NCBI GenBank assembly: GCA_963823335.1
Contig: CAWGLD010000001.1
Coordinates: 192,001-256,000 of the forward strand
DNA: 64,000 nucleotides
Direction of reading: 5' to 3'
From: an uncultured delta proteobacterium
Lineage (GTDB): Bacteria > Desulfobacterota > Desulfobacteria > Desulfobacterales > B30-G6
In this document: positions 1-64,000 of the stretch, piece after piece
Numbering within the stretch: position 1 is the first letter of the stretch
How the letters are laid out: the number at the start of each line of letters is the position of its first letter
The notes under the pieces: model-generated
What the model saw: only the letters and a program-made list of their open reading frames with translations
The model's database searches: none
What the model was told of the DNA's origin: nothing
Program-made: the position numbers and the translations under genes

Positions 1-502
1 GATTGTCAGGCCAGAAAACGCTCAGGACCATCTCCTTGGACAGGACACCTTTCCATGGAATACCGCTCTGGACGAGCTCCTCGAGAACGTCTTTTCCCGG
101 AAAAACCAGCAGAGCCCCGATCTGTCGTTTGGCCATTTCATAAACACTGCCCGTAATGATCTGCACCGGCGTCCGTATCATTTTGTGCGAAACGCCCCAT
201 AAAATTGCACCTATATTCTTGGCCTGGAGAACATTTCGGATTTCGTTTCTGAAAACTATGATGATAATGATGGCTGCAAATGCAATAATGCCCTGCATGG
301 CCCAGGTCGTGACGATAAGTCCCATGTAAGCGGCCATGCGCTGAAAGATCCACAGGAAACCGATACCCAAAATCACGCGGAAAACATACGTTCCACGGAA
401 CAGGACGTAAAGACGAAAAAGAAAGTAACTCACTACCAAAATATCGAGGATATCCTGCCAGCGGATATTTGTAAAAAAGGATGCCAGCATGCTCATGACC
501 AT
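1..502 (-). CDS. cdaA: Diadenylate cyclase CdaA/DacA-like membrane protein (5' part; continues beyond window start)
   Basis: Not in ORF track. Manual translation from ATG 502 (TGATG overlap with upstream gene): MVMSMLASFFTNIRWQDILDILVVSYFLFRLYVLFRGT...IIIVFRNEIRNVL...EMAKRQIGALLVFPG...LSKEMVLSVFWPDN. Three TM helices plus the start of a DisA_N domain; the DGA motif would lie just outside the window. Confidence 0.85.
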   Translation of the reverse strand, partial: MVMSMLASFFTNIRWQDILDILVVSYFLFRLYVLFRGTYVFRVILGIGFLWIFQRMAAYMGLIVTTWAMQGIIAFAAIIIIIVFRNEIRNVLQAKNIGAILWGVSHKMIRTPVQIITGSVYEMAKRQIGALLVFPGKDVLEELVQSGIPWKGVLSKEMVLSVFWPDN

Positions 503-939
503 CAATCCGTAACGCTGAATCTAAGGGTTTTCAATGTTTTCTTTGCCTGGTCCTTTATTTCCAGGCGCCAGAGCCCCTTGTCCGCCTCTCTGAGTTGAAT
601 GCTGCTGAACGTCGACCATTTGGGTGGTTGCAGTGTAAGCCGTTTGGTCGTCACCAGGTTGTCGCTGCGGTACCAGTTGTGATAAATCACCATCTTTTGG
701 GGAACATGGTCAAAGGATGTAAAACAGTAAATTTTCCCAATTTCCATGGAAAAGACAACGGCCGCGTTAACCGGCTCAAAGTCTTTAATACTATCGCACA
801 TCACCGCCTGTTCCATGGACAACCCACGCGAGTCCTTGGCGGCAACATCGCTACCACTCTCCTCAGCCATCAGTCCACCGGAAGTCAAAGATCCGGCCCA
901 CAAAAGCATGATCACCAGTAAGTATCGTTTACGTATCAA
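502..939 (-). CDS. Exported DUF2914-like protein
   Basis: Signal peptide; IYCFT...HNWY...WSTFSS...GLWRLEI pattern typical of DUF2914. Confidence 0.65.
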   Translation of the reverse strand: MIRKRYLLVIMLLWAGSLTSGGLMAEESGSDVAAKDSRGLSMEQAVMCDSIKDFEPVNAAVVFSMEIGKIYCFTSFDHVPQKMVIYHNWYRSDNLVTTKRLTLQPPKWSTFSSIQLREADKGLWRLEIKDQAKKTLKTLRFSVTD

Positions 940-1402
940 TGTGTTCCTCTATATATGAATGAATACCGTCAATACAATCGCGTATCAGTTTTGCGGTCTC
1001 CGTGTAGATATCCAGACCGCCGCCCACGGGATCCTGCATGTCATACGGTTTCCGGGAGTTATCGAATCGACTCAGTAGATGTGTCTTTCCAGCCCCGAAC
1101 AATTGCATCCTGCGAATGGTTTTTAAATGGTATTGCTCCATGGCCAGAATCAGGTCGGCCTCAGCGACCATGGATCTGTTCAGCCTTCTAGCACGATGGT
1201 CGGAAATGTCAATGCCATAGTACTTCATTACCTGTGTGGCAAAAACTGTGGGCTGGTTCCCATGAAGTGCGTCTGTTCCTGCGGATGAAACCGTGACGAA
1301 TTCCTTGAGTTGTTCCGGCATGAAATAGCGGAGCATCCCCATGGCCATCGGGCTTCGGCAGATATTTCCTGTACAGACAATCAGAATGTGAAATCTTTCC
1401 AA
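929..1402 (-). CDS. Low-molecular-weight protein tyrosine/arginine phosphatase
   Basis: CTGNICRS P-loop, SSAGT, DLILAME, DP motif; TTG start with GAGG RBS. Confidence 0.92.
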   Translation of the reverse strand: MERFHILIVCTGNICRSPMAMGMLRYFMPEQLKEFVTVSSAGTDALHGNQPTVFATQVMKYYGIDISDHRARRLNRSMVAEADLILAMEQYHLKTIRRMQLFGAGKTHLLSRFDNSRKPYDMQDPVGGGLDIYTETAKLIRDCIDGIHSYIEEHIDT

Positions 1403-1522
1403 AGTAATTGCCTCGGCCCTTGATCAAATGTGATAAATGATCGTTCTGATACGGATCTTCATCCAATTTTTGAGATAACTTCTAATAATAGATTTTCTTT
1501 TCGTGGCCGTCAAGGATGCTTA

Positions 1523-1551
1523 TTGACTTATTTTCAATAATATTTCATAAT
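1523..1551 (+). promoter_or_regulatory. Putative sigma70 promoter of PilZ/peptidase genes
   Basis: TTGACT-17 bp-CATAAT. Confidence 0.5.
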
Positions 1552-1624
1552 ATTTTCTCAACAAAGTCAGCTAACATACCCGTCGAAACTCCCAGCATGC
1601 CCGTAGCCATTGAAGGAGTTCTTT

Positions 1625-2026
1625 ATGGTAGACAGTCAAAATTTTACCGAAAAAAATGACGTTACGCTTCAGCTGTTCAAACGGATTCTGGAAATAACAG
1701 ATGGCGAAAGGCTGGATCTTCTCGAACAATTGAGAAAGGCTCCCGTGCAAGAGCTGAGCCTGGGAGATAGGGACAGCATCCGGCGCATATACGACCAGAC
1801 CATTACCTTTTTCACACAAAATCGTCAGTATAGGGCGCTTTGCAAAAATATCAGCAATGACGGTATCTTCATACAAACCTCGGAAATATTTCGGTTAGGA
1901 CAGTTGGTAACCCTCGACATCCCGTTCAGTGATGGAAAGGAGTCCATAACTGTTCCGGCTGAAATTGTACACGTAAACCCCGACGGGATCGGGTTGCAGT
2001 TCATAAAAAAAGAAACCGAACTATAG
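1625..2026 (+). CDS. PilZ-domain protein (c-di-GMP receptor)
   Basis: RDSIR (RxxxR) and NISNDG motifs, ends GIGLQF; AAGGAG RBS before ATG 1625. Confidence 0.85.
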   Translation: MVDSQNFTEKNDVTLQLFKRILEITDGERLDLLEQLRKAPVQELSLGDRDSIRRIYDQTITFFTQNRQYRALCKNISNDGIFIQTSEIFRLGQLVTLDIPFSDGKESITVPAEIVHVNPDGIGLQFIKKETEL

Positions 2027-2034
2027 GGCATCTC

Positions 2035-3246
2035 ATGACCACCCGGCCTGGGCCCGATATCACCCCCATTCCCACCACCGAAATACGTCGTCGACTCTCA
2101 CACCTCCAGAAATCATTTCAGCAGAAAGGGATCGATGGCAGCCTGATTGTTCAACGGGTCGACCTTTTATATTTTTCAGGGACAGCGCAGGATGGTGCCT
2201 TGTATGTTCCCTCCCATGGCGAGCCGGTTCTGTTCATCAAACGCTATTTTCCGAGAGCACGCAAAGAATCTCCCCTGCATCAAATTGTCCCTGTCGACGC
2301 ATTCCGGGATCTTCCCGGTTGTCTGCTCAACCATTATGGTTCCCCCCCCAAAACCCTGGGTCTCGAATTTGATGTCATGCCGGTTGCAGAATTTCGATTT
2401 TTTCAGAAAAACTTCCCTGGCACGAAATTTGTGGATGCCTCCACATCGATACTGGGTGTACGTAAAATCAAGTCGTCCTGGGATATTCAGCAGATGGAAC
2501 GTACCGCTGAAATGTCCTCTCTGACCTTTGATTACATGCGCCGTGTACTGAGGCCCGGTCTCTCTGAAATGGCGTTTGCCGGCCTGTTTGAAAACTTCGC
2601 CAGAAGCCAAGGACACGCCGGTGGATTACGCGTACGCAACTACCGTACCGAAGGGTATTCCTGGCATGTATTGAGCGGTAGGAGCGGTGGCATGACCGGG
2701 GTACTGGATTCCCCTGCAAGCGGTGAAGGAAGCTCATATGCCTTTCCGTGTGGCGCAGGAAACAAAAACATCAATGCCGAAGAACCGGTTATGGTCGATT
2801 TTGCATCGGTTTTGAATGGTTTTCATATGGATGAAACCCGGATGTTCGCCATCGGACGGATGCCGGACAATGCCCTGCAGGCCGCCCAGGCCGCCGTCAC
2901 GATCCACCAGGAACTGCTGCACATCATCAAGCCCGGAATGTGTGCCCACGACCTTTTTTCGCAGGCCCTCCATATGGCCGAGTCCCTGGGCTACAAGGAA
3001 AGCTATCTCGGTATTCCCGGACACCAGGTTTCCTTCATCGGGCACGGTATCGGTTATGAACTCATCGAACCACCCATCATCGCCTACGCCAAAGAAGACC
3101 TCCTGCTGCCCGGCATGACCATTGCCCTGGAACCAAAATTTGTTTTTGAAGATGCCTTTTCAGCAGGCATTGAATCTGTTTTTCTGGTAACGGACACAGG
3201 CGCCCGCCTGATCTCACAGACACCGGCGGAGATATTTATAACTTAA
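2035..3246 (+). CDS. Xaa-Pro peptidase (M24 family)
   Basis: Creatinase-like N domain; D..D, GHGIG, ALEP, GIES metal ligands. Confidence 0.9.
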   Translation: MTTRPGPDITPIPTTEIRRRLSHLQKSFQQKGIDGSLIVQRVDLLYFSGTAQDGALYVPSHGEPVLFIKRYFPRARKESPLHQIVPVDAFRDLPGCLLNHYGSPPKTLGLEFDVMPVAEFRFFQKNFPGTKFVDASTSILGVRKIKSSWDIQQMERTAEMSSLTFDYMRRVLRPGLSEMAFAGLFENFARSQGHAGGLRVRNYRTEGYSWHVLSGRSGGMTGVLDSPASGEGSSYAFPCGAGNKNINAEEPVMVDFASVLNGFHMDETRMFAIGRMPDNALQAAQAAVTIHQELLHIIKPGMCAHDLFSQALHMAESLGYKESYLGIPGHQVSFIGHGIGYELIEPPIIAYAKEDLLLPGMTIALEPKFVFEDAFSAGIESVFLVTDTGARLISQTPAEIFIT

Positions 3247-3250
3247 CGAA

Positions 3251-3461
3251 AGGGTTCGAGGGTGAGACAAGGGGTGGAGGGTCGGAAGGGTGGAGAATCG
3301 AAGGGTTGGAGGGTTGGAGGGGAAAAAACAAGAGTCTGAGGGTTGAAGATTTAGCAGATAGCTGTCAGCACTCCTCCGACCCTTGTATCACCCCCCGACC
3401 CTTATATCACCCTCCAACCCTTCGATTCTCCAACCCTCCAACCCTTCAAACCTCAGACCCT
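3251..3461. repeat. G-rich octamer (GGGTTSGA) tandem tract followed by its inverted C-rich tract
   Basis: gggttcgagggt...gggttggagggttggagggg then ccctccaacccttcg...ccctccaaccctt between convergent genes. Confidence 0.75.
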
Positions 3462-4196
3462 CTATTTCGGTGTCGGCTGCACCCACCTGTTTTTATTCCC
3501 GTCATAAAACCATTTATCCGGGAAACCACTGCGCTTCAGAAAACTCGGTTCTTCGGCCCATGCCATCAAGGCTTCATATGCCTGGTGAATCTTGCGGAAG
3601 GCGTCCTCGTCGCCACCCATGTCGGGATGAACGATTCTGGCCTGACGCCGGTAAGCTGATTTGATAACCTGTTTGAGTTTCTTTGAATGGAGTGCTTCCC
3701 TATCGAGCTTCAGATACACCAGAGACTTACCGCTCCCTTTGACAGCAGGAATTTTCACGATCTCCGGCTGGATCGATTCCCGCGAGAACGCCTGCGGGGT
3801 CGCCTGATTCAGCACATGCCGGGAGGCAAGATACTCCCGATTGGTCCGCTTCATCTCCCCCCACCAGGCATTCCCCAAAACATTGCACAGCTCTGAAAAA
3901 TCCTCCACCGGCTTCCTGTCCAGGGACCTGCTATAAAGAAAACTGTATATTTTTCCTGAACCAAGTGGGAGAACATCCATGATCAACAAGGCCTCCGTAA
4001 AATAAAACGTTGCATAGCGCGCATTGAGGGCTTTCAAGAGACCGGTGCGGATGTTCAGCTGATGCCGCAGTTTTTTTCTGCACGCCACGGAGCAGTATTT
4101 TCGAGTACCTGTGTTTTCCGTGGTACCACACGACAGACATCTGTTCAAATCAGCAGCAGGAAGCTTGTTGCGCCGAGTTTGTAAGGGGTTGCCCAT
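3462..4196 (-). CDS. J-domain protein with N-terminal Cys4 zinc finger
   Basis: CLSC...YCSVAC; IKSAYRRQARIVHPDMGGD...FRKIHQAYEAL; start could be 4256. Confidence 0.8.
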   Translation of the reverse strand: MGNPLQTRRNKLPAADLNRCLSCGTTENTGTRKYCSVACRKKLRHQLNIRTGLLKALNARYATFYFTEALLIMDVLPLGSGKIYSFLYSRSLDRKPVEDFSELCNVLGNAWWGEMKRTNREYLASRHVLNQATPQAFSRESIQPEIVKIPAVKGSGKSLVYLKLDREALHSKKLKQVIKSAYRRQARIVHPDMGGDEDAFRKIHQAYEALMAWAEEPSFLKRSGFPDKWFYDGNKNRWVQPTPK

Positions 4197-4368
4197 ATGT
4201 TCTATATTCCATTTCGACACGTCACTGCTCGTTGGACATGGCGGAATTTCGACCATGCCCGCTGGTGAGACGTTTCATTTTAAAAAAATAAATTGAAAAA
4301 TGATACCATTTTATTTATATTCCTAATTAATTGCTTGAATCGATCCAAGAATCCGGGAGAATACGCAT

Positions 4369-4854
4369 ATGAAAATTATCGAAACAAATGCATTTCATAC
4401 CTTCTATGCAAATGCAGACGATACGGTGAAAATCATATGTCCGAAATGCAGCCTTTCAAAAATATTCGAAACCAGTGACTACAAAACATCCAACCGGGGT
4501 ATCAAAGCAAAATGTACCTGCGGCAATGTATTTCGTTGCATCATCGAATTCAGGAAATTTTATCGTAAAACCGTGGATCTTGCCGGTGACTATCGCAATG
4601 AAGAATCAGGTGATGCCGGCAGGATGGCTGTCGAAAGCATTTCCCTCAGCGGTATTGATTTTGTCAATTTAACCTCCGGGAATCTTATCATGAAGAACGA
4701 CATCCTGGAGGTTTCCTTTTATCTGGACGACAACAATCAAACATTTATCCAACGTAAGGCAAAAGTTACCGCCTCGGAAAACAATTCCATCAATGCGGTA
4801 TTTATCAAATTTCAACCCTATGACAAGGACCTGGGTTTCTACCTGTTGCCCTGA
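4369..4854 (+). CDS. Zinc-ribbon plus PilZ-like domain protein
   Basis: CPKC...CTC; RKFYR and SISLSG motifs. Confidence 0.7.
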   Translation: MKIIETNAFHTFYANADDTVKIICPKCSLSKIFETSDYKTSNRGIKAKCTCGNVFRCIIEFRKFYRKTVDLAGDYRNEESGDAGRMAVESISLSGIDFVNLTSGNLIMKNDILEVSFYLDDNNQTFIQRKAKVTASENNSINAVFIKFQPYDKDLGFYLLP

Positions 4855-4959
4855 CCCGGGGCTTCCATCAACATCGATGGTCTCCCCTTGACAAAATCCC
4901 ATGGCTCCATGTAACCCGGACAAACCATTCTTTTATAACAGTCAGGAGACATTGGCAGT

Positions 4960-5268
4960 ATGGCACAAGTCCTCAAGAAATACTTTCTGTATGCAATCAT
5001 CGCCGGCTTTTTCTACGCACTGTTAGGGTACCATTTTATTTATACAGGCGGCGAAAATGTCAACATCATGGACTCGGTCAGAGTCCTTAAAAAAGAAAAG
5101 CTCAACCTCCGCTACACCTTCTTCAGCGTTCAGAAAAAGAAACCGGACACCATCATGAAAATCGATGTTCTCCGGGACGCCGGGATCGGTGATATCCTTG
5201 TGGAGTACGACATTATCACGGAAGAAGCAAAAATCGCTCTTGAAAATAAATACCTCTACGAAGAATAG
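4960..5268 (+). CDS. Hypothetical protein with N-terminal membrane anchor
   Basis: AGGAG RBS, hydrophobic N-terminus, operonic spacing. Confidence 0.7.
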   Translation: MAQVLKKYFLYAIIAGFFYALLGYHFIYTGGENVNIMDSVRVLKKEKLNLRYTFFSVQKKKPDTIMKIDVLRDAGIGDILVEYDIITEEAKIALENKYLYEE

Positions 5269-5284
5269 AAACGAGGCATCCATC

Positions 5285-6877
5285 ATGATGAAAGATAGCG
5301 ATCGGAAAGCGGCGGCGCCTAAAGGAAGACAGCGCATAGGGGACTCATTCGTCGACAGCAAGCTCATCACCAAAGAACAACTACGGCAGGCGCTTACAAA
5401 ACAAAACCAGGCAGGTGGACAACTGGGTTCCATTCTCCTCGAACTGGGGTATATCGTTATCGAAGACCTGTTGGCTTTTTTGAGTCGACAGAGCGGTATT
5501 CAGACCGTCAATCTCTTTACTATCGATATCGAGAAATCCGTTCTCGATCTGATACCACGGGAAAAGATCTTCAACGCCAAAATACTGCCGGTATCTGCAG
5601 ACCAGACCACCCTCACCCTGGCCATGGTCAACCCCAACGACTTTGAAATCATCAGCGAACTCGGATTTTCTCTGGGCAAGAAAATAAAACCGGTGATGAT
5701 TCCCTCTTTTATGATGGAAGCGGCCAGAAAAATCCTCTTGACAGGTGCCTCGCGTGGTCTGCAGGGGGAATTGATCCAGAGGATGGTTGAAGATTCCTGG
5801 GAAAAAACGAGCAAGGCGCCGCCCTTTATATCACTGTTGCAATACCTGTCAAAATCCGATGCCAGCGACATGCTCCTGACACCGGGCGCACCCCCCTGCA
5901 TCAAAATCAGCAACGAAGTGAAACGGCTGAATATGGCGCCGCTCACACCGGAGGATTGCGAAGAATATGCCAGGGAGTTTTTGTCCGCTGAAGACTGGGA
6001 GCTCTTTGTGGCCAGCAATGACATAGGTTTTGCCGTCACATATCCGAGTATCGGCCGTTTCAGAGCGAATATTTTCAGGCAGAGGGGGTCCATTGCCATT
6101 GCCATTCGAAACCTACCGGAAACGATCCCTTCATTTTCACAACTCAATCTTCCTGCCTGGCTGAGGGATTTTTGCCTCAAGCCCCAGGGATTGATTCTGA
6201 TTGCCGGACCTGCCGGACACGGCAAGTCAACAACCCTCTGCGCTCTTGTGGACATCATCAATACCAACAGGCGATGCAACATCGTGACCCTTGAAGACCC
6301 GGTGGAATATCTTCACCAGCACAAGATGAGCAACATCAACCAGCGTCAGGTCGGCAGGGATACCCACTCCTTCAGCGAAGGTCTGCGAAATGTATTTCGC
6401 CAGGCACCGGACGTCATCGTCATCGGGGAAATGCGCGACAAGGAAAGCTATGAGATCGCAATAAAAGCTGCTTCCACCGGCCATCTGGTACTGAGCACGA
6501 TCCACGCCAACAGCTCCACTTCCGTCATCGAAACCGTGATTAATTCCTTTGAACCTCACGAACAGAATCTTGTGCGCCAGATGTTGGCCGACTGTCTTCT
6601 GCTCTGTCTGGCCCAGCGTCTGATTCCTCCCAGGAAAGGGGCTCGCCGGGTCCTGGCGCTGGAAAAGCTGATCAACAGTCACCGTATCAAGAAACGTATC
6701 CGGGAAGAAAAAACCCACCATGTCCGCTCACAAATGCAAGCCGGAACCGAAGATTTTGTGTCCCTGGATGTGTCCCTGGCGAATCTTTACAAGAAAAATG
6801 TCATCCGGCTCGAAGACGGCGCCTTATATGCCGAAGACGAGCTCTTCTTCCGGGAATTAACTTCTGGAAAACTATGA
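5285..6877 (+). CDS. PilT/PilU-family ATPase with N-terminal MshEN/GSPII-E N domain
   Basis: RIGDSF...LITKEQLRQALTKQ...QLGSILLELGYI; Walker A GPAGHGKS, TLEDPVE, GEMRD, TGHLVLSTIH; RBS GAGG before 5285/5288. Confidence 0.85.
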   Translation: MMKDSDRKAAAPKGRQRIGDSFVDSKLITKEQLRQALTKQNQAGGQLGSILLELGYIVIEDLLAFLSRQSGIQTVNLFTIDIEKSVLDLIPREKIFNAKILPVSADQTTLTLAMVNPNDFEIISELGFSLGKKIKPVMIPSFMMEAARKILLTGASRGLQGELIQRMVEDSWEKTSKAPPFISLLQYLSKSDASDMLLTPGAPPCIKISNEVKRLNMAPLTPEDCEEYAREFLSAEDWELFVASNDIGFAVTYPSIGRFRANIFRQRGSIAIAIRNLPETIPSFSQLNLPAWLRDFCLKPQGLILIAGPAGHGKSTTLCALVDIINTNRRCNIVTLEDPVEYLHQHKMSNINQRQVGRDTHSFSEGLRNVFRQAPDVIVIGEMRDKESYEIAIKAASTGHLVLSTIHANSSTSVIETVINSFEPHEQNLVRQMLADCLLLCLAQRLIPPRKGARRVLALEKLINSHRIKKRIREEKTHHVRSQMQAGTEDFVSLDVSLANLYKKNVIRLEDGALYAEDELFFRELTSGKL

Positions 6878-7575
6878 ACGATTTGAATTTCACCCAATAC
6901 TTGCAAGCCACAGAAATTATCGACAGTCATCACCCGGACATCAAGGCCTATGCCCGGAAAATAACCGAACATACCCAGAACCACCCCCTTGAGCTTGCTG
7001 TCGCCGTCTATTATGCTGTCAGAGACGATATCCGCTATGACCCCTATTACCCGTTTTTCCTTCCCGAACATTACCGGGCAAGTCGGGTGCTGCAAAACAG
7101 GCGGGGTTACTGTGTCTGCAAGGCATCGCTCCTCTGTGCCCTGGGCCGACACCTCGGTATTCCCTCGCGGCTGGGCTTTGCCACCGTGCGCAACCACCTG
7201 GCGACTCGTGAACTGCTGGACTTCCTCGGCTCTGATCTGTTTGTCTTCCATGGCTACACCGAGTTCTTTCTGAATGACAAATGGGTCAAGGCAACCCCCG
7301 CCTTCAACAAAGAACTCTGCCATCGGCACCATGTAACCCCCCTCGAATTCACTGGTCACGAAGATTCTGTTTTCCAGGCTTATAACCTCGAGGATAAACG
7401 CTTCATGGAATATGTGGACGATCACGGTGTATATGCGGATATCCCCATAAAAACAATCTTGGCTGCCTGGGAAAAAACCTACGGCAGGGAGCGGGTTCAA
7501 GGCTGGATGCGTCTTTTTGAATCCAACGCACATTACAGGAGAAATTTTGACATGGAAACCGTCGTGAGCTATTAG
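6874..7575 (+). CDS. Transglutaminase-like protein
   Basis: YYAVRDDIRY, GYCVCKA (catalytic Cys), FHGY, WVKATPAF; ATGA overlap. Confidence 0.85.
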   Translation: MNDLNFTQYLQATEIIDSHHPDIKAYARKITEHTQNHPLELAVAVYYAVRDDIRYDPYYPFFLPEHYRASRVLQNRRGYCVCKASLLCALGRHLGIPSRLGFATVRNHLATRELLDFLGSDLFVFHGYTEFFLNDKWVKATPAFNKELCHRHHVTPLEFTGHEDSVFQAYNLEDKRFMEYVDDHGVYADIPIKTILAAWEKTYGRERVQGWMRLFESNAHYRRNFDMETVVSY

Positions 7576-7602
7576 TATGGACCGGTGGTTTCGGGTCAGG
7601 TA

Positions 7603-8052
7603 TCACAAGAGAGGTTTGACAGGCTTGCACGGTTTGAGCTGGATGGTGGTCAGGCTCTGAATCGTAATTTCATCCAGCCGCTTGAACATGGCCTCGCTGG
7701 CCTCGATCCAGACCCAGCGGGAAAGACAGTCCCCTGCCCGGTTGCACACACCGCAGAGTCTGTCTTCCGTCTCCGCACAGTCGGTGATGACCGTTGTCTT
7801 TTCCAGGGTCCGGACAATATCCCCCACAGTAATATCAACTGGTAATTTTTTCAGCATGTGGCCGCCATAGGGCCCTCTCTGACTCTTGATCAGCCCGGCT
7901 TTTTTCAGTTTTCGAATCAGATGTTCAAGATATTTCAGAGAGATATTCTGACGTTTGGATACATCGCCCAGGGGAACCGGACCATTCTGGGCATTGATCG
8001 CCAGATCAAGAATGAGTCGGGTTCCATACCTACTCTTGGTTGTCAGTCTCAT
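7603..8052 (-). CDS. rrf2: Rrf2-family transcriptional regulator of hmc operon
   Basis: MRLTTKSRYGTR, ISLKYLE, SQRGPYGGH, Cys cluster DC...LCGVC...DC; last gene of hmc unit. Confidence 0.9.
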   Translation of the reverse strand: MRLTTKSRYGTRLILDLAINAQNGPVPLGDVSKRQNISLKYLEHLIRKLKKAGLIKSQRGPYGGHMLKKLPVDITVGDIVRTLEKTTVITDCAETEDRLCGVCNRAGDCLSRWVWIEASEAMFKRLDEITIQSLTTIQLKPCKPVKPLL

Positions 8053-9571
8053 TTTTTTCTGTTTCCTGCCCAATTCCAGAGAGATCCATCATCTTGGACA
8101 GGCCCGATTGCGCTTTGGGCAGACAAATCTGGAACCGGGACCCCTTTCGGATCTCGGATTCTACGCTGATGCTGCCACCGTGCTGACGGATTACACGGTT
8201 GGCGATAAACAATCCCAGCCCTGTCCCCTGGGAACCTTTTGAGGTAAAAAAGAGCGTAAACATCTTTTCCCTGGTTTCCTGGTCCATTCCCATGCCGTTG
8301 TCCTTGATGATAAAACAGATGCGCTCGTTGGCTACTTCAAAGGCATCGAATGTTACGATGTGATCCTCCTTGCTGCGATCATAGGTACAGGCATCGATGG
8401 CGTTTTCAACAAAATTGACCAGGGCGGCCTGGAGCCAGGTTGGATCGACATCGATAATGCCCATGGAAGGTGATATGTTCGCCTCCAGTCGCACCCCGTT
8501 TTTGGATGCTATGGCCATGGCATCGCCGACGACTTTTTCGGCCATCTCTGCAATATCGATGGATTGGTAACACAGCTCCCTCGACTTTGCATAATAAAGG
8601 ATCTCCAGCACCATCTTGCGGATTCTTCCGGTCATCTGCTTGACCTGGCCGAATGCCCGCTGTGTCCGTTTCGGGTCGCTTTTTTCCAGACCTGTCTCGA
8701 GCTGGTAGACACCCCCATCCAGAGCCGTGAGCATCCCCTTGACTCCATGGGACATGGATCCGATCATGAGCCCCAGAGACGTCAGATGATCCTGGAGCTG
8801 CCGGATCTGGGTAATGTTGGTGGACATCTCCATGACCTGGGTAATCTCTCCTTTACCATTGCGTATGGGTGCGGTCCAGGTCAGTACGTTGTATTGCTTA
8901 CCCGACTGGGATGTTACAACCTCTTCGGTGGTGTGGGGACGCCCGTCCTCGAAGGTGTCCGCCACGGGACATTCCTGGCAGGGCGAGCTCCTGTGTTTGT
9001 ATACCGAGAAGCAGTGGGAGCCAATTTCGTCTCCAAAATCCTTCTTGAACATCTTGTTGGTGGCCGTGAGGCGAAACTGTCTGTCCTGTACGGAAATGTA
9101 ACAGGGGACCTCATCGAACAGCTGTTGAAACAGATTCTGGGTATGGCGAAAACTTTTCAGTTTTTTCTCATTCGCCTCGAGCCGGCTGTTCAATGAAATC
9201 CAGGACCTGGCCTGATACAACGCCATATCCAGGGCGGTGCTCTTGACCGGTTTTACCAGGTAATGCACCGCGTCATGCTTCAGTTCCGCCATGGCATGAT
9301 CAAATTGTTCCGGTGTCACCATGACGATAATCTGCAGCTTCGGGTGGGCGGTCTTGATCTGCTTTAACAGAGATACCATCTCCATGTCCGGAAGCCCCGG
9401 ATCGGCCAGGATGACTTCCGCATTGATATTATCGAACACTACCATGACATCTTCACAGGTGGAAGCCATATAGGCCTCCATTCGCTTCCGTTCCAGGTAA
9501 ACGCCCAGTGCCTTGGCATGACTGGTATCTTTGTCTATGATAAGTATTTCATCGGGCATGAATGGTTCCAT
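8030..9571 (-). CDS. Receiver-PAS sensor histidine kinase
   Basis: Degenerate REC, PAS with HC...PCQECP, H-box SHGVKG, N-box NFVENAIDA, DNGMGM, FFTSK, GTGLGL. Confidence 0.92.
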   Translation of the reverse strand: MEPFMPDEILIIDKDTSHAKALGVYLERKRMEAYMASTCEDVMVVFDNINAEVILADPGLPDMEMVSLLKQIKTAHPKLQIIVMVTPEQFDHAMAELKHDAVHYLVKPVKSTALDMALYQARSWISLNSRLEANEKKLKSFRHTQNLFQQLFDEVPCYISVQDRQFRLTATNKMFKKDFGDEIGSHCFSVYKHRSSPCQECPVADTFEDGRPHTTEEVVTSQSGKQYNVLTWTAPIRNGKGEITQVMEMSTNITQIRQLQDHLTSLGLMIGSMSHGVKGMLTALDGGVYQLETGLEKSDPKRTQRAFGQVKQMTGRIRKMVLEILYYAKSRELCYQSIDIAEMAEKVVGDAMAIASKNGVRLEANISPSMGIIDVDPTWLQAALVNFVENAIDACTYDRSKEDHIVTFDAFEVANERICFIIKDNGMGMDQETREKMFTLFFTSKGSQGTGLGLFIANRVIRQHGGSISVESEIRKGSRFQICLPKAQSGLSKMMDLSGIGQETEKNETDNQE

Positions 9572-9610
9572 TCCACTGATGACAGCGGCAGATCAGTCCG
9601 ATCGGTCGCT

Positions 9611-9714
9611 TATAGGGGTTGTCAGAAAAACGTTCCGATTGAGAATCTTTTTTCTGCTACAACCCCTTATGCCGCCATCCTATTTTCGGAACATTATTAT
9701 GATAAGCGGTATAA
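9611..9714. repeat. 104-bp dispersed element, copy 1 (TATA-bounded, internal hairpin)
   Basis: 100/104 identical to 17679-17782. Confidence 0.9.
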
Positions 9715-9716
9715 CT

Positions 9717-10067
9717 TCATTGAAGTGTCTCTTTCACTATCTTCAGGAGATTCTCACGATCAAAGGGTTTTGACACGAAGGCCACAGCCTTGCCAATAGC
9801 ATGGTCCCCACCGGAAAGACCGCTGATAACGATAACGGGAATATTTTTCAACGATTTTTCCTGGCACATTTTTCGATAAAAGCGTGGTCCCCACTCTTCC
9901 GGCATTTCAAGATCGAGCGTAATCAGATCCGGTGTTTCCTTTCGGGCTATTTCCAGGCCTTCCTTGACATCCTGTGCTGAAAAAGTGCTGTAGCCGTTGT
10001 CCTCAAACAAGGTTTTCAGGTAGTCGATGACATTGGGATCATCGTCTACAATGAGTATTTTTTTCAT
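9717..10067 (-). CDS. Single-domain response regulator (Rrf1-like)
   Basis: ILIVDDD, LITLDLEMP, VISG, KP. Confidence 0.9.
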   Translation of the reverse strand: MKKILIVDDDPNVIDYLKTLFEDNGYSTFSAQDVKEGLEIARKETPDLITLDLEMPEEWGPRFYRKMCQEKSLKNIPVIVISGLSGGDHAIGKAVAFVSKPFDRENLLKIVKETLQ

Positions 10068-10098
10068 CCATCCCTCTCTTCCTGTGATACATTCCACA

Positions 10099-10138
10099 AA
10101 AAAATCGTGCTGCAATTTTATGACTCACGACCTTGTCC
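10099..10138 (-). promoter_or_regulatory. 40-bp bipartite palindromic motif (degenerate copy)
   Basis: aaaaaatcg-N5-caattttat-N6-cgac-N3-gtcc. Confidence 0.5.
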
Positions 10139-10154
10139 CCACAAAACATACACC

Positions 10155-11054
10155 CTAACGGTTGATACTGATAACCGGGCATCCCGCTCTGACAATTACC
10201 TGTTCGATATTACTCCCCAGCCGGGTATCCTCCTGGGATGATTTCTGGGTGTGGTGTGCCATGACAATAAGGTCGGCATGCTTTTCCCGTGCATACTTCA
10301 CGATCTCTACATAGGGGATGCCTTCCCAAACCTCGAAATCGTATTCCGCCACATCTTTCATCTCAGGTAAATATCGACCCCGTATCCGCCGCAGGGATTC
10401 CCGAATGTTCGACTCGATTTCATCCTGGGTCATACTTCTCCCCAGATGCATGCTGCCAATATCCAGGGCGTGGAAAATATGAAGTTCGCAGGCCAGGGTC
10501 TTGGCGAGTTTCAGGGCAAACCGAAAAGCAGCATCGGAGGCCTTGGAAAAATCGGTGCCGAAAACCACATTGGACATGCCACCCCAGAAAGAAGCCGCCG
10601 GCCGGTTGACCACCAGCAAGGGACAGGGTGCCACCTTTGCCACGCGTTGCAGCGTAGAACCCACCACGCTCTTTTTATAGACGGAATCCTCGTCATCCCC
10701 GGTGCTGCCGCCCATAACGACCAGGTCCGGAGCTAATTCCCGGGCTGCCCTCAATATCTCCCGATGCGGCAGACCGATGGCCACTTTGATTTCGAAATTA
10801 CGGACTGTCTCAAGCTGTTTTGAATAGTGAATCTTGATCTCCTCCTCCACCCAGGCAATGTACTCGTCGTCAAGTTCGACTTTTTCTTTTGTCTTGATGT
10901 CCAGCACCACCTGGCTGAAACCACGCGTAGGCACTCCCAGCACATGAAAAATACATATCTGTGCATCATAAGACTGGGCCATGTTGAAGGCCACCCGTGC
11001 AGCATGGTCACAGGCCTCTGTAGCGGATGTGGCAAACAGTATTTTCTTAAACAT
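10155..11054 (-). CDS. Tandem-domain universal stress protein
   Basis: KKILFAT, DLVVMG, GS...CPLLVV, GTDFS, ADLIVMA. Confidence 0.92.
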   Translation of the reverse strand: MFKKILFATSATEACDHAARVAFNMAQSYDAQICIFHVLGVPTRGFSQVVLDIKTKEKVELDDEYIAWVEEEIKIHYSKQLETVRNFEIKVAIGLPHREILRAARELAPDLVVMGGSTGDDEDSVYKKSVVGSTLQRVAKVAPCPLLVVNRPAASFWGGMSNVVFGTDFSKASDAAFRFALKLAKTLACELHIFHALDIGSMHLGRSMTQDEIESNIRESLRRIRGRYLPEMKDVAEYDFEVWEGIPYVEIVKYAREKHADLIVMAHHTQKSSQEDTRLGSNIEQVIVRAGCPVISINR

Positions 11055-11095
11055 ATGTCACCTCGTTGGCGGGTTGAAAGAGAATATCCAACACC

Positions 11096-12484
11096 CTATT
11101 CTTTTAGTTTTAAATGCTCTGGAATTTCGACCATGCTGATCACCAGGGGTTTGAGGAAAGACCATTTAATGCCGATTTTATATTCCTCTTCTAAATCACG
11201 AATCGCATCCCAGCAGTTGTGACAAGGGGCGATCACCATTTCGGCACCCGTGTGCAGGATCTGATCCCGTTTGGTGATCAGGGCCTTGTTCCGCTGAGGC
11301 CGGAAGAGACCGATACCGTTAAACCCCCCGCCGCCGCCGCAGCAATAATTGTGTTCCCGGTTCGGTGACATCTCCATAAAATAGCCGGGCTCGACAATAT
11401 AGCTCATGATTTCCCGCGTGATATCCTTTAATCCGTTATTGCGAACATAGTTACAGGAATCCTGAAGCGTTACCGGCATTTTGAGGCGTTTGGACGGGTC
11501 GATCTTGAGTTTTCCTTCCCGCAGCGCTTCGGCCAGCCATTCAACATAATGGATCGATTCCACAGGGGGTTTCCCCGTACTTCTGCCGGCCCAGTAGGGT
11601 CCTTCCACAACGGTGGCACGATGGGCATGGCCGCACTCCGTCCCCACCATCCGCTTGGGCTTGAGCCGCTCCATGGCAGCATAGACATGCTCCACCTGCA
11701 TTTTACAGGCTGCCCAGTCACCGGCAAACATGGCCAGGCTGGTCTGCTCCCATCCACTGGTTGGTACGGTCCAATTCTCACCGGCCAGATGAAAAAGTAT
11801 CGCCGCCTCGGCCAGATCCTCAGGATAGTGCTTCACCTCCCTGGCGTTGACCGTGTAGAGGATGTCGGCACCCTCCTTGTCCACCGGCACCTCGAGACCC
11901 GGATAGTCCTCTTCGTATTCCTCCACCATCCATTCGAAGGTTTCCACGAAATCCTGGTCCGTAACATCCATTTGGGCACGGTAAACCCGATGCATACCGG
12001 CTCCGATTTTCATCTCCCAGGGGACAAATCCCTGCTGATAGCACAGACCCCTGAGGTAGCCGAACATAACCCCCATGTCGATACCGTGGGGACAATACAT
12101 GCCGCAACGATTACAGCAGGTGCATTTGGCCCATGCCGTTTCCATGACCATCTGCATGAATTCGTTGTCCACGTTTCCTTTACGCTTGACGATTTCACCC
12201 AGTGTCGATTGAATCTTGTAGGCAGGCACCTGTTTGGGATCCTGGTCGTTGATCAGGTACAGAAAACAACTGTCAGCACACATGCCGCAGTGGGCGCATA
12301 TTTCCAGCCAGGTTTTCATCCTGGACTTCAAGGTGTTCTGAATCGTTTTCCAAAGCAGACTCTGGTCAATATCGAGGGATTTCATCTCCTGATAATATTG
12401 CTTCCCGCCGGTATCCCCCAGAAGGGCTTTGAGTTCTTCTTCGGTTTCTATTGGTTTCTTGTTGCAGAATTTTCCTTCAGGCAT
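11096..12484 (-). CDS. hmcF: Hmc complex cytoplasmic Fe-S/CCG subunit HmcF
   Basis: [42 protein letters not shown]; operon position. Confidence 0.9.
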
Positions 12485-12522
12485 GTTGCATCCTTCCTTA
12501 AATTTGCTTATTTCCGGCTGGT

Positions 12523-13200
12523 TTACCAGGCCATACCTTTTCCTTTCATTCCGCCACGCTTGATACCATAATCCATACCCAGTTGCGCCCGTGAAGCAAA
12601 AAACAGAACGATGTGCGATAACTTGGTAAAGGGGGCGGCGATCAGCAGCGCTTCACCGCACAGGATGTGGGTTGTTAACCAGAAAGTGTAGGAACCCAGC
12701 TCGTATCGGGCGACAAGACCGGTCATAAAAGGCGCCACGGCTAAGAGCAGAATGACATAATCATACCACGTGGTAAGAATCCTGACCTCGGGCAGTGCAA
12801 TTCTTCTAAGCGCCAGAAAAACAGCACTGACAATAACCGTCCAGGTGAGAATATCGGCCAGTAACGGATTCAGCGTAATCAGCGAAATACCGATTTTCTC
12901 CTTCAGGAACAGGTTATGCGCCAGCAAGAACAGGGGCACTAGGACGGCCCCGATATGAAAACCGAAAAAAATGACGGTCATAAAGGGTTGCTTGCGCCAG
13001 CCATAGGTGCCAAAAGGTATAAGCCATTTCACAATGGAATTCACGGCACCTTTAAATCCCTGAAACGGGTAGGCTTTGTAAGCCACACGGTCCAGTTGCC
13101 AGCTCAACCCCCGGAAATATAGAACAAACCTGACCAGCATGCCGATCAGAAAAATGCCCAAAGACAACCAGAACATCGGGCCGGTTAGAAAATCGTACAT
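12523..13200 (-). CDS. hmcE: Hmc complex NarI-like cytochrome b subunit HmcE
   Basis: [34 protein letters not shown]. Confidence 0.88.
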
Positions 13201-13335
13201 TGATGCCTCCATTGACAGCATGGGTTCGAGGGTTCAAGGGTTGGAGGGTTCGAGGGGTATGACCACCGCTCATAGTTTATAGCGAAAAATCAAAACCAAC
13301 GCCACGAACACAACAAACACAATGAGCCCCATAAA

Positions 13336-13479
13336 CTAAAATGTTCGCTTCTTTTCATCCCTGCCGCTCAGAAAAAGCCAGAACAGCAGCAGTCCCACAA
13401 GGACGGCCCCCATCAGCATGTAGGTAATGCTTTTCGAGTGCAGCAGGAAATCATGCAGTGTGTAAAACAATGCGTCCAT
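13336..13479 (-). CDS. hmcD: Hmc complex small membrane subunit HmcD (47 aa)
   Basis: Not in ORF track: MDALFYTLHDFLLHSKSITYMLMGAVLVGLLLFWLFLSGRDEKKRTF; GAGAGG RBS; between hmcC and hmcE. Confidence 0.85.
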   Translation of the reverse strand: MDALFYTLHDFLLHSKSITYMLMGAVLVGLLLFWLFLSGRDEKKRTF

Positions 13480-13507
13480 GAAACCTCTCATCAACTAAGA
13501 AATACTT

Positions 13508-14677
13508 CTATTTGTGCTGATAGTCCGGATGCTCATAAAAAATAGGCATCCGGGTGGTAACAAATCGATAAACCACAACACCGATGGTAACGACAAACAA
13601 CGAGATGGCGATTTCCATCCAGCTGGGAAAGTAGCGGTCGGCCGGCGGCAGGTGCCAGTTGAATGCCACCACAGAGATGTTCAAGCGATTCAGCACGACT
13701 CCCAGAACTGCCAGGACAGAGGCCCAGCGCACCAGACGCAGATTCCGATCACGCGCTGCAATGGCATATAAAAATGCCGGAAATGCAACAAATCCCAGCA
13801 GTTCCACCAGGAACCACAGCCCCCATCCCGTGGCCAGATAGTGCCAGTTGTTGTCCATGGCAATACCGATGAATTTGACACCCACATAACCCATCATCAC
13901 AAAAGCAGCTGCTTTACCAAAGCCCAGAGCCACGCCTTCGCTTTCTTTCAGATGGGTCTCGTCCATCTTGTGGTGCAGGTGGCGATGCGCCAGGGAGCCT
14001 TCGAATATCACCATGGAAAGCCCGGCAAAAACACTGGAAACAAAAAAGAATACCGGCAGATAGCCCGAATACCACAGAGGGTGAAGCTTGGAGGGTACAA
14101 TCATGTAGAGCGCCCCCAGAGAAGACTGGTGCAGGGTGGAAAGAATTACGCCGAATATGGTCAGTACCAAGGTCAGGCGGACCACCAGGTTCCGAATTTT
14201 TTTCAGACCGAGCCATTCGAGCGCGGCAGGACTGAATTCGATAAAAAGGACGCTGAGGTAGAGAAAAACGCACAAGCCCACTTCGAATAACAGCGATGTG
14301 GTGCCTGGCGAAACAAAAATCGGATATGGCAGGCGCCAGGGTCTACCCACATCATAGTGGAGTGCCATTACCACCAGTGCATACCCCAGAAAAGCGGTCA
14401 AAATGGCGGGGCGAACTGCTGAATGGTAGCGTTTCAATCCGAAGATATAGCATGATGCCGAGGTGACATAACCACCTGCAGCAAGGGCCACACCGCACAA
14501 CAGGTCAAATCCTATCCAGATCCCCCAGGGATTGTTGTCATCGAGGTTTGTGACCGCACCCAGCCCGCCCGTGAACCGCAACACCGTGATGATCAGACCA
14601 CATAATATGATCATGCCGGCTATCACATTGAAAGGCGTAAAAATTGACTTATTCACCTGCGCCGTCTCTTGTGGCAT
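13508..14677 (-). CDS. hmcC: Hmc complex NrfD/HybB-family membrane subunit HmcC
   Basis: PWGIWIGFD, DVGRPWR, STLHQSSLG, KLHPLW. Confidence 0.92.
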   Translation of the reverse strand: MPQETAQVNKSIFTPFNVIAGMIILCGLIITVLRFTGGLGAVTNLDDNNPWGIWIGFDLLCGVALAAGGYVTSASCYIFGLKRYHSAVRPAILTAFLGYALVVMALHYDVGRPWRLPYPIFVSPGTTSLLFEVGLCVFLYLSVLFIEFSPAALEWLGLKKIRNLVVRLTLVLTIFGVILSTLHQSSLGALYMIVPSKLHPLWYSGYLPVFFFVSSVFAGLSMVIFEGSLAHRHLHHKMDETHLKESEGVALGFGKAAAFVMMGYVGVKFIGIAMDNNWHYLATGWGLWFLVELLGFVAFPAFLYAIAARDRNLRLVRWASVLAVLGVVLNRLNISVVAFNWHLPPADRYFPSWMEIAISLFVVTIGVVVYRFVTTRMPIFYEHPDYQHK

Positions 14678-15772
14678 CTATTTTTCCTCCTTCGGTGTCT
14701 CAGAACCCGGGTCTTCGGGCGCTGGTTGTGACTCCGCCGCTTCTTTGGCAGCGTCTTCCAGGGCACGTTTAACTTCCAGGTTGATGGCAGCCTCCTTTTC
14801 CTTGGCCATGCTGTCTTTCATCTTGGCCAGCTTGATCTTCATCTCCTCGTTGGCGTCGGCAACCGTCTGCGCCACCGCATGGATGCGTTCCTCGTCGGCA
14901 ATTTTATCCTTGCGTCTTGAGATGGCGTAGATACCGGTAAGCAACACCGGCCACAATGCCACCACCACAGGAACCGCTGCCAGAGGACCCGCAGTGAAAC
15001 TGGATGCTGTCTGAGTACCAAGATCTTCACGCATATCGATCTGGGAAAAGGGCGTTCCAGATAGGGTCATCCAGCTGGTACCACCCATCTCCTGTTCGCC
15101 ATAAATATGGTCGATATAGGCCTCTGGATATTTTTCAATACGCTGCCGGGCTAGCTTGATAAGTCTTTCGCGTGGTCCAAAGGTCAAAGCCTCTTTCGGG
15201 CATATCTCCACGCACCCGGGAAGCAATCCTTTTTCAATACGCGGGTGGCACATGGTGCATTTGGTCACGCGCGGCGTCAATGGCTCGTTATATTCGTATG
15301 TCGGAATATTGAAGGGACATGCCACCATACAGTATCGGCAACCCACACACAGGGATGCATCGTAAATGACGGCACCGGTCTTGACTTTTCGCAATGCTCT
15401 GACAAAACAGGCTGACGCACAGGCCGGCTCCAGACAGTGATTGCACTGTTTTTTCACATATACAGGCAACCGGCTGTCCTTTTCCCTGAATCGATTGACC
15501 ACTGTATAGGTATCGGATCGTGTCCGGCGGCTTTGGTCCAGAACACTCAGGTCGTCAAAAGGTTGTTCCGGAACCGGAAGTTCATTGACCTTGTTGCAGG
15601 CCTCCTCACACTTCCGGCACCCGATGCATCGGGTTGTGTCGTGCAGAATTCCAAAGCTGTCTGGATAGCCACCAAACTGCTTGTTTGAAGCCGCTTGCGC
15701 ATGACCCGCAGTCGTCACACCAGCACTTGCTGCACCTAACCAGCCAAGAAACTGTCTTCGGGATATCCCCAT
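14678..15772 (-). CDS. hmcB: Hmc complex periplasmic 4Fe-4S subunit HmcB
   Basis: Tat SRRQFL; CIGCRKCEEAC, CNHCLEPACASAC, CVGCRYCMVACP, CTMC..CVEICP; C-terminal TM. Confidence 0.92.
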   Translation of the reverse strand: MGISRRQFLGWLGAASAGVTTAGHAQAASNKQFGGYPDSFGILHDTTRCIGCRKCEEACNKVNELPVPEQPFDDLSVLDQSRRTRSDTYTVVNRFREKDSRLPVYVKKQCNHCLEPACASACFVRALRKVKTGAVIYDASLCVGCRYCMVACPFNIPTYEYNEPLTPRVTKCTMCHPRIEKGLLPGCVEICPKEALTFGPRERLIKLARQRIEKYPEAYIDHIYGEQEMGGTSWMTLSGTPFSQIDMREDLGTQTASSFTAGPLAAVPVVVALWPVLLTGIYAISRRKDKIADEERIHAVAQTVADANEEMKIKLAKMKDSMAKEKEAAINLEVKRALEDAAKEAAESQPAPEDPGSETPKEEK

Positions 15773-16009
15773 ATTAGCACCTCAATATGTTATCGCTGAA
15801 ACAAACTTTTTCCTCAGTTGCATTTCCCATATAAGTTGAAAATCGATACTCATCAACAAGCCCCCATTCCATCAACACAAGAAACGCAATGAATCCAATG
15901 AAACCATTGATAGCTTTTTAGGGGTTTAGGCTGTAGGCTGTTAGCTGCCAATTGCTCGCCGCTTTCAGCCACCCACCACCCCTCCAAACCTATCCCCTCC
16001 TACCCTTGT

Positions 16010-17632
16010 TCAATTCGAAGCACTCCGCTTCTTATGACACTTGCCGCAGTCCGTCGCCGCTGGGTCCTTGATCCCCATCTCCTGGTGACATGTGATGCAC
16101 TGACCATGATAGGCCCCCATGAGACCGGGGCGCCCGTCCTGCAAACCCTTGAATGCTTCTCCATGACAGGCAGCGCATTTGGGCGGTTGAAGGGTAGCCG
16201 GGCTGTGATGATGACACCCCATGCACAGGGTTGTTTGCTTATCGTGAAAATAAGCAGCCATACCATTGTCTCCGATCCGCGATTCAATACTTCTGAAGAC
16301 CTGACGATGCGGAAACCGAGCTCCTTCATATTGGTCTTTCAGGACATCGATGACCACTTTTTCCGGTATCTGCTCGTCCGTTGGTTTCACAAAATTACCG
16401 GCCGATGTCTTTACTGCCTCGGCTGCAAGTTCGGTCCTGGCTTCCTTGTTCATGGGCCACGGACCTAAAACCGATCGGTCAAGGCGATGACACTGGCGGC
16501 AGTTCTCTCCTGCAAATGGCTTGTCAGGCATGCCGGCATGGCAACCGGCACAATTTTGGTCTGTCTGAGCCTGCTTGTGACAGCCGATACAGCTCCGGCT
16601 TGACGTACGGGAATGCATGGCCTGTGCAAGCTGCACCTGGCCGCCATCCTGGCCTCCGTTTTCCGTATGGCAGTCGCTGCATTTTTTCAGGGTTTCGTGG
16701 TGACAGGACTGGCAGCTTGCATTTGCCCGCTCATGAACTTGGTGCTTGAATGGAACCGGATCCATCTGCTGGGTCACTTTTTTGGCATCCGTATCCTGAC
16801 CTGTCATCCAGCTCGCCAGGAGCACTGCATCGGGCTGGTTTCGTTTCATACGGGGAACCGAAGCCACTACTTTAATGCCGGCCTGCTCCTCGGCGCCATG
16901 GCAACCGGCACACTCAATGGGTCCGGCTGTTTTCTCTTGACTCGCCAGTGTCTGGTGACAGTTCACGCATGCATCATGCGATGCCAAGCGAATGGAGGAG
17001 GCCTCGTCTGTTTTGTCTTCTTTGTGACAATACCGGCAACTACCCTCTTCGCCCCGGGTGTAGACTGTTTTCTTTGCGGTCTTGTCATACGTGTGATGGC
17101 AGGCACTGCAGTTGACAGTGTCCCCTGCGTCCTCAGGCAGAATGGCATTTGCAGATTCATGGCGATAATGAAGGGATTTGTCAAAAGACAGGGGCTTCCA
17201 GGAACTGCCCATACCGGTCTGGGTCTTGTGACAGGATCGGCAGTCACCCGTTACCGGTCCGGCCTTCTCTCCGCTGGCTTCTGTCTTTACATGACAGGCA
17301 ATACAGTTTTCATGGTATATGACCATGTCCGTCTCGATGGCACCGTTATCGAGACGCATGAATTTGAATACAAACTGCTGATCCTTCTCCAGATGACATG
17401 TGCTGCAGTTCTTTTTGTCCTGAATACGTTTGGTGTGCAGATCGTGAAGGAATTGTACGGCAGGCATTTTTTCACCCCCCGGCATGGCCGGGAGATCTAT
17501 CATCAGAACATCTGGCCGCATGTCATCGAGATCTGTGTCACTGTAAACGCTTGCGATCACGAAAAACACACCCGCCAGAATAGTCACTGGAATGATGCCC
17601 TTTCCCCACCCAAACGATCGTCTTTTCGCCAT
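16010..17632 (-). CDS. hmcA: High-molecular-mass 16-haem cytochrome c HmcA
   Basis: 16 CxxCH motifs counted, signal peptide, c3-type domains. Confidence 0.95.
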   Translation of the reverse strand: MAKRRSFGWGKGIIPVTILAGVFFVIASVYSDTDLDDMRPDVLMIDLPAMPGGEKMPAVQFLHDLHTKRIQDKKNCSTCHLEKDQQFVFKFMRLDNGAIETDMVIYHENCIACHVKTEASGEKAGPVTGDCRSCHKTQTGMGSSWKPLSFDKSLHYRHESANAILPEDAGDTVNCSACHHTYDKTAKKTVYTRGEEGSCRYCHKEDKTDEASSIRLASHDACVNCHQTLASQEKTAGPIECAGCHGAEEQAGIKVVASVPRMKRNQPDAVLLASWMTGQDTDAKKVTQQMDPVPFKHQVHERANASCQSCHHETLKKCSDCHTENGGQDGGQVQLAQAMHSRTSSRSCIGCHKQAQTDQNCAGCHAGMPDKPFAGENCRQCHRLDRSVLGPWPMNKEARTELAAEAVKTSAGNFVKPTDEQIPEKVVIDVLKDQYEGARFPHRQVFRSIESRIGDNGMAAYFHDKQTTLCMGCHHHSPATLQPPKCAACHGEAFKGLQDGRPGLMGAYHGQCITCHQEMGIKDPAATDCGKCHKKRSASN

Positions 17633-17678
17633 GTTTTCTTCCTCTGGTTAAATTTCGTGATTTCTGTAACCCGATTTA

Positions 17679-17782
17679 TATAGGGGTTGTCAGAAAAACG
17701 TTCCGATTGAGGACCTTTTTTCTGCTACAACCCCTTATGCCGCCATCCTGTTTTCGGAACATTATTATGACAAGCGGTATAA
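17679..17782. repeat. 104-bp dispersed element, copy 2 (in hmcA leader)
   Basis: 100/104 identical to 9611-9714. Confidence 0.9.
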
Positions 17783-17841
17783 AACACGGCAGTGTCGCCG
17801 CAAACGGATTCCGGCAGCGCTTTTCCGGCAAGAATGTTTGT

Positions 17842-17893
17842 TTCCTATCATTATGGTAGGGTTAATTCCTACCAATTCCATAGGGTTTGTCAA
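17842..17893 (-). promoter_or_regulatory. Two tandem putative Rrf2-type operators abutting a TTGACA -35 box (hmc promoter)
   Basis: TTCCTATCATTATGGTAGGGT (17842-17862) and TTCCTACCAATTCCATAGGGT (17866-17886); TTGACA on minus strand at 17888-17893. Confidence 0.65.
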
Positions 17894-17968
17894 GCGTAAA
17901 ATGCATGCCCGTAAAATCGTTCTTAGAACCTTGGCTTTGTTTGGTTTATTGGGTCTGAAGAATAATGA

Positions 17969-19678
17969 TCAAGAAACAGATGCCGTAAGCACCTTGTTCT
18001 GCTGCCCGGTCTTTTTGTTTACCACATGCAGGAGCCCCAACATGACCATCACGATACCGATGATACAGGTACACATGGCGTTGGCGCTGGCAGTCCAGCC
18101 GTCGTTATCGAGCATGATAATTTCGATGGCGGCAAGATGTACCGAGGCGGACACCAGAAAGATGACGGCGCTGATGGTCGTCATGGAGCGCATGAAAAAA
18201 TAGACGAAGTTCTGAAAAAACGCCACCCGCGACAGGGGAAAGATGATCTGGAAAAAGGTCCGCACGGTATCACCGCCGAGACTTATGGAGGCTTCTTCCA
18301 CCGAGGGATCGATGTTACGCATATTCGAAATACTGGAAAGAATCCCCAGGGTAAAGTTGCAGATAACAATATTGATCACCACGATCCAGGGGGTCCCGTA
18401 GAAAAAATAATAGGGCTTGTTGAAGGCCAGAATATACCCCAGCCCCATGACAAGCCCCGGAATTGCGGCCGGCATGACCGACAGGAAATAGATAAACTGC
18501 TTGAAATAGGGTCGCCGGGTTTCCATGACGTAAGAGGCCACCAGGGTGATGAAAGAGCCGGAGATACCAACCACCAGGGATATCCACAGACTGGTCCAGA
18601 TGGCTGAATAGCCACCGATGGAGGGAAATTGATAATGAGACAGGGTCAGGGTCCAGTCGTAGGGCCACACTTTGACAAAGGACCCCATGATGACCGTGAC
18701 AAAAATGACGATGATCGAGAAGGCCACCAAGCTGCAGAAAGCGGTGAATCCGTATTTCTTCAGGGGCCGCGAGGGCGGAATCTCCGGCTTGGCCGCCCCG
18801 CTGATCATGGAAAATGTCTTGCGGGAGATGTAGTAGTTGAGCATGAAAGCCCCCAGGGAGGGAACCAGCAGGATAATACTGATGGTGGCCCCCAGGTCAA
18901 AGCGGTACAGGTTGGTGACCTGGGAATAGATCTCGGTGGCCAGGACCGAATAGTTGCCGCCGATGACGACCGGGTTGCCGAAATCGGTGATGGTCAGGTT
19001 GAAAGTCAGCGCTGCAGAACTCAGGATACCGTATTTGGCGGACGGCAGGGTGATGCGGGTGAACACCTTGAAGGGTGTTGCCCCGAGGCTCTCGGCGGCC
19101 TCGTCAAGCCGGATGTCAACGGCGGACAGGGTCGTGAACAGGATGACAAAGGCATGTGGAAGGCAATACAGCACTTCGGAAATAATGATTCCTGTCGAAC
19201 CATAAATGTTCCAGTCCGTCCCCAGCCAGTGGGCCGTGACAATACCGTTGCGACCGAACAGGTAGATCAATGCCAGGGCCTGCACAATGGAAGGCGCCAC
19301 CAGCGGCATCATGATGATATTTTTAAAAAAAGTTTTACCGGCCATGGTCGTACGGGTCATGGCGTAGGCAAAGAAGAACACGATGACGGTGACGATAATC
19401 GTGGTGGCTGCAGAAACATAAAGGCTGTGCCATAACGTTCTCAACGTATAGGCGTTGCTGAAATATTTTATATAGTTATCCAGCGTAAACGTGGCAAATC
19501 CCACCTCACCTCTCTCGAAAAAACTGAGGGTCAGGATCTTCCATAAAGGAAAGAGCATGAAAAAAAACAGCAGCAGGGCAATAAACAGCGTAACGGCAGG
19601 GACAATCACCTTGTCCACTTCCATCCGCCGTGACGAGATTTCATATTTCTTTTCGATGGCGCTTTGTACTGAATTCAT
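17969..19678 (-). CDS. ABC transporter permease, two TM domains (FbpB/PhnU-like)
   Basis: Two EAA loops (DEAAESLGA, EEASISLGG), DFGNP. Confidence 0.9.
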   Translation of the reverse strand: MNSVQSAIEKKYEISSRRMEVDKVIVPAVTLFIALLLFFFMLFPLWKILTLSFFERGEVGFATFTLDNYIKYFSNAYTLRTLWHSLYVSAATTIIVTVIVFFFAYAMTRTTMAGKTFFKNIIMMPLVAPSIVQALALIYLFGRNGIVTAHWLGTDWNIYGSTGIIISEVLYCLPHAFVILFTTLSAVDIRLDEAAESLGATPFKVFTRITLPSAKYGILSSAALTFNLTITDFGNPVVIGGNYSVLATEIYSQVTNLYRFDLGATISIILLVPSLGAFMLNYYISRKTFSMISGAAKPEIPPSRPLKKYGFTAFCSLVAFSIIVIFVTVIMGSFVKVWPYDWTLTLSHYQFPSIGGYSAIWTSLWISLVVGISGSFITLVASYVMETRRPYFKQFIYFLSVMPAAIPGLVMGLGYILAFNKPYYFFYGTPWIVVINIVICNFTLGILSSISNMRNIDPSVEEASISLGGDTVRTFFQIIFPLSRVAFFQNFVYFFMRSMTTISAVIFLVSASVHLAAIEIIMLDNDGWTASANAMCTCIIGIVMVMLGLLHVVNKKTGQQNKVLTASVS

Positions 19679-19732
19679 TTTTTATCCCGGTAGTGTCTTT
19701 CCTGTTCCATCATTGCCATTGTTGCGCCTAGG

Positions 19733-20821
19733 TTAAATCAGTTTCCTGAAAAGCTCCGGATAGGCATTAAACGCATCCGGCGGGAAATACAGCCTGCAGG
19801 TGTCGCCGCTTTTAAGCGGCGCCTGGGCAAACACCTTCTCGGAAATCTCCATATGGATCTCCTCCCCCTCGATGGGAAACGTAATCCGCACGATGGGACC
19901 CAGAAAGGTGACCACATCCACGGTTGCCTCGATGATGTTGGCCGGGTCATAGACCCCTGCCGGCTGATCAGGATCGACGATCTGAATCTGCTCGGGTCGA
20001 ATGGCCAGATAAACCGTATCGCCCTCTACCTGTTTGGGACTGTTGACGGTCAGTGCGTGGGAACCGAACAATGTTTTTCCGTTCTTACGGGTGCAGGTCA
20101 TGAAATTGGAGGTGCCCACGAATTCGGCGATGAAACTGGTTCTGGGGTGCTTGTATACCTCCCGGGGATCACCGATCTGGCGAATCTGTCCGTCACGCAT
20201 GATGACGATGCGGTCCGCCATGGCCAGTGCTTCCTCCTGGTCGTGAGTGACATAGATGAGGGTGATGCCCAGATCCTGCTGCAGTTTCTTGATCACAATA
20301 CGCAGGCGTATCCTAATCTTGGCATCCAGGGCGCTCAGGGGTTCGTCCAGCAGCAGCACATTCGGCTTGATGGCGATGGCACGTCCCAGCCCCACACGCT
20401 GCTGCTGCCCGCCACTGAGCTGGGCCGGGTAGTGGTCCCCCCAGGGACTCAGCCCCACCAGCTTGAGAATTTCATCTACCCGTTCATCGATCAGTTTCTG
20501 GGGCATCTGACGCATTTTCAGGCCGAAAGCAGTGTTCTCCCGTACGGTCATGTTGGGAAACAGGGCGTAGGACTGGAAGACAATGCCAAAATCCCTCTTC
20601 TGGGGGATCACGTCGTTGATTTTGCGGCCATCGTAAAAGATATTACCCGAGGACAACCGTTCGAACCCCGTGATGAGCCGCAGCAGTGTTGTTTTGCCAC
20701 ACCCGCTGGGACCGAGGAAACAGATGAATTCTCCCGGTTCGATTTGCAAATTGACATCGTCCACCGCTATCAGTGAACCAAACGTCTTTCTCACGTTTTC
20801 TAAAACCAGCGTTTTCGACAT
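19733..20821 (-). CDS. ABC transporter ATP-binding protein (PotA/FbpC/PhnT family)
   Basis: GPSGCGKT, FQSYALFP, LSGGQQQR, LLLDEP, TOBE-like tail. Confidence 0.95.
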   Translation of the reverse strand: MSKTLVLENVRKTFGSLIAVDDVNLQIEPGEFICFLGPSGCGKTTLLRLITGFERLSSGNIFYDGRKINDVIPQKRDFGIVFQSYALFPNMTVRENTAFGLKMRQMPQKLIDERVDEILKLVGLSPWGDHYPAQLSGGQQQRVGLGRAIAIKPNVLLLDEPLSALDAKIRIRLRIVIKKLQQDLGITLIYVTHDQEEALAMADRIVIMRDGQIRQIGDPREVYKHPRTSFIAEFVGTSNFMTCTRKNGKTLFGSHALTVNSPKQVEGDTVYLAIRPEQIQIVDPDQPAGVYDPANIIEATVDVVTFLGPIVRITFPIEGEEIHMEISEKVFAQAPLKSGDTCRLYFPPDAFNAYPELFRKLI

Positions 20822-20919
20822 GGCGACTCCATACAGTGCTTAGCGAGGGTGTATCAAATCCGGCTGCAGGCAGGCAAAAACATTCGGCAAATTACCCGAT
20901 TTAGCTAAAAATAAACAGT

Positions 20920-20949
20920 GCCATGACCCCCTGTTCATGGGGCCATGGC
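20920..20949 (-). terminator. Hairpin after binding-protein gene (attenuator or mRNA stabiliser)
   Basis: gccatgacccc...ggggccatggc followed by T-rich tract on minus strand. Confidence 0.45.
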
Positions 20950-20973
20950 ATAGGTTGGTTTAACGAAAGAAGA

Positions 20974-21999
20974 TTATCTCAGAAACAGATTGGACCATAT
21001 TTCAAGAATCTCGGTACGGTTTTCTGCCTGCCACGGAAAATCCATGGGAGCCAGCTTGATGGTCGCAAGCTGGGGCAGATCTTCGGGACCGGGGATACCT
21101 GGATAGGTCACGCCCAGTTTGAACTTGGCGTAGCGTTCCATGGTGCCCTTGCTGATGGCCCAATCGAGAAATTGCTTGGCGGCAGCCTTGTTCTTGGCTC
21201 CTTTAAGAAGGGCATTGGCTTCCAGTTCGTAGGAATAACCTTCCTCAGGAATAATCATCTCAACGGGAAACCCTTTCTTTTTCAGAGAAGAATAAACAAA
21301 GGCAAAGGAACAACCCACCGCGTACTCACCGGCGGCGGTCAGTTTTCCCGGTTTGGAACCGCTCTTGATATACTGTCCCATGTTCTTGTCCAACTCTTTG
21401 AGGAAATCCCAGGCCTTGTTGTCTTTGATCGGTTTGGTTTTGTAATCCGGGTCCAGGACTTCAAGCAGACTGGCCACCTGTAAAAAACCGGTGCCGGAAC
21501 TGGCCGGGTTGGGCATGATCAGCAGGCCTTTGTATACCGGATTGGTCAGGTCTTTCCAGCTCATGGGCTTGGGGAGATTCTTGTCTTCCATGACTTTGGT
21601 GTTGATAATGAAGGCGGCGCCGTACATGTCGATGGCCACCCAGCTGCCGTCATTCGCCTTGAAACGGTCCGGAATTTTTTCCCACCCTACGGGTTTGTAT
21701 GGCTCCAGCATGCCTTCTTTGACAAAACCGGCCATGTTGGTCACGGCCCAGCCCCAGATGCAGTCCGCCTGGGGATTGTCCTTTTCCGCCAGCATCCTGG
21801 CACCGAGCTCACCGGTGGACAGGCGGATGGCCTGAACATCGATCCCCGGCAGATCCTTTTTTGCAAACTCGAGATAGTCCACCACTTCCTCATTTTCAAG
21901 AGACGTGTAGACAACCACTGTGTCTTTTGCTGCGGCAATACCTGACAACAAAAACATCACGGACAGGAAACAAATTGTGTAAAACCCCATTTTTTTCAT
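20974..21999 (-). CDS. ABC substrate-binding protein (Fe3+/2-aminoethylphosphonate family)
   Basis: Signal peptide; STGEL...AEKDNPQAD, MPNPASSGTG, SGSKP. Confidence 0.85.
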   Translation of the reverse strand: MKKMGFYTICFLSVMFLLSGIAAAKDTVVVYTSLENEEVVDYLEFAKKDLPGIDVQAIRLSTGELGARMLAEKDNPQADCIWGWAVTNMAGFVKEGMLEPYKPVGWEKIPDRFKANDGSWVAIDMYGAAFIINTKVMEDKNLPKPMSWKDLTNPVYKGLLIMPNPASSGTGFLQVASLLEVLDPDYKTKPIKDNKAWDFLKELDKNMGQYIKSGSKPGKLTAAGEYAVGCSFAFVYSSLKKKGFPVEMIIPEEGYSYELEANALLKGAKNKAAAKQFLDWAISKGTMERYAKFKLGVTYPGIPGPEDLPQLATIKLAPMDFPWQAENRTEILEIWSNLFLR

Positions 22000-22145
22000 A
22001 GTCTTTCTCCTTTTGTTATTGGTCTCGTTTAAGAAAATGAATCGCGAAAGCGGAAATTAATCAGTATATACGACCATCCCAAGCAGTAACAGTGAGAACT
22101 TAACTTTTTATCAGAATGCAAGCAAAAGTCAACAAATACCTATGA

Positions 22146-22275
22146 GCCAACTACCACCCGTGAAACGAGTGGCTTGGGTTTCCCCCAAAATGGGGGAAAA
22201 ACAAAGGAGACGGCACGTCTCCGTAAGTTCAGGTTCGGAACCGCGTGCCAAGCACGCGGTTTGTAGAACAATCAA
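22146..22275 (-). mobile_element. Non-autonomous IS200/IS605-like mini-element family A, copy 1 (130 bp including TTGAT)
   Basis: Near-identical to 42310-42439; four hairpins; TTGAT boundary overlaps moaA stop. Confidence 0.65.
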
Positions 22276-23264
22276 CCCCCGATACTCGACATAGGATCAT
22301 GAACCCGAAAAGGGCTGTCCGGGGCAAAATGGTGGGATTCGTGTTTATACTGCACCGCACGAAGGAATACGGCTTTCAACTCATCGTCACTGCAGCCGCT
22401 TCTCAAAGGGCCTCTGATATCCAGCTGTTTATCTGAAAGCAGACAGGGACGAAGCTGTCCATTGGCGGTCAGGCGTAATCGGTTACACGTATGACAGAAA
22501 TGCCGGCTCATGGCTTGAATAAACCCTATCTCACCCCTGGCCCCCTCTATCCGATATCGCTGTGCCGGACCATCCATGCGTTTTCTCGTGACCGGAGCCA
22601 GATCACCCAGCACACTCAGACGTGATTTTATTTCAGGTGTCAGAATGTAATCACTGCTCTTCATCTGGGCGTTTCCAATGGGCATGTATTCGATAAATCG
22701 GATGTGAAACGGATAGGTCATGGAAAGCCGGGCTAAATCGACAAATTCATCGTCGTTATATCCTTTCAGGGCCACGACATTCAGCTTGATGGGATCAAAC
22801 CCGTGTGCATAGGCCTTTTCGATACCTGCCCACACCTGGTCAAAAAGATCATACCCCGTGATATATTTAAATTTCTTGGGGTTTAAGGTGTCCAGACTGA
22901 TATTGATCCGTTTAATGCCGGCGGCCTCTATTTTTTCAATATTCTCACCCAGCATGACGCCGTTGGTGGTGAGAGAAATATCAGACAGCCCGTCAATGGC
23001 AGTCAGCTCCTTTATAAATTCGTAAACACCTGCTCGCATGAGCGGCTCACCACCGGTCAGCCGGACTTTTGAAATGCCTAAGGAAACACCCAGCCGAACA
23101 ATGCGCAGGATTTCTTCGTAGCGCAGAATGTCGGCGTGAGCCAGTTTGGGCACCAGCCCCCCCGGGGCACAGTACAAACAACGCAGGTTGCACCTGTCCG
23201 TAATGGAAATACGCAGGTAATTCAAATGGCGATTGTATTTGTCGACCAGTTCATTCATTTTCAT
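22272..23264 (-). CDS. moaA: GTP 3',8-cyclase MoaA
   Basis: YLRISITDRCNLRCLYC, RLTGGEP, FCHTCNRLRLT, C-terminal IGG. Confidence 0.97.
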   Translation of the reverse strand: MKMNELVDKYNRHLNYLRISITDRCNLRCLYCAPGGLVPKLAHADILRYEEILRIVRLGVSLGISKVRLTGGEPLMRAGVYEFIKELTAIDGLSDISLTTNGVMLGENIEKIEAAGIKRINISLDTLNPKKFKYITGYDLFDQVWAGIEKAYAHGFDPIKLNVVALKGYNDDEFVDLARLSMTYPFHIRFIEYMPIGNAQMKSSDYILTPEIKSRLSVLGDLAPVTRKRMDGPAQRYRIEGARGEIGFIQAMSRHFCHTCNRLRLTANGQLRPCLLSDKQLDIRGPLRSGCSDDELKAVFLRAVQYKHESHHFAPDSPFRVHDPMSSIGG

Positions 23265-24780
23265 AACGGGCTATCAAGGCATCCACCAGCCCGGGGATGG
23301 TGTATGTTTCGGCAACCAGGTGAACTTCGAATCCCAGCTCTCTGGCCGTATCCGCCGTGATGGGTCCGATACAGGCAACGGTCACAGGTGCCAGAAGTTG
23401 TTTAAAGATCCCTTCCGGTATGAGCTTCTTAAAATTTCTGACCGTGGAAGAACTGGTAAAGGTTATACAGTCGATGCTTCGATCTTCCAATCGGGCCAGG
23501 AGCGTTGCCGTGTTGTCTTCAGCGATCCGGGTGACATAGACCGGTATCTCATGAACCTCCGCACCCATTTTGGACAGTTCTTCCGGAAGGATGGCTCTGG
23601 CTTCCCGGGCCCGCGGGAGCAGAATTTTTTTGCCCGTGATCTGCTGGTGTTTGAACGCTTCCACCACCGACTCGGCACGGTAGGACTGCGGAAGAATATC
23701 GCAGGTGAGGCCGAAATCCTTGAGCCGCTTTTCAGTTGCAGGTCCGATGCAGGCCGTCTTGATGTGGTGAAGCGCGCGAACATCCTGCCCGAGTTCAAAA
23801 AGGCGCTTGAAAAAAAAGCCCACCCCGTTTACGCTCGTGAATACCAGCCAGTGATAATCCCCCAGACCTTGGATGGCCCGGTCCAGAGGTCCCCAGTCGT
23901 CCGGCGGGGCAATCTGGATGGTGGGGCACTCCAGGCAGTCCGCCCCCGCAGCATTGAGCAGCTGCAACAGATCACTGGCCTGCTCCCTTGCACGGGTCAC
24001 GACAAAACACTTTCCCATGAGAGGCTTGTTCTCGAACCATTGCATGGTTTCCCGCAGTTCCACCACATCACCGACCACGATAATGGCAGGTGCTTTGAGG
24101 CCGGCTGCCTCGACCTTTTTGACAATATTGCCCAGCGTACCGGTCACTGTTTCCTGTCGTGTGGTTGTGCCCCATCGAATGAGGGCAATCAAGGTCTCAG
24201 GCGGCATGCCGTGCCGGGTAAGCTGGTCCACGATGCGGGGCAGGTTCTTGACGCCCATAAAAAAAACGAGGGTCCCGATACCTGTGGCGAGTGCCTGCCA
24301 ATCGATACGAGAGGATGGTTTTTGCGGATCCTCGTGTCCTGTGATAAACGCCAGGGTAGAAGTGTACTTCCTGTGAGTCAGCGGGATGCCGGCATATGCC
24401 GGAGCAGCCACGGCCGAGGTCACACCCGGAACGATGTCAAAGGAAATGCCCGCTTCAACAAGCGCCTCCACCTCTTCACCCCCTCGTCCGAAAATAAACG
24501 GGTCACCCCCCTTGAGACGGGTCACGACCAGGCCTTGCCCGGCCTTTTCCACCAGCAGATGATTGATTTCATGCTGCTTCAGGGTGTGGTCACCCCCCTT
24601 TTTGCCCACATAAATAGATTCAGCGCCCTCCCGGGCATGGGCCAGCAGAGACGAGGAAGCCAGATAATCATACACCAGGACATCGGCCTTTTCGATACAG
24701 GCTTTGCCTTTGAGGGTAAGCAGTCCGGGATCCCCCGGGCCTGCACCCACCAGATAGACATGACCGGTTGTTTTTTTCAT
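23251..24780 (-). CDS. cobA: Uroporphyrinogen-III C-methyltransferase/synthase fusion (CobA-HemD)
   Basis: [29 protein letters not shown], then Hem[29 protein letters not shown]. Confidence 0.95.
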
Positions 24781-25706
24781 TCGCTTTTGCTTTGTAGTTT
24801 TTCAATGATGGTCATGGCGCCCTGATCCATCAGTTTCTCTGCCAGTTCAGTCCCGATGCTCACCGATGTCACCGCAGGGCCGGCCAACGCTGACCTGAAA
24901 ACCCGGGAACCATCCGGTTCTGCGACCAATCCGCTCAGCTCGAAGCGCCCGTCTTCAATCCTGCCCTGTGCTGCGATGGGAACCTGGCAGCTGCCCCCGA
25001 GCCGGTTCAGAAAAGCCCGTTCGCCCAGGACCACGGTTCGGGTCTCTGTATGATCCAGTTCCTCTACCAGAGCGCCTGTCTCTTTATCCCCCGTTCTTAT
25101 CTCGATGCACAACGCACCCTGCCCGGCAGCCGGCAGCATGACACCGCTGTCCAGATATTCCGTAATCCTGTGTTCCAGACCGAGTCGCCGGATGCCTGCC
25201 GCGGCAAGCACGATGGCGTCCAGATCACCTGTATCGAGTTTTCTCAGCCTGGTATCAAGGTTGCCCCTCAGGGGGTAAATACACACATCAGGTCTGGCAA
25301 ACAATATCTGCGATGCACGGCGTAGACTGCTGGTGCCGATCCGAGCGCCCTGCGGGAGATCCAACAGGCACCCTCTTTTTGATACCAGAACGTCTTGGGG
25401 GTTTTCTCTTCGGGGAATGGCACCGATACTTAAGCCACCGGGCAGTTCTGCCGGCATATCCTTCATGCTGTGCACCGCCAGATCGATCTTGCCCTCGAGC
25501 AGCGCATCCTCGATCTCTTTCACAAAAAGACCCTTGCCCCCCACTTTTGCCAGGGGCACATCCAGTATCTTGTCACCTTTTGTTTTGATGACCATGATTT
25601 GAACGGACAGGGTGGGATGGGTTTTCAGCAGTTCTGATCGAACCCAGTCGGCCTGCCAGAGCGCCAGCTTGCTTCCCCGTGTTCCAATATGGATGTTTCT
25701 GTCCAT
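24777..25706 (-). CDS. hemC: Hydroxymethylbilane synthase
   Basis: GTRGSKLALWQA, GKGLFVKE, VHSMKD, GTSSLRR, GGSCQVP. Confidence 0.97.
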   Translation of the reverse strand: MDRNIHIGTRGSKLALWQADWVRSELLKTHPTLSVQIMVIKTKGDKILDVPLAKVGGKGLFVKEIEDALLEGKIDLAVHSMKDMPAELPGGLSIGAIPRRENPQDVLVSKRGCLLDLPQGARIGTSSLRRASQILFARPDVCIYPLRGNLDTRLRKLDTGDLDAIVLAAAGIRRLGLEHRITEYLDSGVMLPAAGQGALCIEIRTGDKETGALVEELDHTETRTVVLGERAFLNRLGGSCQVPIAAQGRIEDGRFELSGLVAEPDGSRVFRSALAGPAVTSVSIGTELAEKLMDQGAMTIIEKLQSKSE

Positions 25707-25936
25707 CAATGGCCACAGCTTGCGCAACTTGTGGCCGCACACCCGCCACAGGAAGATGCAGACGCAGACGCACGGGTTGTTTCTCCAGCGCCGCCCTTGC
25801 TGACAAAGCCGCAGGAAGACATGAGACGGGTCACCTTTTTACCGCTGCAGGCAGGGCACTCCGGTTTCTCTGATCCAAAAACCAGTTTTTCAAAACTTTC
25901 CTTACAGGTCTCACAACAGTATTCATATATCGGCAT
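25706..25936 (-). CDS. FmdB-family zinc-ribbon protein
   Basis: MPIYEYCCETC...CPACS, C-terminal CGGC...CASC. Confidence 0.9.
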   Translation of the reverse strand: MPIYEYCCETCKESFEKLVFGSEKPECPACSGKKVTRLMSSCGFVSKGGAGETTRASASASSCGGCAATSCASCGH

Positions 25937-25972
25937 GGGTGCTACTCCAAAAATTTATAAGGTATCGGGTCG

Positions 25973-26001
25973 TTGGTGTTTGGTGTTTGGTGTTTGGTGT
26001 T
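25973..26001. repeat. Heptamer tandem repeat (TTGGTGT)x4
   Basis: Seen directly; same unit at 33394-33428. Confidence 0.8.
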
Positions 26002-26026
26002 CAAAATAATCACCGGGTCATCAAAG

Positions 26027-27409
26027 TCAACTGCCGCTGCCGTCTGCCAACAGGCGCGCCCGTAGCACAGCCAGTTCCGCTTCGGCAGGATAACCCAGGT
26101 CCAGGGCTCTGCTGTATGCTGAAAGCGCTTTTTCGGGCTGGTCCTGACGCAAGTAAACCTTTCCCAGACGGAATTGAAACAAACCATTCTCGGGAGCCAT
26201 CTCGACGGCTTTCTCACAGAACAGGGTCGAGATCTCAGAGTTTTCCGCTTTCTGGTCGTAGAGAGCACCCAGTGCTGACAGGGCACACGCATCTGTGGGA
26301 TTCTTTTTTATGGTCGTTTCGTAATGTGTGACAGCTTCGTCGGTCATGTGCAGCCCCTCACAACACTCACCCAGGTGAAGAAAGGTAATCCAGGATTCCG
26401 GCTGCAGACGGGCCGCCTTTTCCAGATAGGTTTTTGCCGCATCCAGGTCACCTTGATCCAGATACAGTTTCCCGAGCTGAAAAAAGACTTCAAAAACATC
26501 CTCCCCGGTGGCCTCGGCCTCTTGATAACATTTCAACGCGTCTTCCGTCTGGTTCAACATGTTGTGCACATACCCGGCGTTGTAAAGAGCCATGACCTCG
26601 TGCGGATCGAGCATGGTGGCCTCTTTGAAAGCCTCAAGAGCCTCTTCCAGGGCGCCCTCCACACCGTAACAAACACCCAGACTATTGAGGACATTGACAT
26701 TCCCCGGGTCCATTTTCAGTGCTGTTTTCAGCTCCTGGATAGCTCCCGACACATCCCCCTTCTGATACAGCTCGTCCCCGCTGATATTCAGGCTGACGGC
26801 ATCGAACAGAACAGCACTGCTGGCGCCAAAAAAAGACGCATGCGTCAGCGCTTTTCTGGCATTGTCAAAAACATCCGCCTTCCCGAAGTCAGCCGTTGGG
26901 TAAGAAGCCACACCGACGGAAACCGAACCATTGGCAAGCCCATCAACCCTGTCCTGGATATCTTCGGCCAGTTGCAGGGTATCGGTATCGTTCTTTCCGG
27001 GGAAAAAACATCCCAGCGCGTCTGCTGCCATGGCCCCCCAGGTGCCGTTTTCCATCCTGCACACATCATCAACCAACCGACCGATCTCCAGAATGCGCAG
27101 GGAAGTGTCATGACCGTCTACATCTGCGCTGTTCACGACGCCATCCATGCGGATAATCATGCTGCCAACGCACGAGACGTCCTGAATCTGTTCCAGGGCA
27201 TAGCGCAGAAACGCCTGTCCGCAATAAATTTCCGGGAAAGCCTGTCGCATGGCCTCCATGGACCCGTTGCCTGAAAAAGGGGCATCCCCACTATCGGGTG
27301 CTGCGGCAGGGGGATTGAAAAGAAAATGACGGGTTGTCCCGCGTTCAGAAAAGAGAATCGGTTGGGTCTTGCCTGTTCTTGGTGCCATTATTGAATCCTT
27401 CATTATCAC
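26027..27409 (-). CDS. Degenerate GGDEF-fold domain plus TPR repeats
   Basis: VSVGVASYP...NARKALTHA (GGDEF C-terminal pattern) without GGDEF motif; about 7 TPRs (NSLGVCYG, YNAG, FQLG). Confidence 0.75.
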   Translation of the reverse strand: MIMKDSIMAPRTGKTQPILFSERGTTRHFLFNPPAAAPDSGDAPFSGNGSMEAMRQAFPEIYCGQAFLRYALEQIQDVSCVGSMIIRMDGVVNSADVDGHDTSLRILEIGRLVDDVCRMENGTWGAMAADALGCFFPGKNDTDTLQLAEDIQDRVDGLANGSVSVGVASYPTADFGKADVFDNARKALTHASFFGASSAVLFDAVSLNISGDELYQKGDVSGAIQELKTALKMDPGNVNVLNSLGVCYGVEGALEEALEAFKEATMLDPHEVMALYNAGYVHNMLNQTEDALKCYQEAEATGEDVFEVFFQLGKLYLDQGDLDAAKTYLEKAARLQPESWITFLHLGECCEGLHMTDEAVTHYETTIKKNPTDACALSALGALYDQKAENSEISTLFCEKAVEMAPENGLFQFRLGKVYLRQDQPEKALSAYSRALDLGYPAEAELAVLRARLLADGSGS

Positions 27410-28827
27410 ACTTCTTCCATCAGTTGTTGAAAAGCTGCTTTTATGGCATCCGATTCCTTATCCTGGATGGTCCGAACATCCATCATGAAAAAATCGTCTT
27501 CAATTCTGCCGACAACAGCCGGCGTATACGCCCTCATCCATCTGTCGATGCGGTTTGCCGACAAGTTCTGAATCTTGACCCCCACACATCTGCTGGGCAG
27601 CTTCAGCAGTGGCAGAGAACCCCCACCGGCGCGGGAGGTGGCCTGGAAAGATTGCACCTGGAGTCTCTTATTATTCAGATCTTTCAACATTGCCATCAAT
27701 CTTTCGGCTTTCCCTTGAATGATCTGTTCCGGCATGGTGAGCATTCTCAATGTCGGAATCCGATGCAATGCAGCTGCTTCATCACGGTAGAGGCGCAGGG
27801 TGCTCTCGAGAGCGGCCAGGGTCAGTTTGTCGATCCGCAGGGCCCGGGTAATGGGGTTCTGCTTTATCTTGCGGAGCATTTCAGCGGCACCGGCAATCAC
27901 ACCCGCCTGGGGACCGCCAAGGAGCTTGTCTCCGCTGAAGGTCACCACATCCACACCGGTGGATACCGACTCCTGAACGGTGGGCTCCTTCAGGAGTCCA
28001 TGTTTGGACAGATCGATGAATGTCCCGCTGCCCAGATCTTCCATGACCGGCACATGATGCCGTTTTCCAAGGGCCACAAGATCCTTTAAAGAAACGCCGG
28101 CGGTGAAGCCCACCACACTGTAGTTGCTGGTATGGACCTTCAACAGGAGCCCGGTGTTGTCATCGATGGCGTTTTCATAATCCCGCAGATGGGTTCGATT
28201 CGTGGTTCCGACTTCTTTTAAAATGGCGCCGCTTTTTGCCATGACATCCGGAATTCTGAAAGAACCGCCGATCTCCACCAGTTCACCCCGTGAAACAATG
28301 ACCTTTTTACCCTTTGCAATGGTTTCCAGACACAAGAGAACCGCCCCGGCATTGTTGTTGACCACCATGGCAGCCTGGGCCCGGCTTATCTCACAGATGA
28401 GCTCCTCGACACTGCTGTAACGGGACCCCCGCTGCCCGGATGCCAGATCAAATTCCAGATTGGAGTATCCGCTGCCGATTTTCTGTAAATTTTCAAGGGC
28501 CTCATCTGCCAGCAACGAACGACCCAGGTTGGTATGAATGACGACACCGGTAGCGTTGATCACCTGTTTCAGATTCGGCATCATGACCGATGTGACCTGC
28601 TCCTTGATCCGCAGCATGATCTCTGATTCGGAAAGCATTTCTCCAGACAGTTCAGTTTGCGGGTCAAGAATCTTGGCCCGCAGCGATTCAATGGCAGATC
28701 GGGCTGCGTCGACCTGTGTGGACCTGGGAACATCCGCAAAAAATGGATCCGCCTTGAACCATTCAAGAATACGGTCAACACCGGGAAGAGATCGCAGCAG
28801 GGTCTGGTTGTCGGTTGTCTCTTTCAT
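27406..28827 (-). CDS. selA: L-seryl-tRNA(Sec) selenium transferase
   Basis: VINATGVVIHTNLGRS, VNNNA, EIGGSFRIPD, EVGTTNRT, FSGDKLLGGPQAG. Confidence 0.97.
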   Translation of the reverse strand: MKETTDNQTLLRSLPGVDRILEWFKADPFFADVPRSTQVDAARSAIESLRAKILDPQTELSGEMLSESEIMLRIKEQVTSVMMPNLKQVINATGVVIHTNLGRSLLADEALENLQKIGSGYSNLEFDLASGQRGSRYSSVEELICEISRAQAAMVVNNNAGAVLLCLETIAKGKKVIVSRGELVEIGGSFRIPDVMAKSGAILKEVGTTNRTHLRDYENAIDDNTGLLLKVHTSNYSVVGFTAGVSLKDLVALGKRHHVPVMEDLGSGTFIDLSKHGLLKEPTVQESVSTGVDVVTFSGDKLLGGPQAGVIAGAAEMLRKIKQNPITRALRIDKLTLAALESTLRLYRDEAAALHRIPTLRMLTMPEQIIQGKAERLMAMLKDLNNKRLQVQSFQATSRAGGGSLPLLKLPSRCVGVKIQNLSANRIDRWMRAYTPAVVGRIEDDFFMMDVRTIQDKESDAIKAAFQQLMEEV

Positions 28828-28837
28828 GGGCTCTCTT

Positions 28838-28889
28838 TTGAAGAACCTCACAGCGAGTCACGGGAAATGCGTTCGCTGTTGCGGTTCAG
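28838..28889 (+). mobile_element. Mini-element family B, internally deleted copy
   Basis: ttgaagaacctc...gcgttcgctgttgcggttcag. Confidence 0.6.
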
Positions 28890-28900
28890 CGCCTAGTGGT

Positions 28901-28974
28901 CAAAGGAGACGGCACGTCTCCGTAAGTTCAGGTTCGGAACCGCGTGCCAAGCACGCGGTTTGTCGAACAATCAA
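28901..28974 (-). mobile_element. Mini-element family A, truncated copy 2
   Basis: caaaggagacggcacgtctcc...cacgcggtttgtcgaacaatcaa. Confidence 0.65.
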
Positions 28975-29077
28975 ATTTTAAATGGCTATCATTATCTTAT
29001 TTTGTTCTAAACTTCAAGATCCCTGTTCAGAAGACAACAGGTTTCGCCTGACAGCCCGGGGAGAATGTGGTAATAGA

Positions 29078-29138
29078 GAAGTAAATAAGAAGTAAGAAGT
29101 AAGAAGTAAGCTGTAAGCAAGCTTATCGCTTACAGCTC
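29078..29138. repeat. Heptamer tandem repeat (GAAGTAA) plus GCTGTAAGC inverted repeat
   Basis: gaagtaagaagtaagaagtaagctgtaagc...gcttacagct. Confidence 0.7.
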
Positions 29139-29156
29139 AAAAAAAGGACTCACGCC

Positions 29157-30215
29157 ATGAAGAATATCCTTGTTACCGGCGGTAGCGGTTTTATCGGCGC
29201 CAATTTCATCCGCTATCTTCTTTCTGAAGACGACTACAGTGGCCGCATCGTTAATATGGACCTGCTAACCTATGCAGGGAACCCTGAAAACCTTAGCGGG
29301 ATTGAGAAATCAACACATGGCCGCTATGTATTTGTACATGCCGACATCTGTGATGCCGCGGCCGTAAAAAAGGTATTTGAGACCTACGAAATCGATACCG
29401 TCTGCCATTTTGCGGCCGAATCCCACGTGGATAGATCCATCGTAGCGCCGGATGCCTTTGTGAACACCAATATCCTGGGGACCTTCACCCTTCTTGAAGA
29501 AGCGCGGCGTCACCTGAGCCGCCTCAAGCGATTCCACCACGTGAGTACGGATGAGGTCTACGGATCCCTGGGGAAAGATGGGTTCTTTTCGGAAACAACC
29601 CCCTACGATCCCAGCAGCCCCTACTCTGCATCCAAAGCTGCCTCGGACCACCTGGTGCGTGCTTACCATCGCACATACCAGGTCCCCGTCAGCATTTCAA
29701 ACTGCTCCAACAATTATGGCCCTTATCAGTTCCCGGAAAAATTGATCCCCCTCATGATTCTGAATGCCCTGGCCGGTAAGCCACTGCCTGTCTACGGCAA
29801 GGGAATCAATGTCCGGGACTGGCTCTTTGTACGGGACCACTGCAGTGCTGTCTGGACGATCCTGCAGAACGGCCGGCCCGGGGAAACCTACAATGTCGGC
29901 GGGGAATGCGAAATACCAAACATCGAACTCGTTCAAACCCTTTGTGACATCCTGGACGAGATGGTCCCCCCTGAGCATAACCGACCACGCTCTGATCTGA
30001 TCACCTTCGTGAACGATCGACCCGGACATGATTTTCGCTATGCCATCGATTGCAGCAAATTGAAAAACGAGTTGCATTGGCACCCAATGGCATCCTTCGA
30101 TACAGGTATCCGGCAAACGGTTCAATGGTATCTCGACAACCCTGGCTGGGTCGAGCGTGTGCAGAGCGGTGAATACCGAAAATGGATAGCGGACAACTAT
30201 GGTAAGAGGGCGTGA
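29157..30215 (+). CDS. rfbB: dTDP-glucose 4,6-dehydratase
   Basis: GGSGFIG, HFAAESHVDRSI, HVSTDEVYG, YSASK, RPGHDFRYA. Confidence 0.97.
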   Translation: MKNILVTGGSGFIGANFIRYLLSEDDYSGRIVNMDLLTYAGNPENLSGIEKSTHGRYVFVHADICDAAAVKKVFETYEIDTVCHFAAESHVDRSIVAPDAFVNTNILGTFTLLEEARRHLSRLKRFHHVSTDEVYGSLGKDGFFSETTPYDPSSPYSASKAASDHLVRAYHRTYQVPVSISNCSNNYGPYQFPEKLIPLMILNALAGKPLPVYGKGINVRDWLFVRDHCSAVWTILQNGRPGETYNVGGECEIPNIELVQTLCDILDEMVPPEHNRPRSDLITFVNDRPGHDFRYAIDCSKLKNELHWHPMASFDTGIRQTVQWYLDNPGWVERVQSGEYRKWIADNYGKRA

Positions 30216-30233
30216 AGCTATAAGCTGTAAGCA

Positions 30234-30419
30234 GCATCCTAGCCCCCCAGCCTTAAAAAGGGTCTGAGGGTTGGAGGGTGATACAAGGGTTCGAGGGTAG
30301 CCAAAAGCTAATGGCTGATGGCAGCATCCTGGCATCCTAGCCCCCAGCCTTAAAAAGGGTCTGAGGGTTGGAGGGTGATACAAGGGTTCGAGGGTAGCCA
30401 AAAGCTAATGGCTGATGGC
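30234..30419 (+). repeat. Tandem duplication of about 89-bp unit containing G-rich octamers
   Basis: 30234-30322 and 30332-30419 differ by one C. Confidence 0.9.
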
Positions 30420-30667
30420 GGCTTCCTAACGCCCCGGCATCCCAGTTCAACCGTCAATAAAAATAAATATCGAATAATGAACAAGGAACAGCAGAATGTT
30501 GAAGGAATGACTTCGATATTCGATATTTCTTGTTCTACATTCTGCGGTTTTAACACAGGTTCCAAAATTAGAAAGACCAAGGTGAAGGGTTGGAAGGTAA
30601 CTCAAAGTAATCATTAAAAGGCACCTAACAGACTACCCCCCTAACCACCTGAAAAGGATCTGAAATA

Positions 30668-31426
30668 ATGAAATACCCCAAAGACTATCTCATCTTTCCC
30701 CTGGATGTCCCCACTGTCCATGAGGCCCGACGCTATGTCTCACTGCTAAAGGATCATGTGGGTATATTCAAGGTCGGTCTGGAGCTCTTTATCAAGACCG
30801 GGCCCGACATTGTGCATGAAATTCGAAAGCGTGCAGCCGAGGCTCGCATCTTTCTGGACCTGAAACTTCACGACATCCCGGAAACCGTTTACCGGGCCAT
30901 GCAGGGCATCGCCTCCCTGGGTGTCACGTATGCCACGGTCCACTGTGGTGAATCCAAAAAAATGCTCGAGGCCGCCGTCAGGGGTGCCGACGGTAGGGTC
31001 CACCTCCTGGGGGTTACCGTGCTGACGAGTGTCGCCGAGGAGGATCTCCGGTCGGCCGGTTACGATGCATCCTTTACCGAGGATGTCACCCGCCTGGTAG
31101 TCAAAAAGGCGGCCATGGCCAGGAGTGCCGGATTTGCAGGCGTGATCTGCTCCGGTCACGAAGCCGGACAGATAAAAGAAACCTGCGGAAAACCCTTTCT
31201 GGCGGTGACGCCGGGCATCAGGCCCGCATGGGATATTCCAGGCGGCGATGATCAGGCGCGTGTCATGACACCTGCCCGGGCCATTCATAACGGATCGGAT
31301 CACCTGGTCATCGGGCGCCCCATCCGGGATAACAAAGACCCGGTCATGGCGGCACGACAGGTTCTTGAGGAAATTGACAAAGCCCTTCAACAAATGGATC
31401 TGAATGGGGTTGGGGTCGCCCATTGA
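30668..31426 (+). CDS. pyrF: Orotidine-5'-phosphate decarboxylase
   Basis: FKVGLEL, FLDLKLHDIPET, VTVLTS, TPGIRP, DDQAR, IGRPI. Confidence 0.97.
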   Translation: MKYPKDYLIFPLDVPTVHEARRYVSLLKDHVGIFKVGLELFIKTGPDIVHEIRKRAAEARIFLDLKLHDIPETVYRAMQGIASLGVTYATVHCGESKKMLEAAVRGADGRVHLLGVTVLTSVAEEDLRSAGYDASFTEDVTRLVVKKAAMARSAGFAGVICSGHEAGQIKETCGKPFLAVTPGIRPAWDIPGGDDQARVMTPARAIHNGSDHLVIGRPIRDNKDPVMAARQVLEEIDKALQQMDLNGVGVAH

Positions 31427-31505
31427 AGAACCTCGCAGCAATCTACGAGGAATGTTCTGCCGTACGGCAGAACCTACGGGGAATGCGCTCACTGTCGCGG
31501 TTCAA
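31423..31505 (+). mobile_element. Mini-element family B, full copy
   Basis: ttgaagaacctcgcagc...gcggttcaa; reverse-complement match at 55474-55555. Confidence 0.65.
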
Positions 31506-31603
31506 GGCAGGACAAAAAAACTCCTGTAGACTGCCAGCCCCAGAAGAATGGCGCCTATCAGGAGTATGAGCAGCAGCTGATCGTTGTTGAAATGATACTT
31601 CAC
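31502..31603 (-). CDS. Small membrane protein (33 aa) downstream of lysC
   Basis: Not in ORF track: GTG start, MKYHFNNDQLLLILLIGAILLGLAVYRSFFVLP. Confidence 0.5.
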   Translation of the reverse strand: MKYHFNNDQLLLILLIGAILLGLAVYRSFFVLP

Positions 31604-31618
31604 GGGAAATAACGCCGG

Positions 31619-32836
31619 CTACTCGGCATCCAGACCGAAGGCCGAATGAAGAACCCGCACGGCGAGTTCGGCGTATTTTTCTTCCACGACGCAGGATATT
31701 CTGATCTCGGATGTACTGATCATAGAGATGTTGATGTTCTCTCTTGCGAGTGTCGTAAACATGATCGATGCCACACCGGAGTGATTTTTCATGCCCACAC
31801 CGATCACCGACACTTTGGCGATGTTTTTATCCCCGAAAACTTTCTCGGCACCGATTTCTTCAGCAACACGTTTCTCGATATCCAGCGCATTGGCATAATC
31901 TCCCATGGGAACGGTAAAGGTCAGGTCGGTCTGACCGCCGGAACGGGTATTTTGAATGATCATATCCACCACGATGCCGGCTTCGGTTATGGGAGAAAAT
32001 ATTTTTGCGGCCACACCGGGCTGATCCGGTACCTTTTTAAGGGTAATACGCGCCTGGTTCTTATCGCTTGTCACACCGGATACCACGAGCTGTTCCATAC
32101 CGGCGTCTTCACTTATCACCATGGTTCCCTCCTCGTCGGAAAAAGATGATCTTACATGAACGGGAATATTGAATTTTTTTGCAAATCCCACGGACCGAAT
32201 CTGAAGTACTTTGGCTCCCAGGCTGGCCATGTTCAGCATTTCATCATATGAGATCTCCTTGAGCTTTCGCGCCTTACTGCAGATGTTCGGGTCGGCCGTA
32301 TAAATGCCGTCCACGTCGGTATAGATTTCACAGACATCAGCCTTCAGGGCGGCTGCTATGGCCACTGCAGACGTATCAGATCCACCACGCCCGAGTGTGG
32401 TGATGTTCCCCCTTGTGTCATGACCCTGAAACCCGGCAATCACAACGATCTCCCTTTTTTTCAGTAGCGCCTTGATGCGTTCCCCACCGATCTCAATGAT
32501 ACGTGCATTACCAAATTCACAATCGGTCACCACATCTGCCTGATAACCCATCAGGGATACCGCGGGATAGTTCATGGATCTCAGCATCATGGCAAGCAAC
32601 GCCGCCGTTGTCTGCTCTCCGGTAGCCAGAAGCACATCCATCTCCCGTCTGTCAGGGTTTTCGGTAACTTCATTGGCCAGGTTGATCAGTTTATCGGTTA
32701 CACCTGCCATGGCGGACAGAATGACCACCACGTTATCCCCCTGGTCATAGGTCTTGATCACCCTTTTGGCAACCTGCTGAATTCTCTCCAAATCAGCCAC
32801 GGATGTACCACCGTATTTTTGAACAATAATTCCCAT
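31619..32836 (-). CDS. lysC: Aspartate kinase
   Basis: VQKYGGTSV, TLGRGGSDTSA, YTDVDG, two ACT domains, STSEI. Confidence 0.97.
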   Translation of the reverse strand: MGIIVQKYGGTSVADLERIQQVAKRVIKTYDQGDNVVVILSAMAGVTDKLINLANEVTENPDRREMDVLLATGEQTTAALLAMMLRSMNYPAVSLMGYQADVVTDCEFGNARIIEIGGERIKALLKKREIVVIAGFQGHDTRGNITTLGRGGSDTSAVAIAAALKADVCEIYTDVDGIYTADPNICSKARKLKEISYDEMLNMASLGAKVLQIRSVGFAKKFNIPVHVRSSFSDEEGTMVISEDAGMEQLVVSGVTSDKNQARITLKKVPDQPGVAAKIFSPITEAGIVVDMIIQNTRSGGQTDLTFTVPMGDYANALDIEKRVAEEIGAEKVFGDKNIAKVSVIGVGMKNHSGVASIMFTTLARENINISMISTSEIRISCVVEEKYAELAVRVLHSAFGLDAE

Positions 32837-32848
32837 AGTAAATCCTTA

Positions 32849-32888
32849 ATAATATCGTGTTACGATTTTATATAACGCGACGTTGTCG
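32849..32888 (-). promoter_or_regulatory. 40-bp bipartite palindromic motif before lysC
   Basis: ataatatcg-N5-cgattttat-N6-cgac-N3-gtcg. Confidence 0.6.
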
Positions 32889-32894
32889 TTCAAC

Positions 32895-33359
32895 TTAGAT
32901 TTCAAGCTCTCTTACCAGATCCATCCCCATCTGTCCACAACCTGTTAAGGTGATAATCCGTATGTCATCTTCCTCGATATCGAAACGAATGACCATGTCT
33001 TCCACCAGGTCCCCTTCACATAGCCTTTCGGCCCACTCGACGGCAACGACACCATGGGCGTCCATGGTGTCCAACAATCCCGTGCTTTCGATATCCATGG
33101 CACTGGAAAGCCGATAGAGGTCTGCATGAAACAGGGGTACCCTGCCCGGGTATTCGTTGATAAGTGTGTAGGAAGGGCTGGTAATCACAAACCCTTTTGG
33201 AACAGCGATACCCCTGGCGAGTCCCTGCACGAATACCGTCTTTCCACTCCCGAGATCACCTATCAGAGCAATGATCAAACGGCCTGTCGCTGCCCGACCG
33301 ACAGTCCGGCCCAAGTTGAACGTGTCTTGCGGGGACCGGGATGTCACCTGACGCTGCAT
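32895..33359 (-). CDS. tsaE: tRNA t6A biosynthesis ATPase TsaE
   Basis: GDLGSGKT, TSPSYTL, HADLYRL, VEW. Confidence 0.95.
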   Translation of the reverse strand: MQRQVTSRSPQDTFNLGRTVGRAATGRLIIALIGDLGSGKTVFVQGLARGIAVPKGFVITSPSYTLINEYPGRVPLFHADLYRLSSAMDIESTGLLDTMDAHGVVAVEWAERLCEGDLVEDMVIRFDIEEDDIRIITLTGCGQMGMDLVRELEI

Positions 33360-33393
33360 TTTTTTGATACCTCCTTGTGTTATTGAGAGGATC

Positions 33394-33508
33394 TGGTGTT
33401 TGGTGTTTGGTATTTGGTGTTTGGTGTCTATTGTTTATGGGCCTAACAGCTTGGTCTACCGGTATAGACTTTAAACAGAGACACCCACTAAACACAAAAT
33501 ACAACACA
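33394..33508. repeat. Heptamer tract (TGGTGTT)x5 with degenerate inverted partner
   Basis: tggtgtttggtatttggtgtttggtgtct...agacacccactaaacacaaaatacaacaca. Confidence 0.7.
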
Positions 33509-35059
33509 CTAGTTTAACAGTTTATTGATCTGATGGGGAAGCTGATTCATGAGGTCTGTGGCCAGGTACCCGAAAGGTCCTTTATGAACAGACAGATGGT
33601 CTGCGGCAGCCCCGTGAAGAAAAACACCCAGATGAACTGCATCCTCCGGTGTATATCCCTGAGCCACAAACCCGGCGATCACACCGGTCAGGACATCACC
33701 CATCCCGCCCGATGCCATTCCGGGGTTTCCCGTAAGGTTGACATACACCCGGCCATCCGGATGGGCCATGACGGTCCTGGCGCCCTTGAGAACGACATGG
33801 ACATGATACGATGTCGCCAGATGACGTGCCCGGCCGATACGGTCTGTCTGGACTGCAGCCGACGAAATCCCGCACAATCTGCCCATTTCCCCGGGATGCG
33901 GCGTCAGAATCACGGGTGTGTTCACAGCGTGGAGTATCTCGGGTTGCTCCGAGAGTATGTTGAGGCCATCGGCATCAATGACCACGGGAATGACGATCTC
34001 CTTCAGGAGTCGAAACAAAAGTTGTTTTGTTTCTTCCGCCGTACCAATACCGGGACCGATAGCGAGACAGCTCTTTCCGATCAGCAGTTCCCGAAGAGCA
34101 CCCATGGCAGATGTGTCCAGCATGTGGTCGGTGGTCTCCGGCAACGCATAGGTCATGACTTCCATTACCTGGGATTCGAGCACCGGGTTCAAACTTCCGG
34201 GAGCCCCCAGGGTAACAAGACCGGCGCCGGCCCGCATGGCAGCCGTTGCCATCATAGCGGCGGCACCCGATTTCCCTGGAGATCCGGCAACCGCAAGCAG
34301 GTGTCCGGTCCGGCCTTTGTGCGTATCGGGATCCCTCTCCTGAAGCACTCCCCTGAGAAACGCTTCTTCCAGAATGAACTGCTGTGGAAGAACATTGTCT
34401 GCAACCTGTCCTGGAATACCGATATCGATGATGTCGAGTTTACCTGTGTAGGCCGCCCCGGGGTAAACAACGTGACCGATCTTGGGAAAGGCAAATGTGG
34501 CCGTCGCCTGCGCCTGTACACAGACACCACAGACCTGTCCAGTGTCGGCATTCAGACCGGAAGGGATGTCCACGGCTAAGACAGGCTTTCTGATGGTATT
34601 CAGGAACAGGATCATTGCTTTGTAATGACCCTTGACATCCGATTTAAGCCCGGTGCCGAGGATGCCATCCACCCACACATCATGCCGACGCATGGCGGCT
34701 TTCTGCTTCTTGAAGGCTCCGGCGTCAGGAACTTCCACCACAGGAATACCCAGGATATCCAGAAGATTCAGATTTGCCCTGGCATCCCCCTGAACACTGC
34801 CTTTTTCACAAAGAAGATAGACCTTCACGGAAATACCCTTTTGGGACAGGTATCGCGCCATAACAAAGCCGTCTCCGCCATTGTTCCCTCTTCCAGCGAC
34901 GACAGCGACGGATTTTCCCTCCAGTGCGGGAAACACCCGGCACATGAATCTGAAGGCACCCGCTCCGGCATTCTCCATCAGAACCCTCCCGGGAATACCG
35001 ATGTTGCCAATGGTCTCCTTATCCATCTGCTGCATTTCCTTGGCGGTGACAAGGTACAT
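33509..35059 (-). CDS. nnr: NAD(P)H-hydrate epimerase/dehydratase
   Basis: LMENAG, GNNGGDG, DIPSG, HKG, GPG, DADGL, TPHPGEM, GGMGDVLTG. Confidence 0.96.
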   Translation of the reverse strand: MYLVTAKEMQQMDKETIGNIGIPGRVLMENAGAGAFRFMCRVFPALEGKSVAVVAGRGNNGGDGFVMARYLSQKGISVKVYLLCEKGSVQGDARANLNLLDILGIPVVEVPDAGAFKKQKAAMRRHDVWVDGILGTGLKSDVKGHYKAMILFLNTIRKPVLAVDIPSGLNADTGQVCGVCVQAQATATFAFPKIGHVVYPGAAYTGKLDIIDIGIPGQVADNVLPQQFILEEAFLRGVLQERDPDTHKGRTGHLLAVAGSPGKSGAAAMMATAAMRAGAGLVTLGAPGSLNPVLESQVMEVMTYALPETTDHMLDTSAMGALRELLIGKSCLAIGPGIGTAEETKQLLFRLLKEIVIPVVIDADGLNILSEQPEILHAVNTPVILTPHPGEMGRLCGISSAAVQTDRIGRARHLATSYHVHVVLKGARTVMAHPDGRVYVNLTGNPGMASGGMGDVLTGVIAGFVAQGYTPEDAVHLGVFLHGAAADHLSVHKGPFGYLATDLMNQLPHQINKLLN

Positions 35060-35094
35060 GGTACCTCCTTCCTATCCCGTTATTTTATACAATA

Positions 35095-35261
35095 CCCAAC
35101 CCGGATAAACCGGAAAAGAAAAAGATCGTTTATCACGAAACCACGAAAGTACGAAACCACGAAAAAGACCATGTAAATTTTCATGTTTTTCAATTTTCGT
35201 GTTTTCGTAATTTCTTATTTTTTTCCACAAAATACACAAATTTTACAGTTAAGAGACTAGA
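35095..35261. repeat. MITE-like remnant with CACGAAA repeats and inverted partner
   Basis: aacccggataaaccggaa...cacgaaaccacgaaagtacgaaaccacgaaa...ttttcgtgttttcgtaat...ctag; similar end at 4913 (aacccggacaaacc). Confidence 0.5.
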
Positions 35262-35291
35262 AGCCATCTCAAATAACGGGGGATATGTTTG

Positions 35292-35741
35292 CTATTGCCG
35301 CTTCAGTGACCCAATCTTCTCCAAGAGTTCACAACTCTTGGATTCCATCCGTATAGCTTCCGTCTCAGACATTTCGTGGTCATATCCAAACAGATGCAGA
35401 ATACCATGAATCAATAGCTCATCCAGACGCTCCTTCATGGAGACCCCTGCTGCCAGGCCTTCTTTCTCGGCTGTTTCCAGGGAGATGACAACATCCCCCA
35501 GCAGGTCCGGATTGATTTCGGCAAACACCCCTTCTCGCATGGGAAACGCGATAACATTGGTAGGTCCTTCCCTTTGAAGATAGTTCTTGTTCAGAACACC
35601 GATTTGTGAATCATCGAGTAGAAGGATGGAAAGTTCGCCATCAGGACTGCCCAAGGCGTCTAAGATGACCTGCGCTTTTTCTTTCAGCGTTTTTTGCGCT
35701 ATTTTGTATTTGTCTTGCCTGTTTTCTATCAGTACTCCCAT
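35292..35741 (-). CDS. ybeY: rRNA maturation endoribonuclease YbeY
   Basis: TNVIAF, LGDVVIS, HGILHLFGYDH. Confidence 0.95.
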   Translation of the reverse strand: MGVLIENRQDKYKIAQKTLKEKAQVILDALGSPDGELSILLLDDSQIGVLNKNYLQREGPTNVIAFPMREGVFAEINPDLLGDVVISLETAEKEGLAAGVSMKERLDELLIHGILHLFGYDHEMSETEAIRMESKSCELLEKIGSLKRQ

Positions 35742-38082
35742 TTTTTCCGTTCCCTCCGGTCAAAAGGGCTGTTTCAGGATATTCGATGCGGTGGTGATGG
35801 ATCCCGGTCAGTATTTTATTGAAGCTACGGGCGATATTGTGCAGATCCCTCAGGGTCAACTCACAATTGTCCAATTGGCCATCTGAGAAAATTTTGTTAA
35901 TCAGTTCCTGTACCAGCCTTCGGACACGTGACGATGTCGGGTTTTCCAGGGTTCGGGATGCCGCCTCCAGTACATCGGCCAACATGACCAATCCAGCTTC
36001 CCTGGTCTGGGGTATGGGACCCGGATACCTGAAATCATCTATCTTAACGGCATGTTCTCCCTTTTGTTTTTTGGCTTTATCATAAAAATACCGAATCAGG
36101 CTGGTACCATGATGCTGCTCGATGGTATCGATGATGGCCTGACCCAGCTTGTTTTCACGACCCATTTCCATACCATCCTTGACATGCGCGATGAGGATCA
36201 GACTTGACATGGATGGGGCCAGCTTGTCATGCCGGTTGATACCATCTTCTTGATTTTCAATAAAATAGAGCGGTTTTTTGATCTTGCCGATATCATGGTA
36301 GTATCCACACGCTTTTGCCAACAAAGGATTTGCTCCGATTTCAGATGCGGCGGCCTCCACCATGGTACCCACCACCATGGAGTGGTGGTAGGTTCCCGGT
36401 ACTTCAATCATGAGACGCTTCAGAATGGGTCGATCAAGATTGGCCAACTCCAGCAAGGTGATATCGGTGGTATATCCAAAGGTCAGTTCGATCAGCGGCG
36501 AAAGACCCGATGTGACAATACCGGTACCCACGCCTCCGGCAAACGCAAAAACAGCACCCCACACAATGTTCATCAAGGACAGGTTTCCAGAATAGATCTC
36601 TGCCGCGACAACAAGCAGCATGCTCAACAGGCCCAGCTTCAAACCGGCCTTGATAAACACCTTCCGTTCCCTGCAATTCTGGATCCAATAGGCTGCCATG
36701 GCGCCATTCAAAAGCAGATAAATCAGAATTTCAAAATGGATATGATAAACAATCGCCGTGCAAATGGCCATGAGGACGGCAAATGGGATAGCGATCTGCA
36801 TTCCGAAAAAAAGACAGATTGTCATGGCTCCGGCACCAATGGGAATTCCGTAAAACAGTGTGGTCTCGTTGATGGACAGAGCCGCTCCCAGTGCCAGTGA
36901 TTCAGAAAAGATCGCCGCGGCTTTCGCAATCCCCATAAAAAAGATAAAGACACAGGTGATGCAGAGAAGGTTCCGGTTATAACTGCCCGGCAGTTTCTTC
37001 AGCTCTGACAGATAGAGAAGATGCGTAACAATAAAAAGTGCGATGATCACCATTGCCGCACCCAGACTCTTTGCAAAAACACCCTCGTCCTTGAACTGAG
37101 ACTCGAGCGCTTTCAGTTTGAGAAGCTGCAACTCCGTGACCCTTTCACCTTCACGCAGCAACATCTCGCCGGTCTTGATCTTGTAAAAAATCGGTTTTAT
37201 CTCTGAGGCGGCCTGCTTTTTCCGATCTTCCGTTTCACTCTTGTTGAGGGTAATGTTGGGGCGTATCAGGCTCTGAACCACATCTACGATCAAATTTCTC
37301 AGATTATAATTTAGCTCCTTGAGAAGCGGCTGCCCGATAACCCGCACCATCACCTTGGATTGATCCAGGCCGTAAAACTGACGCAGGTTGATGACGGTTG
37401 TTTCGGTTTTTTCCTGGATCCGCCTGAGGGTGATCCCTTTTTCAGATTCCCGCAGAAAAATTTCCTTGTTGGCCACAACACCGTTATCAAGAACTTCTGA
37501 CAGAATTTTGATGATATAAAGAGCGATGTCACTTGAAAAGCCCTCTTTTTCGAGTATGGTGAAAGCACCGCTATTCAAAGGTATGCCAAGTTTTTTCTCG
37601 AACTCGGGCTTCTTTTCCCACAATGCTTTTCTGATCTGTTCGGCCTTTTCCGTCTCGCTCCGAAGCTGATCCTCTTCTGTTTGCGGCAGGGATATTCCGG
37701 GAGGGTCCTCTGGAGAAAGAGCATCCGGAACTGCCGGCAGGCTTTCCTGAATCGTCACCTGCATGGTCTCGAAAGCATCGTTGACCTGGCGGGCCAATTC
37801 CTCGGCAAGGGTCATGGCGTGATCGTAAACGGTCCGCACCGATTCCACTGCCGTCTGCATATTACGTTCGGTGGCAGCTCTTTCTTCAAACAAGAAATCC
37901 TTGGGCGCCTTGACATCCTTATCCACAACATCACCCAGCACGTAGGCATGCTGTTTCACGATCAGACTCGGGTAGAGACTCACCGTGACCGTCAGGGTAA
38001 TCACCCCCAGTAACAGCCATTTGAGATATTTTTCCAGACTGTGGTATTTTTCCAGATTTACGTTGCGTTTCTCCTGCTTCAT
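35641..38082 (-). CDS. pgpH: 7TM-HD phosphohydrolase (PgpH-like c-di-AMP phosphodiesterase)
   Basis: Large extracellular domain, 7 TM, PGTYHHS, YYHDIGK, FIENQ, QHHGT, LAD..EAA; phoH-HD-ybeY synteny. Confidence 0.82.
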   Translation of the reverse strand: MKQEKRNVNLEKYHSLEKYLKWLLLGVITLTVTVSLYPSLIVKQHAYVLGDVVDKDVKAPKDFLFEERAATERNMQTAVESVRTVYDHAMTLAEELARQVNDAFETMQVTIQESLPAVPDALSPEDPPGISLPQTEEDQLRSETEKAEQIRKALWEKKPEFEKKLGIPLNSGAFTILEKEGFSSDIALYIIKILSEVLDNGVVANKEIFLRESEKGITLRRIQEKTETTVINLRQFYGLDQSKVMVRVIGQPLLKELNYNLRNLIVDVVQSLIRPNITLNKSETEDRKKQAASEIKPIFYKIKTGEMLLREGERVTELQLLKLKALESQFKDEGVFAKSLGAAMVIIALFIVTHLLYLSELKKLPGSYNRNLLCITCVFIFFMGIAKAAAIFSESLALGAALSINETTLFYGIPIGAGAMTICLFFGMQIAIPFAVLMAICTAIVYHIHFEILIYLLLNGAMAAYWIQNCRERKVFIKAGLKLGLLSMLLVVAAEIYSGNLSLMNIVWGAVFAFAGGVGTGIVTSGLSPLIELTFGYTTDITLLELANLDRPILKRLMIEVPGTYHHSMVVGTMVEAAASEIGANPLLAKACGYYHDIGKIKKPLYFIENQEDGINRHDKLAPSMSSLILIAHVKDGMEMGRENKLGQAIIDTIEQHHGTSLIRYFYDKAKKQKGEHAVKIDDFRYPGPIPQTREAGLVMLADVLEAASRTLENPTSSRVRRLVQELINKIFSDGQLDNCELTLRDLHNIARSFNKILTGIHHHRIEYPETALLTGGNGKNGSTDRKQARQIQNSAKNAERKSAGHLRRLGQS

Positions 38083-39065
38083 GCGGTCCTTTGCTTTTCT
38101 TTTTCCAGTTCTTCATAGGCCATGATAATATCCTGAACCAGCTTATGCCGGACCACATCCGTTTTGCTGAAGAATGCAAATCGAATCCCCTTGATATTGC
38201 CCAGAATATTTTTGGTCTCGATCAATCCGGATGGTTTGTTGGACGGAAGATCGATCTGTGTAATATCGCCGGTGATCACGGCCTTGGAACTGAAACCGAT
38301 ACGCGTCAGAAACATTTTCATCTGTTCAGAGGTGGTGTTCTGGGCCTCGTCCAGAATAACGAACGAATCGTTTAATGTTCTCCCTCTCATGAAGGCTATG
38401 GGTGCGACTTCGATAATGCCCCTTTGCAGAAGACTCGAAACCTTTTCAAACCGCATCATGTCATGCAGCGCATCATACAGCGGTCTTAGATAGGGATCCA
38501 CCTTTTCCGACAGGTCACCCGGGAGAAAGCCAAGCGCCTCCCCTGCTTCCACGGCAGGTCGTGTCAGAATGATCCGGTTGACAATTCCCTTGGACAGAGC
38601 GGAGACGGCCATGGCCATGGCCAGATATGTTTTGCCGGTTCCTGCAGGACCGATACCGAAAACGATATCATTGTTCCGGATGGCATCGATGTATTCTTTT
38701 TGCGCCCGGCTTTTCGGCGTAATGGCACGGTCTTTAGACGTCACATACACCGTATCCAGAAAGATGGACCTTAGATCGGCCGTGTCATCTTCAGTCAACA
38801 CCCTTATGGCATAGTCCACATCGTTCTCATAGATAGGGTAGCCTTCCTTCAGCAACTGATACAACTGATCCAGAATCTTCTTACCCAGGATTGCAACGAT
38901 GGCGTCTCCCTGGATGTGCACGGTATTGCCCCTTGCATGAATCTTGACATCCAGGGCGCTGGCGATTCTCTTTAAATTGTCGTTGTGTTCACCAAAAAGA
39001 TGCCTGACCAGATCCACATCCGGGTAGGTTGCCCTTTCCTGGTGATTTTCATCGTTCTTCTGCAT
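38079..39065 (-). CDS. phoH: PhoH-family ATPase (YbeZ-like)
   Basis: GPAGTGKTYLA, TRPAVEAGE, GFLPG, MRGRTL, DEAQN. Confidence 0.96.
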   Translation of the reverse strand: MQKNDENHQERATYPDVDLVRHLFGEHNDNLKRIASALDVKIHARGNTVHIQGDAIVAILGKKILDQLYQLLKEGYPIYENDVDYAIRVLTEDDTADLRSIFLDTVYVTSKDRAITPKSRAQKEYIDAIRNNDIVFGIGPAGTGKTYLAMAMAVSALSKGIVNRIILTRPAVEAGEALGFLPGDLSEKVDPYLRPLYDALHDMMRFEKVSSLLQRGIIEVAPIAFMRGRTLNDSFVILDEAQNTTSEQMKMFLTRIGFSSKAVITGDITQIDLPSNKPSGLIETKNILGNIKGIRFAFFSKTDVVRHKLVQDIIMAYEELEKEKQRTA

Positions 39066-39089
39066 AAATGCCCTTGCCCTGTTACCAAA

Positions 39090-39129
39090 ATAAAATCAGC
39101 TTACGATTTTATCAAACGCGACGATGTCG
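39090..39129 (-). promoter_or_regulatory. 40-bp bipartite palindromic motif before phoH
   Basis: ataaaatca-N5-cgattttat-N6-cgac-N3-gtcg. Confidence 0.6.
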
Positions 39130-39289
39130 CTATTTTGCGAAAAGTTAAATTCTTTTCTTAACATATACGCTCAGACCAATGCAAATCACAAATTTGCCTG
39201 AGGTCCAAATGAAAAATACCTTGACGAAGGGAGCCTGTCTTTGTTAATTTACTTTTTTAATTATTTATCTAAAAATAAATTCGTGCCGT

Positions 39290-39814
39290 ATGAATTCATT
39301 CGACATTCTTGTCAGTATCATTTTTGGTTTTTGCCTGATCAGGGGTATCTTTCGGGGTCTTGTAAAGGAAGTCTCCTCGATTATCGGCGTAATTGCTGGA
39401 TATTATGCCGCCTACTCATATTACTCCTATGTGGCCAAGTTTTTATCCCAGTGGATTTCCGTTGTCGCCTACAGCAGGATGATCGGATTTCTGGTTATTT
39501 TTGTCGGGGTTTTTCTGATCATCAGCATTCTTGGTGTCATCATTAAATACCTGATGAGTATTGCCTTTCTGGGCTGGGCCGATCGAATCAGCGGCGGTAT
39601 TTTTGGTTTAATCAAGGGACTGCTCATCGTATCCGTGCTGTTTATCGTTTTCACCACCTTTCTTTCAAAAAACGCCTCGATTGTCCAAGATTCCATTCTG
39701 GCACCTCCTCTGTCCCATATATCAACACAAATGGCCAAGATCATGAAAAAAGACATGAAGCACGAATTTACTGAAAAAGTCGAAGGCTTAAAAAAGGCTT
39801 GGAAGAAACCCTGA
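39290..39814 (+). CDS. cvpA: CvpA-family membrane protein
   Basis: MNSFD..RGIFRGLVKE, DRISGGIFG. Confidence 0.9.
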   Translation: MNSFDILVSIIFGFCLIRGIFRGLVKEVSSIIGVIAGYYAAYSYYSYVAKFLSQWISVVAYSRMIGFLVIFVGVFLIISILGVIIKYLMSIAFLGWADRISGGIFGLIKGLLIVSVLFIVFTTFLSKNASIVQDSILAPPLSHISTQMAKIMKKDMKHEFTEKVEGLKKAWKKP

Positions 39815-40611
39815 ACCATACCTCCCCTCCTTTTAAAGAAATCATCGACCTGATTGAAACCCTCAGGGGTGAAAACGGATGCCCCTGGGACCGGAAGCAG
39901 ACCCCTCTGTCCATGACCCGCTATCTTGTGGAAGAGGCTTTCGAACTCATGGACGCAGTCCACTCGGAGAATGTCGAGGACATCTGTGAAGAACTCGGAG
40001 ACGTTCTTTTTCTGGTGCTCTTCATCGCGATCCAGTTTCAATCCTCGGGTCAATTCAACATAAAAACCCTGACCCAGCGCAATCTGGATAAAATGACCCG
40101 TCGGCACCCGCATGTTTTTGCTGAAGAAACAGCCCATACGCCCGAGAAGGTACGGGAACGCTGGCATGAGATCAAACGCCAGGAAAAATCATCCCAGCAG
40201 GATCACACCGTACTGGGAACCGTACCCAAAAGTCTCCCGGCACTCATGCGGGCCCATAGGATATCGGAAAGGGCAGCCCATACCGGGTTTGACTGGGACA
40301 ACATCGAGGGTGTCATGATAAAAGCGCAAGAGGAATGGGAGGAATTGAAACAGGAGCTGAAAAAGGATCCAGAAGACGCCGGCAACCGCGAAGCGCTGGA
40401 ACTTGAAATCGGGGATGTCCTGTTTACCCTCGTCAATGTAGCAAGATTTGCGGGCATCCATCCTGAAACAGCCCTGGCAGCATCGACCCGAAAATTTGAA
40501 ACCCGATTCAACAGCATGGAGAAACTGGCCAAAAGCCGTCAAACCCTTTTCGAGAAACTCTCTTATAGCGACAAGCACCGCTTGTGGGATGAGGTGAAGA
40601 GGGGGGAGTAA
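39799..40611 (+). CDS. mazG: Nucleoside triphosphate pyrophosphohydrolase MazG
   Basis: GCPWDRKQT, EELGD, RRHPHVF, GFDW, EIGD. Confidence 0.95.
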   Translation: MEETLNHTSPPFKEIIDLIETLRGENGCPWDRKQTPLSMTRYLVEEAFELMDAVHSENVEDICEELGDVLFLVLFIAIQFQSSGQFNIKTLTQRNLDKMTRRHPHVFAEETAHTPEKVRERWHEIKRQEKSSQQDHTVLGTVPKSLPALMRAHRISERAAHTGFDWDNIEGVMIKAQEEWEELKQELKKDPEDAGNREALELEIGDVLFTLVNVARFAGIHPETALAASTRKFETRFNSMEKLAKSRQTLFEKLSYSDKHRLWDEVKRGE

Positions 40612-40615
40612 ATGA

Positions 40616-40694
40616 GGGGTGGAGGAGATCAAGACCAGGGTTGGAGGGGTGGAGGTTCGGAGGGTTGGAGGGGATCAAGACCAGGGTTGGAGGG
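40616..40694 (+). repeat. G-rich tract with duplicated gatcaagaccagggttggaggg
   Basis: Seen directly. Confidence 0.7.
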
Positions 40695-40753
40695 ACATGC
40701 CGAGTCCGTTTTCGGCTATCTGAAATAGTTTTGATAAATTATTACCAAATAAA

Positions 40754-40868
40754 TTTCACGCCCCCGATGGGTTCATTGACAAGGCATTCAGGGGCGCAGC
40801 CGTAGTATACTACTGCAAGTTCCTGATAACGCAGTCAATGAGCCCATCGGGGAGCGCTCGAAGAGTGA
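40754..40868. mobile_element. Long-hairpin MITE/structured element family C, copy 1
   Basis: Same conserved loops as 54450-54611 with different but complementary stems. Confidence 0.6.
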
Positions 40869-40893
40869 TAATTTTTTTAAAATTATCATGAAA

Positions 40894-42174
40894 TTAGTCG
40901 TCAAAGTCCCCGGCAGGTCCCTTATCACTGTCGATCTCGGCCGCCTTTTGAACGATTTTTTTCGGTGTCCACTCATCCGGGTTCTCGATCCGTTCCGCCT
41001 TGGGGCCGGGATCGTAGGTTCCGACGGACAGTATTTTCTGGATAGCGATATCGGCCGTTTCGGTTGCGTTAAATACCTTCACCAGCATGTTGTATACAAA
41101 ATCTTCCACACGTTTGACCATTCTGTCACGAATCGCCATGGGTTGACCCAGTAACTTGTTTTCAAAAGGCAGATTGAGTTTCTTATAATCCCCGCCTTTC
41201 AAGCCCTTGGATGTTGCGTAGGCCACCATCGCCGCCCACATTTCTTCGGTGGCGCCCTGATCCTTGACCTTGATAAAACTGCCGTCCTCACTCAAAATGG
41301 CATTTCCGAAATCGTTTACCTCCAGCCCCCATGAAATCATCTGCAGGGCCGTAGCGACATTGGCTTTCGTTGTTCGGGTATTGGCGGCGATCTCTCTGAG
41401 GCGGTCTGAACTGTTTCCCGAGGTGCCATGCTGTGCACCCGACACCTTATAGGGTGCCAGGGCATCGTGAATCTGACGCGTCAACTCCACCTGGATGCCC
41501 TGCCCACTGGCTTCGATACCATGTGTCGTGCCGTTGTTCAGCGCTATCCAGTCCGCAAAGATATCGTGTGCATTGAGACCCCTGATGAGAAAACTGGCTT
41601 CTGCAACGGTTGACAACCCTTCCTTGCCCTTGATTTCTCCCACCTCTGTTTCTAGGCCGGCCCAGGCGGGAATGAAGGGATTCAACTGCAGATTGGCCAA
41701 GAGATTCTGGTCATCCGGCATGTGAGAGGCATCGACGGCGATGGAGGTCATGCCCGCTTCAAACAGGGTGGGTATCTCAACCTTGGCCACGTCAATGTCT
41801 GATTCCTTTTTGATACCGTAATGATCGGCATGGATGGCCACCGGAATACGGATGTCCAGTTCGTTGCAGATGGCGTCCACCTGTCTGGCAATATTCCAAT
41901 AGTTGACTGCACAATAGGCATCGGCACCGCCCTCTGAACGGGCTATCTCAATGATAATACATGCATTGGCCCGTTGCGCCGCCTGCAGGGCACCCCGGAT
42001 AACGAAACTGTTTCTGCCATTGGCCGCCATGGCGATTGCCTGTCCTTTTTTGGCCATAGCCCTGTCGATAAATTTTCCACTAACAATCAATGCCCGGGAG
42101 TTCGGGAATAATCGGGTCACGTTGGGAGGGCGACCGATTTGAATTGCCTTTTCGAAATCTGATGAAGAAACCAT
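40894..42174 (-). CDS. fba: Class II fructose-bisphosphate aldolase
   Basis: IHADH, DASH, ETEVGEI, NGTTHG, AQHGTSG, KANVAT. Confidence 0.9.
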   Translation of the reverse strand: MVSSSDFEKAIQIGRPPNVTRLFPNSRALIVSGKFIDRAMAKKGQAIAMAANGRNSFVIRGALQAAQRANACIIIEIARSEGGADAYCAVNYWNIARQVDAICNELDIRIPVAIHADHYGIKKESDIDVAKVEIPTLFEAGMTSIAVDASHMPDDQNLLANLQLNPFIPAWAGLETEVGEIKGKEGLSTVAEASFLIRGLNAHDIFADWIALNNGTTHGIEASGQGIQVELTRQIHDALAPYKVSGAQHGTSGNSSDRLREIAANTRTTKANVATALQMISWGLEVNDFGNAILSEDGSFIKVKDQGATEEMWAAMVAYATSKGLKGGDYKKLNLPFENKLLGQPMAIRDRMVKRVEDFVYNMLVKVFNATETADIAIQKILSVGTYDPGPKAERIENPDEWTPKKIVQKAAEIDSDKGPAGDFDD

Positions 42175-42309
42175 GGATGAACCTCCTTTTTGCCGGTGGC
42201 ATCCCGCACAATGTTGCAGGAGCGAATGTCTTTATTATGATATGTTCTTTTTTAACAAGCGATGGGAACGTCTCAACAAGATAGCTTATAACAGACTTCT
42301 CATTCGTCA

Positions 42310-42439
42310 GTCAACTACCACCCCTAAAACGGGTGGCTTGGATTTCCCCCAAAATGGGGGAAATCCAAAGGAGACGGCATGCCTCCGTAAGTTCAGGTTC
42401 GGAACCGCGTCCCAAGCACGCGGTTTGTAGAACAATCAA
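42310..42439 (-). mobile_element. Mini-element family A, copy 3 (most intact hairpins)
   Basis: gtcaactaccacccctaaaacgggtggcttg...aacaatcaa. Confidence 0.65.
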
Positions 42440-42609
42440 CCTTTTAACGAACATGTCGACAAGAAAACCCGCTTGTTTTGCAACACAGGTCGGCTGTTTG
42501 TATTGGGTTTACAGGGTGATCATTGTCTGTTAATAAATTGAGATCATTTCCAAAAGAGTTGATTAAAATGAAGGGTTCAAGGATTCGAGGGGTCAAGGGT
42601 TCGAGTGGA

Positions 42610-42769
42610 ATGTTTAGATATTATAAAGAGTTAAACGATAGGGAAGATTGTATAAACTTTGTTTGAATATATATAAGGACTTCAAGAATTAAGAGAAAAG
42701 ATCGGGAATATAGAGAAAAGACTGAAAGCGATGATCAAATCCCTGGGAAACAGACACTTGAACCCTTGA
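42610..42769 (+). pseudogene. Internally deleted four-helix-bundle (23S rRNA IVP/Avd-like) gene
   Basis: Fragments in shifting frames: MFRYYKELN.., LYKLCLNIYK, LQELREKIGNIEKRLKAMIKSLGNRHLNP*; flanked by inverted GGGTTCAA/TTGAACCC octamers. Confidence 0.65.
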
Positions 42770-42875
42770 ATCCTGGACTCCTTGAACCCTTTCTCCCAAC
42801 TGGGAGAAAATTACATTGTATCTTAAGAATGCACGAAAATTACCAACATTGAACAATTAATGGTATAATACGTTC

Positions 42876-44954
42876 ATGAAAATTCAACGCGTCCTCTTAC
42901 TCATTGCGTCAGTGGTTCTTCTCTGGTCATGTGCCCCTAGGCAACCATTGCCGCCATTGCTCGAACCGACAGCGCCCCCTGAACTTGAAGCCATCGACTA
43001 TGGAAACTTGTTTCTGGAAGCCCAATCCTTGTATGCTGTGCAGTGGTTTGAAGAAGCCCTGCTAAAATATGATTTCTATATTCAACATCAACCCGATGGT
43101 GTCCATGCAGATACCGCACTCAAACAGATGGGTGATATTCACTTTCTGCTAGGTGCTTTTGACTCTGCCAGAAATGCCTACAGGACCCTCCTCGAGAGAC
43201 ACCCGCAAAGCCCCCTGGTGCCGGATGTGAGGCTCGCCATGCTGGAAACATATGCCCGGGAAGGAAAATATGAAGAGCTTATCCGCTATTCGTTTGAAAT
43301 TCCGGACAGCCTGCTCACCCCGGCGCAGCTCCTGAGAAAGGAAACCATGACGGGGGACGCCTATCTGGCCACGGATTCACCGGTGGACGCTTTTTACTTT
43401 TACAGCCTGGTATATGATCAATCCCCTCTCCTGTTAAAGGACCAGACCCTTGAAAAGCTGAAAGAGGTTCTGCCACACCTCAACACCATCAACACCATCT
43501 ATCTGCTGGACCGCTTGAAAGACGGCGTGTTGCGGGGACACCTGCTTTATCATTTGGGATTGCTCAACCTCGAGACCGGCAGAACCGACGATGCCATTGC
43601 AACCCTTTCAGAACTCGTGAACCGCCACCCGGTGCACGAGCAGGCCGGGAAAGCCAGACTACTGATCCTGGAGATCTTTACGGAATCGATTTCAAGTCCC
43701 CATTCCATCGGTTGCCTACTACCCCTCAGCGGTCCCTACAAGACCTACGGTGAAAAAGCCCTGCAGGGCATTGAACTCGCCCTGAACGAATACCATCGCA
43801 CCCACAAGGAAAAACCGATCCATTTCATCGTCAAAGATACAGCATCGGACCCCTTTCAGGCTGTTCAGGCGGTAAGAGAACTCGATGAAGCCAATGTTTC
43901 CGCAATCATCGGTCCCATCTTCTCGGCCGAGCCGGCTGCCATGGAAGCGCAGAGCAGGGGAATTCCCATTATTCTTTTCACCCAAAAGGACGATATCACA
44001 CGGATTGGTGAGTTTGTTTTCAGGAATTTTATAACACCCCGGATGCAGATCGAGCCCTTGGCTGCATATGCGGTAAAACGTATGGGCCTCAAGCGATTTG
44101 CCATCCTCTACCCGGATGAAAACTATGGCAACACATACATGAATCTCTTCTGGGATGAAGTGCTTTCCCTGGGCGGGGCTGTTGTCGGTGTTGAATCGTA
44201 TGACCCTATGGATACGGACTTTGCCAAGCCCATCAAAAAACTGGTGGGTCTTTATTATGAGGTGCCAAAGGAACTCGAGATTGACTTCACGTTTACTCCC
44301 GAAGATGAAGTGAACCAGGATCCAATGGCAAAAACAACCACCAACATGTTGGCCTTCCTACCCCATGAGATAAAGAAAATACCGCAACTCTATTTCTGGG
44401 GATTTCCACAAGCACTGGGTCCGCTGGCGAACGATGTCGCTCAGGGTAGAAAACGGGATGACGCGCTTGAACCCATCGTCGATTTCGATGCCCTGTTCAT
44501 ACCGGATGCGGCCAAAAAGTCAGGCCTGATTACCCCCCAGCTGGCCTATTTTGATGTCGAAGACGTGGTATTGATGGGGACCAATCTGTGGCACTCCCAA
44601 CAACTGATCGACATGTCACAGGACTACATCCAGAAAGCCGTCTTGACGGATGGCTTTTTTCCCGAGAGCAAGAACCCCAGGGTCAGGGTTTTCTTGAAAT
44701 ATTTTCAGGACACCTTTGACGAAAATCCGGGATTCATCGAGGCTGTTGCTTATGATTCCGCCAAGATCCTCCTGCAGACACTTGTCAACCCGGGCATCCG
44801 TTTCAAGAGTCATCTCAAAGACGAGTTGCTGAACCTGATTGATTTTCCCGGCGTGACCGGATCGACATCCTTCGATTACAAGGGGGATGCCATCAGGGGC
44901 CCTTATATCCTGCGGGTCAAAGGGCGTTCGTTCGAGTCCCTGCAGAATCCCTGA
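42876..44954 (+). CDS. Lipoprotein with TPRs and LppC/periplasmic-binding domain (LpoA-like)
   Basis: Lipobox LWSC, TPRs, IGCLLPLSG, AIIGP, FDALFIPD, PQLAYFD, FPGVTG. Confidence 0.85.
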   Translation: MKIQRVLLLIASVVLLWSCAPRQPLPPLLEPTAPPELEAIDYGNLFLEAQSLYAVQWFEEALLKYDFYIQHQPDGVHADTALKQMGDIHFLLGAFDSARNAYRTLLERHPQSPLVPDVRLAMLETYAREGKYEELIRYSFEIPDSLLTPAQLLRKETMTGDAYLATDSPVDAFYFYSLVYDQSPLLLKDQTLEKLKEVLPHLNTINTIYLLDRLKDGVLRGHLLYHLGLLNLETGRTDDAIATLSELVNRHPVHEQAGKARLLILEIFTESISSPHSIGCLLPLSGPYKTYGEKALQGIELALNEYHRTHKEKPIHFIVKDTASDPFQAVQAVRELDEANVSAIIGPIFSAEPAAMEAQSRGIPIILFTQKDDITRIGEFVFRNFITPRMQIEPLAAYAVKRMGLKRFAILYPDENYGNTYMNLFWDEVLSLGGAVVGVESYDPMDTDFAKPIKKLVGLYYEVPKELEIDFTFTPEDEVNQDPMAKTTTNMLAFLPHEIKKIPQLYFWGFPQALGPLANDVAQGRKRDDALEPIVDFDALFIPDAAKKSGLITPQLAYFDVEDVVLMGTNLWHSQQLIDMSQDYIQKAVLTDGFFPESKNPRVRVFLKYFQDTFDENPGFIEAVAYDSAKILLQTLVNPGIRFKSHLKDELLNLIDFPGVTGSTSFDYKGDAIRGPYILRVKGRSFESLQNP

Positions 44955-45048
44955 AAACAGTCAGGAAATTAGAGGCCATCTCAAAAAAAAAGGGTTTTGG
45001 TTGAAGATCAAGATACCCTATTTTACCTCATAAAGGAGCGAAATAAAC

Positions 45049-46728
45049 ATGAGCAACACCCCCGATAAAATAATTTACTCCATGATCAGGGTCAGCAAGT
45101 ATTATGACAAAAAGGCGGTATTGAAGGATATTTCCCTGTCATACTTCCATGGCGCCAAGATCGGTGTTCTGGGCCTCAATGGCGCTGGAAAGTCATCCCT
45201 GCTGCGAATCCTGGCCGGCGAGGATAAGGAATTCAACGGTGAAACCATCCTCTCCAAGGGCTTCACGGTGGGCTACCTGGAGCAGGAACCACTGGTGAAC
45301 ATCGATAAAAGCGTACGTGAGGTCGTAGAAGAGGGCGTTCAGGAGACGGTTGATCTGCTCAGGGAATTTGAAGAGATCAACAACAGTTTTGCCGAGCCCA
45401 TGGATGACGCGGCCATGGAAAAACTCATTGAACGCCAGGGGCAGGTTCAGGAAAAGCTGGATGCCCACGATGCCTGGGAGCTCGATTCCCGGCTGGAAAT
45501 GGCCATGGATGCCCTGCGCTGCCCCCCGGGGGAAGTCCGGATCAACGTGCTGTCGGGGGGTGAAAAACGGCGTGTGGCCCTTTGTCGTCTTTTGCTGCAG
45601 AAACCCGACATCCTGTTGTTGGACGAACCCACCAACCATCTGGATGCGGAAAGTGTGGCCTGGCTGGAACACCACCTGCAGCAATATTCCGGGACGGTCA
45701 TCGCCGTCACCCACGATCGTTACTTTCTGGACAATGTGGCCGGCTGGATCCTCGAACTGGACAGGGGTCAGGGCATTCCCTGGAAAGGCAACTACTCGTC
45801 ATGGCTGGAACAAAAAATGGAGCGTCTGCGTCGGGAGGAAAAAGCCCAGAGCGCCCGTCAGAAAACACTGGCCCGGGAGTTGGAGTGGATCCGCCTGACC
45901 CCCAAAGGACGCCATGCAAAGAACCAGTCCCGGGTCAATGCCTATGAAAAGCTGATGGCCCAGGAAGAGCAAACCCAGGACAAAGAGCTGGAGCTGTATA
46001 TCCCGCCTGGCCCGCGCCTGGGTGACGTGGTTATCGAGGCGGATGGTGTGACCAAGGCCTATGACGATCATCTGCTCGTGGAAAAGATGTGTTTCCAACT
46101 GCCCCCGGGCGCCATCGTGGGCGTCATCGGGCCCAATGGCGCCGGTAAAACCACCCTGTTCAGAATGATCACCGGCCAGGAAAAAGCCGACAGCGGACTT
46201 TTCAAAATCGGTGAAACCGTTCAGCTGGCATACGTGGACCAGAACCGCGAGCTGGACCCCAAAAAAAGTGTCTGGGAAGAGATTACCGGGGGACAGGAAC
46301 TGCTCGAAATCGGCGAAAGAACCATCAACTCCCGTGCCTATGTGGCCCGCTTCAACTTGTCCGGTTCGGAACAGCAACGCAAGGTGGCGGATCTCTCCGG
46401 AGGACAGCGCAACAGGGTTCATCTGGCCAAGATGCTCAAGGAAGGGGCCAACGTCCTGCTGCTGGATGAACCCACCAACGACCTGGATGTCAACACCCTG
46501 AGAGCCCTGGAGGAAGCGCTGGAAAACTTCGGCGGCTGTGCGGTGGTGATCAGCCACGACCGCTGGTTTTTGGATCGCATCACCACCCATATCCTGGCCT
46601 TCGAGGGAGACAGCCAGGTTGTTTTTTTCAACGGCAACTGGACAGAATACGAGGCTGACCGCAAGAAACGCCTGGGTGTCGATGCTGAAATACCGCGACG
46701 AATCCGGTATCGCCAGTTGACGCGCTGA
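45049..46728 (+). CDS. ettA: Energy-dependent translational throttle EttA (ABC-F)
   Basis: [41 protein letters not shown]. Confidence 0.96.
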
Positions 46729-46742
46729 TCTTGGTATGGACA

Positions 46743-46887
46743 CTATAACCTATCTCAAAATAAAGATCGGAGTTCATGGCAAGGCGTAACACAGCGAAAA
46801 AGCGGAGCATACACGTAGTATGTGAGCATTTTGAGATGTTTTGCAACACCGCCATGGGCACTTAGATTATTTTGAGATGGGTTCTAG
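46743..46887. mobile_element. ERIC-like MITE with 21-bp imperfect terminal inverted repeats
   Basis: ctataacctatctcaaaataa...ttattttgagatgggttctag; core gagcatacacgtagtatgtga; aaggcg/caacac loops. Confidence 0.7.
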
Positions 46888-47828
46888 CTTGCAACCCAGA
46901 CAGCGACATTGTACGTCGAAGAAATCAGCTTGTCACTGACCCTGCCGTGAAGCATTTTCTCCATAAACCCGACAGCTTCCCGGCGGCCTACGACGATGGT
47001 CCCGTAATTGCCCGCCAGGGCCGTGTCGACGATTTTCTGTATGGCACTGCCATGGTGCAGCAGGAAATTAACGGAAATATTCTTTTCCTTCATACCGGCT
47101 TTCACAAGGCGTTGAACAGCCTCGATCATATATGGTTGGAAACGGTTTTGATTATATTTAACTACAGACTCCTCGGTTATCGAATCACTTGTCTCACAAT
47201 CAGATATGGGCGACAGGTTCTGGAGGTTGAACACGTGACAAAGAGAGACTTCCAGCTCCCGGGCATGGGATAGATCGCCAATGCAGGTGGTGGCCCTCAT
47301 AGCCTCGATGGATTCATCCAGGGCAATCAGTATTTTGCTGGATGCTGGTTTGCCGCCAACAACAATGATGGGAATATGCCTGATCTTTTCAATCAGTTTG
47401 AAAGCCATGCTTCCCACTACGATATCTTTCAGCCGACTGACACCGGTTCGCCCCACAACCAGGGCGTGGTAGTTCTGATACGATTCCTGAACGATATCCT
47501 TGAGCAGGTTGGTTTTTTTTGTCTGCGTTTTTACGCTGACGGCATCTTTCGGAAACCCGGCATCGGCAAGAATCTTGAACGCTTTTTCTTTGAACTCGCC
47601 GATGACCAGCTGGCTGTCAGCCAGCCATTTTTCCAGCGGTTCCTTTTTTGACTGATAAAGAGGATTGTTATTCATGGCCCAATAAACGTCCGGAAATCCC
47701 GTTCCAACGCTGAGCAGTACAACTTCCGTCTGGTCCGGAGGAACAATCATGCTGATATAACGAACCGCTTCCAGGGCTTGATCCGAGCCGTCGATGGCGA
47801 TCAATATCTTTCTTCGAATGACTGCCAA
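46884..47828 (-). CDS. Tandem-domain universal stress protein
   Basis: KILIAIDGS, VVGRTG..GS, KILIALDES, IVVGRR; TTG start with AGGAGG. Confidence 0.92.
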   Translation of the reverse strand: MAVIRRKILIAIDGSDQALEAVRYISMIVPPDQTEVVLLSVGTGFPDVYWAMNNNPLYQSKKEPLEKWLADSQLVIGEFKEKAFKILADAGFPKDAVSVKTQTKKTNLLKDIVQESYQNYHALVVGRTGVSRLKDIVVGSMAFKLIEKIRHIPIIVVGGKPASSKILIALDESIEAMRATTCIGDLSHARELEVSLCHVFNLQNLSPISDCETSDSITEESVVKYNQNRFQPYMIEAVQRLVKAGMKEKNISVNFLLHHGSAIQKIVDTALAGNYGTIVVGRREAVGFMEKMLHGRVSDKLISSTYNVAVWVAS

Positions 47829-47888
47829 ATTGCCTCCTGATTTCAGTGATATGGATTTATTATTTTGACACGATCAGTTATGACCTTT

Positions 47889-47967
47889 GGATCTTCTCCC
47901 AATAAGTTGGGAGAAAGGGTTCAATCCTTGAATCCTTAATTTGGATCCACTCTTTGGGAGATGATCC
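47889..47967. mobile_element. Empty copy of the four-helix-bundle cassette ends
   Basis: TIR ggatcttctcccaa/ttgggagatgatcc; matches both flanks of 42541-42812. Confidence 0.6.
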
Positions 47968-48038
47968 ATATTTTATCATGTTTGAAGTGTTTCGTCACAT
48001 CAGAATTCTGATCTGCCATGAATTGCCGCCAAGATAGT

Positions 48039-48950
48039 CTATCCCCGCCATTCGGTGTCATCCACCGTGGTCTTGAAATCCGGTGCAACGATCTTCGGTG
48101 CGTCTAAAGATTCAGCTTTATCCTGTTCCTGGGGTGATGGTTTGCCGACAAATACAAGACGTTGGCGTTTGCAATTCCTGCAGGCCTCCAGTACCTTCAA
48201 GGAGCAGTCAGGCGTGTAGGCATCATAATTGATGGTGGAAAGGTTGTTTTCCAGGGTAAAGAGGTCGGAAGTCCTGGCACAGGCGCCACAGCCGATGCAG
48301 CCGACCCTGCACACGCTGATGACGTCCTTACCCTTGTCCTTGTTGGCACAGGTTACCGCCAGCATCCGTTCGGCTTTGAAAGGGGTGATGCTGATAATAT
48401 TGCGCGGGCAAACCCGGCCGCAGGCCCCACAACCGACGCATTTTTCATAATCCACCGTTGCCAGGCCGTCAACCACATGAATGGCATCGAAGTCACAAAC
48501 CCGTGTACAGTCACCGAAACCGAGACATCCGTACGTGCATCCCTGAACATCGGTGACCAGATTGGCGGCCACACAACGCATGTCACCGCGGTATTCGCTT
48601 TTTCCCAGACGGTCCCCAAAATGAGCGCCGCAGTGTACGATGGGACGATAAGGGAGCGTCTCTCCCACTTCGACCCCCATGACACCGGCCACTTCCAGCG
48701 CACAAATGTTCCCGCCCACTGTGCACAGGTTGACCTGCTCATGTTCCAGGGCCACCGCCTCGGCGTATTCGCCGCAACCCACGTATCCACAGCCACCACA
48801 GTTGGCGCCGGGAAGGGCTTCAATGATAGCCAGGACCCGCTGATCCACGTCCACATGAAATCTTCTGTTGGCCCAACCGAGAATAGATGTCAGCACCAAT
48901 GCCATAAAAAGCATCGTTGCAGCGGATAGACCGATGGTAATCCAGGTCAT
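48039..48950 (-). CDS. rnfB: Rnf complex subunit B
   Basis: LPGANCGGCGYVGC, CTYGCLGFGDC, CVGCGAC, CIGCGAC. Confidence 0.93.
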   Translation of the reverse strand: MTWITIGLSAATMLFMALVLTSILGWANRRFHVDVDQRVLAIIEALPGANCGGCGYVGCGEYAEAVALEHEQVNLCTVGGNICALEVAGVMGVEVGETLPYRPIVHCGAHFGDRLGKSEYRGDMRCVAANLVTDVQGCTYGCLGFGDCTRVCDFDAIHVVDGLATVDYEKCVGCGACGRVCPRNIISITPFKAERMLAVTCANKDKGKDVISVCRVGCIGCGACARTSDLFTLENNLSTINYDAYTPDCSLKVLEACRNCKRQRLVFVGKPSPQEQDKAESLDAPKIVAPDFKTTVDDTEWRG

Positions 48951-49029
48951 TGACCCTCCAAATTTTCCCCTGCACTGCTCTGGCGGGGAGTACCCGTCCT
49001 AAATATCCGGTTCACGGGACCAGATCCCT

Positions 49030-49725
49030 CTACATGATCGCCGCCCGAATACCACTGTCCACCCCGGTAAAACCCATGAAGGCCATAGCCAGGATGCCGC
49101 CGACGATCAGGGTGATGGCAGCCCCCTTGAAAGGTGCCGGAATATCACATAGATCGAGCTCTTCACGGATGCCGGCCATGATGACAATGGCGATGGTGAA
49201 ACCCACCCCACCGAAGATACCCAGCACCAGCGCATGCCCCAGATCCCAGGCTTCGGCAGGATTTTCAACACCCACAACCTTGCTCATGACCAGAAGGCAG
49301 GCAAACAAAATGGCACAGTTGGTCGTGATCAGCGGTAAAAAGACACCAAAAGACTTGTATAAAGGCGGATAAAACCTGCGCATGTACATTTCCACAAACT
49401 GAACTGACGACGATATGGAAAAGATATAGACGATATAGGACAGGATGGTCAGGTCAATTCCGGATGCCTGCTCGGTCGGTATGAAAAACCCGGCCACCCA
49501 GCTCGAGATAGGTGCACCCGGGGCCAGGACAAGCGTGGTAATGGTCCAGCTGATGAATACGGCGATGGTCATTACAAATGTCACGGCACTTCCCATACCC
49601 ACAGCCATGTCCACCTGGCGGGACACCCCGATGAACGGACAGATACCGACAAAATAGTAAAGCACAAAATTGTTGATCAGGGCTGCACCAAGGGCGATCA
49701 AAAAAATGTCAAAAAGATACATCAT
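49030..49725 (-). CDS. rnfA: Rnf complex subunit A
   Basis: [33 protein letters not shown]. Confidence 0.94.
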
Positions 49726-49728
49726 GGC

Positions 49729-50355
49729 CTATTTCCCCCCTTGGGCCTTAGCAGCGCGCATGGCATTGACCCAGTTGATCAACGCCAAGAGCATGCCAAA
49801 AGTTAAAAATGCGCCGGGCGGCAGCACCATGATCACCCAGTCGGGCCAGGTCTCCGGAAGAACAGGTATGCCCAACAGCATGCCGGTGCCCAGGATCTCA
49901 CGAACCGCGGCAATACTGGCCAGGGCGAGGCCAAACCCCAGGGATTGGCCCAGGGCATCACCCGCCGCAGCCAAGGGTCCCTGTCTGGAAGCACAGACTT
50001 CACAACGACAGATGATGATACAGTTGACGATGATCAAAGGAATATACGGCCCCAGAGTCTTGCTCATCGGGTACATGTAGGCACTCAGAACGCGATCGAC
50101 AATGGTCACAAAGGTGGCAATGGTCAAGGTGAAAATAACGATCCGCAAATGAGGTTTCAGCAGACCCCGGATCAGGCTGATGATCACATTGGCACACAGC
50201 AGCACCACGCCGACAGCCATGGCCATGGTCAGGGCGGGTTTCAGACCGCTGGTCACTGCAAGGGTCGGACACAGCCCGAGAAGTTGCCGGTATACCGGGT
50301 TTTCCGGCAGGATGCCTTGAACAAAGCGCTCAATCGGTGTTGGAAGTTGGTTCAT
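49729..50355 (-). CDS. rnfE: Rnf complex subunit E
   Basis: ENPV..LGLCPTLAVT, IPLIIVNCII, LPPGAF. Confidence 0.94.
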   Translation of the reverse strand: MNQLPTPIERFVQGILPENPVYRQLLGLCPTLAVTSGLKPALTMAMAVGVVLLCANVIISLIRGLLKPHLRIVIFTLTIATFVTIVDRVLSAYMYPMSKTLGPYIPLIIVNCIIICRCEVCASRQGPLAAAGDALGQSLGFGLALASIAAVREILGTGMLLGIPVLPETWPDWVIMVLPPGAFLTFGMLLALINWVNAMRAAKAQGGK

Positions 50356-51041
50356 GGCCGCACCTCTGTAGATAACTGGACAGCACCCTGAGCGAGTTGT
50401 CCTTTGATATCACTCACGGTCTGGTTTACAATCCAGGCAACACTGCGGGAAGAAATGGTCGCACCGGTTATTGCATCGATGGCGTGCAATTCCTTAGCGG
50501 CCCCTTTTAGCACCACCAGGGGGGTGTCTGTCTTTTTTCCCACAAACTGTTTTCGCCATTCAGGAAAGGTAATCTTGTTGCCCAGGCCGGGTGTCTCTTT
50601 CTGCTCGAGAATAAAGAGACCCGTTATGGTTTCGGCATTCGGGTCCATGCCGATGAGGGCTTCGATGGTGTCTGCGTAGCCCTGCCCCCTGGATTTGACC
50701 ACCCAGCCGGACAGCAATTTGCCACGGGATACCCGAAAAATGGAATACGTATTTGTCCTTTGACCTTTCTTTACGGATACGGTGCCGGGAACTATCTCCA
50801 TTGGATGCTGGGTGTCGGCGGTTTTTGGTACAGCATCGTCCCCCCACACAAGTGCTGGTACCTGGGTCAGTGTTTCGTTCATCTTGTTGGCCGCAATTAA
50901 CCCGCTGAGTCTGGTCTGAACAAAGGCCAGGGAAGCACCAAAGCTGATGGCAAGCACAAGCACAAGCCAGGCCTGAACCAGGACATTGTTTTGAAACATA
51001 CCGCCACTACCCGTCACACTGCTTTTTATGGTTATTCCCAA
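50352..51041 (-). CDS. rnfG: Rnf complex subunit G (FMN-binding)
   Basis: GY..I, ETPGLG, DAITGATISS; start may be 50999. Confidence 0.92.
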   Translation of the reverse strand: MGITIKSSVTGSGGMFQNNVLVQAWLVLVLAISFGASLAFVQTRLSGLIAANKMNETLTQVPALVWGDDAVPKTADTQHPMEIVPGTVSVKKGQRTNTYSIFRVSRGKLLSGWVVKSRGQGYADTIEALIGMDPNAETITGLFILEQKETPGLGNKITFPEWRKQFVGKKTDTPLVVLKGAAKELHAIDAITGATISSRSVAWIVNQTVSDIKGQLAQGAVQLSTEVRP

Positions 51042-52025
51042 TTAAACGCCTCCAAAGGGCCTGGGGATGGTCCAGCGGTTGATTAGCGGGGTCAGGGCAT
51101 TCATGAGAAGCACGGCAAACATGACACCTTCCGGGTATCCGCTGAACAGACGCAGTATCATTACCAGCACACCGATACCGATACCAAAAATCCATTTCCC
51201 TCTGGGCGTCAACGGGCTGGTTACCGGATCGGTGGCGATGAAAAAAGCCCCGAACAGAAGTGCCCCACCCATGACATGGTGCACCACGGTCCATGAATCG
51301 GCCGGACTGGTCAGATTGGCAATACCGCCAATGGCCACAGACGCGGCTATCATACCAGCCGGGATTTCCCAGGAAGCCACACGTCGAACACACAGGTAAA
51401 GCCCACCCAGCAGACAGGCAGGCACGCTGGTTTCTCCCAGTGAACCATTGGTATATCCCCAGAACATAGGTGCCAGAGAGGTGCTAACATCGGACAGTTT
51501 GTGTGCTGTCAGGGGTGTCGCCTGGGAGAGAATATCCACGTTGGCGGATAGATCCACATATCCGGAAGCGCCAAGACTGCCGGCAAAGGATATCATGACA
51601 AAGGCACGTCCCACCATGGCCGGGTTGAAAATGTTCATCCCCACACCACCAAAGACCATTTTTCCGATACCCATGGCGACCATGGCGCCGATACAGCCCA
51701 CGTACCAGGGGGCCGTCGCCGGCAAAGACAATCCCAGGATCAATCCGGTCACCACGGCGGATAAATCGCCGACACTCACCGGTTTGGAACACATGCGGGT
51801 AAAAACCAACTCGGCACCCAGACAGCTTGTTACACAGATCAGCAGCTGCATGACGGCCGCCCATTTAAAAAACCACACCGCCGCAATCACCAGGGGGGTC
51901 AAGGCGATAATCACATCACGCATCATGCCCGGGATGGTCATACCCATGTTGAACATATGGGGAGATGGGGCCACGTGGATAACGGGGCTGTTCGGGTGGG
52001 CATCGTTTTTTTGTTTTGCGTTCAT
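51042..52025 (-). CDS. rnfD: Rnf complex subunit D
   Basis: SPH, FGGVGMNIFNPA, SQATPL, GSLGETS, ATDPVTSP, YPEGV; ATGA overlap with rnfC. Confidence 0.94.
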   Translation of the reverse strand: MNAKQKNDAHPNSPVIHVAPSPHMFNMGMTIPGMMRDVIIALTPLVIAAVWFFKWAAVMQLLICVTSCLGAELVFTRMCSKPVSVGDLSAVVTGLILGLSLPATAPWYVGCIGAMVAMGIGKMVFGGVGMNIFNPAMVGRAFVMISFAGSLGASGYVDLSANVDILSQATPLTAHKLSDVSTSLAPMFWGYTNGSLGETSVPACLLGGLYLCVRRVASWEIPAGMIAASVAIGGIANLTSPADSWTVVHHVMGGALLFGAFFIATDPVTSPLTPRGKWIFGIGIGVLVMILRLFSGYPEGVMFAVLLMNALTPLINRWTIPRPFGGV

Positions 52026-53413
52026 TTTCTCGCTTCTGCTGCAATCCGGGTCTTGCCCGTTCGGATGAGCTGCACCAGGGGCAGCCCTGCCGGGCATATA
52101 TATGAACAGGAACCACATTCAAAACAGGCCAAAATATTGTATTTGCGTGCCAGATTCAATTCATTGAGCCGGGAGGCCGTCGCGATCTTGGTAGGCACCA
52201 GGTTCATGGGACAGACATCCACACAGCGACCGCAACGAATGCAGACAGTGCGTCCCACCCGCCGTATTTCTTCATGGGTCAGAACCGTAATGCCACTGGT
52301 TCCTTTGGTTACCGGGATGCCGGGGTTTGTAAATGCAAAACCCATCATGGGACCGCCGGCTATGATACGGGCTGCTGTCTGCCGCAGACCACCGCAATAG
52401 TCGATGAGTTCACCCATGGCAATACCGATAGGAACCAGCAGGTTCTTGGGCTGGACAATGCCACCGCCGGTGACGCTCACCACACGGTGAGTCAGGGGGA
52501 GACTGCGCATCACGCCCCGGGCCAGACTGGTAGCCGTGGCCACGTTTGTCATGGCCACTCCGATATCGGAAGGAAGGCCTCCCAGGGGAACCTCCCGGTT
52601 CAAAACGGCTTTGATCAGGTGCTTTTCACTTCCCTGAGGATATTTTGTCCTGAGAACAGCGATGTGAATTCCGGCGCCGGATGCCGCGCGCCGCAGTGAT
52701 GCCACCGCTTCCATCTTGTTGTCCTCGATACCGATATAGGTCTTTTTTGCACCTACGGCCCTGGTTGCCAGCAAAGCCCCTGCCACCACAGCCTCGGGGG
52801 CTTCCACCATCACCCGGTAATCGGTGGTGAGATAGGGTTCGCACTCGCATCCGTTGACCATCAAGGTATCGATGGGTTTCTGGTCATTGGAGGTGATTTT
52901 CACGTGCGTAGGGAAGGCTGCACCGCCAAGTCCCACGATACCAGCCTCATGAATAGCCTCGGATATTTTTTCAGGAACCATGGTCTGGTAGGTTTTCTGG
53001 GGCCATTTTCCACCAAACATTTGGTCCCACAACGCTTGACCGTCAACCTGTCCTCCAGCGGCTTTGATGGCAATAGCCTGTAGATGTCGCCCATTTGCCA
53101 AGGTCACCGTTTCCATCTTCTGGACCACACCGGAGATGGGGGCGTGCAGGGAAGCGGAGACAAAAACCTCGCCTTTGCCGACCATTTCTCCGAAAATTAC
53201 CGCTTGTTTGGCTTTGACCATGGGTGTGCAGGGCCCGCCGATGTGCTGCTGCAGGGGCAGAAGTACCTTTTCCGGAGTGGGCATGATTTCGATGGGCGAA
53301 TCAGCTGCCAGGTTTTTTTGCTCCGGTGGATGAACCCCGTGTGTAAAAGTACCCCGTCCAGGATACGAGTCCGTGGTGTAATGTTTTTGATAGCGCTTTC
53401 TCAGAAAAACCAT
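52022..53413 (-). CDS. rnfC: Rnf complex subunit C
   Basis: QHIG, GIVGLGGAAFPTHVK, NGCECEPY, KYPQGSEK, GGPMMG, CIRCGRC, CFECGSC. Confidence 0.95.
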   Translation of the reverse strand: MVFLRKRYQKHYTTDSYPGRGTFTHGVHPPEQKNLAADSPIEIMPTPEKVLLPLQQHIGGPCTPMVKAKQAVIFGEMVGKGEVFVSASLHAPISGVVQKMETVTLANGRHLQAIAIKAAGGQVDGQALWDQMFGGKWPQKTYQTMVPEKISEAIHEAGIVGLGGAAFPTHVKITSNDQKPIDTLMVNGCECEPYLTTDYRVMVEAPEAVVAGALLATRAVGAKKTYIGIEDNKMEAVASLRRAASGAGIHIAVLRTKYPQGSEKHLIKAVLNREVPLGGLPSDIGVAMTNVATATSLARGVMRSLPLTHRVVSVTGGGIVQPKNLLVPIGIAMGELIDYCGGLRQTAARIIAGGPMMGFAFTNPGIPVTKGTSGITVLTHEEIRRVGRTVCIRCGRCVDVCPMNLVPTKIATASRLNELNLARKYNILACFECGSCSYICPAGLPLVQLIRTGKTRIAAEARK

Positions 53414-53439
53414 TTATCTGTTCATTTCAAACAAGAATA

Positions 53440-53515
53440 TTGAAGTACCCCGCAGCATGCAAAGCACTGCCGAACGGCAAAACCTGCCGGGGAGGCTCTC
53501 GCTGTTGCAGTTCAC
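53440..53515 (+). mobile_element. Mini-element family B, degenerate copy in rnfC leader
   Basis: ttgaagtaccccgcagc...ctgccgaacggca...ctcgctgttgcagttcac. Confidence 0.5.
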
Positions 53516-53595
53516 CCATTGTTCGGTTTTTAATCGGCTCGACACGACAGACTGGGTCTGCAATCTCATTCCTTATGTCGTGACCTGGCATGATT

Positions 53596-53617
53596 GTTAT
53601 TGACCTAAGTCAATAAC
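53596..53617. promoter_or_regulatory. Palindrome upstream of rnf operon (candidate operator)
   Basis: GTTATTGAC-ctaa-GTCAATAAC, 9-bp perfect arms. Confidence 0.5.
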
Positions 53618-53883
53618 CTGATGAACTTTTAAATGAACTTTCACAGTTTTTAAGAAAGAAGTATGGCTATGGGGATATATGGGAAACAAGCTGAAAATCC
53701 CGTTTTCAGGACTGCGGGATAAGCAGCAAATGAAATAGAAGAACCTTACCAGCGCAAAGGGCTGGGCCGGAGAGAAGATTCCCTGCAGCTGTTCGACTGT
53801 CTTTGACCCTGCCTTCAGACCGCAGGGAACCCGCAGAAGTCTTGCTGCAGGGTATGCTTCACTATTTCAGGAAAAACTGCGGA

Positions 53884-54348
53884 TTAATCGCCCTGTTCCG
53901 CCATGTAATCGTCATAAATGGTCTCGAGAATATTTTTATGTTTGGCCTCTTCCTGGGACAGGATTTTAAAAACTTGAACAAACTCGGGTTTGTCCGCCGT
54001 CTTTGCGGCCAGATCGTTATATAGCTGCAGGGCCACTTCTTCGCGCTTCATGGCCAGACGCAGGATCTCTGTGTAATGCATGCCCTTCTCATAGGTAACA
54101 TCCACCATGTAGTCACTGCGCTTAATATCCGGGATCCATTCAAATTTATATTGGGCAATTTTCTCTTTCTGATTGCCCAGATTTTCAAGCATACTGACGT
54201 GTTTCTTTTCCTCTTTTGCAAAACCTTCGAATGTCTTCTTCACGGCCTCAAAAGATTCATTGTCGGCGATCTCTTTGTAAAAAGACACGGCTTCTTTCTC
54301 TTTATTCAAGGCATATTCGATAATCTCGTCCACCGAATTGAAATTCAT
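53884..54348 (-). CDS. Ferritin-like/rubrerythrin-family di-iron protein (no rubredoxin domain)
   Basis: E..A..FY, EEKKH, LAMKRE, EEAKH; AGGAGG RBS. Confidence 0.88.
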   Translation of the reverse strand: MNFNSVDEIIEYALNKEKEAVSFYKEIADNESFEAVKKTFEGFAKEEKKHVSMLENLGNQKEKIAQYKFEWIPDIKRSDYMVDVTYEKGMHYTEILRLAMKREEVALQLYNDLAAKTADKPEFVQVFKILSQEEAKHKNILETIYDDYMAEQGD

Positions 54349-54449
54349 TGAGTCCTCCTGTTGTGTTTTGGGTAGTCAATTGCACTTAAATCGAGCAATT
54401 ACTGCATTTTTAATAAGGTTATCGTTCTATTTTCATGAAATGTTCAAAA

Positions 54450-54611
54450 TAACCCGGGTATTTCACGAACCTGATCGGTTTTGGCGCAAGGCATTTTAGC
54501 CTGAAGTCGTAGTCAATTACTGCGAAGGCTGAATAACACAGTGCCAGGGCCGATCAGGAAAGCCCGAAGGGTGAAACTTGACTTGTCAAGTTTCATGAAA
54601 TGTTCGGGCTA
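54450..54611. mobile_element. Long-hairpin MITE/structured element family C, copy 2
   Basis: TIR taacccgggtatttcacga / tcatgaaatgttcgggcta; TA termini. Confidence 0.65.
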
Positions 54612-54782
54612 TTCGGCCAGAGCATAGTAACATCTTATGGGTGACACGATCTTGCCCTGCTTCTTGAGCTCCTGGAATACTTTTGATACCTCTTTGTTCT
54701 CCACGCCAAGTTCCTTGGCAATCTCTCCCGCTTTTACGGGTTTTCCTGCTTTCTTCATGGCAGTGACCACTTTCTTTTGCAT
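54609..54782 (-). CDS. Small winged-helix DNA-binding protein (57 aa)
   Basis: Not in ORF track: MQKKVVTAMKKAGKPVKAGEIAKELGVENKEVSKVFQELKKQGKIVSPIRCYYALAE; GGGAGG RBS. Confidence 0.85.
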   Translation of the reverse strand: MQKKVVTAMKKAGKPVKAGEIAKELGVENKEVSKVFQELKKQGKIVSPIRCYYALAE

Positions 54783-54796
54783 TGTTTCCTCCCTTG

Positions 54797-54836
54797 ATAA
54801 AATCGTTACCCGATTTTATGATACACGACACCGTCG
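54797..54836 (-). promoter_or_regulatory. 40-bp bipartite palindromic motif before wHTH gene
   Basis: ataaaatcg-N5-cgattttat-N6-cgac-N3-gtcg (perfect). Confidence 0.65.
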
Positions 54837-54908
54837 CTCATCTGGTGAGCGGCTTCCCCTTTGTTCTTGCCGGTGAGACCGCCCTTGGCAAATGCGAACG
54901 TGCCTATA

Positions 54909-55265
54909 TTACGCCGCATTTAGTTCATGCTGCAACCATTTTTTAATATCCCCGGATATAGCATAAACTCCTTTTAGACGGCCGTTTTCCGATATATACT
55001 CCGTTTCCAGATCTTGCGGCATCCGGATTTCTGCCAATTCTTCAGCGTTTTCTGAATTTCGGCGAACTAGAAATATGACAGGTTTTTTTTTCCATGTATT
55101 CACGACAAAATAGTGGCTCACATCATCCTTGGAGCGAACGACATAATTGCCCCTTGCCCAGTTGTTACCCCACTCAAGATACAACCGCACAGCCTCTTCG
55201 GGGGTCATATCCCAATCAATAACGTTGATCAGTTCCCTGTTTTTCTTAATTTCTTCTAAGGTCAT
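54909..55265 (-). CDS. DVU0772-family protein
   Basis: IDWDMTPEEAVRLYLEWGNNW, YFVVNTW, LVRRNS; GGAG RBS. Confidence 0.8.
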   Translation of the reverse strand: MTLEEIKKNRELINVIDWDMTPEEAVRLYLEWGNNWARGNYVVRSKDDVSHYFVVNTWKKKPVIFLVRRNSENAEELAEIRMPQDLETEYISENGRLKGVYAISGDIKKWLQHELNAA

Positions 55266-55277
55266 GGTATTGTCTCC

Positions 55278-55317
55278 ATAAAATCGCATGGCGATTTTAT
55301 CAATGGCGGCTATGCCG
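55278..55317 (-). promoter_or_regulatory. 40-bp bipartite palindromic motif before DVU0772-like gene
   Basis: ataaaatcg-N5-cgattttat-N6-cggc-N3-gccg. Confidence 0.65.
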
Positions 55318-55473
55318 CCTGATTTATTAAATAACAGATCCTTGCATGGTCGTTGATCCTATCAATAGTATCGTCAAATGCTAAAAACATGCCAATTGCC
55401 ATTTCCACGACATCCTAAGAAGGCAATTTTCGCGGACCGGGGCAGGATGCTGCAGAAAGGTATCAGCACCCGC

Positions 55474-55555
55474 CTGAACCGCAACAGCGAGCGCATTTCC
55501 CGCGGGTTCTGCCTGCGGCAGAACATTCCTCGCAGCTTGCTGCGAGGTTCTTCAA
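55474..55555 (-). mobile_element. Mini-element family B, full copy (reverse)
   Basis: Reverse complement ttgaagaacctcgcagcaagctgcgagg...gcggttcag. Confidence 0.65.
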
Positions 55556-55657
55556 TACTGTTTCAAAGATACCATAGCTCTTGTCTCTTGAGACAGGTAT
55601 GTGTCATAAAGTAAGGATTGAAACAGAGACATCAAGGGCAAACGGTTCGAATACCTG

Positions 55658-56506
55658 TCATGGCAAATGTTCTATGATAAATTCGATGATCTCTTTTGGT
55701 TTTTCCATGGGGATGAGGTGTCCGGCGCCGGGAATAAGCCGGTAAGTGCCCTGCTGGAACCTTAAGGTGGCTTTTTTAAGATCGACAAAGGGACGATTGG
55801 TGCTCTCCTCTCCCTCGAGCACGAATACCGGGCAGGCAATTTTCGGCAGCATGGGCCAAGGGTCATAACCCATACCGCCCATGAACAGAGAGGCTTCTTT
55901 CTCAGGAGAGCAGGCCAGTTCCAGTCCCCCGCTCCCAAGAGAAACCGTGCCATGCTCGATATACAGATCCAAAAATTCTTCTTCCCAGTTTTTAAACAGT
56001 GGTTTCCGCCTGAAATCGGCCTTCACCTCACCCAGATCTCTCCATATGTTACGCCGTTTGATGGATCGACTGGCCAGGGGGTGGTCCTCAACACGAAGTT
56101 GTATTTGGTAAAAGTCCTGTGGCAAGAATATCGGCTCGATCAGGATCATACCGGAAGCTCGTGGGCCATGAGTCGCCTCGGCAATGGTCATGACCGTCGC
56201 GCCCATGGAATGACCCACCAGGAGCGGATTTTCGATGTTCAAGCGTTCACACAAGCGGCATAGATCTTCGGCCAGAAGCATCCAGCTGAGCCCTCCTTTC
56301 TGGGGATCGGTTTGGCGATGATCACAAAAATAGGGCGCAATCACCTTGCGATGCCTGGAAAGCTCGCGGGCAATGGGGTGCCACAACATGGGCAGAAACC
56401 CAGTGGCATGCAAGAGCAGGATCGGTGGATCCTGGCCATCATATTGCAGATACTGCAGGTCGACATCACCGATCTTCTGGGACAGGACAACCGGTTGTAC
56501 GGGCAT
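55658..56506 (-). CDS. Alpha/beta hydrolase
   Basis: LLHATG, GHSMG nucleophile elbow, GHLIPME. Confidence 0.9.
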   Translation of the reverse strand: MPVQPVVLSQKIGDVDLQYLQYDGQDPPILLLHATGFLPMLWHPIARELSRHRKVIAPYFCDHRQTDPQKGGLSWMLLAEDLCRLCERLNIENPLLVGHSMGATVMTIAEATHGPRASGMILIEPIFLPQDFYQIQLRVEDHPLASRSIKRRNIWRDLGEVKADFRRKPLFKNWEEEFLDLYIEHGTVSLGSGGLELACSPEKEASLFMGGMGYDPWPMLPKIACPVFVLEGEESTNRPFVDLKKATLRFQQGTYRLIPGAGHLIPMEKPKEIIEFIIEHLP

Positions 56507-56756
56507 GCTCGCTACCTTTTCATCATAGTTTCTTTCGATCCACTGATTTTAGCACCTGTATTCAATATGTCAACTACGCTGCCATGGCTGTGAACATGCC
56601 ATTGACCGCTATTGATATCTGTCCTACTTTACAGTATAGATAGTGACATGGTATCGGTTTGACGTTTAAATGAAAAGAGCATTGGCCTGGAAGAAAGAAG
56701 TGATCGTCCAAGGTCTGTTTCTAATGAGCCCAGTAGACCCTTCAGAGAAATACCAA

Positions 56757-57755
56757 ATGAACCAACGAACCTTCCGAGCAATGATTGTCGAAGAAACCCA
56801 CGACCACCAGTATGTTCGCCATATCAAAGAAAGATTGATTTCCGATCTGGTGGATGAGGATGTTCTTGTGCATGTCTCTTATTCCTCCTTGAACTACAAG
56901 GACGCCCTCTCTGCCGTGGGCAACCGGGGTGTTACCCGAACGTACCCCCACACCCCCGGTATCGATGCCGCAGGCATTGTCGAAGAAAGCCGCAACAAGA
57001 CCTTTCAAAACGGCGATGCCGTTATCGTAACGAGCTACGATCTTGGCATGAATACGCCGGGAGGCTTCGGCCAGTATATCCGCATACCCGCGGACTGGGT
57101 GGTCCCCCTGCCCAAAGGCCTTACGCTTAAAGAAAGCATGATCTACGGAACAGCCGGGTTTACCGCGGGTTTGTCTGTGTTTTCTCTGACCCACACCGTA
57201 AAGCCCGAGCAGGGAGAGATTCTGGTGACCGGGGCCACCGGTGGTGTCGGCAGCATAAGCACGGCAATCCTGAGTAAACTGGGCTACCATGTCGTGGCGG
57301 TCAGCGGCAAACCCGATGCGACAGATTTTCTCTTGAACCTGGGTGCCAAACGGGTTGTAACACGGAAAGACGTCAGCGACGAGAGCCAGCAGCCCCTCCT
57401 GAAGGGCGCCTGGGCCGGTGTGATAGACACCGTGGGCGGAAACATACTGGCCACCGCCATCAAGTCCACCCTTCCCTGGGGAACGGTGACTACATGTGGC
57501 ATGGTGGCATCGCCGGATCTTCCCCTGACAGTATTCCCATTTATCCTGCGCGGAATCAAGCTGATCGGGATCAATTCCCAGAGCTGTCCCATGAAACACC
57601 GTCAATATATCTGGAAACAGCTCGCCACTAACTGGAAAATCGACCAGCTCGAAACCCTCTGCCGGGAGGTCTCCCTGGAAGGGCTGAGTCCATTGATCGA
57701 CACGATCCTCAAGGGCGGGATCAAAGGCCGGACAATCGTCAACCTGGAAACTTGA
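56757..57755 (+). CDS. YhdH/YhfP (AcuI-like) NADPH-dependent oxidoreductase
   Basis: YSSLNYKDAL, PGIDAAG, GTAGFTA, TGATGGVGS, PFILRG. Confidence 0.9.
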   Translation: MNQRTFRAMIVEETHDHQYVRHIKERLISDLVDEDVLVHVSYSSLNYKDALSAVGNRGVTRTYPHTPGIDAAGIVEESRNKTFQNGDAVIVTSYDLGMNTPGGFGQYIRIPADWVVPLPKGLTLKESMIYGTAGFTAGLSVFSLTHTVKPEQGEILVTGATGGVGSISTAILSKLGYHVVAVSGKPDATDFLLNLGAKRVVTRKDVSDESQQPLLKGAWAGVIDTVGGNILATAIKSTLPWGTVTTCGMVASPDLPLTVFPFILRGIKLIGINSQSCPMKHRQYIWKQLATNWKIDQLETLCREVSLEGLSPLIDTILKGGIKGRTIVNLET

Positions 57756-57826
57756 TCATTTGGATTTTTGTCATTTCGTATTGTCTAGGATTTCCAACTT
57801 CGCACTTCGGATTTATAGGAATATAT

Positions 57827-58666
57827 ATGAAGCCTCTCGATTTTTCCGATAACCACTTCAAAATTTTTATCGAGGTGGTGCCACCTGCGGGACCCGATGC
57901 CGGCCCGCTCATGCATCAGTTGAAATCCATTGCAACGCTTCCGTTCCAGGCCTTCAGCGTGGCCACGAACCCGGTTGCCAAACCGCGCATGAGTGCCATG
58001 GCGACCTGTGCACTCACCCAGAAGCAAACAAACAAACCCGCTATCCTTCACTGTACTACCCGGGATCACAACCGCATCAGTCTCCAGGGAATGCTCTGGG
58101 GGGCACAGGCATTGGGGATCGAGACCGTGCTGATTGCCACTGGTGACATGGTCGCCTTACAAGACCGCAAGACCACCACCCGGGTTCGTGACATGGATGT
58201 TTTTGGTCTGGTAGGCATGGCCAGGCAATCCGGTCTTCAGACCGGTGTGGTGATCGATCCCCATCCGGAATCCAATGGATTTAAGACGGCCATCCGCCGC
58301 CTGGCACAAAAAATCGATGCCGGTGCCCAGTTTGCGGTTACCCAACCCATCTACGATGCCGAGACCGCCGATACCATGGCCCGGGCCACCCACGCCATGG
58401 GCATCCCCGTCATTATGGGAATTCTGCCCCTGCGAACGGCGCGCCATGCCGACTTTCTACACCAGAAAGTCGCCGGCATCGCCGTGCCCAGGTCGTTGCG
58501 GGAGCAGATGCACCAGACTGACAACGCCATCAAGACCGGCAATCAGAATGCCCGTGAAATGCTGAAAACCGCCTTAGAACGTTTTGCCGGTGCCTGCGTC
58601 ATGCCGCCCTTTGACCACTATGAGGTACTGGAAGACATTTTGAATTTTGATTTTGACACGGCCTGA
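57827..58666 (+). CDS. metF: Methylenetetrahydrofolate reductase-family protein
   Basis: EVVPP, HCTTRDHNRISLQ, TGD, KIDAGAQFAVTQPIYD, GILPL. Confidence 0.8.
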   Translation: MKPLDFSDNHFKIFIEVVPPAGPDAGPLMHQLKSIATLPFQAFSVATNPVAKPRMSAMATCALTQKQTNKPAILHCTTRDHNRISLQGMLWGAQALGIETVLIATGDMVALQDRKTTTRVRDMDVFGLVGMARQSGLQTGVVIDPHPESNGFKTAIRRLAQKIDAGAQFAVTQPIYDAETADTMARATHAMGIPVIMGILPLRTARHADFLHQKVAGIAVPRSLREQMHQTDNAIKTGNQNAREMLKTALERFAGACVMPPFDHYEVLEDILNFDFDTA

Positions 58667-58721
58667 TGCCTGAATTAGCATAACGGGATTAGAACCAAAC
58701 AAATCAGAGAGGATTACGACC

Positions 58722-59390
58722 ATGATAACCACCAGAAAGCCTATACACGATCTCTTCTCTTTTATAATCATAACAATTTTTTTTCTAATGGTAACCGGTT
58801 GTTCCAAAGCCTATTACGGCGCCATGGAAAAAGTGGGCGTCCATAAAAGGGATATTCTCGTGGATCGGGTGGAGAATGCCAGGGATGCCCAGGCGGATGC
58901 GCAAGAGCAATTTAAAGATGCCCTGGAGCAGTTTGGGTCGGTTGTCAAAATTGAAACCACCGATCTCAAGGAGGCCTACGAAAAACTCAATTCCGAATAT
59001 GAAAAAAGCGACGAGGCCGCCAAAGAAGTATCCAGCAGAATCGAAAAGGTGGAATCCGTGGCCGATGACCTGTTTGCAGAATGGGAAAAAGAACTGAATC
59101 AATATACAAACCAGGCCTTGCGCACCAACAGTGCCCGGAAGCTCGAAGACACCAGGGGACGTTACAATAAAATGCTGGCCAGTATGCACAAGGCTGAAAA
59201 AAGTATGGACCCGATCCTGGGAACCTTCCATGACAATGTGTTGTATCTAAAACACAATCTCAATGCCCAGGCCATTGGCTCTCTGCGCTCCGAATTTGCC
59301 GGTCTCAAGGTGAAAATCGAGGATCTCATCAAGAGCATGAACGACGCCATCACCAACTCGAACCAGTTTATCGAAAATCTCAACCAATAA
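58722..59390 (+). CDS. DUF2959-family lipoprotein
   Basis: TGC lipobox, AYYGAMEKVGVHKRDILVDRV, VLYLKHNLNAQAIGSL. Confidence 0.85.
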   Translation: MITTRKPIHDLFSFIIITIFFLMVTGCSKAYYGAMEKVGVHKRDILVDRVENARDAQADAQEQFKDALEQFGSVVKIETTDLKEAYEKLNSEYEKSDEAAKEVSSRIEKVESVADDLFAEWEKELNQYTNQALRTNSARKLEDTRGRYNKMLASMHKAEKSMDPILGTFHDNVLYLKHNLNAQAIGSLRSEFAGLKVKIEDLIKSMNDAITNSNQFIENLNQ

Positions 59391-59493
59391 TATTGCTGAA
59401 TTGAAACAAAATGAAAGAAAGGATGAAGATTACACGATCCTATATCGTGAACTTCCTTCTAAAATTACCATAATGGCTCCTCACGGAAAATAG

Positions 59494-59573
59494 GGGACGT
59501 TCTTTGGTTTATTGGTTTTCTAAGCATCTCCGTGAAATCAGTTCGTGTTTTCCAATAAACCAAAGAACGTCCC
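59494..59573. repeat. 22-bp perfect inverted repeat between convergent genes
   Basis: gggacgttctttggtttattgg / ccaataaaccaaagaacgtccc, 36-nt spacer. Confidence 0.85.
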
Positions 59574-59623
59574 TTTTCCTCCATAAATTGAAAAATCTCG
59601 CAGCCCTCAGAGCAGAAACAGCG

Positions 59624-61036
59624 TCAGGAAGCATAGATGGAGCATTTTCTGACGGCCATGGCTGCTTCCTGAAGTGCTTCCGAAAAGGTCGGATGACCGT
59701 GGACGGTCCGGGCAATGTCTTCCGAGCTAGCCCCAAACTCCATTGCCAGCACGCATTCGGCAATCATGTCGGCTGCCCGGGGACCGATGATGTGAACCCC
59801 CAGGATACGGTCGGTCTTGCCATGGGCGATCAGTTTGACAAAGCCCTCCTTCTCGCCCATACAGCGTGCCCGGCCCGCACCTGAAAAAGGATAGGTGCCC
59901 ACACAATAGGGAATCTCCCGCTCCTTGAGCGCCTCTTCCGTCAAACCGACACTGGCAACCTCGGGCCAGGTGTAAACCACCGACGGGATGGTATCATAGT
60001 TCACTTCACCGGCATGTCCGGCAATACTCTCCACGGTCGCGATTCCCTCTGCCGATGCTTTGTGGGCCAGCATGGGACCGGGAGTGAGATCACCGATGGC
60101 GTAGACACCCTGCACACTGGTCTGGTAGGCAGGATCCACAAGAATATGACCTGTCTGGGGATCGGTTTGAATACCAACATCTTCAATACCAAGCCCGTCC
60201 GTTAAAGGTTTTCTACCCACCGCCACCAGGAGTTTATCAAATGTCATGGCAGTGGTTTCCCCGCCCTTTTCCAGTGTCACCTTGACCTTCTTGGCGGTTT
60301 TCTGGGCCTTGACCACCCGCGTGTTGAGATGAAACAGCATACCCTGTTTCTTTAAAATACGATCCAGGGCCCTTCCCACCTGTCCGTCCAGAGTGGTGGC
60401 AATCTTGGGCAGCATTTCGATAACGGTCACTTTCGAACCCAGCCGCATCCAGACCGATCCCAGCTCCAGACCGATATAACCGCCCCCCACGATTCCCAGG
60501 CTTTTGGGGACCGCATCAAAATTCAGGGCTTCCGTGGAACTGACAATTGCCCGGCCGTCGAATGGCATGCCGGGCACTTCCACGGGCTGACTTCCCGTGG
60601 CCAGCAGAATCGAGGCGCCCTTGAGAATCCGCTTTTTCTGCTTTCCAATGGTCACTTCCACCTGCTTGTCACCTGCAAGACGTGCCGTGCCCTGAATAAT
60701 GTCGATCCGGTTGCCTTCCAACAGCTTGCGAACGCTGTCCGTAAGATCTTTGACCACGGTGTCTTTACGCTTCATCAAGGTCGCCAGATCCAGGGTCAAG
60801 CGACCGGTCTTGATGCCATGTTCGGCAAAGTGCTCCCGGGCCAGGTGATAGTACTCGCTGGAGTCGAGCAGGGCCTTGCTGGGTATACACCCGACGTTCA
60901 GGCACACCCCGCCAAGACGGGCTGACTTCTCGACACAGGCTGTTTTCAGACCCAGTTGAGCGGCTCTTACCGCGGCGACATACCCACCGGGTCCGGAGCC
61001 TATAATAACCAGATCATAATTGTCTGCCGTTGTCAT
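59624..61036 (-). CDS. lpdA: Dihydrolipoamide dehydrogenase (E3)
   Basis: GSGPGG, GGVCLNVGCIPSK, GGGYIG, MLAHKA, HPTFSE. Confidence 0.97.
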   Translation of the reverse strand: MTTADNYDLVIIGSGPGGYVAAVRAAQLGLKTACVEKSARLGGVCLNVGCIPSKALLDSSEYYHLAREHFAEHGIKTGRLTLDLATLMKRKDTVVKDLTDSVRKLLEGNRIDIIQGTARLAGDKQVEVTIGKQKKRILKGASILLATGSQPVEVPGMPFDGRAIVSSTEALNFDAVPKSLGIVGGGYIGLELGSVWMRLGSKVTVIEMLPKIATTLDGQVGRALDRILKKQGMLFHLNTRVVKAQKTAKKVKVTLEKGGETTAMTFDKLLVAVGRKPLTDGLGIEDVGIQTDPQTGHILVDPAYQTSVQGVYAIGDLTPGPMLAHKASAEGIATVESIAGHAGEVNYDTIPSVVYTWPEVASVGLTEEALKEREIPYCVGTYPFSGAGRARCMGEKEGFVKLIAHGKTDRILGVHIIGPRAADMIAECVLAMEFGASSEDIARTVHGHPTFSEALQEAAMAVRKCSIYAS

Positions 61037-61037
61037 G

Positions 61038-62345
61038 TTAGACCTCCAATACGATCCGTTCAGGGTTTTCGACGAAGTCCTTGACGCGTTTTAAAAACGT
61101 TACAGCACCTTTGCCGTCGACGATCCGATGGTCGTAGCTCAAAGCCACATACATCATGGGACGCACGACAATTTCGTCGTCCACCACCACCGGACGTTTT
61201 TCAATCTTGTGCATACCGAGAATGCCGCTCTGGGGCGTGTTCAAAATCGGTGTACTCAACAAAGACCCGTACACACCGCCATTGCTCACCGTAAATGTGC
61301 CCCCCTCGAGATCGGCCAGTTCGAGTCGATTGTCCTTGATTTTTACCACATAATCGATGATGGCCTTTTCGATTCCGGCAAAGCTCAATCTTTCGGCGTG
61401 GCGGATGACCGGAACCACCAGGCCCCGGTCGCTTCCGATGGCGACACCGATATGCTGGTAGGAATGATAAACAAAATCGGAGCCATCCACAAAGGCATTG
61501 ATTTCAGGGATCTCCTTCAATGCTTCTACGCAGGCCTTGATAAAAAATGACATGAATCCCAGGGATATGTCATGCTTTTTCTGAAATGCCTCCTTGTAGC
61601 GTGTCCGCATCGCCATGGCCTGCTGCATGTCGATTTCATTGAAGGTGGTGAGCATGGCCGTATTTTGCTTCGACGCCAGGAGGCGTTCGGCAATCCGCTT
61701 GCGGATGGGGGACATTTTGACCCGTTTGACTTCCTCCGACATCTGAGCAACAGCTGGTTCTTCACAAACCGGGGCCGTCACTTTTTCAGGAATACCGGCG
61801 GGAGCTTCCTCCAGATAAAGAAGCACGTCCCCTTTGCTGACCCTGCCGCCGGGGCCGGTGCCGGAAATCCTGGATACATCGAGATTTTTTTCGGCAACGA
61901 GTCTGCGGACCGAGGGAGAAAGCGGCATATCATCCATGGTTGATTTCTGGGGGGGCACACTTTTTGCGGTCACCACCGGGGCCGCTATTACCGGTGTCGC
62001 TTCAGCAAGGCCCTCTTTCGTCTCAGGGGGCACGGGTCGCTCCGGTGAAGACTCCGGGGCTGGTTCCGGGGCTGGTTCCGGCTGCGGAGTTGGTGCTTTG
62101 GTCGTCTTACCCGCTGTTTCAATCTGGCCCACAACCGCACCAATGGCCACCGTCTCCCCTTCTTTGATCAGAATCTTTAAAACACCACCGGCTTCCGCCA
62201 CAACTTCCAGGGTTACCTTGTCTGTCTCTATGACCAGCAGTGCGTCATCCTTCTGAACAATGTCGCCATCCTTTTTGAACCATTCCGCCAGGACCGCTTC
62301 CTGAACAGATTCTCCGACACTGGGTATTTTTATTTCTATGGCCAT
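61038..62345 (-). CDS. sucB: 2-oxoglutarate dehydrogenase E2
   Basis: Lipoyl ETDKV, PSBD GTGPGGRVSKGD, AMLTTFNE, LSYDHRIVDG. Confidence 0.96.
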   Translation of the reverse strand: MAIEIKIPSVGESVQEAVLAEWFKKDGDIVQKDDALLVIETDKVTLEVVAEAGGVLKILIKEGETVAIGAVVGQIETAGKTTKAPTPQPEPAPEPAPESSPERPVPPETKEGLAEATPVIAAPVVTAKSVPPQKSTMDDMPLSPSVRRLVAEKNLDVSRISGTGPGGRVSKGDVLLYLEEAPAGIPEKVTAPVCEEPAVAQMSEEVKRVKMSPIRKRIAERLLASKQNTAMLTTFNEIDMQQAMAMRTRYKEAFQKKHDISLGFMSFFIKACVEALKEIPEINAFVDGSDFVYHSYQHIGVAIGSDRGLVVPVIRHAERLSFAGIEKAIIDYVVKIKDNRLELADLEGGTFTVSNGGVYGSLLSTPILNTPQSGILGMHKIEKRPVVVDDEIVVRPMMYVALSYDHRIVDGKGAVTFLKRVKDFVENPERIVLEV

Positions 62346-62428
62346 GATCGCTCCCTCACTGATTTTCTTTCCTTATTTTTTAAAAGGATCAACTCTCTTC
62401 ACTATTCGCACAATTAAATCTTCGCTTG

Positions 62429-62482
62429 TCATTAGCACTTCGTGCGTCATTTGTCCTTCGGACGACATTAGCGCTGCGCGCG
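62429..62482. repeat. Three tandem 18-bp mini-hairpin units
   Basis: TCATTAGCACTTCGTGCG / TCATTTGTCCTTCGGACG / ACATTAGCGCTGCGCGCG. Confidence 0.65.
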
Positions 62483-62665
62483 TTATTTATTGTCGCTGAA
62501 AGCTGGTAGCTACACGAAGTAAATATCTATTAATTACGCGAAGCAAATTACATTTATTCCCTCGGAACCTTGTATGCAGGGAAGCTTGGATGCTCTGAAG
62601 CCGGAATACTGCTGTTCGCTACCCTTGTATCACCCTCCGACTCTCGAACCCTCGGACCCTTACTA

Positions 62666-64000
62666 TCACGACACCGAATCCGCAGATCTCCCCAGGGCCT
62701 CGTTCGATATGGCTTCCTGCTGCTGCTTATATATGGCCGGAAAACCCGTGGCCGGACTTGCCGAAGGTTTTCTGCCCACATAGCGGAGCTTCTTTCCAGT
62801 GATCTTCTCCATACGATTCTGCACAAAAAACCAACCCCCCATATTTTCAGGCTCCTCCTGTACCCAACTGAACCTCTTTGCCTTTTTATAGGGTTTTAGC
62901 ATGGTTTTAATCTGTTTTTCAGGAAAAGGGTAAAACTGCTCCAGACGCAAAATAGCCTTGTTGCTCTCCTTGAGTTCCTTTCGCCGCTGCACAAGCTGGT
63001 AATAGAGTTTCCCGCTGCAGAAAATGATTTCATCCGCTCCTGTATTCAGTTCAGGATCCTTCAGGACCGGTTCAAACCGGTCTGAAACCAGTGCATCGAG
63101 GGTGGAGACAGCCATGGGATGTCTCAAGAGGCTCTTGGGTGTCATCAGTACCAGCGGCTTACGATATGCTTCCATGACCTGGCGCCTCAGGAGGTGAAAA
63201 TACTGGGCCGGGGTCGTAAGATTACACACCTGCATGTTGTCTTCGGCACACAGCTGCAGGAATCGCTCCAGACGTGCGCTGGAATGTTCAGGGCCCAGCC
63301 CTTCCCATCCATGGGGAAGCAGCAGTGTCAATCCACTCAGGCGTTGCCATTTGGATTGCCCGCTGGCGATGAAAAGATCGATAACCCCCTGGGCATTGTT
63401 CGCAAAATCCCCGAACTGCGCTTCCCAGAGCACCAGTGTACTTGGCTGTGTTATGGAATAGCCATATTCAAACCCCAGAACACCGGCCTCTGCCAGAAGA
63501 GAGTTGTAGACCATGAAGGTCGATTGTTTTTTATTCAGATGATTCAAGGGAATGTAGGACTCACCGCTTTTGGCATCGAACAGAACACTGTGCCGTTGGC
63601 TGAAGGTACCCCGGCCCACGTCCTGCCCGCTCAAGCGGATGGGAAAGCCTTCCATGAGCAGCGTAGCAAATGCCATTGTCTCAGCGCTCGACCAGTCGAT
63701 GCCCTGCCCCGATTCCACGGCCGACAGTCGTTTTTCTAGCAGGCGCTGCAACTTCGAGTTCAATGAAAAACCAGCGGGTGGGCTGTTCAGCTTTCTGGCG
63801 ATGTCAATCAGCCCTTTCTTGGGAAAACCCGTCTTGACGCCCTCGAAAGCATAGGTCGACTTGATAGGATCCCAATCTTCGAAATATCGGGATTCCGGGA
63901 AAAGACAGTCTGTTCCGTGAACATCCGCAAAGGCCTTCTCCAGGTTATCGAGAACCTCTTTTTCCAACGAATCCAGATGGCTTTCGTCCACCACGTTTTC
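62666..64000 (-). CDS. sucA: 2-oxoglutarate dehydrogenase E1 (3' part; 5' beyond window)
   Basis: RLSGQDVGRGTFSQRH, WEAQFGDFAN, GPEHSSARLERFLQ, TPKSLLR, QEEPENMG. Confidence 0.96.
   Translation of the reverse strand, partial: ENVVDESHLDSLEKEVLDNLEKAFADVHGTDCLFPESRYFEDWDPIKSTYAFEGVKTGFPKKGLIDIARKLNSPPAGFSLNSKLQRLLEKRLSAVESGQGIDWSSAETMAFATLLMEGFPIRLSGQDVGRGTFSQRHSVLFDAKSGESYIPLNHLNKKQSTFMVYNSLLAEAGVLGFEYGYSITQPSTLVLWEAQFGDFANNAQGVIDLFIASGQSKWQRLSGLTLLLPHGWEGLGPEHSSARLERFLQLCAEDNMQVCNLTTPAQYFHLLRRQVMEAYRKPLVLMTPKSLLRHPMAVSTLDALVSDRFEPVLKDPELNTGADEIIFCSGKLYYQLVQRRKELKESNKAILRLEQFYPFPEKQIKTMLKPYKKAKRFSWVQEEPENMGGWFFVQNRMEKITGKKLRYVGRKPSASPATGFPAIYKQQQEAISNEALGRSADSVS

Follow-up and report, generated by a model that had tools for sequence, protein, structure and literature searches.

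The question raised by this locus is what a two-palindrome motif of constant geometry is doing just upstream of five start codons in the window, that is, the whole 64,000-nt stretch of DNA analysed. A preliminary description had offered three readings: an operator for a global regulator, a two-hairpin leader RNA, or an orientation-biased REP-like repeat.

Copies in the window

All five copies that had been described were recovered as matches to ATAAAATCG-N5-CGATTTTAT with up to three mismatches, beginning at 10099, 32849, 39090, 54797 and 55278. All are on the minus strand. Only 0.03 such matches are expected by chance, and none of 100 shuffles gave five or more. The second palindrome, CGRC-N3-GYCG, is equally spaced in every copy, as had been noted, and the distance from the end of the AT palindrome to the start codon, previously put at 12-31 nt, was measured as 31, 12, 24, 14 and 12 nt for copies 1 to 5. 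The 40-bp geometry is real, but the conserved unit is longer, approximately 48 bp from an A-rich lead to the T past the palindrome.

Copy 1 (10098..10145, minus strand; AT hairpin 10099-10121, GC hairpin 10127-10139, lead 10140-10145) is degenerate, with two mismatches and a profile E value of 0.0022, and precedes the start (10067) of a response-regulator receiver gene (PF00072). Copy 2 (32848..32895, minus strand; AT hairpin 32849-32871, GC hairpin 32877-32889, lead 32890-32895; E 7e-10) is followed immediately by AAGGA and then by the ATG (32836) of an aspartokinase gene of the lysC type. It occupies the entire 58-bp gap between tsaE and lysC and is therefore inside a transcription unit. Copy 3 (39089..39136, minus strand; AT hairpin 39090-39112, GC hairpin 39118-39130, lead 39131-39136; E 1.6e-10) is found in a divergent intergenic region before the ATG (39065) of phoH. 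Copy 4 (54796..54843, minus strand; AT hairpin 54797-54819, GC hairpin 54825-54837, lead 54838-54843) precedes the ATG (54782) of a 57-aa ORF with a weak HTH, and AAGGGAGG begins 1 nt past the element. Copy 5 (55277..55324, minus strand; AT hairpin 55278-55300, GC hairpin 55306-55318, lead 55319-55324) is a GCGGC/GCCGC variant in which GGAG starts at the first base past the palindrome; the ATG (55265) belongs to a 118-aa ORF matching no Pfam family. No Rfam family matched at gathering score across the whole window, and the region 54700-55400 gave three chance-level matches only (E 0.3-0.5). Nor did comparison with the families described in Rfam and the literature reveal a matching repeat family.

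Structure of the element

The unit consists of the A-rich lead, a 5-bp GC hairpin and a 10-bp AT hairpin, with the consensus AWAARA-GCGRC-N3-GYCGC-GTYNN-ATAAAWTCGY-N3-RCGAWTTTAT-T (position table built from 109 oriented copies). Watson-Crick pairs make up 89.5% of the paired cells, compared with 25-37% pairing when the partners are slid. Two-sided changes that maintain pairing are present in both stems, at 13 of the 15 pairs and in 198 cells (shuffle mean 62.5, maximum 77). The change from CGAC/GTCG to CGGC/GCCG, which had been called compensatory, is genuine: the variable pair is A-T in 101, G-C in 50 and something else in six of 157 copies genome-wide. Orthologues differ in the same manner; at C1:740608 a T-A pair in G000 is C-G in G001, G004 and G007, and at C4:122301 two species possess ATGAC..GTCAT and two others ATAAA..TTTAT. 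Covariation of the half-sites fits a hairpin and not two independently read half-sites. Template switching within a DNA palindrome can also yield compensatory changes, without selection on the folded strand. Overall, G.T and A.C mismatches do not differ in number (64 versus 51), so that they do not establish which strand folds. Folding with DNA parameters slightly prefers the top strand (-10.26 versus -9.82 kcal/mol; paired p 1e-11). The GC hairpin, with its 5-bp stem, has a mean of -4.8 kcal/mol. The loops of both hairpins are asymmetric, reading purine-N-A on the top strand and including GCGAAGC-type loops; this asymmetry follows the orientation of the element and not that of transcription (30/49 and 37/58 copies, against 5 and 5 in the mirror form).

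Copy number and genomic placement

The genome, from an uncultured relative of sulfate reducers, contains 219 near-matches to the AT palindrome, and none after shuffling. A profile search at E<=0.01 returned 260 hits. Full-length copies number 196, and all but six of them (190) are intergenic, in a genome that is approximately 85% coding by our own crude gene calls (all gene calls were made with a simple in-house caller). Most copies are singletons: only 29 neighbouring pairs closer than 1.5 kb occur among the 196 (-+ 10, +- 7, tandem 12). Nearly all are also individual in sequence, 156 of 157 being distinct 42-mers in which the variant pairs are freely combined.

The AT-hairpin end is the outer, gene-facing end of the unit. 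It is flush with a gene boundary in 129 of the 190 intergenic copies, compared with 19 for the GC end; when positions were randomised within the same gaps, 33.5 +/- 4.4 copies were flush (maximum 47 in 1000 trials). The boundaries met are a Shine-Dalgarno site or start codon in 59 cases, these copies lying <=30 nt upstream of a co-oriented start, and a stop codon in 70. The 5′-ends of tRNA-Gln and tRNA-Lys are also met, at gaps of -1 and 0, as are some -35 boxes; a -35/-10 pair follows closely downstream of at least 4 of 157 copies, and of none in a GC-end control. The GC end faces the remainder of the spacer, where other repeats accumulate. The positional bias across the genome is very strong. 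The rule seen in the window, where every copy is co-oriented and upstream of a start codon, does not extend to the genome: among the 190 copies, 104 are co-oriented with the gene on their AT side and 86 opposed to it, and the 70 stop codons met are those of converging genes.

Opposed genes frequently end within the element. Of the 86 opposed copies, 42 have the stop codon at one constant position within the arm, and in 14 it overlaps the final T; the codon used is often the arm's own TAA (TGA in a variant). Neighbour-gene stop positions were equal in filled and empty orthologues at all three sites read. On the start side, the Shine-Dalgarno core begins 0-2 nt past the element in 22 of 36 copies. 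Where the ATG itself is flush, GGA is found in the loop of 7/13 copies versus 6/144 others (p 6e-6); at C4:129425 an old GGAGG has decayed on the far side of the insertion and GGAG is now present in the loop. Mismatches on the sense strand of start-adjacent copies comprise 21 G.T and 6 A.C, and those on the top strand of stop-adjacent copies 24 G.T and 18 A.C. Flushness increases with profile score: 18-24% of copies are flush at E>0.01 and 72% at E<1e-8. Selection retaining flush copies would explain this trend no less well than targeted insertion.

Orientation and replication

In 124 of 172 copies (72%; p 6e-9) the top strand coincides with the leading strand; for genes the figure is 58.5%. 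The bias is also seen among stop-adjacent copies (39/58 versus 41.5% expected; p 9e-5), and on contig C1 the strand rule is followed by 62 of 86 copies, on both sides of a skew switch near 1.0 Mb. The orientation bias is tied to the direction of replication and to the gene-facing end, not to start codons; in this respect the earlier notion of an orientation-biased REP-like repeat requires amendment, its REP-like part being supported.

Distribution and age

The element is present in all nine genomes searched from the genus, which consists of uncultured Desulfobacterales, and in a single genome from a different family; it was not found in most of the related families searched. Orthologues of copy 2 (lysC) are present in G002, G004, G005 and G007, and none was seen in G001, G006, G008 or G009. 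For copy 4, G002 and G005 have an intact orthologue and G001, G004, G006 and G007 a decayed one; none was seen in G008. Copy 5 has orthologues in G004, G005, G006 and G007 and a remnant in G002, with none seen in G001 or G009. Decayed orthologues retain the 3′ arm beside the gene. As we read the alignments, an intact or decayed element is present in at least one other species at all 21 G000 sites examined. Since most sites are common to several species, the family is old and vertically inherited, with some gain, loss and decay. The one G000 site that is absent from the closest relative, G005, is present in decayed form in G001. No clearly young insertion was seen in G000, and we accordingly infer mobility from copy number and from presence and absence between species. 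The only clean empty/filled pair aligning on both flanks is lysC in G001 versus G002, the empty site reading AAAAA|TGAAGGA; with this single pair, the exact ends of the element and its target are provisional.

G003 has a subfamily of 24 near-identical copies that makes up the right end of a composite repeat of approximately 240 bp. In 15 of these copies the shared sequence extends for up to approximately 235 nt from the GC end; nothing is shared past the AT end, where the flanks are unique. The boundary rule is likewise found in G015, with 36 copies, 11 start-adjacent and nine stop-adjacent (four flagged as both); only 2 of 15 comparable sites are shared between G015 and G000.

Mobilising enzymes

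Eight matches to Y1_Tnp (PF01797) were found in the genome. The 4 kb around each contain no element at E<=0.01; the nearest match, 3 kb away, has E 0.12. The three Y1 genes of approximately 320 aa have short inverted repeats of their own, the flanks of four Y1 matches carry other short repeats, and the one approximately 320-aa gene whose relatives were searched also occurs in element-free genomes (for example, 8 matches in G010 and 12 in G016). No TnpB and no cognate mobilising enzyme was found in the genome, and no adjacent transposase beside the copies. Target-site duplications of 2-6 bp were not enriched at any tested boundary pair among 157 copies.

Comparison with known systems

As with REP, BIME and REPIN sequences, these are short imperfect palindromes in hundreds of intergenic copies, with pairing preserved by compensatory change, long vertical persistence and association with other repeats in mosaics such as the G003 composite. 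Passages of PMC3733652 place known REPs <20 bp from ORF 3′-ends and describe REP termini as providing stop codons, both of which apply here; they also describe a conserved GTAG or CGTC tag at one end of REP palindromes, and neither is present at either terminus of our 109 oriented copies (AGCGRC..GYCGCGT and ATAAAWTCG..CGAWTTTAT). Unlike a REP, the unit possesses two different hairpins in fixed geometry instead of one, and always presents the same end to the gene. Inverted doublets, typical of REPINs and BIMEs, are not common, and unlike in a REPtron no Y1 (RAYT) gene has the element in the 4 kb on either side, at E<=0.01.

The reverse strand has the order of an intrinsic terminator (stop codon, AT hairpin, GC hairpin, T-rich tail), directly behind a gene in the 70 stop-flush copies. 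By comparison with terminators, the GC stem is short and weak, the tail contains on average 3.8 A or T in six positions and is no richer behind genes, and over half of the copies point the other way or precede a gene. Correia elements of Neisseria are 100-150 bp in length with clear terminal inverted repeats and a TA duplication. Like these and other MITEs that alter the expression of neighbours, the present repeats are small, non-autonomous and gene-side, and would be co-transcribed with their neighbours and able to add expression signals, but no duplication was found. In passages of PMC6006769 and PMC5027513, IS200/IS605 transposition is described as relying on recognition of hairpins, as leaving the target unduplicated, and as giving insertions whose orientation depends on the lagging-strand template. 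Miniatures of such elements resemble ours in the absence of duplication and in orientation following replication; the differences are that no parent element with the same ends was found, the Y1 genes have other ends, the unit is only 48 bp, and no cleavage or target tetranucleotide is defined.

Origin and function

We consider it probable that the element is a dispersed, non-autonomous, REP-like hairpin repeat and not a regulator site. In the best reading it is old and partly co-opted. We infer how it spread and came to be used in three proposals, for which support falls in the order given. Copies would have spread as a mobile or copied element with the AT hairpin as terminus, as the G003 composite suggests. 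Spread may have proceeded via single-stranded hairpin DNA on the lagging-strand template, in the manner of IS200/IS605 and REP/RAYT; evidence pointing this way is the bias in strand, the absence of duplication and the presence of GNA-type loops. Finally, many copies may have been co-opted, the TAA of the arm, or TGA in a variant, serving as the stop codon of a converging gene and the GGAG of the loop supplying a Shine-Dalgarno site where the ATG touches the element; elsewhere the hairpins would come to lie at the end of a 5′-UTR or at the beginning of a 3′-UTR.

It is possible, though on balance doubtful, that the hairpins are instead kept for a cis-acting function in mRNA, copying having only created sites among which function decides persistence. 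In the sense orientation they would provide 5′-UTR structure by the ribosome-binding site and, reversed, a 3′-end hairpin or weak terminator after the stop. Flush copies are indeed the best conserved, orthologous copies retain pairing through two-sided changes, TYTTWT follows the GC hairpin on the reverse strand, one G001 site has a longer GC hairpin between A and T runs in the GC-hairpin slot, and it is the 3′ arm beside the gene that survives decay. The excess of G.T over A.C on the sense strand of start-adjacent copies and the GGA loops at flush ATGs argue in the same direction, and the leader RNA originally suggested may for these reasons hold for the 59 start-proximal copies, leaving the others unexplained. 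However, stop-adjacent copies lack the mirror-image wobble pattern, the loop asymmetry does not track transcription, the GC hairpin has little stability, copies next to a stop codon show no enrichment of the A/T tract (p 0.96), and an RNA role explains neither the -35-flush copies nor the replication-strand bias. That bias, which holds whatever the orientation of the neighbouring gene, would suit a site that serves replication or is bound by a host protein reading DNA structure; hairpins or a cruciform on the lagging template would be recognised, for instance in priming or restart, supercoil handling or nucleoid organisation. The word ATAAAAnCG, present three times per unit (two direct, one inverted), would represent putative binding sites, and the lead AWAARAGCG resembles the arm ATAAAATCG; the top-strand loops and the slight folding preference for that strand are also congruent with it. 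We nevertheless regard such a site as very unlikely, as no protein was found whose presence tracks the element, flushness with translation signals is unexplained, and the restricted distribution among related families speaks against a general replication need.

The consensus ends, AAWAARAGCG and AATAAAATCG, are alike in inverted orientation at 8 of 9 positions, and ATTA is found on both sides of the insertion at C4:129425, as if the unit were a miniature cut-and-paste (DDE-type) element with imperfect terminal inverted repeats of 9-10 bp. The left 'repeat' is conserved at just 50-70% per position, the ends being only weakly alike, and neither the missing target-site duplication nor the strong replication-strand bias is expected of such an element, which we judge highly improbable. 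An operator for a global transcription factor is scarcely credible. The 9-5-9 palindrome has the form of a typical dimer site and a few copies do precede promoters, but there are approximately 200 copies in the genome, the half-sites covary, the second hairpin is obligatory, and the two half-site words were not found together in the relevant literature. The sites are not confined to promoters and 5′-regions as those of a regulon would be; many touch or overrun the stop codon of a gene converging on them, a position in which an operator would have no effect, and this candidate was rejected.

Returning to the REP-like repeat, what makes it unusual is that one end is mostly flush against the start signal or stop codon of a gene. 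A more specific version, which we think unlikely, is that the element constitutes a gene-boundary-seeking module: either its insertion machinery directs the AT terminus to the edges of functional units (ribosome-binding site, start codon, stop codon, tRNA 5′-end or -35 box), or the host retains the element at these edges as a form of punctuation, a source of stop codons and loop-presented Shine-Dalgarno sites, with mobilisation through single-stranded DNA by an enzyme other than a neighbouring RAYT. If true, this would add a REP-like class with a role in the 5′-UTR and at translation starts, together with a new targeting rule, and that rule would have emerged separately in two families, at genes that for the most part differ (13 of the 15 comparable sites are unshared).

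Copies in the Window

The five motif copies of the preliminary description are all present, each on the minus strand, and a search for ATAAAATCG-N5-CGATTTTAT with up to three mismatches returns five matches in the window where 0.03 are expected; none of 100 shuffles reaches five. From the first copy to the fifth, the palindrome ends 31 nt before the start of a response-regulator receiver gene, 12 nt before that of a lysC-type aspartokinase gene, 24 nt before phoH, 14 nt before a 57-aa ORF and 12 nt before a 118-aa ORF. Home-made gene calls and Pfam agree with the first three neighbors as originally named, the aspartokinase having ACT domains; the 57-aa ORF, described as a winged HTH protein, gives sub-threshold HTH matches only, and the 118-aa ORF, described as DVU0772-like, has no Pfam family at E ≤ 0.001. 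The latter (54909-55265, minus strand) is conserved genus-wide. The lysC copy wholly occupies the 58-bp gap between tsaE and lysC. A metatranscriptome contig (run X15) spans 38785-39178, i.e., the 5′-end of phoH, the element and 42 nt beyond, although such library contigs are blind to starts, ends and strand, and may include DNA. No junctions skipping an element are listed in two DNA runs.

Copy Number, Consensus and Hairpin Structure

The AT palindrome, with up to three mismatches, is matched 219 times in the source genome (4.37 Mb in 11 contigs, the window being positions 192001-256000 of contig C1) and never in a block-shuffled version of it. A GCGRC-N3-GYCGC hairpin flanks 116 of these matches, always on one side only, and at fixed spacing in 109; in the alignment of these 109 copies conservation spans roughly −24 to +23, counted from the palindrome, and is absent outside. 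Their consensus, AWAARA-GCGRC-N3-GYCGC-GTYNN-ATAAAWTCGY-N3-RCGAWTTTAT-T, defines an element of about 48 bp with an A-rich lead, a 5-bp GC hairpin and a 10-bp AT hairpin. The outer end of the latter is termed here the AT end, the opposite side the GC end, and the consensus orientation the top strand. A profile built from the 109 copies gives 260 matches at E ≤ 0.01, 196 of full length and 64 partial, the latter being mostly the AT hairpin by itself. Since the pair variants combine freely and 156 of the 157 indel-free full copies are distinct 42-mers, no recent burst is evident in this genome.

In those 157 copies 89.5% of cells show Watson-Crick pairing, compared with only 25-37% when the partners are slid. 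Two-sided changes occur in 13 of 15 pairs and 198 cells, where shuffled partners give a mean of 62.5 and a maximum of 77. Pair 5/17 is A-T in 91 copies with T-A as the alternative in 41, pair 7/15 is C-G (115) or T-A (20), pair 9/13 is T-A (78) or C-G (49), and one GC-stem pair is A-T (101) or G-C (50). Two-sided changes also separate orthologous copies (C1:740608 and C4:122301, by contig and position). Mismatches over all copies, 64 G.T and 51 A.C, do not discriminate between the strands, but those of the start-adjacent copies do, with 21 G.T versus 6 A.C. The predicted RNA energies are modest (GC hairpin −4.8 kcal/mol, AT hairpin −5.4). The loops are asymmetric: among start-adjacent copies 30 of 49 combine a purine at +10 with A at +12, as do 37 of the 58 that are stop-adjacent, the mirror form being found in five of each.

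Placement at Gene Boundaries

According to our simple home-made caller, by which about 85% of the genome is coding, 190 of the 196 full copies are intergenic. The gene on the AT side is co-oriented in 104 of these and opposed in 86, so the preliminary statement that the motif is always co-oriented and before start codons was a sampling effect of the window. Among co-oriented copies the start codon lies within 30 nt beyond the element in 59, of which 39 are at 8-18 nt and 15 at −3 to +2 nt. In 70 of the opposed copies a stop codon overlaps the element or lies within 6 nt; it is a TAA inside the outer arm in 42, and overlaps the last T in 14. Of the 190 copies, 129 are flush at the AT end and 19 at the GC end; when positions within these gaps are randomized, 33.5 ± 4.4 are flush, and at most 47 over 1000 trials.

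The Shine-Dalgarno core begins 0-2 nt past the element in 22 of 36 copies, and GGA is found in the loop of 7 of 13 copies in which the ATG touches the element, versus 6 of 144 others (p 6e-6). Elements also touch the 5′-ends of tRNA-Gln and tRNA-Lys (gaps of −1 and 0), and a −35/−10 pair follows the element immediately in 4 of 157 copies by strict scan, versus none in the GC-end control, with more visible by eye. In general, the AT end is turned toward the closest functional unit, of whatever kind. Flanks sharing other repeats lie predominantly on the GC side (68 of 196 queries with matches, versus 18 on the AT side).

Three further repeats were observed. An unrelated hairpin repeat of about 83 bp, with GTTCTGCC..GGCAGAAC and CCTCGCAGC..GCTGCGAGG, lies at window 55475-55556; it has 175 BLAST matches in the source genome, each of the nine other genus genomes has many, and copies near the two-hairpin element favor its GC side (12 versus 1). 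A repeat of about 140 bp (window 54450-54589) has only eight matches in the source genome, but the genus genomes carry many partial copies at 85-94% identity. Another, of 143 bp, lies outside the window at C1:750086-750228 of the source genome (L156:14086-14228 as an extracted locus) and has dozens of copies in four genus members (G001, G004, G005 and G007), some 97-100% identical between species; its appearance is that of a miniature element active or exchanged in recent times.

Replication-Strand Bias

The GC skew of contig C1 flips from negative to positive near 1.0 Mb, for which reason the replication origin is probably located there; replication direction throughout is inferred from GC skew in a draft assembly. 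On this basis the leading strand carries the top-strand sequence in 124 of the 172 full intergenic copies whose local skew is clear (p 6e-9). Genes of this genome are co-oriented with replication in 58.5% of cases. Both positional classes show the bias: among stop-adjacent copies 39 of 58 follow it (p 9e-5), where the gene strands predict 41.5%, and among start-adjacent ones 36 of 49 do (p 0.04), where 58.5% is predicted.

Distribution and Orthologous Sites

Cross-genome counts were made with a 41-base pattern allowing up to two mismatches, the relatives being incomplete MAGs. The family extends to all nine other genomes of the genus, with 14-114 copies each; four genomes of a sister genus have one to six, another genus of the family has none, a genome from another family of the same order (G015) has 109, and the remaining 25 genomes searched have zero to four each. 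A one-genome-per-species scan found at least 113 stretches, and the matches listed include uncultured Desulfobacterales and Desulfobacteraceae MAGs, Candidatus Desulfatibia and an Olavius symbiont.

At all 21 source-genome sites compared with up to nine relatives, by eye from alignments, an intact or decayed element is present in at least one other species, and about two-thirds of these sites have at least one relative without it. The empty lysC site in G001, a genus member, joins AAAAA directly to TGAAGGA and aligns with the filled site of another (G002) on both flanks, with no duplication. At three stop-adjacent sites the neighboring gene stops at the identical codon position in filled and empty genomes, from which it follows that the element abuts or replaces the stop codon and leaves the protein untruncated; a variant arm in the source genome and G007 reads TGA, also a stop codon. 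At C4:129425 the old GGAGG has decayed on the far side of the insertion, and GGAG is found in the AT-hairpin loop. Decayed orthologues retain the gene-adjacent 3′ arm (C1:1879858 and C1:1890085). The region syntenic to C1:1879000-1888000 is found in three places in G004 (C21, C24 and C1) and two in G007 (C4 and C24); these equal-identity matches represent either a large duplication or assembly redundancy.

The placement rule applies in G015 too: of 36 copies from 30 loci, 11 adjoin starts, 9 adjoin stops, 4 are flagged as both and 12 as neither, this last group including −35 boxes and a tRNA CCA end. At only 2 of 15 G015 sites with a recognizable orthologue in the source genome is the element present in both. 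The flush placement in these lineages is therefore of largely independent origin.

In G003, another member of the genus, 24 copies are near-identical at variable positions. On the GC side 15 of these have up to about 235 nt in common, and beyond the AT end the sequence of all 15 is unrelated, which is evidence for the AT hairpin being a terminus; some 14 of the 24 lie flush against a start or stop in a crude ORF test. The composite reads, in order, a long left-end hairpin (TTGAATTCCCCGCTGC..), a CTGAAAG..CTTTCAG hairpin, a GTAG-containing REP-like hairpin and the two-hairpin element as its right end. Near-identical copies of about 240 bp (L289, L292, L294, L298, L308 and L309) have internal variants with and without a 24-nt block. 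A search of the source genome with this composite matches the internal REP-like part alone, in 95 places, which seldom adjoin elements (five on the GC side, one on the AT side).

Search for a Mobilizing Partner

None of the eight Y1-transposase matches in the source genome lies near an element. Three of these genes (C4:394753-395733, C4:263291-264334 and C1:782459-783409) encode proteins of about 320-350 aa with a C-terminal HTH, Pfam reporting Y1_Tnp plus a weak HTH_23 for those of about 320 aa, and each is bracketed by short inverted repeats of its own (GGGGACGTCC, GGGGACGATGG and GGGACGTTCG types), words that occur several times over in the genome. The genes of about 320 aa look like members of the TIR-flanked subclass with an HTH tail, a group for which no REPs are known according to PMC6006769. 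A 192-aa Y1 gene is also present. Cross-genome profiling covered one of the paralogues of about 320 aa; 32 of 41 related genomes, some of them element-free, have relatives of this gene, and it was rejected as the partner. Also dropped was a 187-aa gene that lies between two inverted copies (C4:131661-132224) and matches a Recombinase domain weakly, because element-free genomes carry it too (23 of 41 related genomes, order-wide). The 16 close pairs of copies enclose no common transposase, the intervening genes being unrelated housekeeping ones. TnpB gave no match in the source genome, no target-site duplication was found at the element, the Rfam comparison that had been proposed produced no match, and a literature search by motif words returned 19 chance hits and, among the 10 listed, no relevant paper with both palindrome 9-mers.

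Discussion

REP-type repeats are common, the known ones being mainly single palindromes behind genes of Proteobacteria, and their spread and use by the host are still disputed. Of the readings initially offered for the motif (an operator, a leader RNA or a REP-like repeat), the operator is contradicted by the element positions, and the data place the element among REP-like repeats. A promoter inside the element was rejected upon inspection of the sequences, as the −35-like and −10-like words are not conserved and transcription would begin within the ribosome-binding site or downstream of it. A terminator is not favored either: the stem is weak, and the tail is equal between the positional classes. 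Known REPs, too, lie <20 bp from the 3′-ends of ORFs and can supply stop codons, as described in PMC3733652. The element nevertheless departs from the REP/RAYT system, in that the defining features tested (the tag, the REPtron arrangement and doublets) are lacking, and it has further differences in its two-hairpin polarity and its flushness with start signals.

That the element may spread by a single-strand, hairpin-based route is suggested by three features: its strand bias, its asymmetric loops and the lack of a duplication; IS200/IS605 elements, according to PMC6006769, use the lagging-strand template. Flushness could come from the survival of useful copies, a reading favored by the rise of the flush share with conservation, or from targeting, which is favored by the independent flush sets of G015 and the near-identical copies of G003.

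The family is set apart by its uncultured Desulfobacterales host, its two hairpins and clear polarity, and by a replication-strand bias without a neighboring transposase. One end is nucleotide-exact at start signals as often as at stop codons, and at times the element supplies the stop codon or a loop-borne ribosome-binding site. If the insertion mechanism is what makes placement flush, this would point to a new rule of targeting; if selection does, it would be a clean natural case of a selfish repeat that has become gene punctuation. In either event, about 200 sites per genome will mislead regulon, sRNA and start-codon predictions in these MAGs.

What the first reader, a model, noticed from the sequence alone, without database searches (positions are those of the whole stretch)
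22146..42439. Gene-less 130-bp IS200/IS605-like mini-elements beside TTGAT with a TnpB/IscB omegaRNA-like end (family A)
Seen: copies at 22146-22275, 28901-28974 (truncated) and 42310-42439. On the minus strand each starts at TTGAT, full copies have four hairpins and end CAAGCCACCCG-TTTTA-GGGGTGGTAGTTGAC. In copy 1 TTGA is the moaA Gly/stop sequence, so it is host target DNA; no target duplication is seen. Established: IS200/IS605 elements insert 3' of a tetra/pentanucleotide (TTGAT for ISDra2) without duplication, and TnpB guide RNAs derive from the right end plus flanking DNA; the reverse complement GTCAACTACC..CTAAA..GGCTTG resembles HEARO-type ends. Inference: non-autonomous elements moved in trans that might also express guide RNAs (flanks TGACGAATGAGAAGTC, TCATAGGTATTTGTTG), i.e. 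a dispersed guide repertoire.
Basis: partly seen in the sequence, partly recalled or inferred. Interest (0 to 1): 0.72.

Follow-up and report, generated by a model that had tools for sequence, protein, structure and literature searches.

The report
Mini-transposon that clamps its own ends
The repeats are copies of a 125-base, gene-less jumping element that is likely moved by a transposase borrowed from IS200 insertion sequences; it shows no sign of supplying guide RNAs, but an inner stretch matches both of its own ends and would clamp them together.

Summary
Real. The three segments belong to a 125-bp gene-less IS200/IS605-type element (a PATE), with 29 full and 8 short copies in this genome. 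Empty sites show precise insertion at TTGAT|T without duplication. Both ends obey the TnpA guide/cleavage-site rule, with covariation. 34 of 37 copies lie in the lagging-template orientation. The best-matching right ends belong to tnpA-only IS200 elements; the exact parent was not found, and this genome holds only tnpA fragments. The guide-RNA reading is not supported: no TnpB or IscB over cut-off in 15 family genomes, no TnpB zinc-finger match in 5 sister-family hosts, no Rfam match, no promoter-like site at copies 1 and 3. The short form is an in-place deletion. One feature I did not find in print: the spacer after the left hairpin is complementary to the right-end|left-end junction of the excised circle, leaving the cut site unpaired. 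It covaries across seven divergent families and is absent from 33 IS200 controls. It is weakest in this genome's main subfamily and only partly present in two held-out families; its function is untested. The scan noted this family before on other DNA of this genome (e1-2078814).

The parts
22146..22270 (-). Copy 1, full 125-bp element; right cleavage motif decayed (TGGC) and one mismatch in the right hairpin, so probably immobile (inferred)
   Evidence: empty allele in run contigs
22271..22275 (-). Host target TTGAT of copy 1; its TGA (22272-22274) is the moaA stop codon
28899..28969 (-). Copy 2, 71-bp short form: left end, spacer and hairpin 2 joined to the last five bases; hairpin 3 and the right hairpin are deleted
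   Evidence: same-site full/short pair
28970..28974 (-). Host target TTGAT of copy 2
42310..42434 (-). Copy 3, full 125-bp element
   Evidence: clean empty site in 4 of 5 relatives
42435..42439 (-). Host target TTGAT of copy 3
42424..42427 (-). Left guide CAAA, predicted to pair with target TGAT
   Evidence: 66 of 83 sites; rule from PMC3201880 section 20
42405..42423 (-). Left subterminal hairpin (predicted TnpA binding site)
   Evidence: 96.6% of cells paired
42387..42404 (-). Spacer: 42400-42397 is complementary to element bases +2..+5 and 42395-42390 to bases -7..-2 (one G.G mismatch at -3); the proposed junction clamp
42370..42386 (-). Hairpin 2, followed by T residues (terminator-like consensus match only)
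42340..42366 (-). Hairpin 3, matching the penultimate hairpin of IS200 right ends; 4 of 5 core pairs show changes on both sides
42337..42340 (-). Right guide CAAG, predicted to pair with TGAC
42318..42336 (-). Right subterminal hairpin (predicted TnpA binding site)
42310..42313 (-). Right cleavage motif TGAC; the host base that follows is T

Best explanation
The element is a 125-bp gene-less PATE that inserts precisely at TTGAT|T without duplication, is likely moved as a single-stranded DNA circle by an IS200-type Y1 transposase (TnpA) supplied in trans, likely makes no working guide RNA, and carries a spacer predicted to pair with both of its own ends. Shown: the boundaries, target, lack of duplication, the CAAA/TGAT and CAAG/TGAC (or AAAG/TTAC) guide pairs, the strand bias, and the spacer's complementarity to the end-to-end junction. 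Inferred from IS608 work: TnpA binds the two subterminal hairpins on the lagging-strand template, cuts after TGAT and after TGAC, releases a circle and reinserts it at another TTGAT|T. My inference, untested: the spacer pairs with bases +2..+6 and -8..-2 and leaves the cut C|T unpaired, so it holds the ends together during excision or shields the junction in the circle. Slippage between 3-base repeats deletes hairpin 3 and the right hairpin in place, which would leave immobile 71-bp copies. I put the PATE identity alone at about 0.95; the confidence below is for the whole statement, including a selected DNA-level clamp.
For: Precise insertion: copy 3 is cleanly empty in 4 of 5 relatives. Copy 1 is skipped in contigs of 3 of 4 runs (125 bp in X5; 126 bp plus one different base in X2 and X10). 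Two copies sit inside other repeats whose empty copies lie in the same genome. Target over 69 full sites: TTGAT positions 63, 67, 61, 67, 69 of 69, +1 T in 63 of 69 and 29 of 29 in this genome; a +1 preference is known for IS608 TnpA (PMC5934647 section 12). Right guide/cleavage pairs: CAAG/TGAC 37 and AAAG/TTAC 8 of 70. The same rule holds at the right end of 46 of 73 tnpA loci, against 7.4% by chance per hairpin. Strand bias: 34 of 37 copies on the G-rich strand, against 51.7% of TTGATT sites, p 1.7e-7, as reported for the family (PMC5027513 passages). The family profile hits the right end of 8 of 70 tnpA loci at E<0.05, and 0 of 30 TnpB and 0 of 30 IscB loci at E<=1. Covariance model: best 38.1 bits on tnpA loci, 17.6 on TnpB/IscB loci. 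Clamp: junction score 5.5-10.5 in 11 representatives; among the 7 most distinct, permuting right ends gives p 0.0007 and left ends p 0.005. 33 tnpA-only IS200 elements show nothing (4.33 against 4.19 permuted, p 0.19). Target flanks are not enriched for the bases the spacer would pair with, so the pairing is aimed at the element itself. Short form: the same site is full in L118/L132 and short in L128.
Against: No autonomous element with this left end was found: 401 genomes of the order, 48 GTDB loci, 23 metagenome loci, plasmids and phages. This genome (93.9% complete) holds only C-terminal tnpA fragments, yet 5 copies are identical. The tnpA loci were gathered with a query chosen for its matching right end, which favours them over the TnpB and IscB sets. 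The clamp is weakest in this genome's main, most recently spread subfamily (score 5.5; pair 46-129 broken in 37 of 47 rows). In two held-out families only 3 of 6 copies beat shuffles at p<0.01, and one family lacks the right-end arm. The families are kin, so the permutation p values overstate. I set the sister-family boundaries by eye, without empty sites. Pairing of -4..-2 with the spacer competes with the guide pairing that TnpA needs. No end-to-end junction was found in the genome or the fetched loci.
Confidence: 0.55

Rival explanations
1. Same PATE and same TnpA mechanism, but the spacer's match to the junction is a by-product. It arose once by fold-back copying when the element formed and is kept by template-switch correction of near-palindromes in single-stranded DNA, with no function.
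For: The most active subfamily here carries a mismatch in the pairing. One held-out family has only the left arm. Autonomous IS200 elements of the clade move without it. Correction of near-palindromes by template switching is recalled knowledge, from no call.
Against: The two arms keep the same order and the same small unpaired gap at the cut site in 5 of the 6 family alignments printed, and a two-base variant in the sixth. The arms are adjacent only in the circle, so ordinary local correction does not reach them.
Confidence: 0.28
2. One reading: the element is transcribed on the transferred strand as a compact TnpB-type omega-RNA, the spacer pairing is the conserved pseudoknot, and the right flank is a 16-nt guide used by a TnpB supplied in trans or since lost.
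For: The paired right-end positions include -6..-2, which form the pseudoknot of ISDra2 omega-RNA (PMC10097598 passages). An alternative stem (alignment columns 36-40 with 53-57) is 94.5% paired with changes on both sides at 2 of 5 pairs and would put the partner in a loop. PATEs are said often to encode omega-RNAs (PMC10055086 passages). The target equals the ISDra2 TAM.
Against: No TnpB over cut-off in 15 family genomes, none in this genome, no TnpB zinc-finger match in 5 of 5 sister-family hosts, although 23 of 301 genomes of the order have TnpB. 0 of 30 TnpB loci match the profile; 1 of 30 gives a weak model hit (16.4 bits). The left arm also covaries, which a pseudoknot does not explain. 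No promoter-like site at copies 1 and 3. One would-be guide has five perfect TTGAT+16-nt sites in the host chromosome; the others match no better than random flanks.
Confidence: 0.12
3. A REP-like repeat spread by one of the genome's RAYT-type Y1 proteins, or kept by the host as a terminator or RNA-stability element.
For: The genome has eight Y1_Tnp matches, mostly long RAYT-like proteins by my reading. Most copies are intergenic and hairpin 2 fits a terminator consensus.
Against: The ends follow the IS200 guide rule and not the GTAG/CT rule of REPs (PMC3479197 passages). No copy lies in the 250-300 bases printed on either side of those genes. Orientation follows replication and not neighbouring genes (11 sense, 7 antisense among 18 copies between same-direction genes). 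Insertion sites differ between relatives.
Confidence: 0.05

Closest known systems
PATEs (palindrome-associated transposable elements) of Haloquadratum walsbyi, Dyall-Smith et al. 2011 (PMC3119063, passages read)
   Same: Gene-less, no terminal inverted repeats, near-terminal palindromes, no target duplication, homogeneous multi-copy families, repeat-mediated core deletions.
   Different: The ends here are closest to tnpA-only IS200 elements; the deletion removes the right hairpin and not the core between hairpins; no pairing of the interior with both ends appears in the passages read.
IS608 / ISDra2 single-strand transposition (PMC3201880 passages and section 20; PMC5027513 and PMC6006769 passages; PMC5934647 passages and section 12)
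   Same: Tetranucleotide guides 5' of each hairpin that pair with the cleavage motifs; a second hairpin 3' of the left one; lagging-template bias; a preferred base at +1.
   Different: No tnpA or tnpB gene; +1 is T, not C. In IS608 the bases 3' of the left hairpin were engineered to pair with the target upstream of the cleavage motif; here they naturally match the element's own junction and overlap the cleavage motif.
tnpA-only IS200-type elements of the same order (L169/L200 in G007, 620 bp; L201; L204; L206)
   Same: Penultimate hairpin, guide, right hairpin, four bases, cleavage motif, then T; L206 has the same TTGAT target and CAAA guide.
   Different: Their left hairpins differ in sequence, so none is the direct parent; they lack the junction complementarity.
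omega-RNA-bearing PATE-like elements of Geobacillus stearothermophilus, Meers et al. (PMC10055086, passages)
   Same: Gene-less IS200/IS605 derivatives with covarying TAM/TEM and DNA guides.
   Different: There TnpB and IscB elements share the genome and omega-RNAs are expressed; here no such nuclease was found.
IscB omega-RNA / HEARO (RF02033; structure in PMC9640706, passages)
   Same: On the plus strand the element begins like IscB elements of the order, with the shared right-end hairpin.
   Different: 125 bp in all against a 206-nt scaffold; no HEARO match; no iscB gene.

Membership tests
PATE (non-autonomous IS200/IS605) | [quoted passage not shown] | tested here: met
   125 bp, the two ends are not inverted copies
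PATE (non-autonomous IS200/IS605) | Subterminal hairpins at both ends | tested here: met
   96.6% and 96.8% of cells paired in 47 copies
PATE (non-autonomous IS200/IS605) | Insertion 3' of a 4-5 nt target without duplication | tested here: met
   empty sites; target logo
PATE (non-autonomous IS200/IS605) | Guide tetranucleotides complementary to the cleavage motifs at both ends | tested here: met
   CAAA/TGAT 66 of 83; CAAG/TGAC 37 and AAAG/TTAC 8 of 70
PATE (non-autonomous IS200/IS605) | Orientation tied to the lagging-strand template | tested here: met
   34 of 37, control 51.7%; strand inferred from GC skew
PATE (non-autonomous IS200/IS605) | An autonomous element with the same ends exists | tested here: inconclusive
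   right end matches tnpA-only elements; no element with this left end found
PATE (non-autonomous IS200/IS605) | Excision and insertion by TnpA through an ssDNA circle | not testable with these tools
   needs an assay; no junction in the assemblies held
TnpB omega-RNA cassette | A TnpB in the same genome | tested here: not met
   the genomes are incomplete MAGs
TnpB omega-RNA cassette | Scaffold homologous to the 3' end of a tnpB element | tested here: not met
   0 of 30 loci by profile; one weak model hit of 16.4 bits; only TnpB loci of this order were compared
TnpB omega-RNA cassette | Pseudoknot pairing of scaffold positions -6..-2 | tested here: inconclusive
   complementarity is present and covaries but is broken at -3 in the main subfamily and is also explained by the junction clamp
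TnpB omega-RNA cassette | Discrete RNA running 15-20 nt into the right flank | not testable with these tools
   only assembled contigs of RNA runs were on offer
IscB/IsrB omega-RNA (HEARO) | Match to RF02033 and a scaffold of about 200 nt | tested here: not met
   the control rang nowhere, so that call alone is weak
IscB/IsrB omega-RNA (HEARO) | iscB/isrB in the genome | tested here: not met
   RRXRR 0 of 15 family genomes while 17 of 301 order genomes ring; NF040563 gives only short sub-cut-off matches in 14 of 15
REP/RAYT | GTAG or GTGG guide 5' of the hairpin and copies flanking the RAYT gene | tested here: not met
   guides are CAAA and CAAG/AAAG; no copy in the flanks printed for the eight Y1 matches

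The most novel reading that the evidence does not exclude
A phylum-wide class of IS200-derived mini-transposons has evolved an internal DNA splint that base-pairs across its own right-end|left-end junction and leaves only the scissile dinucleotide free. It is a natural, self-directed form of the extended base pairing that was engineered into IS608, and it lets a 125-base parasite synapse its ends or guard its circle better than the autonomous elements whose transposase it borrows.
Probability: 0.35. Interest if true: 0.65.

Novelty: new variant of a known kind. Interest (0 to 1): 0.4.

Why it matters
As a PATE family it is ordinary, and it is a useful counter-example: an omega-RNA-like end is shared by all TnpA substrates and does not by itself mean a guide RNA. 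If the junction clamp is functional, it adds a base-pairing layer to peel-and-paste transposition that I did not find described. It could be tested with short oligonucleotides and a 144-residue transposase, and it would bear on the design of minimal TnpA donors.

Tried and rejected
Parent search. The left-end pattern gave only mini-elements, remnants or chance hits: 9 of 401 order genomes; 41 element loci and 7 chance matches among 48 GTDB loci; 23 of 23 metagenome loci; 2 chance viral loci. Three right-end patterns gave 0 viral loci. BLAST against plasmids and phages gave only short chance pieces. The GTDB and metagenome scans may return only part of the matches.

Right-end-only hits in G012, G013 and others are IS200 shells or remnants, not IscB elements.

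RNA runs. Only contigs were offered, so starts, ends and strand cannot be read. One RNA-library contig (X9) crosses the right boundary of copy 3, which fits read-through or DNA carry-over; I draw nothing from it. No contig joint skipping copy 3 was listed in the four runs.

Copy 1 orthologues in five relatives were uninformative: the stop codon and intergenic DNA differ. At copy 3, G001 has a different remnant-like sequence at the site. At copy 2 the upstream flank is replaced by another repeat, so its G at the flank says nothing about the target.

The short form as a mobile subfamily: not favoured. It lacks the right hairpin and guide, shares a site with a full copy, has two different breakpoints and carries lineage-specific variants. 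Mobility is not excluded; 2 of 8 short copies lack the +1 T.

A guide base dictating the +1 T: rejected, since +1 T follows guides with A, G or T at position 3. The cut position cannot be fixed to better than one base by comparison, because T follows both motifs.

Faulty steps. The structure strings, and helix 4, were out of register and are not used (one search is the corrected count). One search had a faulty pattern (redone). In one search one site was wrongly merged (L125 with L128). In one search the start of L392 and L408 was set one base too far in. In one search the 5' ends were printed for only part of the 30 loci.

Literature. No paper on this family surfaced, and none on a junction-pairing spacer; one search found nothing. 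The library lacks most subscription papers, and the Ton-Hoang 2010 paper was not held. No supplements were read; those of PMC3119063 (Table S9) and PMC10055086 (element ends) may bear on novelty.
Full report
Observation. The three segments are in the window as described. Copies 1 and 3 fold into four hairpins far better than shuffles (DNA z -5.9 to -6.6, 0 of 200). In the genome (G000, 4.37 Mb, 11 contigs, 93.9% complete) a BLAST and profile search found 29 full copies, 8 short copies and about 10 remnants. Five of the 29 are identical. Related copies occur in the same genus and family (10 of 41 genomes with any match, some only right-end pieces) and rarely beyond (left-end pattern in 9 of 401 genomes of the order). 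Record titles of GTDB hits name deltaproteobacteria and Desulfobacterales.

Boundaries and target. At copy 3, four of five relatives carry the bare site; the insert is 125 bp and nothing is duplicated. At copy 1, contigs of three of four runs skip the element: 125 bp in X5, and 126 bp with one different base in X2 and X10. Four insertions of relatives are empty in G000 (L057, L087, L113, L133; read by eye among 21 orthologous pairs printed from 56 copies); in L113 the empty allele also has a different base at +1. Two G000 copies lie within other repeats whose empty copies show the same precise join. Over 69 full sites the target is TTGAT (63, 67, 61, 67, 69 of 69 by position), followed by T in 63 and C in 43. 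The T after the cut is 29 of 29 in G000. IS608 TnpA likewise prefers one base at +1 (PMC5934647, section 12 read).

Transposase signature. In IS608 the first two guide bases pair crosswise with the first two bases of the cleavage motif and the third base of the motif is unpaired (PMC3201880, passages and section 20); I take the fourth pair from recall of the same scheme. Here the left guide CAAA goes with TGAT at 66 of 83 sites. The right guide changes with the motif: CAAG/TGAC at 37 and AAAG/TTAC at 8 of 70 sites, the rest being decayed variants. The transferred strand is the G-rich strand at 34 of 37 copies, against 51.7% of TTGATT sites (p 1.7e-7; 16 of 17 on contig C1). That is the lagging-template orientation reported for the family (PMC5027513 and PMC6006769, passages).

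Which partner. G000 has eight Y1_Tnp matches, mostly long RAYT-like proteins by my reading, and only C-terminal fragments of IS200-type tnpA. Six of 15 family genomes have a match over the IS200 cut-off. G007 holds a 620-bp tnpA-only element whose right end has the same layout as ours. Using its protein I gathered 70 tnpA loci from 80 of 401 genomes. With three more, 46 of 73 show a right end that obeys the guide rule within 57-199 nt of the gene, leaving no room for tnpB; chance is 7.4% per hairpin. The mini-element profile hits 8 of 70 tnpA loci at E<0.05, over hairpin 3 and the right hairpin, and none of 30 TnpB or 30 IscB loci at E<=1. A covariance model gives up to 38.1 bits on tnpA loci and up to 17.6 bits on 7 of 60 TnpB/IscB loci. 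The tnpA set was seeded with a matching element, which favours it. L206 uses the same TTGAT target and CAAA guide but has a stop in its gene. No element with our left end and a gene was found.

Guide-RNA idea. Rfam gives no match in the window at gathering scores and four weak unrelated ones at copy 3. G000 has no TnpB or IscB by PF07282, PF01385, NF040570 or PF14239. The family has three sub-cut-off TnpB pieces and short sub-cut-off matches to the IscB model. Five hosts of sister families have no TnpB zinc-finger match. The order does hold TnpB (23 of 301) and IscB (17 of 301), so the searches work. No promoter-like site was found at copies 1 and 3. The 29 would-be guides match TTGAT sites no better than random flanks, apart from two self-matches and one copy in a repeat with five perfect sites in the chromosome, which an active nuclease would cut (inference). 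RNA data were contigs only and decide nothing. These are incomplete MAGs, so absence is not proven.

Short form. Seven of eight short G000 copies share one breakpoint and one has another; both lie at 3-base repeats on either side of hairpin 3 plus the right hairpin. One site is full in L118 and L132 and short in L128; L128 and L132 come from the same metagenome assembly by their record prefix. I read this as slippage in place. Repeat-mediated deletions in PATEs are described (PMC3119063, passages).

The spacer. A right-end pattern search found sister four-hairpin families in G303, G291, G266, G275, G025 and G151. In 11 representatives the 22 bases after the left hairpin pair with the last eight bases over 4-7 bp (sum 59 against 46.9 permuted, p 1e-4); 36 IS200 controls do not (p 0.21). 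The same spacer also pairs with the first bases of the element, directly beside the right-end arm. Aligned to the end-to-end junction it covers about -8..-2 and +2..+6 and leaves the cut C|T opposite a single base in 5 of 6 alignments printed. Scores are 5.5-10.5. Among the 7 most distinct families, permuting right ends gives p 0.0007 and left ends p 0.005. Circular DNA folding puts most of these pairs above 0.9 in five of six sequences and at 0.75-0.88 in the G000 main type. 33 IS200 elements show no such match in 22-base, 45-base or whole-leader windows (p 0.19, 0.89, 0.44).

Against the spacer reading. Kin are not independent, and I set the sister boundaries by eye. Within the 47-copy alignment the left arm is 96.8% paired with no change on both sides, and the right arm is 78.4% paired, one pair being broken in 37 of 47. 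Two held-out families from a phylum-wide model search (G475, G508) give 3 of 6 copies at p<0.01; G508 has only the left arm. An alternative stem would make the right-arm pairing a pseudoknot at the positions used by TnpB omega-RNA (PMC10097598, passages), which keeps the RNA reading alive at low odds. In IS608 the bases 3' of the left hairpin lie near the cleaved strand and can be engineered to pair with it (PMC5934647, passages), so a DNA-level role is physically plausible.

Verdict. A PATE of IS200 type (about 0.95). A selected junction clamp about 0.55, of which a clear functional effect as stated in the novel case about 0.35; by-product 0.28; guide-RNA cassette 0.12; REP-like or host element 0.05. 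PATEs and omega-RNA-bearing PATEs are known (PMC3119063; PMC10055086 and PMC4810608, passages).

Noticed in passing
L318, L334-L345 (G303); L323, L346-L350 (G291); L320 (G266); L310 (G275); L311 (G025); L324 (G151); L392, L403, L408, L415 (G475); L393, L402 (G508): Sister four-hairpin PATE families of about 120-180 bp across the phylum; G303 has 31 right-end matches. Several G303 copies have lost half of the left hairpin or the whole interior.
   Followed up: partly
L319, L308, L328, L314, L315, L321, L322, L333, L416: IS200-type right ends with no tnpA whose interior holds a different repeat; L319 keeps both IS200 ends around it, a second kind of gene-less shell.
   Followed up: no
G000:C3:148221-148348 with L011 (G004) and L111 (G007): One insertion is shared at the same site by three species, so some copies are old and inherited vertically.
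   Followed up: partly
G000 contig C1: Only 2 of 17 copies lie within 500 kb of the GC-skew minimum near 980 kb; the rest are toward the contig ends.
   Followed up: no
G000:C5:355793-355820: A lone right end, followed inward by a different hairpin repeat.
   Followed up: no
L001-L004, L006-L008: Y1 (RAYT-like) genes, five with long C-terminal extensions; near C1:783000 the gene start is repeated several times in tandem.
   Followed up: no
window 28838-28889, 31422-31462, 53476-53514, 55474-55556: Another dispersed repeat; one copy replaces the original flank of element copy 2.
   Followed up: partly
window 3262-3461, 13213-13256, 30244-30427, 40601-40692, 42564-42791, 62621-62660: Arrays of a G-rich 8-base unit, some as inverted pairs around a gap.
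   Followed up: no
window 10098, 32848, 39089, 54796, 55277: A family of about 41-bp palindromic repeats.
   Followed up: no
window 9611-9714 and 17679-17782: A 104-bp direct repeat, 96% identical.
   Followed up: no
sites tallied: Five of 70 full copies end in TGAT, the target motif, and not TGAC, while keeping the CAAG guide.
   Followed up: no
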